From assembly GCF_009914755.1 (NCBI RefSeq), contig NC_060945.1: a stretch of DNA of 64,000 nt; one strand, written 5' to 3'. This document shows, piece by piece, positions 1 through 64,000 of the stretch. The position numbers were made by a program, and so were the translations under genes. Source of the stretch: the human T2T-CHM13v2.0 reference genome, Homo sapiens. Positions within the stretch are counted from its first letter, which is position 1. Each line of letters opens with the position of its first letter. Below the pieces are notes generated by a model. The model saw only the letters and a program-made list of their open reading frames with translations. It ran no database searches and was not told where the DNA came from.

Positions 1-639
1 TTTTATAGTATATGACTATATCTTAATTTTTAATATGAAGTATTTTTTAAATAAAAGAAAATATTATATTCTATCAGGCATTCTTAAATTTTTAACAAAT
101 CTATTTTTTATTTCTCTATCGACATCAAGGTTGAAACAGCATATGTAACCCTCCTTCCCTTCTATCATCTCTGCAACGCAAGAAACTTAACATGCTTTCA
201 TTCTCCTAGTCACCTCTCTACAATCTAGATTTTCTTGTTGATGATGATGATGAAAAGAATCTGTAATTATTACTTGTTGAATGTTAAGTACCATGTATCA
301 TGTTTATTTTATAAGCATTATCTTATTTTTCCCAAGGTCTTAACTACTACCTCAAACTACCTCTCAGACTGTTTAGGGATTTTTAAAAACATTATGTCTT
401 CTATTTTAAGCCTCCTTTAAACAATTTTAAATTAAATGGTACAACTACTCTGTCAATGAATTTTTTGTATTGGTTTCTTAAAGCCCCTTCTGTAGCTTCT
501 GTGATACCACATAATCTCAGTGTTCTTTTGCCTCTTGGAGGTTCCCTCTCATTCTCTTTTGCTTAGTTGTCCTCCTGTTCGTCACCCCTAAATATCGGGG
601 TGTCCAACACTGAGTCCTCAGAGTGCTTCTCTTTTCACT

Positions 640-1650
<1,011 letters not shown>

Positions 1651-1664
1651 AAATTATTATTATA

Positions 1665-1818
1665 GCTCAGTTTTCTAATCTGTGTAATAGGGATAATAAT
1701 AATAATAATACTTACTCCATGGTGATGTTGGAGTGATTAAATGAGACACTATATCTAGATTTGTTCAGAATAGTACTTGAATCAGAGTAAATCCACAATA
1801 AATGTTGGCTATTATTAT
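1665..1818 (+). mobile_element. MIR fragment
   Basis: MIR core 'ctcagttttctaatctgtgtaatagggataataat...gattaaatgag...caataaatgttggctattatta'. Confidence 0.7.
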
Positions 1819-1994
1819 TACAATTACACACTGGACTTTTTTCCTTGATGTCTTTATTCTGCTTCTTCTTTCTTAATTTGGTTATTCTTAGAAAGGGTAA
1901 AAAATAATGAATGTTCTATTTTCCTGCATTCCAAGTCTTTTTCTTTGATTATCACATGCTTGACCAATAGTAAATGCTCAATAAATGTGAGCTA

Positions 1995-2071
1995 TCAGGT
2001 TGGTGCAAAAGTAAGTGCAGTTTTTTGCCATTAAAATAATGGTTTTTGCCATTACTTTTGCACCAAACTAA
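1995..2071. mobile_element. MADE1 (Hsmar1-derived mariner MITE)
   Basis: TIR-like ends tcaggttggtgcaaaagta ... tacttttgcaccaaactaa with TA dinucleotide flanks, ~77 bp. Confidence 0.85.
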
Positions 2072-3274
2072 TAATTATATTTAGAATACACAAAACCTTC
2101 CCTTTCTGGTTATTCTTACTCTGATGCATTTCTATTGGATTACCCTTTAAGTAACTTCAGAAGAAACAAGGGGTCTTCATCTTTATACGTAATCTTCTTC
2201 AGAAGAAGTTTAACTTCAGAACTTTAACTTCAGTAACTTCAGAACTTTTTAGAAGTTTAAGTAACTTCTTCAGAAGAAACATGTAATCTTCATCTTTATA
2301 TGTCCAAACCTGTCTCCCTTTTACAATCACACATGAATCACAGTTTGGATGGGAAGAGATTTCTAGAATTACCTCAGAATTTGGTCAATGTTCTCAATAC
2401 GTAGTCCTTTGTTTTTGTTTGGAAGTGTATGGAACTTTCTCTTCATCTTCAAGATTCAGGAATTTCACCATGACATGTTTTGTTGGCTCTCTTCTTTAGT
2501 ATTCCTGCCGAGTGTTTGGTGGGTCCTTTTGATGTAAACGCTGTGCCCGGCTATTTCCTTTCTTTAGTGAAAGGAAATTTTCTTTTATTATTTTTTGCAT
2601 TATGGCTTCTCTTCTAAGTGACATTGCTACTGAAACTCACTTAAGTGGCTGACTCTTAGATCGCGCCTCATGTCTCATATCTTAGTCTTAAAATATCTAT
2701 TTCTTTGGTTTGCATTTTTGGAGAATTTTTAAAAGTTATTTGTACATTAAAAGTTATTTGTACATTGAATTTCAGAAGTGTTCATTTTGCTCTTCAGTGC
2801 CCCAATTGAAGTTGCTTTGATGTACTTTAGAATTTTTTTTCTGAGAGATATTCTCTATGTGCATAGCAAGTTGCATTTTGAATGTAAAATCTTCAGAAAA
2901 ATAAATAAGGATGAAAACTAGGAATTTTTGAGTTTCCTCATGTTTTCTGCAGTATTCCCAATGTCTTTATGTTTTTCTATTTCCAATGGCTCTCCAAATG
3001 GGTTTACCTGTCGCATTGCACTAGACTTGTTCACTGTAGAATTGTATAGGGGCTCCTGGAGTTGTCTTCAAGTTAGTGCATGTTGCACTATATCTGGACA
3101 ATATTCGTCAGACTTTGTAACAAAAGGTGGGGTTTTTCTTAGGTCCTGCTAAAAGTAGTTTTCTTCTCTATTTTAATCTCATTTTGCTTGTTTCCTTCTC
3201 TACAGTTTTTATAAATACTCTGTGACTTCATAGTTTCACTTTTAATATGTACGTATATTAAGTTAACATCTCAA

Positions 3275-3885
<611 letters not shown>

Positions 3886-5916
3886 GCACACCTTAATTTT
3901 TATAACAGCAGAGACTACAATGGAGGCTGGTATAAAAGGGTAATACTTCTTTATTATTCAAGGGTTGACTGGTGAACAGTTTCAGTTGTGCCCTGATTTT
4001 TCCTATCTTAGGATATTATCTTAGTGTTTTATCAACAAACCTTTCAGAGCTTCTTTTTGTGACATTTCTGCAATATTGAGTTTATATGTACTGTAGGATT
4101 AATCTATTATTGCTCTATCAGCATTCTTGACTGAGTTCTTCTGTGTAACTATGACCATTCATGTGCTATGAGAAATTTGGAAGTGTCATATTTGTCCTTA
4201 CCCTCAGAAAACATATAGTTTGATTGGACAAAGCAATAAAATTTAAAAGTATATAATCAAGAAAAAATTAGAATGCAGAGATAAAAATAATAGATGTTCA
4301 GAGAAGAGAGAAATAAGTGAGGGATGAGATAGTCATCAAATATACATGGAGACTGTGAAACCTTGTGCAGAGCCTTGATGGATGCGTGTGGCTTGAAAAG
4401 GCGGCAAAGTGAAGTCTGGCTTTACTGACGAGAGAAACAAGGAAAGGGTTTTTGTGTGACAGTAAAGATTCAGGCCTGATTATCTTTAAAGTAGAACAAA
4501 GAGTCAGAAATTCAAAGATGGACATCACTACAGATCCAATAGGTATCAAAAAGATAAGGAGATCTTGAAACTTTATGCAAAAAATGAAATGGGACATTCC
4601 TTGAAAAACTCAATACTTATCAAAATAGATTTAAGAAAAACAGACTATCTGAATCTGAATAATTGGTAAAGAAATTAAATTAATTATTAAAAAAAACCCC
4701 AAAAAACAAAAAACAAAAAACCAGGCCCTGAAGTCTTCAGCAACGAAGTATAATAAACATTTAGGGAAGAAATAACACCAGTCTTATACAAATAGCCCCA
4801 GAAAAAAGAAAAAAATAAATTCCCCAGAACCTGACATATGAAGAAAGCGTAACCTTGCCAAAGATATTACAAGAGAGGAAAATTCAAGACAATCAGACTC
4901 TAGCACATAGAAGCAAAAATCCCAAACAAACACCAGCCAACCAAATCTAGCTATGCAAAAGATATCATGACCAAATTAAATTTGTTCCAAGAATACCTTT
5001 AGAAAATTAATCAATGCATTTCACTATATTAACAAAACAAAGAAAACTATGACTATCCCAGAGATGCAGAAAAAGCTTTTGATAAAATTTGTCGTTCATA
5101 AAAAATATTCTTAATGGAAGAGAACTTCCTTAATCTTATAAAGGTTATCTGGGGGAACCTATGGCAAACATATGGTGAAATGTTGACAGGTTTCTCTTTG
5201 AAAATGAGAATAAGATACAGATGTCCACTCTCATTCCTATTAAACATTGTGTTGAATCTCCTAGACAAACGAAGAAAAGCAATAAAATGAAATGAAAGAT
5301 ATATGAAGTGGGAAGGAAAATATAAAACTCATTATTCATAGATGGTATCATAGTATACGTAAAATATCCAAAAGAACATACAGGTATAAAAATTCAAAGG
5401 GCCCAAAATAGCAAAACACTTTTTAGAAGAATAAAAAGATGGAAGGATTTGCTCTACTGGATATCAGGTTATCATAAAACCACAGCCATTTACATAGTGT
5501 ATATATATATATATATATATGTGCATAAGTAGATAAATGGATCAATCAAAGAGAAGGGAGAAATCTAGAAACAGACTCATGCGTATTTTGACACTCGATA
5601 TTTCACAAAGTTTTCTTCAACAAATAGTGCTGGGACTACTGGATATCCATATGGAAAAAAATTAAACTTGATCCTTATCTCACACCATATGTAAAATTCA
5701 ATTTCAGGTGAATTGCAGATCTAAATGTGAAAGGTAAAATAAAACTTCTAGTTGATAGCGTAGTATAATATCTTCCTACTCTAGTGTACATAAAGACTTC
5801 TTAAACAGGGCTCAAAATATATTAACTATTAAAAAAATTACATTTCACTAAAATTAAGAATTTTTGTTCATTAAAAGATGACAGTAAGAGGGTGAAAAGG
5901 TAAGCAACTATTCAGA

Positions 5917-5917
<1 letters not shown>

Positions 5918-5950
<33 letters not shown>
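5918..5950 (+). repeat. (CA)n microsatellite
   Basis: About 16 uninterrupted AC units. Confidence 0.95.
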
Positions 5951-5955
<5 letters not shown>

Positions 5956-6460
5956 AAAAACTCTTACAAGCCAGTAAGAATAAGATAACCCAGTAGAAAA
6001 AGGGACAAGACACTGGGATGGGTACTTCATAAAACAGGCTATCCAGATTAATAAACCTATAAATCAGAAATCAGAGAACTTATAGTTTCAATGAGATTCA
6101 ACTATGCATCCATCATAATGGTTACAACTAAAAAGACTGATAATAATAACTGTTGGTGAGGATGTAAAGCAAAGGGAATTCTCATACATGGCTGGTAAGA
6201 GAATAAATTGACATAGCCACTTTGAAAAAACAGTTTAGCATTCTCTATTAAAGTAGAAGATATGCGTATATTATGACCCAACAATTCCACTCCTAGATAT
6301 GTGCCCAATAGAAATGCATGCACGTGGGCACCAAGAAACGGACAAGAACAGTTAAAGCAGAGCTGCTCCCAACAGCCTCAGAATTTACTCAGCCCAATTG
6401 TCCTTAACAGTAGGATGGATAAATAAATTGTGGTGTATTTACTGAATAAAATACAGTAGC

Positions 6461-6838
<378 letters not shown>

Positions 6839-7103
6839 TCAAAAAGCAAAACTAAACTCTAATATTTAAGAATACAAGTTGTGATGGTAAAACTGTCTTT
6901 TAAAAAATCAGGGAAATGACTTCCATAAAAATCAGGGTAGTGGCTACTTTAATCAGAGAGGGATGGTATGGTGATTGGAATACAGAGGAGGTTTCTGGAA
7001 TGCTGGTAATATTTTATTTCTTGAATAGGGTTATATGGATGTTCACTTTGGGATAAACCATTGAGCGATACATTTTTGTTTTTTCCCTGTTCTATATTTG
7101 TTT

Positions 7104-7105
<2 letters not shown>

Positions 7106-7140
<35 letters not shown>

Positions 7141-7171
7141 TACACACACACACAAACATATGTGCACACAC
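7106..7171 (+). repeat. Imperfect (CA)n microsatellite
   Basis: Direct reading. Confidence 0.95.
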
Positions 7172-7955
7172 AATTATAAAAAGAAAAAACAGAATGGTTA
7201 CATATACTAAGTACAGTAAATTACGAAATGCTGAGTATCAGTCTTTAAACATGAAGTAGATTTATACATAGAGATTTGGAGAGTTTTTGAAGCTGTACCA
7301 TTACCACTGAGAAAATAAAACAGTCTGCAGAATGATGCACACAATGCAATACATGTATATCAAAACAATGCTATACATGTTTACATATACAGCACAGTCA
7401 TCATGCATAGAAGTACATAGAATTAATTTCAGAGGCATACATCCAGTCTAAAAACAGTGATTACTTCTAGAAAAGGGACTGAGTATTTGCTGAGAGGGCT
7501 ATCCGTATGATTGGTATAACTAAAAATAAACAAACAAAAGAAGAAGAAAGAAAGGAGGAAGAGAGGAAAGAGGGGAGGGAAGGAAGAAGAGATGAGCAAA
7601 CCTAGAATTTTGAGCCAGGCCCCCCAAGATCACAATGGAGATGGTATTGAGCAGCTTCATCTAGAATGTTCCTTGAACATTTCTTTCCTACTTCCACTTT
7701 TGGGGTTGCCATAAATTTTAAGAATTTGTTCATTCACTCATTCATTCAACAAACATATATATTATTGTGTTTCCTAAGGCAGAGCTTTCGGGAGTTTTCG
7801 TGTTTCAGTCCAGCCACCGAGTGGGCCAACATTTGATGATCACATGAAAACCTCGCTCCAATAACATTCAAAATCTTCACCATGAACAGGTGCTGGGTAG
7901 ATCATGTTTATAAGAATTGTGTGCATTTCTGAGTGTTTAGAATTGTATGTGTTTA

Positions 7956-8245
7956 GGCTGAGCGCATTGGCTCATGCCTGTAATCTTAGCACTTTGGGAG
8001 GCCAAAGCAGGCGGATTGCTTATGTCCAGGAGTTCAAGACCAGCCTGGGCAGCATGGCAAAACTCCATCTCTACTAAAAATAAAACACAAATTAACTGAG
8101 CATGGTGGTGCCTGCCTGTAGTTTCAGCTACTTGGTTGGGGACTGAGGTGGGAGGATTGCTTGAGCCCAGGAGGTCGAGGTTGCAGCGAGCCTAAATCGC
8201 ACCACTACACTCCAGCCTGAGTGACAAAGTGAGACCCTGTCTCAA
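7956..8245 (+). mobile_element. Alu (J-like)
   Basis: Diverged Alu with 'ggaggattgcttgagcccaggaggtcgagg'. Confidence 0.9.
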
Positions 8246-8789
8246 GAACTGTGTTTTTATTTATTAAGTTAATCAAAGCTTTAAAAGTCTCAAAAGATAA
8301 CAATGGCTGAGCAGCTTGTAGGACTCTGGGAAACTGCAGGGGAAATACTCATGAAACCTTAAGGAGTAATTTAATAGACTTAGAGATGAAAACGAAACCC
8401 CAAGGAGACAGCCCAGGCACAGTAGAAAGAGAGACACACAGTTGTACCAGTCGTTTAGAAGCAGATGTGAACGATGGCCCAGGTGTGACGATCATGGTAG
8501 AACTTGATGCAGGACATGTGTGTGGCAGGAAATACAGGCATGTTTTCACACATTCCATCAGGCACAAATGTGCTCTTCGTGTCCAAGAGATTATCTTCTA
8601 AACTTGGCCTTTCCAGTGGCACATGTCAGTAAATCTCTGATACTTGACTAGATCTGCTTCTAGAAACAGAAAGAAGCTTCATCTTTCTTTCCATCGCCAC
8701 AGCCTCCGGGGGTGGCCTCCCTCTCCTACCACCCCTACCATTCATTCTCCATCTGCAGTTGGCATGCTCCTTTAAGAGTGTAAATTAGG

Positions 8790-10075
<1,286 letters not shown>

Positions 10076-11925
10076 TTATTTATGTGTTTACAGTCAGCCT
10101 TTTCCCACTAGAATAGAAGCCTTAAGAGTAGAGGGACTTTAATTTTTTCACTGCCATATTCCCTGTGCCAAAATGATGCCTGGCACATAGTTGGCATTCA
10201 ATAAAAATCTGGCCCAGTGAACTTCATGCTACTCTGAAAAGTTTATTAAATGTATCCAAGGTGACCAAGACATTAACCTGCATTTATAATGAACTATATA
10301 AATAAATGTAGTCAACAAATATTTTATTAACTCAAAAGTAAGAATGATCTGTGTTATCTTCACATGGTTTGTTTACCAAATACAGACCATATACCAGTCG
10401 TTTTTAGGCACCGGTGATAAAAACACCCAGGTCCTTATCTTAAGGGGCTCATAAATGTGTGTGTGTGTGTGTATGTGTGTGTAGGAAGTGGGTGGGAAAG
10501 GGAATATAAGCAAGTAAACAGTGTCACTACACTGTGTGGTCAATACAATTATGGAGGTAAACACAGGTGCCGGTGACATAGGGGAAGGGCAGGTAGATCT
10601 GAAGGGGGATGAGGAAGGGTGTTGGCAAAGCTTTCGAGAGGAGCTGAGAATACAGTTGAGTTGGGAAGAACAAATAGTGATTATCCAAAGAAAGAATAGG
10701 GAAGCGTAAATAGGGCTGGAGAAGCAACTTGTTCTGGGTAGGGAAGCACCATGCTTCGGGAGCTGCAGGGCAGTGAGTTTAACGGTGGAGAATACAGCTG
10801 GGATGTGGTGAGGGATCAATCTCGGTGTGCATGGTGCAGCCCTTCGTAGATGACCCTGATATCAGTGGACATCACTTACCCATGTCTGCTTTATTTTCCA
10901 GTGGGTTCCCAGTGCTAGTGTGGTGCCTGTCAGATGGAAGGCCCTCAGTAAATATTTCCTGAATGAGTGAATGAATGAATGGATTTGGAATGTTACCCCC
11001 AGTACCCCTCGTTCCAGGAGGCAGTTAGAGTTTTACGTAAACAGAGATGTGATCTGATCAACATGCTGTTTGAGAAGGACCACTCTGGGAGCCCGAGAGT
11101 AGAAGAGGGAAGACCCGGGTCAGTGAGGCAGGTAAACAAGTGCGTGTGGGAGTGCATTTGAGGGCTGTGGAGTGAGGTGGGTGGCAAGGAAGGAATGGAT
11201 TTGAGAGCTCCTTGGTGACCTACTGGATGGAAGTAAGAAATAAGGTCACCTCTAGGAGGTTTTCTGATTTCTGGTACAAGGCCTGGGTATGTGGTGGGGC
11301 CATTCACAGGACATAAGACTGGAGGTGGCGCAGCCTAAAGGCAAGATACTGGGTTCAGCTGACACCTGGAACACCCAGGTAGAAATGTCTAATGATCAGC
11401 CAAAACCTGGGCCTGGGGCCCAGGAGACAGGTCTGGGCTGGAAGAAGGTCTGGACATCAGCAGGGTCTGGGCAGTGCTGGAAACCAGACAGTAGGAGGAG
11501 AGCACTCAGAGAGGGAGCCCTGTGGGGTGGGCACAGCAGTGGTCTTGGGGGCAGATGGAAGGAATCGGCAGAGGTGACCCAAAGCTGGCTAGCTGGTGGC
11601 AGTGGAACCAGTTATGGTTTGGGGGGGTGGAACAAGTTATGGTTTGGGGGAATCAATGGCAGCTGCAAGAGGACCTTGTCATTTTCACCTGCAATAGTGA
11701 AAGAATGCCCAGGTTGGAAGCTGAAAAAATAAAATCCAAGATAGAATGAGGTGGGAGGAATGGGCTGAGGCAGGCAGCTTGGAACCAAGAAGGAAGTGGA
11801 TGCTGGAACTCCCTTTTTATATGGTTCCCTGGGCGAAGTGCAGGGTGAGGTGGCTTTCAGGAACCATTGGGATGAGGCGGTTTCTGCCTTTGAGTAACTT
11901 TCCATGCCACCACCCAGGAGATTAG

Positions 11926-13983
<2,058 letters not shown>

Positions 13984-14865
13984 TCAGGGGTGTTGACTTT
14001 TAAAATGTGGGAAGAAGACAATTAAATGAGGGCTTTAAAGCTTTACATGCAGTGAGCAAGGAAGCTTCTGGAAAGCATTTGAGGCCCATTTCCCACGACT
14101 TGTCCCTGACAGTAGCTATGAAAATCCCGGGGTGGGGCTCATGGGAGTGAGGTATGCATCCTCTTGTGGGACGCTCTGGCTGAGCAGCGCAGGCCAAGAG
14201 ACTTCCAGGCCACAAGGAAATAACACCATCAAGACCGGAGCGATGGCATCACGGGTATCCCCTCAGGAAAAACTCAGAAGCTGGCACAGAGGGGCACGCT
14301 GGCTGAGGTGGGGTAAGCTTCCTGGTACTCGGGAGGTCTGCTAACAAGAGGACAGGAAAGGAGACTGGGACTGGATGGCGTGGTAAGATAGGGACCTGGG
14401 CACAGGGATGGGTCACCAGTGTGTGTTGTAGCTGCTCTAGGCAGGGTAAATATTTCCCACCTGAGGAGGGAGAAAAATGCCAGTGGTGTTGCAATGTTAC
14501 TGTTTTGCACAGCTGCGGACCCAGAAAAGGAGAAGGACACCCTTTCCTGCCCTACTCTAGATTAGAAGATTCCCGCTGTCTTCTATTCCTCCCCAGCTGT
14601 TTGTGTTTCAGGCCTTCTGAGGGGGATCATGCTGAAGGCACCTCCAGGGAGAGAGGATGTGGGGGGAGCAGCAATGGCAGAGACCTGTGTCCCAAATGGA
14701 ACCCATGGCTCCAAGGCTGAGGCTCCTCAAGCCTCCAGCTAGACCCCCTTTTTCCTCATCTCCCTCCCTGGGAACTCAACCTAGCCAAAGGCTTCAGGTA
14801 CCACCCTCAGAGGGGGCACAGAGGTTGATATCCCCAGTTAAGTGGGGACAGCCCACCATCTAGAG

Positions 14866-15117
14866 CAGGGGTGTCCAATCTTTTGGCTTCCCTGGGCCAT
14901 ACTGAAAGAAGAATTGTCTTGGGCCACACATAAAGCATGCTAACACTAACAATAGCTGATGAGTTTTTTAAAAAATTGCAAAATAAACTCATAGATTTTA
15001 AGAAAGTTTACGAATTTGTGTTGGACTGCATTCAAAGCCATACTGAGACATCCTGGGCCACACTCAAAGCCATCCTGGGCTGCATTCGACCCATGGGCCA
15101 TGGGTTGGACAAGCTTG
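14866..15117 (+). mobile_element. MER30 hAT DNA transposon
   Basis: Ends caggggtgtccaatc ... ggttggacaagcttg with a perfect 8-bp TSD ATCTAGAG (14858-14865 and 15118-15125). Confidence 0.9.
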
Positions 15118-16791
15118 ATCTAGAGGAAATTCCTACCTTATTCTGCCAGCAAATATCTATTCATCACCCTCTGTGTCAGGCATTGTATCAGGGGCCAGGA
15201 CCTTACCATGATTAGACCAAGGCCCTGTTCTCTGGAGCTTACATTCTACTGAAGCCTCACGGCACTGCAAACCCATTATGTGCTGCAGGCTAACACTGAT
15301 GGAGCCGGGCACTGTGTTAGAGCCAAATTAGAGCTCCTTACATCCCTTCTGCTCATTAGGATCTGCTTCTTCTCAGCTCCTGGAGTGCCACTGAGCCTTC
15401 AAGTGGAGTCAGGTTTCCCCAGCTGTGGAAAGAGGGGACATCTGGGGAATAAGAGTCAAGCAGAGCTTGGTGATCTGAATCAATTTTTCTTTTAAAGCAT
15501 TGGGCCTTTGTAGCAATAATGGCAAACCGCTATTAAGCACTTCCCACACTGCAGGCTGCACTGTACTTTCCGTGTATTGTGTGTGGTATATTGGACACGA
15601 CCCTATGCCTTAGGTCTGATTATGTTACAGATGAGGAAACTGAACCACAGAGTTCAGTTACTTGTTCAAGGGTACACAGTCATTGGACACAGGCGGTCTG
15701 GCTTTGGCTCCATGCTCTTGACCACCAAGCTGTACTGCTGCCAACTAGCCACCTTTGGTGAGACCTGCTCTGCCTACAATTCTCTTGGATAGTTCTTCTC
15801 TTGGAAGCAAGAATTTGTATGCCATCACTGTACTCTCGTGGATTCAGATGGATCTGAAGATGGATGTCAAGTGAGATTCCTCCTCCTGATCAGAGATGGT
15901 GGTATCTGCTGTCACTTGAACTTGGCATGTGTGTCCTCAGGATACCTGGGCTATGGGCTAGCCATCTTCCATGGTGGGCATGTAGAGGCAGAGAGTGCTT
16001 GTCTCCAAACAGACAAGATGGCATGGGGAGGGTGGGGTGATGTCAGACACTTCATGAGCAGAGCAGAGACAAGATACATGTAGTCCCAGAGAAACCAAGG
16101 ATGTCTTGTCTAGTTCCCCAGGAGCCCTGGATGTACGTTCTGTTACTGGATTCTAGGATGCACTCTTGAGTCCTTTGATACATCCTTGTTTTTACTTTTT
16201 TAATGTAATAATTACAAAATGATGGCCAATGAGATTGGCGAAAATATAAAGAGTGTTGCAAATAGCACTCATTCAACGAATCCTAATCTTTCAGCAAAGA
16301 GATTAGCCTGGTGTGTGTATGTATGGGTGAAAGTGTGCATGTATTTGTAGGATCTGCCCACTCAAATCAGGTGATGAAAAGTTGACAGAGGTTTCAATTA
16401 AGATTGACATAAGGTGAAATTTGAAAGCCACCCAGAAAACACATGATACACTGTTATGAAACTAAATCCCAGGGCAAAGATGTGGGCACAGAGGGACTCT
16501 CTTGACACAGCTGACAAGTTCCAACTCTACTATTCCAACTCCAGTATTCATGGCTGCTCAGGCAAAATCATTCTGGAAGTACAAAGCACCTGTGTCCAGA
16601 TTTGGTGTTTACTTCTCTACCAAGAACTTGAATTTGTAACTGAGTCAAGGTCCTGAATCTGCCACCAGTAGACTCAGTTCACTGGAGACAGCAACTCTCT
16701 TCCCCTCAGTTGGGTAAGGGACTTTGCAACCCTGGGAAAATGTAGAGACTAGTGTAGAATCAATGAGGAGCAGAATCAAAACCAGAATACT

Positions 16792-17338
16792 ATCATATTT
16801 TACTGATTCTAAGGTGCACAGTGTTTTACATTTTACCATCTTGGGAATTAGAATGCATTTTACAATCGATGGCATCAGGCCACGCACAGTGGCTCACACC
16901 TGTAATCTCAGCAGTTTGGGAGGCTGAAGCAGGTGGATCGCCCAAGGTCAGGAGTTTGAGACCAGCCCGGTCAACATGGCAAAACCCTGTCTCTACTAAA
17001 AATACAAAAATTAGCTGGGCATGGGGTGGGCACCCTATAATGCCAGCTACTCAGGAGGCTGAGGCAGAAGAATAGCTTGAATCTGGGGGGTGCGGCATGG
17101 AGGTTGCAGTGAACCGAGGCTGTGCCACTTCACTCTGGCCTGGCAAAAGAGTGAAACTCTGTCTGGAAAAAAAAAAAAAAAAAAAGAAAGAAATCAATGG
17201 CACCATATGATTATAAATGGTGATCTAAAATAAAAGTTGAAAATTTCCAAAAAATTATAAATGTTTGTGTTTTTTCTACCTTAGTGATATCCTAAAAAAA
17301 AAGTTGAATCTTATATCTTAGATTCAACAAAATATAGC
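16792..17338 (+). mobile_element. MER104/Kanga-like Tc2 DNA element interrupted by an Alu (16878-17191)
   Basis: Degenerate TIR 'catattttactgattctaag' / 'cttagattcaacaaaatatag'. The Alu has TSD aatcratggcayca. Confidence 0.6.
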
Positions 17339-17342
17339 ACTC

Positions 17343-17743
17343 TGCTTTAGTTAGTTTAACTGTCTCTCCCAAAAAAAGTGTGATGAAAACTTAATTCCCA
17401 ATACAACAGTGTTGTGAGGTGGGGCCTAATGAGAGGGTGATTCAATATGAGAATCAATAAAATATGACAATACTCTGGTTTTGATTCTGCCCTCATGAAT
17501 GGATTAATGCTATTATTGTGGGAGTGGGTTCCTTACAAAAGGATGAGTTTGGCCCCCCCTTGGCCTCTGTCTTGCCCTTCCACTTTTTGCCATGGGATAA
17601 CACAGCAAGAAGGCCCTTGCCAGGTGCTATCTTCTTGATCTTGGACTTCCCAGTTTCCAGAACTGTGAGAAATAAATTTCTATTCATTATAAATTACCTA
17701 GTCTGTGGCATTCTGTTATAGCAGCAAAAAATGGAGGAAGACA
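17343..17743 (+). mobile_element. MaLR solo LTR (MSTD/MLT1A-like)
   Basis: TG...CA ends and 'ttggacttcccagtttccagaactgtgagaaataaatttct...ttctgttatagcagc'. Confidence 0.8.
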
Positions 17744-18577
17744 CACTCTTTTTGTGGTAAGGTTAGGAATAATTTTTAAATCATCACTATAATCTTTTGG
17801 TTATTTAAAGAGATTGGAACATGGAAGAAAATCTAACATAGTAGACAGCCTGGCATATTACACTTGCAATTTTAATTTGAAACATTTAAGAGGATATAAT
17901 TAATTGAATTTGTAGACAGTCTTTGGAAGTTGTATTATTGGGGTACAATCTAACCACAAAATGTAATGGCTCAAAGATGATAGAAGTTTATTTCATTTTT
18001 TGTTAACAGTCAGTAGTGAAATGGTCCAGAGCTGGAGGCCAAGCAGCCTTGTGATTTGAGGTCTTCTAAGGAATTGGTTCCTTCTCTCCTTTGGTTCTCC
18101 CTTGGCCTAGGGTGTTATCTTCATAAGCATGGTTGATGGTGGCTCACTACCACATCAACGGGAAGTGGGAAAGAAGAAAGTCTATGGCAAGTGTCTTTAA
18201 GGAGATGCGCTCATTGTAGCACACATCATATCTGCTCATATTCCATTGGCCCAAACATAGTCACATGGTGACAGCCAGCTGCAAAGGAGCTTGGGAAATG
18301 TAGTCTGTGGTTGTGTGGTCATGCAACTAGTTAAAGCTTAAGGGTTTTAGCTAAAAGGAAAAGAGGGGAGAATTAACACTAGAAAACAGTCGATACTTAT
18401 CCACCATGAAGCTTAAGAGAAGCTCATTCCCTAGATTTATTAAATTTCAATAATCGCTTAAAGGCTTAGAAAGATCTTGTCAGGTTTATGAGTTTGCCAT
18501 ATCAGGTTGAAGTGTTTTAGAGAATCAGATATATTTTAATTTCAAATGCACTAAAAATGTCTTAGGAAGTTTAATAA

Positions 18578-18910
18578 AGAACAGAAATTTATTGTCTCAT
18601 AGTTCTGGAGTCTGGGAAGTCCAAGATCAAGATGCTGGAAGGTTCAGTTGTCTGGTGAGGGTTTGGTCTCTGCATTCAAGATGGTGCTTTTGAGTGCTGC
18701 ATCCTCTGGAAGGAGGAATGCTGTGTCTTCACATGGTGGAAGGCAGAAGGGCAAGCAAGGTGTATTCACTCCATCAAGCCCTTTTAAAAGGGCACCTAAT
18801 TCCATTCTAGATGGAGGAGCCCTCATGGCCTAATCATCTCTTAAAGGCCCCACCTTTTATCACATTGGCAACACATGAATTTTTCAAAGGACACATTCAA
18901 ACCATAGCAG
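18578..18910 (-). mobile_element. MaLR LTR fragment (MST/MLT1-like)
   Basis: 'aacagaaatttattgtctcatagttctggagtctgggaagtccaagatcaag...aaaccatagca'. Confidence 0.75.
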
Positions 18911-19079
18911 AACCTTTGGACAGGTTTCTATTACTTATGACCAAAAAACCCTGAGGAAGACAGTTTCTCCTCCAACCCCCTTATGTTTCTATGTGTCTCT
19001 GTGTCACAGAGCTCACAGCTACATTTCTAAAATTATGACAACTCTCAACACATGCATGAATGGAGGAGACACCCATGGT

Positions 19080-20315
19080 ACCCATTGGTTGCCTGTCTAG
19101 CCTCCCCTTTGCTGCAAACTGTTTCTCCTTAGCTATAACCTCCAAATTTGTAGGGTTCAGAGGTAGTTATTAGCAGCCACAGTGATATGATTTGATCTAC
19201 TCTTTAGACCTGGCTGATTGGCCCAAGGGTGGACCAATGAACCAGTTTAGGCTAATCAAGTGCCAATTGAAGGAGAGCCTTGGAGTATCCCTTGGTGTTT
19301 AGAGGGATTATATGTAGACCAAGGAGCTGAGAATGGCTATCATCTATTGTGCAGATGGGAGAGCAGAGAAAAAGGGCCCTTTCAGAGAGAGAAGAAAGCT
19401 GACTGGCAGAGAAACAGAAAAAAAATGTGGAGAGCATCTTGGTTCTAGTCAGTTCCTGAGACTGTCAGCTGCATATTGCCTCGAGTCCTGGGAGACATCC
19501 GGTACACTTATAATAATTTATCTAGAGTCAGTTTCTACTATTTGTAACCCACAGAATTCTACCTAATACGCCTGAAAATATATTAAACTCATTGTGTAAA
19601 GCAATCTTGTGAGTTTTGTTTTCGAGAGAGCTACTTAGTTGTCTCAATTAGTGGAAAATTCCAGTGCAGATCTGACCTTTGGGTTTCAGAGTACAGGGAC
19701 TGATCCAAGGCATGTGCCCTGGTAAGCCCAAAAAATCAAGCTTACCTAAAACTCAACTCTTTCAGTAACTCTAGCCTGATAATCACTGCAAAATACCCAA
19801 CAATGACTGAGTGTTAGAAAGTTATAGGCAACTAACCATTTTTGACTTGTATAACATCTTATTATACTTAGAATAACTTATAGGGTGATATCCAAATTGC
19901 ATTATATGGTCTATGGCATAGACTGCTAGTTTACCGTACTCTGCAACGTAAAGCTACATTTCCCAGCCTTTCTTGAAGGCAAGGCAGGTCCACAGGAAGG
20001 ACAAAGTTCTGATCCATGGAATATGAGTGTAAGTGATGGGTTCAACTTCTGGGCCACTTCTTTAAAGGGAATTACTCAAGTCTTTTTTCTATTTTGCCAT
20101 ACTGTTCCTGGAATGTGAACATGGTGCTGGGAGCGGAACAGCCATAAAGAACCATGAGATTTAAGCCATGTCTTGTAAATAGACAGCAAGCTGGAAAAAG
20201 CCTGAGTCCCATGCCCTGGTTACATTCAGATCTTTCCACGAGAGACAAAGTCTTGTTTAAGTCACTGTTACTTTGACTTTTGTTTCAGTAGCTGAACCAG
20301 TACCCTGGCTATAAT
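19080..20315 (+). mobile_element. Old ERVL-type LTR fragments (LTR16/LTR33-like; ~19080-19568 and ~19950-20315)
   Basis: Diverged LTR motifs 'agctacatttcccagcc', 'cttgtttaagtcactgtt' and 'cctaatac'. Confidence 0.45.
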
Positions 20316-21889
20316 ATAGTCTTTGCATGGGAAAACAAAAAAGGAATGACTTTTATTGAGTCACAAATGGTCTAAATGTGGGCAGTTGTGCACTCTTGGA
20401 AAAAGCACCCAGGCTGCAGAAACAACTTAGCCCATGTGAGATGAGGAGTACCCATCTCACAAGGTGGAGGAACAAGGGAACATTTAGCCCAGAGAAGGGA
20501 GGGCTCAGGATAGACTATAAAACTGTCTTCAGACACAGGAGCTCATGTGACAGAGGGAGTAGACTTGTGCCATACGGCCCCACGGGTCTGAACTAAGACC
20601 AATAGGTTATGCAGGAAACTGAAGTGCTATGACCCAAAGAGTTCTGTCAGTCAGGGTTCTTGGCTATGAGCTACAGAAACAGACTCTGTGTAAAGCAAAA
20701 AAGAAATTTATTGAAATGATATTTGGGGGAATCACAGAATGGACTAGAGACCAGGGGACTGGCCAGGAGCCAAAAGCACTCTGGAGGGCTGGTAACCAGG
20801 AAGATTGGAAGCCACAGGCATGGAGCAGCAACGGTCTGGCCAACATCATGAGTGACTCTAACTGTTCCTCATGTTGTCCACTCAGGATTCAAAAGCATGG
20901 GGGAAGAGTCTGATTGGCCGCAGTTGAATGTCTTCCCTTCCTTGACTAAATGTAGGGTAGGAAAGGGGAAAATTTGGCTCTGTTGACTCTGGTATGAGAG
21001 TCAGGCACCACCTCCAAGAGGAACCAAGATGCTATGAGACAAATGTCCTGTGCTACCTGCAAAGATGCTTTTGAAGCCCATGAATCTGTGACCAGTGGCT
21101 CAGAATTGGGAAGGACTTGTCTATTCAACAGTTAGCTCCTTTCCTACTTCCCTCACATGCGCACACACTCTGCTGAATGATTCTGGTGATGAAAGGCTGA
21201 CTATCTCCCAAGTTCTTCCTCATGTGAAGATGAAATCAAGGCTGGGAGTTTAGACACTGCCTGGCGCTTAAGTCCCTCCCACTTTGGTCTCACTTTTGTA
21301 GAGTTGAGTCCCGTGATTCTCTTACTGAAAACTTTCCTCCTGTCAAACTTATTCACCCCATGTCACCACCCTCTGACCCCACCAAAACATCTTGTGCTCA
21401 TTCTCTTTCCTCTTATTTGTAAAATGTTATCCATTCTTCACATTCCAGCTTAAGTCCCACATCATACATGAAACATTCCTGAACCATCCCAGTTCAAAGT
21501 AATCCCTCTCTGGAAATTTTTGCCCTTAATCTTGATTAGACAGTTAATCACACTCTTTTTTATATGTTTTCTATTTTTTAGAATAGATATTTCAATCTTG
21601 TTAGGACAATTTAACTGTAAACACATTTATATCTTCTCTTGCTACCTAGATTTCTTACGCATCTTTGCATCTCCTGTAAACTATTTCTTATACTTCTTTG
21701 CATCTCCTGTAGAACTTAATGGGACTTTTTGTTTGTTTTGTCTTAATTGACTTGAATACCAGAAGTGGGTGTGATCTTGATCCTTTTATCCAGGAATTTG
21801 GGGAAGGGGAAACAGAGGAAGATGAAGATAGATGTACATCAGACAAACCAAAATGACTTTCCTCTGAGCATAATGATGTGAATGACTTA

Positions 21890-22730
21890 TATTTTTACAG
21901 TTTTGAGGTATAATTGATGTATAATAAACCATACATATTTAATGTATACAACTTGATATGTGTATATATAATCCATGAAACCATTGCCCTAATCGAGATA
22001 ATAAATATATCCATCACGCCCTCAGTTTCCTTATGCCACTTCATAATCTCTCTACTTCATTCTGACCCCAAGCAGCCATTGATTCATTTTATGTCACTAT
22101 AAGTTTGTATTTTCTAGAATTGTATATAAATAGAACCATTTAGTATGTACTCTTTTCTGTCTGGCTTCTTTCACTAAGCATAATTATTTTGAGATTCATC
22201 CATATTGTTGAATATATCAACAGTTCATTCCTTCTATTGCTGAGCAGAATTTCATTGTATAGGTATATCACAATTTGTTTTTCCATTCACCTGTTGATGG
22301 TTATTTGAGTTGTTTCAGTTATTGACTATTACAAACAAAGCTGCTGTGCACATTTGTGTACAAGTGTTTGTGCGGGCACATGCTTTCATTCATCTTAGAT
22401 AAATATCTAGGAGTACAATGGCTGGTCACATGGTAGGTCTGTGTATAACATTGCAAGAAATTACCGAAATGATCACACAATGTACATTCCCATAAGCAGT
22501 GCATGTTTCAGTTGCTCCATCTTCCCACCAGCACTTGGTGTTTTGAGTCTTTCTAATTTTAGCCATTCTAATAGGTATGCAGTGGTATTTCATTCCAGTT
22601 TTAATTTGTATTTTCTTAATAACTGATGTTGAAGATCTTTTCATGTGCTTATTGGCCCATCTTTGATGAAGTGTCTGTTCATTTAAAATGTTTAAAAAAT
22701 GGGTTGTTTTCTGTTTTCTTTTACTGGGTC
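21890..22730 (-). mobile_element. LINE-1 3' end (L1M-type), antisense
   Basis: 'ctggcttctttcactaagcataattattttgagattcatccat', 'ccattcacctgttgatgg' and 'ttttagccattctaatagg'. Confidence 0.85.
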
Positions 22731-24678
22731 TCTTTTCAACCATGGCTGATGATCACGAGGGCATTCTCCCATGTAGATCAACAGAACCATGTCCAGTCAG
22801 TCCCAGCAACAGGGGGTGGCATGAGCCTCACAGATGGCTGGACTTTGAGATGACACCTGCATGTTGACTGTCTTACCAGGAAGTGTTGCCTGGCAGTGTC
22901 ATGACACTTAGGTGGGGACCCAGTGAAGGTTTTGGGACTGACCCCCTCCTCTTGGTTAAAGCCCCGAATTAAGAGACTATTAGAGAAATAAGAGTTACTA
23001 CCTCAGCTCCTCAGAAGATGATCATGTTGCTATGAAGACTGATGAAAATAAAACATCCAAGAAGAAATGCTAATGAATTGAAGTGTAATAGAAGCCTTAC
23101 ATTAGGAGCTGTGGAAATACCAAAGGTGCATGTGGCCAGAACAAAGGCTAGTTGGTCAAGAATGTTTCTGGAGAAGAAACCCAAGACCGTAGTTGACACT
23201 GGCCCCATGAGCTGCCCCTCACACATCTCAGCAGTCGCCAAGCCCTGTGGTTCTGGTCTCCACCGCTCCTCTCTGCAGCCACCACAACGCCCTCCTCTGC
23301 ATTCCAGAGCAGGCACGCTTGCCCCCTTTGAAGCCTTCTGGGCCTCATCTCCTTCTGTCCTTTCATCTCCAGCCTTAAAACTCCATGCTGAGTGGGCCTG
23401 GCTCACCCAGCTCTCCCCGCCTGGCCCTGAGGACTGCCCCCCAGTTGATTTTGCGGGGTCCTCCCGAGGACCTTTGTTTAGCGCCTGGCCAGGGAGGCCC
23501 AGCCCCTGGAGACCCCTGCCCACCGCAGCAGTCTCTGGTGCCTGGCCTTTGTTCCCTTTACTAAATCTAAAATGCTTCCACATGTGTTCTTCTGATTTTG
23601 CAGTCGTGGAGAAAGAACATGAGGCTGTTTAATACCTCCAATTTCATTGACATTTAACATTAAGAACACTTGTGGGCCTGTTGGGGGACACTTTACAATC
23701 TTGTTATTAGGAAAAACTCTTTCAGCAAGCAGTGATGCAAGCAGTATTTTGTCTTTTTAAAGTCATAAGAGTTTTTAAAAAAATTCTCTCTTTCTTAAAA
23801 AAGATATTGTAGTAGAAGAATATCTCTCAAAAACATCCCATAATTTTTTTTTGGCAGGATAGGGTGAGATGGGGCTGGGAATAAGAGAACATGAGATTTA
23901 GGCAATCTTTCCTTTACCTTTTTTCTTATAAGTAGAGCCCAAGTTGAACCACACCCCCACCGTTGATGAAAGTTAGAAAAATAATCATGAAATTGGTGGA
24001 TTAAAAGAAAGAAAATGTTTAAAGAGCTCTCCAAATGTCCGCCCTAAGAAGTTCCATACAGTATTCCATTGTGCAAGGAACACAACCAATAGCACTTACA
24101 AGCTGACAGAGTTAGAGAGGTACAAATTAGCCTATGTAGCACCTGGGGGCTTATGGAGAAGAAAAAGAAGAATCAAAGCAAATGGGCATGGCCAAGAAGG
24201 TCTGAAAGGTGGGTGAGGGTGAGTGTAGGGGGATCAGGAAATACCAGCGGTTTCACTGATAAAAGTTACAAACGAAATACATTTGAAATGTGACTTGCAT
24301 TTGGGCCATTGGCTGAGGAACACAGATACATACAGGGCAGCAAGGCAAATAAATGGGGTTTTACAGGCCCAGGTCCTAGGAGTCAGTTAGGGAACAATCC
24401 CAGGACTTAGTGATGCAAAATTGGGGAGTTGGAGTATACTTTACCATGAATGGAGGCTCACTTTTATCTAGGAGAAGATGACAGGCTGATGAGAGTGATG
24501 ACTGACAGCTTAACAGATGATTTGGTGCTACCTTGGGATCACTGTCTCCATTAACTGGAAACAGTCACATTTCGCCACTTTCTGGGGGCAGTATTTAGAG
24601 ACACAAGGTTACCTAAGCAGAATGATGATTTGTGCTTATCTTACCTCTTCCCAATGACTGTTAGAACTCACCTTTTAG

Positions 24679-24897
24679 GGCCAGGTGCAGTGGCTCATGC
24701 CTGCAATCGCAACACTTTGGGAGGCCGAGGCAGGCGGATCACTTGAGGTCAGGAGTTCAAGACCAGCCTGGCCAATACGGTGAAACCCCGTCTCCATTAA
24801 AAGTAGAAAAATTAGCCGGGCATGGTGGCGGGTGCCTGTAATCCCAGCTACTAGGGAGACTCTGTCTCAAAAAAAAAAAAAAAAAAAAAAAAAGAAA
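24679..24897 (+). mobile_element. Alu with an internal right-arm deletion, TSD agaactcaccttttag
   Basis: Jumps from 'cagctactagggag' to 'actctgtctcaaaa'. 16-bp TSD at 24663-24678 and 24898-24913. Confidence 0.9.
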
Positions 24898-26476
24898 AGA
24901 ACTCACCTTTTAGAATACAGGAGTATCACACTCACAATGGATTAATCCATTAGCAACAGTAAAACTGCCATCATGGCATCATGGCACGCAGTGCATGCCT
25001 AAGAAGAATATGGCAAGCAAAAGTTTTTTCTTTGAATTGTGCCACCCCAGGGCTCTATGGCTTTGGATAAATAATGTACCTTGTTTTTGTATCAGATTCC
25101 TTATCTACAGACAAGGAGATCACTCATTTATTCACTTTCCACTGCCCACCTGTACTGTTAGGGTAAACCGGGATTCTGGCAGGAAAGATCAGTTTAAGGC
25201 TGTTTAGAGCCAAACTCCAATGCACTTGGATCATGGGAACTCATGTTATGGGCAAGTCTTGCCTTAAATCCTTGCTGCTGAGACACCTCCTTGCTTTGCA
25301 GAACAGCGCATTCAGGGACAGAAGGGGAAAAAGGAGCCAGACACAGGGACCAAGGAGACAAAGGAAAACCCCAAGAGTACAGGATCATGGATGGCCAAGA
25401 AGAGACCCTCAGGACTGCAGAGAGGTCCCTGACGATGATGCCAGGGAAACTACTTGGTGGACAAATGGAAGGCCAGTGGTGACAGTGTGAGGGAACACAG
25501 AGTGCAAAGGCTGGAAGATGCAGTGGGTCTGGGGATATGTGGCTGTGAGAAGAAGAAAAGAATGACAACTTGAGAGGGTAACAGGGTTATGACGAGGTTT
25601 TTCTTCCCCCTAGCTAGAAGAGACCTATATATGCTTCATGGCAGCAGGAAGAAGTCTGTGCAAGGGGAGAATTTGGCCACTTAAGGGAGGGCATTATATG
25701 GGTGCAAGGAGTGGGAGACTGCCATCACCCAGGGAAGAGGACAGAGTAGGACTACAATAAAAGTTGGTTGATCGACAGATAGTTGCTCAGTTTGCACTGG
25801 CTGGTAAACATAATGCTGTATGGTATTGGGGTTAAGCGTGCAGGCTCTGAGTTCTGCATAATTTGGGGCAAGTTGCTGAGATGTTTATGAAGTCTCCTTT
25901 TCCCTATATGTAAAATGGGGGCAGTTATAATACATATCTTTGTGGTAAGAACTGAGAGTTAATACATGCAAATAATTTAAAATAGGTTCTGGTTCATAGT
26001 TAATGCTCAAAATGTTAGACTCAGTAATAAAAATAATGGCCATCTTTGAGGATTAACGATTGAAAGCTCAAGGTCAAGTCTCATTATACAGCAACATAAA
26101 AGAAGAAGGTAAAGGTGATTAAACTGACCCAGGGCATATCTTGAGGTTCCTTTTTTACAAATAGGGCTGGATTTCAACTTCTGTTCTTATTCTTCTTTCC
26201 TATTCCCCCTCAAAAAAACTTACTTGAAAATTAATCAAACTTCTGGTTAATCAAATCTTAAACACATACCATAATAAATGTTTTGGAGAATCTAAGAGAG
26301 TCATTTTTAAATTAATATATCAAATGCTGCAGTAATATATTTCTATTATGCTGACTATACATAGTATAAAGTTAAAAATTGTTTTGGTGAATTTAAGTTT
26401 GTAGTTATAGTAGGAAGACACTAAATTTGCAACAGCATTCCTCGTGATTTAAAAAAAATCTTTTTTTTTTAAATGA

Positions 26477-27523
<1,047 letters not shown>

Positions 27524-28004
27524 TGAAGGTCCAGAAATTCCTTGTTTCCTTCTGTTATTTATAGTACGCTACTTATTTAAACCAAACATGAAGTTAATTG
27601 ACACTTAGCCAGGCAATTTGGATTACCTGTGTGGCTTCACACAGGTATGGGTTGTAGACAAGTCTAAAAATAGAAAATGTTAAAATCCAGCTATCTCAGA
27701 AAAACTTGGGTTCATCTCCATCTCCTACCTCCCATATGTCACAAATAGACGCATGGGATGTGAAATGGTAACCTCTGGGTAAGGTGACAAAGGTACTCTA
27801 ATCTTGGCTTACGTGGACTACACGGTTAATCCACTGAATAACAATCAGCATCTTCATCTGTGTGGTAGGAGAACCGGAGGTCAGAAGGGTAGAGGGGCGG
27901 CTAAAAGTACTTTGTTTCTATTACTGTATGACCTTGGACTAGTTACAAAACTTTTTGTGCCTACATTTCCTAATCCCTAATATGGGGTTAACAGTGCTTG
28001 CCTC

Positions 28005-28408
28005 TGTTTAAAAAAATTACTCAGTGATGCTTACTAAAGCATGGTAAGAAAGACTTTATTCAGGACCAACGCGATGGGTACAGGGATCAGGGAAACCCGG
28101 GGAGAGAGAGTGGGCTCCAATTCTGAATGCAGCGTCGGCAAGTAGAAATTTATGGCCATGTAAAATCACTAAGAGTAACCATCAGGGGGAAGAGGGATTC
28201 TGGCTCAACCGATCTAAAGGATTCTTGTAGAACTCAGGCCAGGGTGAAAAGACATGACTGGGGGATAAAGGAAGATGAGGAACCTGATCTGCTATGAGGG
28301 GATGGGGGTTCTGTGCTAGAACTGGATTTTACAAGGAAGTGCACAGATGGGCCTAGCATGAGATTCAGAAGCCTGACTAAAGTTTGGCCAAGCAAAGAAT
28401 CTTTGTCA
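28005..28408 (-). mobile_element. ERV1-class solo LTR (MER31/MER67-like) inserted in a MIR
   Basis: TG...CA termini and a 4-bp TSD CCTC (28001-28004 and 28409-28412). The minus strand starts tgacaaagattctttgcttggccaaactttagtcagg. MIR halves lie on both sides. Confidence 0.75.
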
Positions 28409-28821
28409 CCTCAGGGCTGTTGTGAGAATTTTAGGAGACACATCCACCAGCCTTGGCATGGGGCCTGATGCAGAGTAAGTGTTCACTAAACTTTACCTAT
28501 TAACGTTAAAGCACTTTAAGTTGACAAACACTCCACGTACAGAGCTTTTAATGGGGCAAACAAGGGGCAGAGGCCTCAGCTGCAGGGTACTCAACCTCTA
28601 AGGAAGGGCGCTGGAGAAAACTGCACTTGCAGAGCCCCTGGCTGGAGGGCGGAGAACCATGTGGGTGTAAAGGGATGGCAAGGGCAGAACGTATGCCCCT
28701 GCCCACCTTAGACAGTTGCTAAAGGGTCTCCCAGGCACTCAGCCTAGCCTTTAAGTGAAAGCGGAGGAAACATTTAAAGAAATGAGATAGAGTTAAGGTG
28801 TTCGCCTGCCCTCCGCTGAAA

Positions 28822-28979
28822 CACGTGGGGGCAGGTCAGGGGCACACCACAAATGCCCGTATCGCGCCTGTGTGTACCAGGCACCGTCCTCGGAGGTTAA
28901 CGTGCAGTAACTCACTCGGGTCCCCACTTTCGGCACAGGCAGCAGGCCCAAGGTCACGCAGTGCCAAGGGACTGAGTCA
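28822..28979. promoter_or_regulatory. Upstream motif cluster: E-box CACGTG (28822), ERR/NR5A-type CCAAGGTCA (28948), AP-1 TGAGTCA (28973)
   Basis: Consensus matches at the CpG island edge. Motif-level evidence only. Confidence 0.4.
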
Positions 28980-29113
28980 GACCCGAGCCCGCGCGCCGCG
29001 GCCCACGGCCTGTGCCAGCGCGCTCCTCGCCGGGTAGGGGGCCTGGTCAGCCGCGTCAGACCTGAGAGTTGTGGCTGGGGGCGAGAGCTGCACCCCCCTA
29101 CCGACCCCGGGCG

Positions 29114-29128
29114 GGAATGTTCCAGAAC
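29114..29128 (+). promoter_or_regulatory. Perfect three-unit heat shock element GGAAT-GTTCC-AGAAC
   Basis: nGAAn-nTTCn-nGAAn with no mismatch, about 530 bp upstream of the TSS. Confidence 0.65.
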
Positions 29129-29252
29129 CCCTGCGAGCAGCCGTTGGCCGCACAGCCCCCGGGCCGGCCGCGACCCCGCCTTGCGCCGCGAAGGTCCCTA
29201 GCTCCGGGGAGTCGCGGGCGAGGGGCACGCGCACGGACGAGACCGCACCGCA

Positions 29253-29263
29253 GCGCACGCGCA
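29253..29263 (+). promoter_or_regulatory. NRF1-like site GCGCACGCGCA
   Basis: 11/12 match to YGCGCAYGCGCR. NRF1 sites are typical of nuclear-encoded mitochondrial genes. Confidence 0.4.
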
Positions 29264-29309
29264 CTGGCGGGCACTCACTCGCCCGCCGCCCGGGAGGAGA
29301 AGGAAGGCA

Positions 29310-29320
29310 TGGAAAGTTCC
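29310..29320 (+). promoter_or_regulatory. Proximal tonicity-responsive enhancer (TonE/ORE, NFAT5 site) TGGAAAGTTCC
   Basis: Exact match to TGGAAANNYNY about 340 bp upstream of the TSS. SLC5A3 is an established NFAT5/TonEBP target. Confidence 0.7.
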
Positions 29321-29647
29321 AGCCGGTTCGAGAGCTAGGTAGCAGGCATGGCAGGAGGCGGGGTAGGGGCAGGCAGGGTCGCGAGGGGGCGTGCGGCCGC
29401 CGCGAGCCGCTCTGGGCCGCGTCTGCAGCACCGCCCCTAGCCGCGGCCGGCGGGCTGGGCTGGGGTCGGGGCGGGGGCGGTGCGGCGGGTGCGGGGCTGC
29501 GGAGGGGGCGTGGCGGCCGCCCGCGGGCGGAGAGGGGGCGGGGCGGCGGCAAGGCGCGCGGGCGGGGCGGGGCGCGCCGAGGGGGCGTGGCGCGGCGTCT
29601 GCGCAGCTGCCAGCGCCTTTAAGCCCGGGCTCGCGCTCTCGGACCGT

Positions 29648-29815
29648 GCTTTCGCCGCCTGGGAGCCGTCCGGCGCAGCAGTTTCTAGGTCCCCACTGTC
29701 CCCGCCGTCCCGCCCCTTCGCGTCCCGGGAACCGGCTGGCTTCCGAGCCGCACTCGCCGATCCTCCAGGCATGCCCCGCTACGAGCTGGCTTTAATCCTG
29801 AAAGCCATGCAGCGG
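29648..29815 (+). other. MRPS6: Shared first exon of MRPS6 and SLC5A3 (TSS approximate)
   Basis: TATA-like TTTAA at 29618-29622 about 30 nt upstream, GC boxes, and a strong 5' splice site at 29816. Sharing of exon 1 by the two genes is established knowledge. Confidence 0.8.
29771..29815 (+). CDS. MRPS6: MRPS6 coding part of exon 1 (MPRYELALILKAMQR, 15 codons, phase 0). The rest of the gene is outside the window.
   Basis: ATG in CAGGC-ATG-C context (G at -3). The translation matches the N-terminus of mitochondrial ribosomal protein S6 (bS6 family M.YE motif). It is followed directly by a consensus donor CGG|GTAAGT at 29816. Confidence 0.95.
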
Positions 29816-32800
29816 GTAAGTGACCTTCCCTCAGAGCCGGTCTTCCCGCGCGGGCGCCCCCGCTGCCGCTAGGCCGCCGTCCCCCGCGCGCCCTGGCCGC
29901 GGGACGCCGGGCCTTCCTGCACTCCTCGGAGGAGGCCGGGGCGGCGGGCGGGCGGCGGGCGTCCGCGGGAAGGGGGCGCGCGTGGGCCGGCCGGGCCCGG
30001 CCGCGTGCGCGCGGGAGGCGGGGGTGTGCCTGCGCGTGTGCGCGGTCCGGGAGGGTGTGCCTCGCAAGCGGCCCGCCGGGCGGGGGGCGGGGCGGACCGA
30101 GCGGGCCCCGACCCCGATCCCGGCGCCGGCCCGCGGGAGTCCAGTGGAAGGTCCGCGGGAGGACACGCGCGGGCGCCCAGCCCGACTCCGGCCCGTCCCC
30201 GCCAGTCGTGAAGCTGCCTCGTCGCCGGCCCCGCCGCCGCCGCCTGGTCCGTCCCGCTCCGCCGCCCGCCGGCTGCCGCCGACCGCCTCCGCTCTAGCGC
30301 CCGCCGGCCGCCCGGAACGTCCGCGCCCAATAAAGCGTTCCTCCAAAGCTTGTTTGTGCCGTTGTCTGTATTCCAGTCTCTTGCAATCGCTCTCATGTTA
30401 AAAAAAAATCTTTTGACTTTTCTTTTTCTGACTTCAGCGAAAATCCCGCTCCGGGTGCCCTTAGCCCAGTTTCATTCATCCAAGTTGTGGCCTTTCTTGC
30501 GCCTCCAGAAGACACTTTCTTCCCCCTGCTTTTGATTGATCTTGAGGTAGGGGATTTCAGGTTTGGAGGGATGCTAAGCGAACCAGCGGCCCCTTTCAGG
30601 TGACGGCGTGGCCAAGGACAGGGGCCCGCGGCCCGGAGGCAGCTCACTTCGTCCTCTGTCCTGGGTCATGTACTCCTCAAGTCGTCGCCGAAATCCCCAT
30701 TCTCCCGTGAATTCGGAATTCGGTAACGTAGTTTGGTGTTATGTTTTTTTTTCTCCACCAGGTGTAATAAAACAAAAATCATTGTACCACGTCCGAACTT
30801 TGTAAGCACAGCTTCCTACAGCGCTAGAGGAGTGGACGCATTTTTACGTTTGAAATTAGGCTCCAGGTCAATTGCGAGGAGTATTACCAAGTTTGGTTGA
30901 ACTTAAGCTCAATTGATAAACTAACAATCACGGAGCGTCGGGAGATTGTTAGGAAGTGTGCTTTGCATATTGTTAACTGGGAAGGGACGCCAGTGCCTCT
31001 CTATGAGGTCCAGACAGCCTGGCCAGGCATGCCATTGTGTCCCCCAGCTTGTTCTTCATGGATTTGGAAGAAGTTAAGATAGTATCTGTTCAGCCTCTTG
31101 AATATCCCTTTTGGCCCTCCTCCTTGCTTACCAGCATATGTAACTCCGAAAGGATAGGAGCAGTGAAAACAAAGCATTATTAAAAGGGAAGATTTTTAAT
31201 TAGGTGGAAGTTGTTTAAGCCCTCCCTTCAACTTACGTGTTTTAGGGAATGTGGAACCTGGGAAATTCGTTACTGAAATTCCTTTTGTTTACTTTCCTTG
31301 TCTTGGGGAGGTAGCAGGTGACACTGAAAGAGGCAACCTGTAGGCAATAATATTTGCTCATTCTGTAACCCTTTGAAACCTTTGAAATGAAGACTTGCCC
31401 TCCCCTTTGTTTTTGCCATAGTTGCCAAGTATCTTGGTTAACATGGCTGCAAGTATTAAGTGTATTTCTTTTACCATTTTTTTTTATGTCCTGTAATAAC
31501 ATAGCCTTTGGATGTGGAGCACCCATTTTTCACTCTAGTTCAGATCAACAGAGCGTAATTTGGTTAAAATAATAAATAACCTTCCTTGAAATCTTCGCAT
31601 GAGGGAAGGGGGGCAAAAAAAAGAAAAAAAGCCCTAGAAAGTAGATAATAAAGGTGAACTGCCTCTTGGAGAAAGAGGCCCCATGGCAGTAGATAGAAGG
31701 TTGTAACAGTGGTGACTTATGTACAATGGCGAAGTTATGTTGAGGAGATCCTTGACCTAAATAAAGTAATATTAAACAATAGCTTCTCAGTTATTTGTTC
31801 AAAAACCTATCTGTAGCTTGTAAATGTGGCACAAACACAAAGACTTCCAGGTTTTAGACCAGTTTGCTTGCTTTCAGTTTAGGAAAATAGGATTCTAAAA
31901 TAGGATGAATGTTTGGGGGGAAACGAATTTAAAAAGTTAACTCTAGGCTTATGAAATGAAAAATGCGACTGTGAGCTTGCACACCGGTAGCAGGCCTTGG
32001 AGAAACCACAGTTCTAACCCGAGGCACTTTGTGCTTCTGTTGCAAGAAGGGTATTGAAGCTCCTCAGTTCAAAGTTGCGTATCTTCCACGTTTTTAGATT
32101 CTTAAGTGTATACCTCTTTACCCCTTTAATATGATGTATTTTCCTTTCCTCCCCAAATCATTTGTGCATCTTGGAATTGAGGAAAATGCTGTGTTAGGCA
32201 ACTTTAACAGCGGATATGGAAGTTAAGAAACTATAGTTTTCCAGCCTTTGGACTCCCAGAGCTGCTCTCCTGTTTTTTCTCCGCAGTACTCAGCCTGGAG
32301 AGCATTCTTAGTCTGTTTGGAGAATATTAACTCCTCCCTGTCCTCATTACTTTTTTTTTGACCCTAGCTTGACTCCTTTAAATTGAGCTTGCAAAGTTTT
32401 AAAATTTAAAATACAGGCCCTGTGTTGGCTGTCACAGTATCTGGATTGTAGCAAAGTCAGTTGCGGGAATGCCCATTGAAAGATTTCAGAGTGTATTATG
32501 TAGAGTCAGTCATATTGAACTATACAGTTGTACAATTAGTCACCCAGAAATTCCAATACTATGTTTTTCTCAGTTTGCAAGTAGAAGTTGATTATGAGTA
32601 TCTACTTTTGTACTTCCAAGTTTGGGCATTTAGGAATGTAGTTAACTAGTGTTTCTAAGAAGAAATTTATTTTCAAGTACCATATAGCTTGATTTTTAAA
32701 AAAGTGTGTATATAAAAAAAGTTATTTCTATTTTCTGTTTTAGCGTGAAAAGTAGGTAAAAGTGTGGTTAAATTCTGAAATATGACGGTAAAGTAATGGA

Positions 32801-35160
32801 TGTTGTGAAACTAGGCCTTTAAAGGTGACAAGCAATTTGAAAAACCAGTTGTTTAGACCAGTCTTAGTTCATATTTATAGAAGAGTCTCTGGAATAAAAA
32901 GATTTTAAAAGTCCTGTTACACCCATATCAGATAGCATCAAGAGAGTTTTATTCACTTCTGGAAAACACAGTATTCAAAGGCTGTAATGTGAAAGGACAT
33001 AGCCGCAAAGGAGAGACCAAGGCTGCAGTCCCAGGTAGCCTCATTTCAGTGTGAGGAAGACCTCTGACAATGGAAAAAGAAATGGATTGCCTGTGAGATG
33101 GTGAGGTCTATATCCACCTCCACCCTGCCCCCCCTGCAATGAGAACTTTGAGGTAGATGAGGAGAAGGGGTCATGTGTTTGGTGAGTGAGCTCTCTTGTG
33201 AGTGGGAAAATGGTTGAAGCCCTTTGGTTTCACTTGATAATTAGATTTTAAAGGTTGGTATTTCAGTTAGGTAAAAGACTGAAGTGCCAATACATGAATG
33301 GTAAAGCCGCATACTGTATAATGTAGAGGAGCTTAGGAAAAAAATGAAACTTTGTAGACACTTTTTATGCCTTGGGTATACAGGAAGAAGAAATCTGAGG
33401 AAAGAAATCTGTGCAATACATAAGTATTTTGTGGTTACTTTAGGAACGCTAATTACGTCTCGTGCCCTTTTCCCAGAAGGTGTTCACAGTTGGCATAGAT
33501 TATGAAAGCCCTGGGATAATACTTTTCCTGAAATCTTCTCATTGGCGTTCAGGAATTTTTACATGAAGAATTAAAGGTTAATGGCTTAATAACTAATTCA
33601 CTTGCTAAATGATTCCATTGCATGTACAATAAGATAGCATTTATATATATATATCTTCATATGTTTTTCTAATAGGAATAAAGAAGATAGCTATTTTGGA
33701 AATCTTAAGTTCTTATTAAAACAAACAGTAATTTTTATGTTTAATACTCAACGCAGATTATATTTTACATTTAGATAACTCATTGAAATAGTACTTTGGT
33801 AGGGTAAGGAGTTTTGTGTAATCTGAGTTTGAGTTCTGACTTGGTTTAATTTGAATATAGAAAAGTATAATCAGTTCCTAAAATGTAGAAAACAGTTGGT
33901 TTTCTGGTAGAGTGATGAAGAGTTTTTCTCTAAATGCAAGCCTTTTTTGATTAGAACACCTGGCAAAAGTTTTGTATTTGTTCTAGAGTTCTATTCAAGT
34001 TAGGATGTTCTGAAAGTAATGCCTATGAAGTGCCTGTATTTTAGATACCCTTTGGAGATGGAGGGTGCTAATAAACTGAAGTATGAGTCAGGTCAACCCT
34101 AGGTCCTTGTAGTTTGCTTGGCAAGCATTTGATAACTAGGAAATAGTGAAGTTTCTGCTGTGTGTTGGTGGGAGACATCAGTTCAAACGGAAACATCTAG
34201 CTGTCAAGTGGTCTTTTTTTTCTTCCCATGGGCCCTCCCTAAACAGCTTAGCCTTGTATCTTTAATAATCTCTCTTTGTGTTTTATCTGCTTGAAACCAG
34301 GCAACTTAAAATAGTTACCTAGTAATGGAAGACTTGACCCTGTGAACAATGTTATACTTTCATTTGGTATTAAATTTTCTTGGGTTACAGCTTATTGCCG
34401 CAGCAAGCTATTGAAGAAGGAAGGAGTCCTGTTCCTGCCCCTGAGCTACAGCTAAGGTACAAGGAATGGCTTGGGGGTAAGGAGTCCTTCCTCACCAGAT
34501 ATGGTTTGTATGTATGAAGACTGCTTGTCAGAAGTTGACATTTTGCACTAATTTTTTTTCTTAATTCATGACTCACACATTCAATACTGATGTTTCTAGA
34601 TTTTAAAAATCTAGGTTATATCTAGTATTATATGCAGACTATTGAATCTTCTAACCTTTTAGATTATAAAATCAGTTTCAAAAAATTAAGAGTTCAAAAG
34701 CAATGACGGGAAAATTCTGAAGTAATATTTTTCATCTAGTGCCTTTGCTGTGTTTGTACTACTACATGTTTAACTCATCTAAAAGAAACCTGGAATACCA
34801 TAATGGGGTTTAACATGAAGGTGGAAGGAAGGGTAGAGAACAAATGATAAAATACTGTGTGATTACTCATGTTATAAAAAGTTGTTGCAATTTGATTATC
34901 AGACTTTTCCTATTTAATGTTCTTAGCTTTGTGTTAGAATTTCCAATATACTCATGAGTTTATCTGTTTTTAGTGGAAGGCAATATTTTTAAGACGTGTT
35001 ATCAACACATGTAGTTACCTCTTAGGGGAATCCTTACTTAAGGAATTAGTCAAATGAATGTCTGGTAAGTTATCAATTTGTCTAAAGGAAGAACTACCCT
35101 TGGGTTTGGAAAGTGACAGTTAATTCAGCCTCTTATCCTTTTTGTTGCTTTGAAATTAGA

Positions 35161-35410
35161 GCAAGAGTTGGCAGCCTGTGGCTTCCGGGCCAGATCTGAC
35201 CTGTCACCTATATTTTTGTGGCTTGTGAAGTAGGAAAAGATTTTACAGTTGAATAGGTGGGGAAAAAAACAGCAATACTTTATGGCACTTGAATTTCATA
35301 AAACTTTCACATTTCAGAGTCCATAAGTAAAGTTACATTGGAACATGACCCTGTTCTTTTGTTTATATTTATTATCTAGTCCTTTACAGAAGAAATGTGC
35401 CAGCCCCTGA
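35161..35410. mobile_element. hAT MITE (MER58-like)
   Basis: 'gttggcagcctgtggc...gggccagatctg' ... 'tttacagaagaaatgtgccagcccctg'. Confidence 0.5.
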
Positions 35411-35479
35411 TTTAGAGTATATAGACACAATTTTCTAGGTGCATCATTTTTCTTGGCTTCTTATGCTGCTGTTTTCTGA

Positions 35480-35854
<375 letters not shown>

Positions 35855-38800
35855 TAACAAGCTGACAACTCTGGCATTTTCTGTTCTCTTCTGTGCTGGT
35901 TATGGCCTCCTGGGTATCCCCTTGGCACTGCAAACTCAGTGTGGTTAAGAACTTAATGTGTTGCCTATCCCCAAAGTTGCCTCTGTTATTGCTTATTTCT
36001 GTTTATCGCTTCTCTGTCTTCTGTCATCTGGGGCTGAACAAATGCAGTTCTTTCTTTTCCTGCAGTCTCAATGCCATATAGTCTTCTCTGCCCTAGTTGA
36101 ACTGCTCATGTTGTTTGTTTCTTCCTTGGACTCTTGCAGTTTCTTAGCTGGTCTCCTGACATACTACTGAGGGGAGGATAGCTAATACCTGTAAATACGC
36201 TTGTAGTGCAAATATATGTCCTTGAGATACTTTAAAACACCTAAATAGGTGCACTTATAACAAGGAAATAGTAGAAAGCATTAAGTGATGGCTTTCTGAT
36301 TCCCATACTAATTGATTGTATCAACACTTGCCAAATTACTGCATACTTCTCATTTTCAAATACATGCAGGATGAAGTCACATCCAAGGCTGTCTCAGTAT
36401 GACTCCCAACTTATTTTTTTAACCTCATCTTTCAGTTTTTTTCCACATTTTATATGCCCAGTAAACAAAGTTGTGCAGATTCTTATAAATACCATTACCT
36501 TTTATTTTCTTTGGTGCCGGCATCATGCTGTTTTTCTGTTTGGAACACCCTCCCTTTCCACAATACCCCACCACCTCCATGAAAAACCAGTCTCATGTTC
36601 TTCCAAGTTCATCTTAACTCATTTGGTACATTAAACAAATATCAAGGGCCTGCAACATTAGGAGTATAATAGACTAATCTTTCCTTTGGTTGCATGAATC
36701 TCATCACGTCTCCCATCACATGGATCACTTTCTACTTTGTATTACAGTTAATTGGTGAATATGTTTTACCTCCTTTGCTAGATTACAAATTCTTGAGAGC
36801 TGAGTCTTTCATGTTTGTTCTGCTATGCTTTGCATATATGGTAGATACTTACTAAGCTGCCTTGAGGGGTTACTACTCTCATCTCTATAAAACAGTTATT
36901 TGCTATGATACAGCGTGTTGACCTCGTGCTAGTAGTTTGCTTACAAGTCAGTGCACTTCGCTCACGCTGGGTGAGTTGTATGTTACCAGAAGTTGTGTTG
37001 ATTTCCAAGACTGTTTTATGACAGGTAATCTTGTTTCCGTAAAATAATTTAAATATCATGTGAGCTGATGAAATGAGTGCAAACCTTTGTTTCCTGAAAA
37101 CCAAGTTGGATTCTTTGGGAAGACTTGATAAAAGGTGAGTCATTAAAATAATGACTGTAGAATTAGATATGGCTGAAATAACTCAAAGTTTGGGAAGAAA
37201 AATAACTAGGAGGATTGTGTATGTGGAGTGTTTTACAAGGATCTTTTAAACTTTCCACTTTAATGAAGCTGAAACTGGAAATTGTAGATAATGCCATCTG
37301 TAGATGTCGCTTAGATCAAGCAGAAGGAACTCAAATCATCAGGGAACTCCAGGTCATCGATTCCATTCTCCAAGTGCTTGTCATGACCCCTATATTGAGG
37401 TTGGCAAATAAATGTATGTTTATGTGTTGAATAAAATACTTAATAAAATACTTAAGGTACGTATATATAGTTTTATGACTGGATATGGCTTTGGGTATGA
37501 AGGCTTCTGCTTTATAGAAAAATGCTGATTTTTTTGTTTTCTATTATAAATGAGTAGAAAAACCTTGTAAGATCTGAAATGAAGATACTGGATGTGTTAC
37601 CATAGAATAAACAAAGACTGGCATTGGGAGACTAGAAGGAGCTTTAGAGGCAGATGGGACTGGGTTTTGGATTGTAGCACCTACTTCCTAAGGACTTTAA
37701 CCTTCTGGATCCTCAGTTCCTTCTTTGTAAAATGGAAGTAATTCATTTGGGAGGGTATTTGAAGATAAAGTGGTTATGTGACCTTGGAGGTAGTTAAGTG
37801 TAGTTCTGTCATTAAAGTAGCTTTGTGGTCTTAGGCAAGTCGCTGTGAACTTCATTGCCTAGTTTTTCATTATTCCCAGTTTATTAATGAAGAAACTCTA
37901 AAAGATAAAACTTATTATATCTAAGTTTATTTCATCAGAATCCCAAACTAGATCAAAGCTGAAATACAGTTCTTGTTAAGTAAATGTTTGAATTAGTGGT
38001 GTTGGTGCTTACTACTCTGCTCCCATCTATTATTGCCATGAGGGGTGTGGGCCTGGTTTTGCCAGCTTTTTTTTTCTCTCTTCCTCCTACCAGCCAGAAA
38101 TCCAGATTTTATAGGAAATCTGGTTTTTTTTTTTTTGATGTTGCCAACTAATTGAATACTTAGGTACCATGGATCAAATGTAATGTATCTGTGGGTTAGG
38201 TTGGCTCTCATTTTGTAATCTAGATATTCAGATAATTAGCTGTAGGTTGTCTGTAAATCTCTTAGCATTTATGTTGACAAAGCCCACCTTGTTAATTGGT
38301 CACTGGTTTGCAGTAGGACTGATTTCAGCAATGGCAGGCATATTCAATTCTTGAAAGTATCTATAGTTTCGGATTGTTGGGTTGTATATGTGCATTTAGG
38401 CTAAAATATACATGTAGGCTTCAGAGCTGCACCGTGTAAACTGTGAGGGAGTGACATTCACAGTCCACTTTTTCTTTCAATGTCTGAGTGATATCTTGTT
38501 TTAGGCATGTATTAGTACTATTTGGTTTGTACCCATTGTATTAACCTCTTAGGTGTTTGAAATACTACTGGCATGCAAAGATTGCTTTGCCTAGAAAATA
38601 TTTTTTTTTGCTCAGAGTGTATCTGTGGAATTAAAAATAGTTTACCCATGATCCCTGGAAAATAGTATTACCATGAAAAAAATTCAGGTGCTCTCTTGGT
38701 AAAGATTATAGAGGAGGGAGGTGATGACATTTTTATTTTTGACCAGGCTTTGTGTTTCCATAAAATAGAAGCCAAGTTATTACCTTGACTAACCTTCCTT

Positions 38801-41669
38801 TTTTGTCTTTTTTTTCACTCCCACTCCAGATAGATAACATCAAATTGCAAATAAAACGAACTCAGATCCCAGGTTGTTCTTACGTACGTTTTGGCCCAAG
38901 GTGTAATTGACTTGTTTTGCTTCCCCTTGCAATCATTTTTACTATGATTACAGTCCCAGGTAAGGTAATTTCTGTCCACTTTGGGCATACCTCAGTAGAG
39001 GTTGGTGTAGATGAAAGCTTAAAAATGAAATTGCAAGTGAAAGCACAGACTTAGCAAAACTTTCTTTATTGGAGCCCTCAATCCTCATAAACTGGCATTT
39101 TTCTGCTTCTGCCCCAGAATCGAGAATTCCTGGTTTTGTCTTTGTTTTGACTTGAGTTTTTAAAAGTTTCTCTGTAACACCTACCCTGGAGTGGTTAAGT
39201 GCTTTAATTTTGTCAGGTGAAGAAACCAAGTGCAGTTATGGTAGCCGGGTTGCTGTGGATATAATCCAGTTTGAGAAAATTCTCATTGTGGTGATCAGAA
39301 GTGCAGTGTTGTGGTTGCATTTCAGCTGCTGGGAAGATGCTCTTGCAAATCCATGTGTCGTCTTTGCTTCCGTTAGAAAGGTGCAGAATCAGTGTAAGTT
39401 CCAGATATCTGCTCCCTTTTCATTTTGTGCTCAGATGCCCCGTGTATGAATTCCGAATATAAAACATCTGTTCAGTCTGGTTTTGATTCAGATTTAAGGT
39501 GAATTTCTGTTGCTCAGTTGAAAAGCTAAATTTGAGTGTAGGCTCTGTCAGGCATGTTGTAGGAAAGGTGTATGGTACTGAAGTGTGTGGTTTTGTTTTT
39601 TAACTGCTTGACACTGTTAAGTAAGCAAATGACCCAGTCATGGGTTGTTTTGATTGCCATTCTTCTGTTGGTGTACTGCTTGCCTTCTGTTTTGTTAATA
39701 GTCATATGAGAAAACAGTTGTATGAAGTATAGTATCTTGAAGCTTTAAGACACCAAGTTTCCATTAGGCAGCCTAAGTCTCGCAGACTTTGGTAGCACTG
39801 TTGGTCTCATGGGAATGCCATTCTCATGTGTGGACTAAGTAAGGGCCAGGAGATTTTGCAAATTTTGTGTGTGTAAGAAGATCGAAGAAAACATTTTTCC
39901 TAATGTCACTGTCTTGAGTATTTTATCTGATTAGGATGGACTCATTGGAAACTATTGATAATTTCAAGATTTCTTGTCATCTGGCATACAAAGAAAACAG
40001 TCGTGACCCTATTTCCCTGGATTTTTCTATCCCTCTACTTGTCCTGTGTTTGCAATGCAAGAGGAAAATCCAGCTGCCTTTATAATCTAGAATACCATGT
40101 TTCTGTTTTTATTTCTTAGGTTTAATTCAGGGCGTAATTTCTACCAGTCCCTCCAAATACTGTTAAAGTTACTCTTTTTGTGGTCTTACTTCTTACTTCT
40201 TGAGTGTTATATTCTCCAAACCTTGGAGAAAATTAGAAGGTTTTAAAGTTTTCCAACTGAAAAGTATCTTTCAGAGGAAATACCCTAATTTCTGAATCTT
40301 CTATTTATAACTTGGCCTGGAGAATTATAATCTGGTCTACCAGGAAAGGTGCTTGTGCTTAGGTTTTCTGCCTTAGTCACATGGAAAGATGAGCAGAAGC
40401 GATTTCCTTCTAGAAACAGTTTTTTTCTAGAAACATAAAATTGGAACCAAGTAGACTGAGAACAGAAAAAAAACACAAAGTTGACCTGGTAGGATGTTTT
40501 ACCTCTATAAACCTCATAGTTGCTAGCCTTTGAGGGAGGCTAGATGAGTTGATAATAATGCCTAACCTTAGCAATGGATTGAAGTAGGGGTGCAGGGGTT
40601 ATGTAGGTGTGTATATGTATTTAGGATATATATACACACCTACATATTATACACACACACATATGTACAATTCTCTTGAATCCTCAGCCATCTAAGGTTA
40701 GGTAGAGCTATTTCCATTTTACAAATGGAAAAACTGAAGAATTAAAACACAGACTTGGTCATACGTAATGGTAAATACAGTAGTTTAATGAAATTTTGTA
40801 TTGTACCTATCACTCAGCTTCAACTGTTAATTTCCAGTCTGCTCACCTCTGTTTTCTTTATCTTAAAATTTTTTTCATTAATTTCCCTTGGCTAACATGA
40901 CTAAAAAAATTTCAGACTTAAAGAGCAGTTCATTTAACACTTGTATGATTTTTGCCTAGATCACTAATTGTTAGAATATGCCTTATTTTATCTTTTTTTA
41001 ATCTGCGTTATTTTGAGAGTTGCAGACATCTTGACATACCTTTCTTAGGAATAAGGGCCTTCCTCCTAACCACAACATAGTCATCACATTCAAAACGGAC
41101 ATTGATACGATACTACCACCAAATATTCAATTCATATAGAAATTTACGCTGTTCTTCCAGTAATAGTTTTTAGTGTTTTAATTCAGTATTCAATCAAGGA
41201 TCATATATTTACTTGTTTAGTCTCCTTGAACAGTTCCAAAGCCTTTGTCATTAATAACAGTGGCACTTTGAGGAGTTTTGGAGTCCAGGCCTACTGTTTT
41301 GCAGAAACCCTCACTTTGGAGTTGACTGTAGTTGCGTTTTCATGATTAGAGTTAGATTAGCCATTGTTGACAGGAATGAGTATTTCATAGGGATGTCAAT
41401 GCATCACACCGGGAGGCATACCACTTTGTTAAGCAGTCATTTGGTTAGGTGGCATTCACCAGAATGGGCCATTGTAAATGTACCCTATTTCCCTTTTGTA
41501 TTAAGTGATCTATGGAATAACAAACTTGAGACTGAATATTTTGTTTTCCAACAATCTGCATTGGTTTTAGCATCTGTTGGTGACTGAATCAGTTATTGCA
41601 GGAGTACTTTAAAGCAAACTTAGATATATCATTTCACCTGTAAGTAATTAGTGTATAAGAAATAAGGAC

Positions 41670-41970
41670 TTTTTTTTTTTTTTTTTTGAGACTGAGTCTT
41701 GCTCTTTCGCCCAAGCTGGAGTGCCAGTGGCGTGATCTCGGCTCACTGCAAGCTCTGCCTACCGGGTTTCACGCCATTCTCCTGCCTCAGCCCCAGCTGG
41801 GACTGGGACTACAGGCGCCCGCCACCGCACCCAGCTAATTTTTTGTAGTTTTAGTAGAGACGGGGTTTCACCGTGTTAGCTAGGGTGGTCTTGATGTCCT
41901 GACCTCGTGATTCACCCGCCTCGGCCTCCCAAAGTGCTGGGATTACAGGTGTGAGCCACTGCGCCCGGCC
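41670..41970 (-). mobile_element. AluY-like element, TSD agaaataaggactttt, inside an old antisense L1 remnant
   Basis: Y-diagnostic 'gcaagct' and 'caccgtgttagc'. TSD at 41658 and 41971. Confidence 0.9.
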
Positions 41971-42580
41971 AGAAATAAGGACTTTTAAACAACCGTAGTG
42001 CCTTTACACCTAACTACAATTCCTTAACACCTCATGTTCATGTTCAAATTCCCTGAATTGTCAAAAGTGTCTGTCTACAGTTTTGGTTGACTCTGAATCT
42101 AAACAAGGTCCACAAATTATGTTTGCTTAATGACCTTAAGTCTCTTACTCTGTAATAGCTTCTTACCCCACTCTTTACCTTTCCGGATTTGGCTGGTCAC
42201 TTATGCTGTTTATATATATTCTTCTATTCCAGGTAATTTCTGTAGACCCATAGGTTCTAGAAATTTGATTAGATTCAGGTTTTGTTTTGTTTTGTTTTGT
42301 AAGAGCACTTAAGTGGTCTTGGGAGGGATAGATCACATCAAGAGGGACACATGTCTGCATTTTAGAGAAAAGATTAATTCTTGGTGTGGGTACAGATGTT
42401 AGCAGCTGCATGCGTCCATTTTGAAGTCCCCCAGCAGCCTTTCTCCTGAAAATTGTAGCATCCCTGTACTCATAGCCTGGGTGCATTACTTCAGGGCTTA
42501 CCGGTGGTGATTTTTCTCATTACATTAGTCCTTTTGCATCAGTTAGCTGGATTTTATCTGACTTGTGTTTATTTCTAGTT

Positions 42581-42614
<34 letters not shown>
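42581..42614 (+). repeat. (TG)n microsatellite
   Basis: Direct reading. Confidence 0.95.
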
Positions 42615-42617
<3 letters not shown>

Positions 42618-43459
42618 CTTCCTGAAAGGTGTTGTAAAAGGATGCGTTCTTCATCTTTATTTCAGAAAGGATGTTCATGAACTCCCTTAGTGATCCTCTC
42701 AAATGTCCTCAGTTTTCTCATTTGTAAATTGGAGATCATTATCATGTCTGCCTCTTGGGGTTTTTGTTAGGATTAGATGAGCTCAAACATGTAGTGTAAA
42801 AATAGTGGTTGGCACATGGTGTTTGGTAAATGCTAGTTACTAAGGTAACTTCTTTAGTTTTGTGGGAACTCTGAACTCAAGTGTAATGGAGAGGTGGAAG
42901 AGGGAGTTCTTCATGAGTTGACATCAGGGTGCTTGGGTTTCTGTTGGGTGAGCTGAAGGGAATTGTTGCTTGCCGGCACTGACCTGCTCTTTCAGCTGTG
43001 TGGGAACAGTTGCCAGACAGACACGCACAGGGAAGGTCTGCACATATCACTGCACACTAAGAGGTGGATGTCGACAGTTGCAGCAGTAAAACTTGAAACA
43101 CGTTCCGCAGTGGAGTTAGCACAGTGAAGGGAAGTGGGCCAGACTGGTGGTAGGTGGTAGGTTGAGGGAGATGGTGGCTCCAGATACAGGTTTTTACTAT
43201 GTCATGGGCCACTGAGATTTTTATCTGAATGAACATATTTGTCTAGTCCAGTTTGCCTTGTCATTACACATACCCTCAACTGGAGCTATTTGAGATTGCA
43301 GATCACTGGTGGAGGAGGGAGGAGGCTCTTTTTCCCTTTAGGCCTCTTTAATCTGCATCTCTTGTTGCTTAAAAAACCCACTGTTGATGGTAGTATAGGA
43401 TATTGGAAGTTTAGCAGTCTTGATGGCGAAGAACTTAGTTGTTAATATTTGATTTTTTT

Positions 43460-44075
43460 ATTTAACAAACATTTGAGCACCTGTAATATGTAAGATGGTG
43501 TTCTGGACACTAGGACACATCAGGGAACAACACAGAAAATTCTACCCTCATGGAGTTTACATACATGGTAGTGAGGAGACAGAAGAAACGTTTAAGTTTT
43601 ATAGCGTGTTAGGTGTTGAGTACTATGGATAAATACAAAGTTGGAAGGGAGGCATTGAGATGGTCAGGGAAGTTACTTTTGTGCAAAGACGTAAAAGGAG
43701 AGGAGACAGGTCTTGTGGAAACCTGGGGTTACAAAGTGTTGCCTGCATAGGAAATAGCCAGTCCCAGAGGCTAGTTTGGTCCATTGTGATGAAAGGGTTG
43801 ACTGCTTGCTGTGCTAGTGCCCTGTAGTGGGCCAAGGGCAGAAGCATGGAGACAAGAGGCTGGGACAGTGATCTGGATGAGATGGAATGGTGATTTGAAC
43901 TAAGGTGCTAGTAGTTGTCTTTGATTCTGGATATATTTTAAGTATCGCCAACAGGCTTTGCTGATGGATTGATTGCATGTGGGTTGAGGGAGAAAGTGAG
44001 CAGTCAAGGATGACTAAAATTTTTGGACTGAGCAATAGTGAGGATGAAGTTGCTGTTCTGAGATGGGGAGGATTG
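43460..44075 (-). mobile_element. LINE-2 fragment
   Basis: 'ttaacaaacatttgagcacc...ctaccctcatggagtttaca' and 'tttgctgatggattg...gtcaaggatgact'. Confidence 0.65.
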
Positions 44076-45097
44076 AGAGTAGAACACATTTTTTGGGCAA
44101 GAGCAAATTATTCATACCCCGGAACAACAGGCAACTACAACACTTCATCCATTAAGAGCAGTTGTCCATAAATTTTACTGTGAGAACCCTTGCATTTGTA
44201 GATTGTACAGCTAATTCCTTTAACTTAATGTTTTAAAGTTGTGGGAGTTGATAAAGATTGGCTTAGATAGAATCCTATAGCCTGTGATGACTGGGTCAAG
44301 TATAGAATACACCTTAAGACTTACTATTTTTCCCCCTCTGGTGGAATGACTAATTAACACTGATAAAAAGAATGAAGGCAGAAAGCCTTGAACTTGGATG
44401 GTGAGAACATAGATACATCTGGTCTTACAGCTGACCCATCAGGGCTTTGCTGTATGTGAAGCCTGGGACTTCTTTTTACTTTTAATCTCTTCATTTTATC
44501 CATACACATCCATTCACATGATCACACAAAGATTTCAACTGGTTTTTATCTTACGTGCTGTTTGCAGTCTTACTTTGTTAACAGTTGTTACATATCCATC
44601 TTGTGTATTTTCAAGCACAACTTTTTAAACACGCATGATCTTTTATCAATATCGTTAATGTTTCTTCCTGTCAGTAATGTCCTTTTCACTGAAGGTAGTA
44701 TTGCATAGTGATTAAGGGCAAAAGCTGTTTAGACATATAGATGTGAGTGCACATCCTGGCTGTAACACAGACAGCTGTGGCCTGGGGTGAGTTATACTAC
44801 CTCATGGCTTCAGTTTTCTCATCTGTAAAATGGTCATAATAATTGTACTTATCTCATGATTGTTACAAGGATTAAAGTAATGCACATAAAACTAGACACA
44901 GTACCTAGATGGTGTTAGGACTTAGGTTAGTGTAAGATTTTTTTTTTTTTTTAAATTTCCATTATTTATAACTCACTTATCTTTGATAAACAGTCTTTTA
45001 CAAGCAGATAGTGTTGAGCCTCTTGAATTCTTATTGAGTTACACAAATGTTTGGTTAAGATTACATAGTAATAGGCATTGCTGCTCTGTTATTTCAT

Positions 45098-45452
<355 letters not shown>

Positions 45453-45986
45453 TAGTATCATTCACATAAAAGTTAAAACCAGTAGTAGTTTCATAGTTGT
45501 TCTTCCCTCCCTGACTGCCATATCTACAAGGTCTTATTTCTCTGAGATTTCTATAAAAAAATTCATGATGAGCCAAACTTATTGGTAGAATCAGGTTAAA
45601 ATGAATATATCTTGGGCGGAGTGTATATGGATGAAGTAAATCTGGTGGTTTATGAACTTTTCTAGGTGAATAAGATTTTATTTGAGGAAATGGTTTACTT
45701 TGGAAATTATCCATTCTTAACCCCTCCCCACTCCTGTCCCGGGAGAAACTGATAAAAGTGGAGCTGTTCTGGTGGTAGAGGGTTGGGAGGAGGGCCGCAG
45801 TCCCTCCCTACTCTGCCTCAACTTCACCCATCAGAATACAGCTTCAGCACCATTTGAGTCCAATCAGGGTTTTGTATAATTAATAACTTTTAAAAACTTG
45901 AGGGTGCAAGTTTAATAGAAATGTTTTGTCAAAAAGATTTAAGGGCAAATTCTTTATATTTTAGGGATGGTTAAAACATTACGGTA

Positions 45987-46207
45987 CAGGTTGAATATCC
46001 CGTATCTTAAATGCTTGGGACCAGAAGTGTTTTGGATTGTGGGATATTGCATATTACTTGGTGGCTGAGCATCCCATATCTGAACATCCCAAACCCAAAA
46101 TGCTCCAGTGAGCATTTCCTTTGAGCATCATGTCAGTTCTCAAAAAGTTTTGGATTTGGGAGGAGCATTTCAGATTTTGTATTTTTGCATTAGGGATACT
46201 TAATCTG
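45987..46207. mobile_element. Tigger4a/MER46A-like TcMar MITE
   Basis: TIRs caggttgaatatccc / gggatacttaatctg with TA flanks. Confidence 0.8.
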
Positions 46208-49200
46208 TAGTGTTGTCTTTAGCTCCACTTACAATTTAAAACTGGCTGGAGTTCAGGCCAGTTATATTAGGAAAACCTGTTTTGCTCTTTGTGTTACTGA
46301 TGAACCGCTACAGTATCCTTGCTCCACATTTTTAAAGTAAGCAGGGGTTGAGGACAGTCCTATGTGAGTACACATACACTCTGCATCAAGCGTTAGTAGT
46401 CTATTCCACCACAGGAATTTGCTTTCCTAGAACTTGAGTCAAGGTGACAAAAGTGAAAGCATGTATGAAAAGTCTTAAGAATTTTATATACATTTTTTCT
46501 TTTTGTATTTTACTTGAAGTGATTTAAGTAGGAGCTAATAGTTGATGAGACAGTTGGGAGTCTAAAATGTTTGAGAGAGCTGCATCTTTAATGCATTATT
46601 TTATCTAATTCTTCTATATATAAATAACTTCGGAAGATCCTAATATGCCTTGCACATAGTTGACAGTTTAATTTGAAAGGAACTAATATCACTTCTAGTA
46701 TATTCAGGTTGTAGGGAGTAAACTGACATTTACTGAGCCACCTCCCCATTGCACTGGGCAATACTAGCTTTCTCTGTTACTTATTCCTTATAAATCATAA
46801 GGAGCAAGTTGGTTTCATTTTAAAAGCCAGACAGTTGAGACTTGTTGAGGCTCATAGAGATGAAGTTGTTGCCTGAGATCCTACAGTTAGGAAGTGACGG
46901 AGCATGGAACCCAGCCCTTAAAAACTGTGCTGTTTTCTTCTGTACCGTGCCACCTACATAGATGTGGTACCTACACCCACCTCCCTTCTTACAGAATCAT
47001 GAAATCTGTCTGTTGGGGTGGGGAGAAAACAAGCTTGGGTATGCCCATGTTTTTTGTTTTTGGTAGGTTACACAAAAGTGATTGTAATTCAGGTAATTAG
47101 GTTTTCAGAGGTGTCTGTGTGTTCTATAACCCTTCAATTATTAGCTGGCTAAGTGAATATTTTTCATTTGGATCAGAGGATGAGCAGGGCTCATCAAGCT
47201 TACCATTGACAGAGTGCTGGACTAGGCGTCTCAGATTGTACCTTGAGTGTGTGGTTTGTAAATTGACTCCAAAGCTAAAAGAGGTGGTTGTTTGGTCACG
47301 TTTAAGATTATTGCGTACTACTCTTTGCAGGCCCGCCTGTGTCATTGAACTTATGACTTGAAGCCCTGAGTATAGGAGATAATTTTTCTTGTTCCTTGTT
47401 TGGTTTTTGTGGCAGGTGGTTTTTTATTTTATTATTTTTTTGATAGAGTGCCCATATATCCTGCTGTTTACATATAGTTCCAGAATAAGTTTCTGGTTTG
47501 GAAGATAAATTATATGGTCACCCAGACAGTACTAGAGAGATCTGGTCATGATAACTAATTACATTTTGGTTAACATGGTTATATCACCTGAAGGAGTGCT
47601 TATTTAAATTTGGTCTTACCTTTTTTTCTCTTTCTATTTGGTCAAATGCAGCAAATATTTATATTTACACTTCTCTATTTGGATTAATTCTTCAGTTGCA
47701 ATTTAATTTATCCAGATGCGTGGAATAGAACCAAAACTGCATTCTAATTCTGTGCAAAACAATAAAATACTACTTTCTGAGAAGGATGCCTTCTCTTTTG
47801 GGAAGAAGGGGAATCTGCTCTGTTTCAAAGCACCTTTGTGTTCAAGGTTTGGCTAAATCTGCTCATCACCACTAGGGGACTGTTTCTTTTTGCATTCTAC
47901 AAGTATTACTCCCATTACAGAAGCTTTTTAAGAAAAAAATGGACTACCAAGGAACCCACCTACATGCTTTTCATAACTATACCTATTTTATTGTCTTATA
48001 ATTTTTACTTGAGAGGTTTGCGTGAATGATGAACTGTGACAAAAAGCATATATAAATATAAAAATACAAGTTAAAAAGCCTCATGTTAGCTGAAGATTCT
48101 TCCATGTGTATTCTTATAAAAATAAGGGAACCCTGGACAGTGCTCATTGTATTTTGTTGAAGAAATGTTAACTTCTTTAAAAGGAAGAAAAACATATATA
48201 TATATATATAACATACTGTATATTCAGAACCATTTTTAAGGAATGTAGTTTATCTCTTGAAAGACTGAAATTCAAGGCTGTGACTATGACTAGAGTGTAA
48301 AATATAGCTGCATTGCATTATAGTATTTTATATATTTCTACAAACCAAATTGACCTGTTTTTGGTTTTGTTTTTCCTTTTCCAGTCTTTACCAGGTGCTG
48401 GTCTCTGCATGTGTTTTGTTTAAGTTGGAAAAATCTAGAAACCTACCCACAGACTGGTATGGTATCCAGTGAGAAGGGAACTGTCCGCAGTGGCTTTGAA
48501 GGATCTGAGGAAGCCTAGGCGGAGAGTTGAGAATTCAGCCTTGAGCTAGTGTTAGGCTACTCTCTGCTACCTCTCCTGTGGGCAGAGCGACTTTACTAGA
48601 GAAGTTAGGAGTTAGGGCTAGCATGAGAACTTCATGCAGTTTGAGCATTCATCAGGCAGCAGAATATAGCTTCTATATTTACCTTGCATAAATCAGATTT
48701 GACAATGAAGAACAATGTTACTGATAGTAACAGTGCTTCCCAGTGATTGAGGAAGTGCTTGTTTTCTTTTTCAGCACTTTGTTCTCTGAACAAATAAGCT
48801 GCAGCAGCTACTATGACACATAACCCACCCTATTTCCCCCCCAACGGCCAGATGAAACCAGAAATACCCACTGTGTTTTTCTCTCCCTTCTTTGGAAAGC
48901 ACGTGGTTGCTACTGCCATTGGGAAGAGTGATACCTGATTAGCCAGGTAGCCTTCTGAAAATTGAAACAAGTGGCCTGAGGATGACTTGGATGGCTGTTG
49001 GGTAGCAGAGAGCCCTGGAGGCAGGGTTTCATAACTGCGAACAGCAGTTTTCATTGTAATTGACACAGCAGTTTTCATTGTAATTGACAAGCTTCCCTTA
49101 TGCAGAAACATTTAACGATACCTTTTTAAATAATGTTTACTAGTCATCTGATTAGATTTTATTAAAAATTTAGATGATTCGTCCTACATAATGTCAAAGC

Positions 49201-50935
49201 ATTTGTTTAAAAACTTGGAAGCTTTTGGGGGTGGGGAAGGTGGTCATAGAAATATGATCATCTTCAGGATTTGGCAGGTATGAAGTGATACAAACCTCAA
49301 CTTTTAAGATTTTTTTTTTTTTTTTTGCTTTTCTCTGGCAATCAATCTTATTTATGCCAGCCGTTGACACTTAGAAAGGATTTAAATCACTTTTCATAGC
49401 ATAATTATTGTATTGCTTAATGCTTTAAAAAGGCACGCAGATGGGATTGAGACATTTCTATCCAGGCAGTTTTTTCTGCATTAGACCTAAGAACCTAATT
49501 TTGTAGGGCAGTAGTCTCTAGGCATTATGTTTAGCTCCTTTTGTCAGTGAGAAGTGTGTTGTAAAGTTTCTAATACTGTGGTCTGTTTTGAACGGTTTTG
49601 AGAAGAGGTAGCTTTAGTATAATTTATAGGACTTAAAAGGAAAATGCCTAGAATCATCAGAAAAAGCATGGAAAAACATTCTTCTCTGAGGTTGCCTTAT
49701 TGGAAAAGGAGAAATCATTTAGAAGTTAATGTGTGGAAGGCATTAGGTTGAATAAAAATGTTTTTCGTATTGATCTGTCAGCTGCAATTACAATTAACTG
49801 AAAATTTAGTATTTGTCTCTTTTTCAGGAGAGAAGCCGTCAAATTTTAATACATTTAATTTTAGGTATATTTAAATGTCTGTTTTGCAGAGTGATTATCT
49901 TAATCCAGAACTGAAAAATTCCTGATGGTCCTACTGAAGATTTATCTAATGGTCCACAAATGTCTGTTTTGTTGAGGTTTGGCGGACATAATAATAAATC
50001 ATTTTTTAGTCTTCTGAAAACTTTTCTCCTCCTCCCTCTTTTCTCTGCTTCTTATACCCTTCAACAAAAAGCATTAAAAGGAAAACATAAAATCACGCCT
50101 TTAGTCAGTGCCGTTATCCTCTCAGAGGTTGTTTTGGAAATACTGCGTGATGAAAAGGAAGAGAAGGAAATTGCTTCTTTTAAAGTTTGCTTTTTATCTT
50201 CTTGCAGCATCTTCTAACTGGCAGAAATAATACAATTTTTGAGTTGTTTTGTAAGTTGGATATTTTTAGTTTTGTGTGGAATGTCGTGTTTCCCATTAGG
50301 GCAGGGGGCGTCTCACAAGATCTAGGTTACTGTATGACAACTATATCCATTTACTGGAGTTTAAGAAGCTTTATAACAATACATTTCCAGAGACTAGGCA
50401 GTACTTGGTTTTCTGTATTTAAATTTTCTGAGGGTAGATGATAACATCTAGTAAACACCACCTGCCTGTTCCATCCAGGACCCTAACTGGCCATAAAGTT
50501 ACCCCCAAACTCTCTTAGGATTCATAGTATTTTAAGATTTCATTTTTGTGCCCTTATTACGAATATAATTAGTGTTTTCTCCCCTTTAGGGTGCTTTAAG
50601 ATCTTAGTGCCTGTTCTAATCTGAGACTACCACAGTAAGACAAGAAAGGGCAATGCTGTGGTAGGCAGTTAGCTGCTGAAGTTAGGCCACTTAGTTATGA
50701 GGTTGATGAATTTTTGTCCTTAGTTCAAAATGATAATATTCTCACTGACAAAAGTATCAGCTGTGATCATATAGATTGCTCTTTCCTGTGGAACTGAAGT
50801 GTATTAAAAAAATTTTTTTTTCTTTTTATAAAGAATGTCTTGTTGCGCCGTGTTTGCTAGACTGAAAGTTTCCTCATCACGTGGTGAGACCCTCCTCTAA
50901 TTCAATCTTTGTCTTTTGTCTTTGCTGCCTTGCAG

Positions 50936-53900
50936 GGTTGGTACAGTAGGCTTCACTAGACTTAGCTGCAACTCAGAATTTCTCCTCCAGCACCTGAGTA
51001 AATGCTGATGGTCTTGTGGAGAGTGGATTAAGAGTACGAGCTAAGTTCTCAATCCCAATTAAGAAGCGGAAAATTTAAACTGTCTTCTTCAAAGTTTATC
51101 ACAACCACCACCATCAAGACAGCAAACCAAAGGACAAAGACTTTGACCTGCTGTGTTGCTCTGTGTAGTCCAGTTCACGTATGGTTTACAGACTTGGCTG
51201 GGGTTACTAAAAATAAATAAAAAGTTGGACACTTCTGTCATTGGACGCTATTATTCACAAGTTACCAGAATGAGAGCTGTACTGGACACAGCAGACATTG
51301 CCATAGTGGCCCTGTATTTTATCCTGGTCATGTGCATTGGTTTTTTTGCCATGTGGAAATCTAATAGAAGCACCGTGAGTGGATACTTCCTGGCGGGGCG
51401 CTCTATGACCTGGGTAGCAATTGGTGCCTCTCTGTTTGTGAGCAATATTGGGAGTGAGCACTTCATTGGGCTGGCAGGATCTGGAGCTGCAAGTGGATTT
51501 GCAGTGGGCGCATGGGAATTCAATGCCTTACTGCTTTTACAACTTCTGGGATGGGTTTTCATCCCAATTTACATCCGGTCAGGGGTATATACCATGCCTG
51601 AATACTTGTCCAAGCGATTTGGTGGCCATAGGATTCAGGTCTATTTTGCAGCCTTGTCTCTGATTCTCTATATTTTCACCAAGCTCTCGGTGGATCTGTA
51701 TTCGGGTGCCCTTTTTATCCAGGAGTCTTTGGGTTGGAATCTTTATGTGTCTGTCATCCTGCTCATTGGCATGACTGCTTTGCTGACTGTCACCGGAGGC
51801 CTTGTTGCAGTGATCTACACAGACACTCTGCAGGCTCTGCTCATGATCATTGGGGCACTTACACTTATGATTATTAGCATAATGGAGATTGGCGGGTTTG
51901 AGGAAGTTAAGAGAAGGTACATGTTGGCCTCACCCGATGTCACTTCCATCTTATTGACATACAACCTTTCCAACACAAATTCTTGTAATGTCTCCCCTAA
52001 GAAAGAAGCCCTGAAAATGCTGCGGAATCCAACAGATGAAGATGTTCCTTGGCCTGGATTCATTCTTGGGCAGACCCCAGCTTCAGTATGGTACTGGTGT
52101 GCTGACCAAGTCATCGTGCAGAGGGTCCTTGCAGCCAAAAACATTGCTCATGCCAAAGGCTCTACTCTTATGGCTGGCTTCTTAAAGCTCCTGCCAATGT
52201 TTATCATAGTTGTCCCAGGAATGATTTCCAGGATACTGTTTACTGATGATATAGCTTGCATCAACCCAGAGCACTGCATGCTGGTGTGTGGAAGCAGAGC
52301 TGGTTGCTCCAATATTGCTTACCCACGCCTGGTGATGAAGCTGGTTCCTGTGGGCCTTCGGGGTTTAATGATGGCAGTGATGATTGCAGCTCTGATGAGT
52401 GACTTAGACTCTATCTTTAACAGTGCCAGTACCATATTCACCCTCGATGTGTACAAACTTATCCGCAAGAGCGCAAGCTCCCGGGAGTTAATGATTGTGG
52501 GGAGGATATTTGTGGCATTTATGGTGGTGATCAGCATAGCATGGGTGCCAATCATCGTGGAGATGCAAGGAGGCCAGATGTACCTTTACATTCAGGAGGT
52601 AGCAGATTACCTGACACCCCCAGTGGCAGCCTTGTTCCTGCTGGCAATTTTCTGGAAGCGCTGCAATGAACAAGGGGCTTTCTATGGTGGAATGGCTGGC
52701 TTTGTTCTTGGAGCAGTCCGTTTGATACTGGCCTTTGCCTACCGTGCCCCAGAATGTGACCAACCTGATAATAGGCCGGGCTTCATCAAAGACATCCATT
52801 ATATGTATGTGGCCACAGGATTGTTTTGGGTCACGGGACTCATTACTGTAATTGTGAGCCTTCTCACACCACCTCCCACAAAGGAACAGATTCGAACCAC
52901 CACCTTTTGGTCTAAGAAGAACCTGGTGGTGAAGGAGAACTGCTCCCCAAAAGAGGAACCATACAAAATGCAAGAAAAGAGCATTCTGAGATGCAGTGAG
53001 AATAATGAGACCATCAACCACATCATTCCCAACGGGAAATCTGAAGACAGCATTAAGGGCCTTCAGCCTGAAGATGTTAATCTGTTGGTAACCTGCAGAG
53101 AGGAGGGCAACCCAGTGGCATCCTTAGGTCATTCAGAGGCAGAAACACCAGTTGACGCTTACTCCAATGGGCAAGCAGCTCTCATGGGTGAGAAAGAGAG
53201 AAAGAAAGAAACGGATGATGGAGGTCGGTACTGGAAGTTCATAGACTGGTTTTGTGGCTTTAAAAGTAAGAGCCTCAGCAAGAGGAGTCTCAGAGACCTG
53301 ATGGAAGAGGAGGCTGTTTGTTTACAGATGCTAGAAGAGACTCGGCAAGTTAAAGTAATACTAAATATTGGACTTTTTGCTGTGTGTTCACTTGGAATTT
53401 TCATGTTTGTTTATTTCTCCTTATGAACTTAAGGATATGGTGAGACACTAACTTAAGACAATACTGACTGGTCTTTGGGGAAAAAAAGTTATGTAACTGT
53501 TGCATCTCTCAGGCATTGTTTACGCTGTAGGTTTTAGCCAAATTTTACTTAGCAGAAAATCATCTAATTACAAGACTTTATTTTCCCAGAGATGGATTAA
53601 AGTAAATCTTCAACTTAAGTGAAGCAAAACCTAACAGACTGAATTGTGCAAATGTGGTTTTAAATTTTGCATACCAAAGTAAGAAGAGACCAATTATTCT
53701 CACAGAGCACTTAGAGCAGAATATATGTTAAGTTACCATGAATTAAGGTATACTGTCTGCACTGCCAAGTCTTGGCAGACCTTACCCTGAAGTAGAAGAT
53801 TTGCTCATTTCTAAATTTTTTTTTCTGTCTCTGTAATCCCTCCTACCATTAAGAAAAACTTATTTCTTAGACATTGTACAATCAGTTATGTACTGAAAAT

Positions 53901-56900
53901 CGAATGTGCTTGTGTGATACTTGTTTCAGGACAAGTTCATTTGCCAGGTTCATTTTGTTAGCATGAGCCTACGGATTCTGATTGCCAAAAGAAAGAATGT
54001 TTTCCTGTAGGTATTTTTGTACCACCAGTATATGGAATGTTAGGGAAAAACTTTGTTCCAGTTCCTTTTTTTTTTTCTTTCTACTTTCAAGTTTAAGTGA
54101 ACCATACTGAAATGACCAACAAGTCTGCCTGTAAAGTTACATGTCATGATTGTGTTGTTAAATGATTATGGGGGAGAAAATGAAGTAAATGTTGCTGATG
54201 ATCCCCATATTTATTGATCATATTAAGGTTGTTTATATAGTTTGGAAATGACCAGCCCCCTAAGCAGTGTTTGATTAACTTATGCTAATCAGATGATTAC
54301 TCATATATTCTGCTAATTTTCTAGCTTTATTCTTGTTATTTGGAAAAATTATTAGCCAAATGCCTTCCTAGGTGGATCCAGTTGGAAGATATGTCCAGAA
54401 ACCTGAAGAAAAATTGACGCTGCCTTTGTGTGCTGGATTGCTCTACTTGATTAGATCATGATATATCAAGGTTGAATTTTTAGAGGGAAAATTTAATTCT
54501 GATATCTTATTGCATCCTTGATAAGTTTTTCCCTGATTTTTTTTTTCCTCAAAAGACTTTCCATCTGTACACAGCCTCTACATTTTTGTTGTAGTGACTT
54601 AGAGCATAAGGATGTTTCAGTGCAAACTGGCCGTCGGTAACAGAAAACTCAGTGCATACTTTGCTGTTGTTAGGTTGTCAATATAGTCTTTCTGTAGGAT
54701 GGATAGCATGTTTGAGAGGTGCCAAACAAGAACTTTTGGGGTTAGTAGTGTGTCTTGTGGAGGGTATTACAGGACTGTGTAATTATAGGACTCTAACTTG
54801 ACATGGCTTGGCACCCACTTGCAGCTAGTGGGTACAGGGTACAAAAGATGTTAGAGAAAAGCTCTACAGATTACGTACTTCTGTGTCTTCGTATGCTCAA
54901 CACTGTCCTTTGTCCTCCATGAAAGATGAAGGAAGCAAATTATGTATGTACTTTCTTTGACCTTCTTTAATCTCTGATACTTTTTAGATTGCATGATTTT
55001 ACTAGGCTTGTATTTAGGGAAATTACTTTCATAAATACTTTTGTAGATTTTGAATCAAAACTCAGTCTTTTTAATTTTTTTGTAGTCTATAAACTAGTTT
55101 CATTATGATGGACTTGATTAGTCCAAAGTTAATTTTAGAAATTGTCAGGTAGCATAGTGTCTTCCCATGATCAGGAGGCTTTCTGAAGGACTGAGTCTGT
55201 AAATGAAAAAATAATTTATGTATGAATAGCATGTATTTCTGAAGAGCTTAGAGTGCCTTGTAGAATTTTTTTCTCAATTTTATTCTTGAGGTTTATAATT
55301 TGGGGGCCAAATAGATAGAGCTCATCATTTTCTTGTTTGGAAGTTGAGGCTGCGACATGTCCAAGGTTATGAAGTCTCTTTTGGGAAGAACAGAAACCAG
55401 GTCTCCAAATCTGGACTCATGGTTTGTTCAGATGTGTCTGGACAAATGGTTGTCAATGTTTTGTCCTGTTTTTTCAAAGGAACTGTTCTTCCTTTGGGAC
55501 AACCTTTTGGTGTTTGGGAAAGTAATAAGATCTTGGATTTTTCAAATTAACATTAAGTTGTAAGAACTAAAATTTTCTTTGAACCACATTACTGTGTAAT
55601 TCACTGATAATTGACATATTGGCTGGGCAGCCTATCTCTTCCATATCCAGCGTAAATGAATAGGAGGTGTTTGTGATTTTTTTTTTCTCCCTTTATTTAA
55701 CATTGAGTCCTAGTAGTTTGGAGAATTAGGGTCCCTCTACCTTCTTTCTGCTCTTGTCTTAGTAAGATACATAAGGTACATCATCTTGTGTCTGTGTGTA
55801 TATAGCAGTAGGTCAAGTTTAGAGTACTAAAGTCTGTAAATAAGGAATGACTATTAGCATATTCATTAGAATTGTTTATTCTTGCCAGTATAAACATCAT
55901 TTTATTTAGACTAAAGTCCCTGAAGCTTGTCTTTCTTATTGCTTCCCAGTAATAGATAATGTGCTCGAGTAAGTTTGTGAATTGCTGATTGCAACTTAAT
56001 TCAGGGACCAGTCTTCAATCTATATTTCATTAGAATGATTGTTCCTGGAATGATCATACATGGACTGTCTTAAGCTAGCAAAATGTTCATACTTTACACT
56101 GACTAAATGGGTCCTAAATGATGACATTGGTCTTTAGACATTAACATGTGTATATTTTTATATTAGCTCAAGCTAAGGTTCAGAATTGAAGCTTGATATT
56201 GACTAGAATAGCTAAAAGTCAAAATGAGGTGAGGACACTGGTCTTGGAAGGTAGAGAAAAATAAATGTCTTACCAGGTGTTAATGGTATCCCCAGTTCTT
56301 AGACTTTTGTCTTCTCAGGCAATTTTCATCTCAAGATCTGATGAGAAGGGCATATTACATTGGTATGCAGGATGATTATTGCATATTTTGTGGGACCTCT
56401 AATTTCCCTGGTCATCTTTCAGAATATTCTGTTCTGCCACCCCCAGAGAGTAAACACTTGAGCCGATTTCTTCTTCCCCAGCTATTCTTTCCTGGGGGTA
56501 ATTATGCTTTGTCTTTAGATTAGAGAAGCATCAAGCAATAGCAATGGTGCTGTGTCCTTCGGCCTAAATTCAATAGATCTCATCTCCTAGGGCTTCCTTT
56601 TCACTTGGCTCAAAGGATCCATTGTATTTTGGCACAAAGAGCCTGGCCAGGGTCATGTAGCCATAGCTCTTAGGGATGATACCTCAAGAAATTAGCTGGG
56701 ACCCATCACTCTGTGAAACTTCACATTTTAAGAACTGAGTTGAGGGGGTTGTTATGCACTTCTGTAACTTGAGGCTAAGCAAGGGGTTAACTCTTGTGAG
56801 AGCCAATAGAGTGTGTCTGTATTCGCAGTCCATGGCTCATTTTCTTTATAGTAGGCATATGGATCTTCCCCTCTGACTTTGAATATCATTTGGTGTGGCC

Positions 56901-59900
56901 TGTGGGTTATTTTCATTCTTTACCACCAAATAAAGCGGCTTATTAGCTACTCAGTTACTTGCTACTCAAAGGTTAGGTCTTCCCTGTTCCTGCTTGGCAG
57001 TGTTAAAGCTTACAGGGTTAACTTATGATGATTCTCCTGGCTCATTTTCATCAGAGGCATGATGACTGGAAAGGGATCACATGGGTCGTTGGTGGTGACA
57101 CCTCACTGTTTCCTAGGTTTGGATAGAGAGATGTATACAAGACCTTTCCTGTTAAATTACGTGACTACAGAGACTTGCCAGGACAAAATTTTCCTAAGAA
57201 ATCAGAAAAATGATTAAGTGAGATAAGTACCTGGGTGACACAGATATTAGCCCGTTGGTAAAAGACAACAAATATTAGCTTAAAATCTGCATATGTAGAA
57301 TCATTTTCATTAGATTTAGAGCTTGAAGCACCTTGGCTCTCAGCTACTTTAAACTCCTCCCCATATAAATCAGGGCACCAATAAATAAGTTTCAGCTTTT
57401 TAAACCCTGGTTTGATGTTAAGCATTATAAAGTACGAAGTTTGTTACCACAGTAGAGATAATTTAGTAGAAAAATGCTTTGAGGCTTCAGTATTTGTAAG
57501 ATTTTGCATTAGCCAGATGCTAGGTTGTTGAAGGCATTTCAGTGTTGATAATAGCCTGAGCAGACTTCTTTACAAATGGGATCTGTTTCTATATGTGTAT
57601 ATGCCCACTTACCATTCAGAGAGACTGGTCTTTCTCTTTGTCTTCCTTCACATTGCTGTGTCAGTTCTACACCTAGTCTTTTCAGCACTTAGCAAATTCA
57701 AATTTTGATTTTTTTGTCAGCTTAGTTCACTTTAAGGCATATTGGCATGGTGTGTGAAAGTGATGTTTTGCCCCAGTATTGAGGACTTTTAGATCCAAAT
57801 AATGACTCATTAAATATAATTATGTTTTAAGTATACTGAATTTCTGTTAGCTTAAAATGTTAATTCTCAGGAATGATTTTCTCACACTTTGTGTTGGCTA
57901 ATAATAAAAGCACTGTTTTATTCTCAAAACTCCTTTTTCAAAAATTAGGGAGAGAGCAGTAGTGATCATTTATGTGAGCCCCTTTGAAATGATGGTGTCA
58001 GAGTGCAGAGAAACAATGGAGTTTTGATGCCAAAAAGGTTTTTTTGCAGTAAAAGTAAAAATTTGGAATTAGTTGGCATATAGAGGAACCCTTTTGTACT
58101 GGAACGTATGAGGCTGGATTGTGAAAAGGTAATCTTTCGATTGCTAGACTTGGTTAACTTAGGGCTGCAAATCTTTTTCTTCTGTCAAGGTCACTTAATA
58201 TGGAATGTTTTTGTCAGACTGTCCTTTGTTGGAATACTTTAGCTGTTCAGCTACTTTGACTCCTAGGAGAGAATTTAGTTAAGGTTCAAAGTAATTAACT
58301 GGCTTTGCCAGTGGTGAGTCCCACACCATTATTCACTTAGTAGTCATATAAATGTTTTTATTTAAACTTCTCTCTCTTCAATGCTGAGAATAAGGCTTTA
58401 AATTACTGATTCACCTTTAAAGGAATGTTGTGAGAATTGATGTAATTTCTGTTTCTGTTTCCATCTAAACTTCTTTATAAAAAGAGGGATTAGTTTTTTT
58501 GTTTTGGGGTAAGCACCTAATTTATCCAGTAACCAACAACCCTAACCATTGGCATATATAGTCTTTCACTCAGAAATAAACAAAAACTGTTTGGTATATC
58601 TGTATCATTGCTAATCTTGTGCACTTTACTTTTTGGGCAGTACCATACATAGTCTGAGGCTATTGACTTAAACCAATAACTGTACTTTATGTAATGACTC
58701 TTAAATTTGGTTACCTGGGTTCACAGCTTGCTTGAAGAGAAAGGATGCTAGAATAAAGTAAGCAGCTGAAGAGCGAGCAAATCAAGACAAAACACAGTGG
58801 TCTCAGATTTTTCGTAGTGTGGGAACAGTGGTTTTGCTCTATACCACTGAAAAGCACTATAACATAATTGTTGTCCATGATACTGAAGCTTTTCCCCTCA
58901 CTTCTAGGTTGTTTACATTCAGAGCTCTATCAATAAGAGGAATACATATTACAGTGAATTCGACAACCGCACAAGTTGGCAGTAGGTATCCCCAACCTAA
59001 TTTATCTTGGTAAATTCACCCTGTTTCCTAGTGCTGCTGGATAAAAGAGTGTTTACTTTTTATTGCTCTTAGACAGAGTAGTCTAGATAAGTTTTCAATT
59101 TATCAACATAGCCTAGACTTCTGTAAGTGGAATGTTCATTAGTAACTCATCTTTTTGTTGTTATAATTGGAAACAGAAACGAGGCTTATTGCTATTGCAG
59201 AAATCCCAAACTGGCAAAGGCCAGTATATATGGTATTCCATAATATAACCAGCTTTTGAAATTTATGTGTTTGGATTAGTGCCTTCTGGTTACCAGTATT
59301 GACTCTGCTAGTTTGCACCTTTCCGTTCTTAACAGAAAATTTGTATTTGTTATTCCTCTTAAATTTTGTCGTAACTAGTGAAGGAAGTAAAAAAAAAAAA
59401 AAAACATGCATTACATTGACATACTTTATGTGCAGCCTTTATTTAGGTTCAGTGAAACCAGGTAGTTCTGTATTTGTGTTGTAGCCTAAATGTTGTTTCT
59501 TTTATATCCATTAAAAACTTAAAGTTACTTATGTTCTGTGATCTTAATTTTGTTGTGTTTCCATTGTAGGTTGATAGGTATATCGAGAACAGGTACGTGA
59601 CAACAGTTTATATTCCATGATAGAAAGCTAAAGTCCATAGAAAGCACAAAATCGTGTTCACACATTAGTGTACCCACACATAGAAAGCACAAGACTAATA
59701 GTATTCTCTGTATCCCACAAGTGCCAGTCATAAAGGCCACCAGGTATTTGTCTCAGAGTTGCTATGAGCACTACAGTATTGATAAGCCCAAGACAATGCG
59801 GTATCTAAACTGGTCCTAATGGTAAGGGACCCAAAGGAATAATCTCAATAAGTTTGTACCACATTGATGGAGGGAGAGAATATAAATGTCAAGAATGCCA

Positions 59901-62335
59901 AAATTATATTTGGGGGTTACTAGCTAAAATGGGGTTTGAGGGCTTTTTACTGCAACTTGAAACTGGAGAAATAGGGACAGATGTCTAGGTTTTTGGTGGG
60001 TGGAACAGGTGACATATTTCTGTTTTAAGCTGTAGTGTGATTGGGGTTTTTTGTAAAAAATCTTAAATCTTTTAGGAAATATTACCTCTTAACAGTGCCC
60101 CCCCAAACATGCAGAAAGTCATACTTTAACAGGGCAAATACTACTTGTCTTTGATTTTTTTTGTGTACGTTTGTATGTGAGAGATGAAGTTACCTTTATT
60201 TTTTTCCTATACTTGACTGTGCTTCATTTTAATAAAGGATAATTTGATCTGAGTGTTCTGAGCATCAGACTAATTCTGAAGCATATTTGCTAGAGGAGCT
60301 ACTTTGCTTTTCACAATGGGGTGGAGAGGATTCTTTCACTTGTCCCATTAACCCTCTTCTAGTCTAGATGAGATGAAATCTGTTAATGTGTGTGTAGAAG
60401 AAAACGTATGTTCTTCTACTCAGCATTGCCCTTTTCCACCTCCTCACTTCACCTCCGAGTAGCTTGTTTATCAAGAATGAATGAATGTCTTTGTCTTAAA
60501 TTTTGCCCATGTGTTAAAAGATGTAATTCTCAGAATGGGAGAGAAATGACTACCTTTGTTCCTACTCTTTTATATAATTATCCTTTTAGGGAAAGACTTG
60601 GTCAACTCTAATATATCTAGAAGGAAGACTATATCTGGTGTAGACTAATATGAGATGTTTTAGAAGAGTTAACCTGAACACTTTGAGGGAGAGATTATTC
60701 TTGCCAGCAAAAAGCTAGCCAGGAATGAGCCTACCACATTATTTGAGAATATCAAACCTCAGGCCTGGGGGGATGAGGGGAAGAAGATTACCAGAAGTGC
60801 AGGAAAGAGAAGTTTGAGGAACACCCTTGGCTTAGCAACATGTGATAATGCAAAGCTGTTATAACCTGTTAATCCTACGTACTATGTGTTCTGTACCTTT
60901 ACATGTTTTTAAATTTAAGATAGTTTGTAAGAACTGTACAAAAAAATGCTTCTGGAGATTTCTTTGGCAGAAATGCCTTTCATCTATAATTTCATGGAGA
61001 ACTGCTTTAATTAGCCTAGGTGAAAAGTAGTCCTAGCAGTGTAAATATGTATAATTAGAGTTTTCTAATTTCACTGTGAGATCTCTAACTTTTGAGTGGC
61101 AAACAGATCAAGTCTTTTGCTCATAGACTTTTCTGTGGGGTTATTAAAATGCAAAAGCTTTATTTTTTTTAATAATGCCATACTCCATTAGTGTCAGATG
61201 ATGGTATGGAATTTGTTCCCTTGCTTTCCCCCACTGTTACTGCTTCAGTTTATAGATTGCCAGCAGAGTTCAGAAATAGAGCAGGGATTTACCCGTTCTT
61301 TGCTTGGACATCCCATTTTCTTTTGTCCAGACCCATGTTGGCAATCATGTATGAACTGTGTTATACTTCTCAGTGCTTTCTTTTTTCTTTTTGATAAGAT
61401 GGATATCAAAAATAGTTGCTGTGCAAAAGTTAGTAGTCTTCTTCAAGAAGAAAACCAATTCTTTTTCTAATAATATCCTGTGAAATTGCTTCATTCATTC
61501 ATTTATTTTTAAGCCAAATGTCAGCAGAGTGCTGCTGCTTTTATCTAGTAATTTTGATATGTAAGTATTAATGCATTTTTAAAAGATGTCTACATTGAAA
61601 CATGTTCTTCCCAGTGTCCTGCTTATGATGCTTTGTTCAGATTTTTTGTAAGAGACCAGTTAGTACACTGGGGGTGTATATTGTGTACATGTGTCATTTT
61701 AGTTAGGCATTGTAGGCCAAATGTGATTATAAATGAAGTTGATGAACATTAATTTTGTTATTAGTGAGTTTTTTGAATTGTAAATGGATTTCCAGTTTAC
61801 CTTCTGTTGTCTACAGCTTTTTTAATTTTAAGGTTTGACTAATTGTATCCATCTCATTGTACAGTGTTTTAGTTGCAAGCAGAAAGTAGAATTTGGTATA
61901 AAGCAGGTTATTTCTATATTGAAAGGAGTACAGTTGAAATTGTAGATTTAAGATTGTTAAAATCATGACAATTCTAACTTGTCTATTCTAACCTATTGTG
62001 TACAATCTGATTTTTTAAAATTGTAAACATGTATGATCTTGGTTTCATGTGTTTTTGAAAGTGTTATTGTTTAAAAAATGAAAAAAGCATATCTGCTAAA
62101 GAGCTGTCAGTTTTCATTACTGACTCTGTAAAATACACTGTTCTTTGTGTACTGTGTGTTATTTTGCCAGCTGCTGCATTAGCCTTCAAAAGTATTTGGA
62201 AACTTAAGATGAACTACATTTCTTGCAAAGTACATTCCTTTCTGTGGTATTTTGTCCTGTAACTGAAGTATAGTAATTATTTTATGGAAATGTTAGCAAT
62301 TCTGTACCAACTTTGAATAAAATGAAAAATTTATA
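50936..62335 (+). other. SLC5A3: SLC5A3 terminal exon 2 (~11.4 kb): 334-nt 5'UTR portion, CDS and ~8.9 kb 3'UTR
   Basis: Branch point CTCTAAT at 50895-50901, a polypyrimidine tract, and TTGCAG|G at 50935/50936. The exon ends after AATAAA 62316-62321. Repeat-derived sequence (L1, Alu) resumes right after ~62.5 kb. Confidence 0.85.
51270..53426 (+). CDS. SLC5A3: Sodium/myo-inositol cotransporter 1 (SMIT1), 718 aa, intronless CDS, SSS/SLC5 family
   Basis: 2157 nt ORF from AGA-ATG (A at -3). SLC5 motifs GYFLAGRSM, ASLFVSNIGSEHFIGLAGSGA, YTMPEYLSKRFGG, WYWCADQVIVQRVLAAK and LMSDLDSIFNSASTIFTLDVY are present, with many TM helices and a C-terminal TM. The 757-aa ORF-track call adds 39 codons from a GTG. 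Confidence 0.98.
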   Translation: MRAVLDTADIAIVALYFILVMCIGFFAMWKSNRSTVSGYFLAGRSMTWVAIGASLFVSNIGSEHFIGLAGSGAASGFAVGAWEFNALLLLQLLGWVFIPIYIRSGVYTMPEYLSKRFGGHRIQVYFAALSLILYIFTKLSVDLYSGALFIQESLGWNLYVSVILLIGMTALLTVTGGLVAVIYTDTLQALLMIIGALTLMIISIMEIGGFEEVKRRYMLASPDVTSILLTYNLSNTNSCNVSPKKEALKMLRNPTDEDVPWPGFILGQTPASVWYWCADQVIVQRVLAAKNIAHAKGSTLMAGFLKLLPMFIIVVPGMISRILFTDDIACINPEHCMLVCGSRAGCSNIAYPRLVMKLVPVGLRGLMMAVMIAALMSDLDSIFNSASTIFTLDVYKLIRKSASSRELMIVGRIFVAFMVVISIAWVPIIVEMQGGQMYLYIQEVADYLTPPVAALFLLAIFWKRCNEQGAFYGGMAGFVLGAVRLILAFAYRAPECDQPDNRPGFIKDIHYMYVATGLFWVTGLITVIVSLLTPPPTKEQIRTTTFWSKKNLVVKENCSPKEEPYKMQEKSILRCSENNETINHIIPNGKSEDSIKGLQPEDVNLLVTCREEGNPVASLGHSEAETPVDAYSNGQAALMGEKERKKETDDGGRYWKFIDWFCGFKSKSLSKRSLRDLMEEEAVCLQMLEETRQVKVILNIGLFAVCSLGIFMFVYFSL

Positions 62336-62350
62336 TTTCTGTGACTAAGT
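62316..62350 (+). terminator. Distal SLC5A3 polyadenylation signal and site (an intronic poly(A) site with respect to MRPS6)
   Basis: AATAAA at 62316-62321, several upstream TGTA (CFIm) motifs (e.g. 62303), and a U/GU-rich element downstream. Confidence 0.75.
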
Positions 62351-62559
62351 ATTTTCAGTATGAACACTGCCACAATGTAGTGTTCTGGGTCTCAGAGTTG
62401 AAGAAGAGTTTGTACCTCAGTTTCTTTTGCCCTTGGCCCATGAATGGTTTCCAGTGAATTTCCCCCTACTAATTTTTGTCATTTTTAATCTTTGTAAACA
62501 CTGACTCACAGGTATTGACTGAGAATAGGATTATGTGTAAAACATAGAGTAAATTAAAA

Positions 62560-64000
<1,441 letters not shown>

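What the first reader, a model, noticed from the sequence alone, without database searches (positions are those of the whole stretch)
29771..50959. The MRPS6 start codon becomes a 22-aa hybrid uORF on the SLC5A3 mRNA
Seen: exon 1 ends in phase 0 after MPRYELALILKAMQR. Joining it to the acceptor at 50936 continues GGT TGG TAC AGT AGG CTT CAC TAG, giving MPRYELALILKAMQRGWYSRLH* with the stop at 50957-50959, 310 nt before the SLC5A3 ATG. Both in-frame exon-1 ATGs have G at -3. Established: the two genes share exon 1. Inference: the N-terminus of a mitoribosomal protein is under dual constraint, as the MRPS6 coding start and as an obligatory uORF. SMIT1 would then have to be made by reinitiation or leaky scanning, and a basic/amphipathic micropeptide carrying the MRPS6 N-terminus may be produced and possibly routed to mitochondria.
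Basis: partly seen in the sequence, partly recalled or inferred. Interest (0 to 1): 0.8.

Follow-up and report, generated by a model that had tools for sequence, protein, structure and literature searches.

The report
MRPS6 start codon heads SLC5A3 uORF
The inositol transporter mRNA borrows the first exon of a mitochondrial ribosomal protein gene, so that gene's start codon opens a short 22-codon reading frame ahead of the transporter; this is real but an ordinary by-product of the shared exon, and it is already listed in a 2015 catalogue.

Summary
ATG 29771 opens 15 MRPS6 codons. The 29815|50936 splice adds 7 codons and TAG 50957-59, 310 nt before the SLC5A3 ATG at 51270.

It is not new. Ji et al. 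2015 (eLife, PMC4739776) list this two-block ORF (45 + 24 nt) as a translated uORF of NM_006933, and among uORFs translated more than 3-fold better than their main ORF. That evidence is ambiguous, because 45 of the 69 nt are also the MRPS6 coding start.

The short length is unremarkable: a stop within 8 codons has chance about 0.40.

The most likely origin is that SLC5A3, an intronless retrogene in MRPS6 intron 1, took over the host's promoter and exon 1. The uORF came with them. SMIT1 must then be made by reinitiation or leaky scanning, past two more weak 9-codon uORFs.

Published data argue against ATF4-like control: TE Z-score 0.81 under arsenite against a threshold of 4.

A mitochondrial micropeptide is not supported. 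The N-terminus is kept in mature bS6m, and the peptide is not amphipathic.

Conservation of the stop could not be tested. No vertebrate genomes were available.

The parts
29648..29815 (+). Exon 1, shared by SLC5A3 and MRPS6. It lies in a CpG-island promoter.
   Evidence: Hub annotation. GC 0.79 and CpG o/e 1.01 within +-500 nt of the TSS. PMC5387827 says the genes share an exon that is in the ORF of MRPS6 but not of SLC5A3 (passage).
29771..29815 (+). MRPS6 codons 1-15, which are also the first 15 codons of hybrid uORF1. First AUG of both mRNAs, G at -3 and C at +4.
   Evidence: The first 15 residues are identical in PDB bS6m chains 3j9m_AE, 3jd5_F, 5aj3_F and 6ydp_AF.
29807..29809 (+). Second in-frame ATG (MRPS6 Met13), G at -3. 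It would give a 10-codon version of the uORF.
29816..50935 (+). Intron of 21,120 nt (MRPS6 intron 1 up to the SLC5A3 acceptor). Donor GTAAGT, acceptor TTGCAG.
   Evidence: The same intron is 21,116 nt in the hg19 row of Ji et al. 2015.
50936..50959 (+). Exon-2 tail of uORF1: 7 codons plus TAG at 50957-59. This is the only part of the uORF that is specific to the SLC5A3 mRNA.
   Evidence: It is the 24-nt second block of the Ji et al. 2015 uORF row.
50960..51269 (+). Spacer of 310 nt between the uORF1 stop and the SMIT1 AUG. AT-rich (GC 0.41), with folding not clearly below that of shuffled sequence.
   Evidence: MFE -75.0 against a shuffle mean of -66.0, sd 5.7.
51002..51031 (+). uORF2, 9 codons (a nested ATG at 51008 gives 7 codons). 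Weak contexts: T and C at -3.
   Evidence: It is not in the Ji 2015 list or the Sandmann 2023 3-15 aa list.
51181..51210 (+). uORF3, 9 codons, C at -3 and G at +4.
51270..53426 (+). SLC5A3 (SMIT1) coding sequence, 718 aa, uninterrupted within exon 2.
   Evidence: Pfam SSF PF00474, E = 9.2e-157.
53427..62333 (+). 3' UTR of 8,907 nt, with AATAAA at 62316.
   Evidence: and the hub annotation.

Best explanation
The hybrid uORF is a structural by-product of how SLC5A3 gets expressed.

SLC5A3 has an intronless coding sequence and is catalogued as a retrogene. It sits in sense orientation inside MRPS6 intron 1. It has no CpG-island promoter of its own. It is transcribed from the MRPS6 promoter, and exon 1 is spliced to an acceptor 334 nt upstream of its AUG.

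Exon 1 carries the MRPS6 start codon, so every such mRNA begins with that AUG. The frame runs 7 codons into exon 2 and stops.

Inferred mechanism: scanning 43S complexes meet the MRPS6 AUG first (purine at -3, no G at +4) and many initiate there. The 22-codon ORF is short, ends 310 nt before the SMIT1 AUG, and lies 21 nt downstream of the only exon junction. This permits reinitiation and gives no exon-junction signal for NMD. The rest of SMIT1 synthesis comes from leaky scanning. The two later 9-codon uORFs have weak contexts.

The net effect is probably a constitutive, moderate damping of SMIT1 translation. The peptide itself is most likely an unstable by-product with no function.

The uORF cannot be lost by start-codon mutation, because that would destroy MRPS6.

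Shown: the anatomy, the catalogue listing, the retrogene listing, and the lack of eIF2 resistance. Inferred: initiation frequency, reinitiation, damping, and peptide fate.
For: -
- There is no promoter-like composition in front of exon 2: GC 0.37 and CpG o/e 0.30 in the 1 kb upstream, against 0.79 and 1.01 at the shared TSS.
- SLC5A3 is listed as retrogene retro_hsap_105 with parent SLC5A1 (PMC7290577, passage). The CDS is one uninterrupted 2,157-nt ORF.
- Ji et al. 2015 Supplementary file 1, uORF sheet, lists SLC5A3:NM_006933:131:199 with blocks of 45 and 24 nt. It is also in Supplementary file 3, uORFs with TE more than 3-fold that of the canonical ORF.
- Mrps6 is osmostress-induced in mouse fibroblasts like Slc5a3, as a shared promoter would predict (PMC3378878, passage).
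- SMIT1 is translated despite the uORFs: 369 CDS footprints in HEK293T.
- The stop position needs no selection to explain it (probability 0.40).
- The uORF stop lies downstream of the sole junction.
Against: - Translation of the uORF on the SLC5A3 mRNA itself is not demonstrated. 45 of its 69 nt are also the MRPS6 CDS start.
- In HEK293T the MRPS6 CDS carries 280 footprints on 378 nt, against 369 on 2,157 nt for SLC5A3. That is 4.3-fold denser, so MRPS6 mRNA alone could produce Ji's '>3-fold' figure.
- In SH-SY5Y cells MRPS6 mRNA is 89.6 TPM against 12.0 TPM for SLC5A3. I saw no SLC5A3 uORF entry in that study's supplements, but one of 3 SLC5A3 occurrences was not shown to me.
- The GENCODE-based table of 7,264 Ribo-seq ORFs has no SLC5A3 entry. 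This says little about uORF1, because that catalogue drops ORFs that overlap annotated CDS in frame (passage).
- I could not check TSS usage, splice-junction counts or conservation of the exon-2 tail.
- 'Non-functional peptide' is an absence-of-evidence argument.
Confidence: 0.6

Rival explanations
1. Regulatory uORF of the ATF4/GCN4 type. uORF1 would act as a reinitiation-promoting first uORF, and uORF2 and uORF3 as sinks. When ternary complex is low (eIF2-alpha phosphorylation, for example in hypertonic stress), more ribosomes would skip the sinks and SMIT1 translation would be spared or raised.
For: - The layout is a short first uORF followed by two small uORFs and a long spacer.
- SMIT1 is an osmotic-stress gene.
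- Ji et al. place the uORF among those they call suggestive of Gcn4-like regulation.
- Andreev et al. note that resistant mRNAs carry a uORF of more than 20 codons (passage). This one has 22.
Against: - In HEK293T under arsenite the SLC5A3 TE fell to 0.23 of control, with TE Z-score 0.81. The resistance threshold is Z above 4, and the median repression is 5.4-fold, or 0.185. That is ordinary repression.
- No uORF overlaps the main AUG, unlike ATF4 uORF2.
- uORF2 and uORF3 have weak contexts and are not in the translated lists I could read.
- This is one cell line and one stress. Hypertonicity was not tested.
Confidence: 0.1
2. The uORF is largely silent on the SLC5A3 mRNA. Either most SLC5A3 transcripts do not carry the MRPS6 AUG (a downstream or alternative TSS, or another acceptor), or ribosomes mostly scan past it. 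The catalogue listing would then reflect MRPS6 footprints.
For: - The shared 45 nt make the footprints ambiguous.
- MRPS6 CDS footprint density is 4.3-fold that of the SLC5A3 CDS in HEK293T.
- MRPS6 mRNA is about 7-fold more abundant in SH-SY5Y.
- The AUG lacks G at +4.
- CpG-island promoters often start transcription at dispersed sites (established knowledge).
Against: - RefSeq gives one SLC5A3 transcript with a TSS 123 nt upstream of the AUG (hub annotation). An older version had 131 nt.
- A purine at -3 on the first AUG normally captures a large share of scanning ribosomes (established knowledge).
- The same AUG must work well enough to make MRPS6.
- RibORF called the two-block ORF, not just the exon-1 part.
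Confidence: 0.2
3. Functional micropeptide. The 22-aa product would be stable and act in or on mitochondria through its MRPS6-derived N-terminus.
For: - The peptide has net charge +3.
- Precedent exists for uORF products with function. Andreev et al. conclude that the uORFs of MIEF1 and SLC35A4 encode functional proteins (abstract).
Against: - The 15 shared residues belong to the mature protein. Chain 6nu2_AE (122 aa) begins at Pro2, so they are not a cleavable presequence.
- By my recollection, from no call, these residues correspond to the first beta-strand of the bacterial S6 fold.
- The helical hydrophobic moment is below the shuffle mean.
- The uORF is not in Ji et al.'s list of peptides conserved in mouse.
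- Conservation of the first 15 residues is of the kind Takahashi et al. call 'spurious', that is, owed to another protein's coding sequence (passage).
- The only junction-specific tryptic piece is 5 residues long, so ordinary proteomics could neither have found it nor excluded it.
Confidence: 0.03

Closest known systems
Ordinary AUG-initiated uORFs in mammalian 5' leaders, as catalogued by ribosome profiling (Ji et al. 2015; Andreev et al. 2015)
   Same: A short ORF that starts at the first AUG, ends upstream of the main AUG and is expected to reduce main-ORF initiation. This very ORF is in Ji et al.'s table.
   Different: Its start codon and first 15 codons are also the coding start of a different, essential gene. 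The AUG therefore cannot drift, and its footprints cannot be assigned to one mRNA.
'Spurious' conserved-peptide uORFs, conserved because they encode part of a main-ORF protein in another transcript form (Takahashi et al. 2020, PMC7530721)
   Same: The uORF peptide's conservation is explained by another coding function of the same nucleotides (passage).
   Different: There the other form is a splice variant of the same gene. Here it is a separately named gene (MRPS6). I could not read that paper's supplement to see whether SLC5A3 was handled.
Retrogenes nested in a host intron that acquire the host's promoter and 5' exon by splicing (recalled: Vinckenbosch et al. 2006; not read here)
   Same: An intronless CDS listed as a retrogene, in sense orientation in host intron 1, expressed as host exon 1 plus one large terminal exon.
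   Different: The borrowed exon is coding in the host, so the host's AUG comes along. My one search for this combination (retrogene + host gene + uORF) listed 4 papers. Judged from the listing alone, without opening them, none treats host-derived uORFs.
Cholinergic gene locus CHAT / SLC18A3 (recalled from general knowledge, no call)
   Same: An intronless transporter gene inside the first intron of a host gene, sharing the host's first exon and promoter.
   Different: As I recall it, the shared exon there is non-coding, so no host start codon is imported.
ATF4/GCN4-type delayed-reinitiation leaders
   Same: Several short uORFs stand in front of a stress-related main ORF.
   Different: No uORF overlaps the main AUG, and the main ORF is not eIF2-resistant in the one dataset I could read.

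Membership tests
AUG-initiated uORF | An AUG in the mature mRNA upstream of the annotated main start | tested here: met
   ATG 29771 is mRNA position 124 of a 502-nt leader, using the exon structure from the hub annotation.
AUG-initiated uORF | An in-frame stop upstream of, or overlapping, the main ORF | tested here: met
   TAG 50957-59, 310 nt before ATG 51270.
AUG-initiated uORF | Ribosome occupancy with codon periodicity on this mRNA | tested here: inconclusive
   Listed as translated by RibORF in Ji et al. 2015. However, 45 of 69 nt are shared with the MRPS6 CDS, and I had no raw data for the 24 specific nt.
AUG-initiated uORF | A measurable effect on main-ORF translation | not testable with these tools
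   This needs reporters with ATG mutations.
Conserved-peptide uORF / functional micropeptide | Peptide conservation not explained by another coding function | tested here: not met
   The first 15 residues are explained by MRPS6. The uORF is absent from Ji et al.'s mouse-conserved list. The 7 tail codons could not be aligned across species.
eIF2-resistant (ATF4/GCN4-type) leader | Main-ORF translation is spared when eIF2-alpha is phosphorylated | tested here: not met
   TE fold change 0.23 and TE Z-score 0.81 against a threshold of 4 (Andreev et al. 2015 source data; criteria). One cell line, one stress.
eIF2-resistant (ATF4/GCN4-type) leader | An inhibitory uORF that overlaps the main start (ATF4 type) | tested here: not met
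   All three uORFs end upstream of 51270.
Cleavable mitochondrial presequence | The N-terminal segment is removed from the mature protein | tested here: not met
   PDB chain 6nu2_AE (122 aa) aligns from its residue 1 to query residue 2, so the mature protein keeps Pro2 onward.
Cleavable mitochondrial presequence | A positively charged amphipathic helix | tested here: not met
   Net charge is +3, but the helical hydrophobic moment is 0.179 against a shuffle mean of 0.24, and 67% of 2,000 shuffles are as high or higher.
Retrogene using a host first exon | An intronless CDS, nested in sense orientation in a host intron and spliced from host exon 1 | tested here: met
   A single 2,157-nt ORF within exon 2. 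Exon structure from the hub annotation. Listed as retro_hsap_105. That the paralogues are multi-exon is recalled, not tested.
EJC-dependent NMD target through a uORF | The stop codon lies more than about 50 nt upstream of an exon junction | tested here: not met
   The uORF1 stop lies 21 nt downstream of the only junction, and no junction follows it (hub annotation).

The most novel reading that the evidence does not exclude
A 'locked' uORF that selection has had to work around. SLC5A3 can never lose this AUG without killing MRPS6, so the exon-2 leader may have been shaped to keep the uORF harmless: an early stop downstream of the only junction, a long unstructured spacer, and weak later uAUGs. 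The gene pair would then be a natural, internally controlled read-out of uORF bypass. Both mRNAs share the same cap, leader and first AUG, so the ratio of SMIT1 to MRPS6 translation per mRNA directly measures reinitiation plus leaky scanning. It might also couple osmolyte uptake to mitoribosome supply under osmotic stress.
Probability: 0.12. Interest if true: 0.5.

Novelty: already known. Interest (0 to 1): 0.25.

Why it matters
The practical consequences are modest.

1. Anyone reading Ribo-seq at this locus should know that footprints on 29771-29815 belong to two mRNAs. The published '>3-fold' uORF efficiency for SLC5A3 may simply be MRPS6 translation.

2. ORF catalogues that drop in-frame CDS overlaps will never list this class of uORF. 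Catalogues that keep such overlaps will over-score it.

3. Variants in exon 1 or at the 50936 acceptor, in a locus tied by GWAS to coronary disease and glucose tolerance, could affect both proteins at once.

4. If the 'locked uORF' idea held, the pair would be a convenient endogenous system for measuring reinitiation.

None of this changes current understanding of uORFs.

Tried and rejected
**Literature searches of the held library**
- SLC5A3+MRPS6+uORF: 0 papers.
- SLC5A3+Ribo-seq+uORF: 0.
- MRPS6+uORF: 0.
- SMIT1+uORF: 0.
- SLC5A3+'upstream open reading frame': 4 papers, 3 listed. Judged from titles only, not opened.
- SLC5A3+'ribosome profiling': 3 papers.

The library lacks most subscription journals. 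Buccafusca 2008, Gardiner 2002, Mudge 2022, Chen 2020, Chothani 2022, Johnstone 2016 and Lee 2012 were not held, or my recalled ids failed.

**Supplements without an SLC5A3 uORF**
- Sandmann 2023: 6 files, including the 7,264-ORF table and the 3-15 aa list.
- Crowe 2006: 2 files.
- Chew 2016: 1 small file.
- Raj 2016: 1 small file.
- Rodriguez 2019: 5 files. SLC5A3 was seen only in expression sheets, and a third occurrence was not shown.
- Takahashi 2020: the supplement could not be read.

**Other attempts**
- The 20-residue N-terminal stretch gave 0 Pfam families, because it is too short.
- RNA folding of the leader and spacer showed nothing clearly beyond mononucleotide shuffles.
- A vertebrate alignment of 50936-50959 was not possible. 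No tool here holds vertebrate genomes.
- I did not compute the SMIT1/MRPS6 TE ratio from Andreev's data. RNA reads there are counted over whole transcripts, and I had no MRPS6 mRNA length.
Full report
**Observation**

- ATG 29771 has the context CCAGGC[ATG]C. It opens 15 codons that end in phase 0 at 29815, in front of a GTAAGT donor.
- A second in-frame ATG sits at 29807, also with G at -3.
- The acceptor is TTGCAG|GG at 50935|50936, with 13 of 16 pyrimidines at -20 to -5.
- Joining the exons continues the frame for 7 codons to TAG 50957-59, which gives a 22-codon ORF.
- 310 nt follow before ATG 51270, context ACCAGA[ATG]A.
- That ATG opens a 718-aa ORF matching the Pfam sodium:solute symporter family at E = 9e-157.
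- The leader is 502 nt long.

They form two 9-codon uORFs with weak contexts, and both end before the main AUG.

**Is it more than chance?**

The AUG is present because MRPS6 needs it. The short tail needs no explanation. With the composition of the exon-2 leader, a stop codon falls within 8 codons with probability about 0.40. The other two frames at the acceptor also close after 3 and 23 codons. Whatever the phase of exon 1, a short uORF would have resulted.

**Is it already known?**

That the two genes share an exon, coding in MRPS6 but not in SLC5A3, is in print. PMC5387827 says so, citing Gardiner et al. 2002 (passage).

The uORF itself is in Ji et al. 2015 (eLife, PMC4739776).
[quoted passage not shown] Its uORF sheet has the row SLC5A3:NM_006933:chr21:+:131:199.
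- The row gives two hg19 blocks of 45 and 24 nt, separated by 21,116 nt.
- These are the 45 exon-1 nt and 24 exon-2 nt of this ORF. The window's intron is 21,120 nt.
- The same id appears in Supplementary file 3, uORFs with translational efficiency more than 3-fold that of the canonical ORF. The authors call that class suggestive of Gcn4-like regulation.
- It is not in Supplementary file 2, peptides conserved in mouse.

I found no text in the held library that discusses the ORF as a hybrid with the MRPS6 start. The searches were made, each with 0 papers, where 3 papers were listed and I judged them by title only. The library lacks most subscription journals, and several key papers were not held.

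**How good is the translation evidence?**

It is weaker than the listing suggests, because 45 of the 69 nt are also the MRPS6 coding start.
- In HEK293T (Andreev et al. 2015, source data) the MRPS6 CDS has 280 footprints. The protein is 125 aa, so the CDS is 378 nt.
- The SLC5A3 CDS has 369 footprints on 2,157 nt. MRPS6 is therefore 4.3-fold denser.
- MRPS6 mRNA alone could thus lift the shared segment above Ji's 3-fold line.
- In SH-SY5Y cells MRPS6 mRNA is 89.6 TPM and SLC5A3 is 12.0 TPM. SLC5A3 appeared only in expression sheets in the places shown to me, and one of its three occurrences was not shown.
- The table of 7,264 GENCODE Ribo-seq ORFs in Sandmann et al. 2023 has no SLC5A3 or MRPS6 ORF. 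That catalogue excludes ORFs that overlap annotated CDS in frame (passage), so the absence says nothing about uORF1.

Only P-sites on the 8 exon-2 codons, or junction reads, can settle the question.

**What it most likely is**

- SLC5A3 is listed as a retrogene (retro_hsap_105, parent SLC5A1) in PMC7290577 (passage). Its CDS is one uninterrupted ORF.
- The 1 kb in front of exon 2 has GC 0.37 and CpG o/e 0.30. The shared TSS lies in a CpG island with GC 0.79 and o/e 1.01.
- Mrps6 is osmostress-induced in mouse fibroblasts, as Slc5a3 is.

The simplest reading is that a retrocopy landed in MRPS6 intron 1 and gained expression by splicing from host exon 1. The host's AUG came with the exon.

Formally, the SLC5A3 mRNA is an alternative-terminal-exon product of the MRPS6 transcription unit. 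It has an 8,907-nt 3' UTR that ends 17 nt after an AATAAA.

**Mechanism (inferred from the scanning model)**

- The first AUG has a purine at -3 but C at +4. A large share of ribosomes should start there, and some should leak past.
- The uORF is short, and 310 nt separate its stop from the SMIT1 AUG. This arrangement favours reinitiation.
- The intervening uAUGs have T or C at -3.
- The uORF stop lies 21 nt after the only exon junction, so it gives no exon-junction signal for NMD.
- Folding of the leader and spacer is not clearly stronger than that of shuffled sequence.

I expect moderate, constitutive damping of SMIT1 synthesis. SMIT1 is clearly translated in HEK293T, with 369 CDS footprints.

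**Rivals**

*ATF4/GCN4-like control.* This is disfavoured.
- Under arsenite the SLC5A3 TE fell to 0.23, with Z-score 0.81. The resistance threshold is Z above 4, and the median repression is 5.4-fold.
- No uORF overlaps the main AUG.
- This is one cell line and one stress.

*Mitochondrial micropeptide.* This is not supported.
- The 15 residues are identical in bS6m chains 3j9m_AE, 3jd5_F, 5aj3_F and 6ydp_AF. Chain 7pnt_E has one substitution. Which organism each entry comes from is my recollection, not a tool output.
- Chain 6nu2_AE starts at Pro2, so the segment stays in the mature ribosomal protein and is not a presequence.
- The peptide has net charge +3, but its helical hydrophobic moment is 0.179 against a shuffle mean of 0.24.
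- Its conservation is of the kind Takahashi et al. call spurious.
- Trypsin leaves only a 5-residue junction-specific piece, so standard proteomics is blind to it either way.

*A largely silent uORF.* This would mean an alternative TSS or strong leakiness. It remains possible, and I give it about 0.2.

**Verdict**

The ORF is already in a translated-uORF catalogue.

'Dual constraint' is shown in one direction only, the MRPS6 direction. The micropeptide idea has no support.

The one somewhat original thought is that this uORF is evolutionarily locked, so the gene pair is a natural internal control for uORF bypass. Testing it needs vertebrate alignments and junction-level Ribo-seq, which I could not run.

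Noticed in passing
window 51002-51031 and 51181-51210: There are two further AUG uORFs of 9 codons each in SLC5A3 exon 2, with weak start contexts. They are not in the translated-ORF lists I could read.
   Followed up: partly
window 50945-50949: An AG at 50945-46 is followed directly by TAG. If it were used as an alternative acceptor, a stop codon would come immediately after MRPS6 codon 15. I have no evidence that it is used.
   Followed up: no
window 29816-50935: The intron is 21,120 nt here, but 21,116 nt in the hg19 coordinates of Ji et al.'s row. That is a 4-nt length difference between assemblies somewhere in the intron.
   Followed up: no
literature, PMC10533529: In a mouse insulinoma line, siRNAs aimed at the coding region of either gene lowered both MRPS6 and SLC5A3 protein. 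The authors call the reason unknown. The SLC5A3 CDS lies in MRPS6 intron 1, so an effect on the shared precursor is conceivable.
   Followed up: no
literature, PMC3378878: Mrps6 behaves as an osmostress-induced, mTOR-sensitive gene in mouse fibroblasts, alongside Slc5a3. This fits one shared promoter.
   Followed up: partly
PDB chains 6ydp_AF and 8oip_AE: Two deposited bS6m chain sequences (276 and 376 aa) carry the MRPS6 start at residues 153 and 253. These are long N-terminal extensions or fusions in the deposited sequence. They were not looked into.
   Followed up: no
window 29148-30148: The shared promoter is a strong CpG island, with GC 0.79 and CpG o/e 1.01. The 123-nt leader in front of the AUG is 73% GC.
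   Followed up: partly
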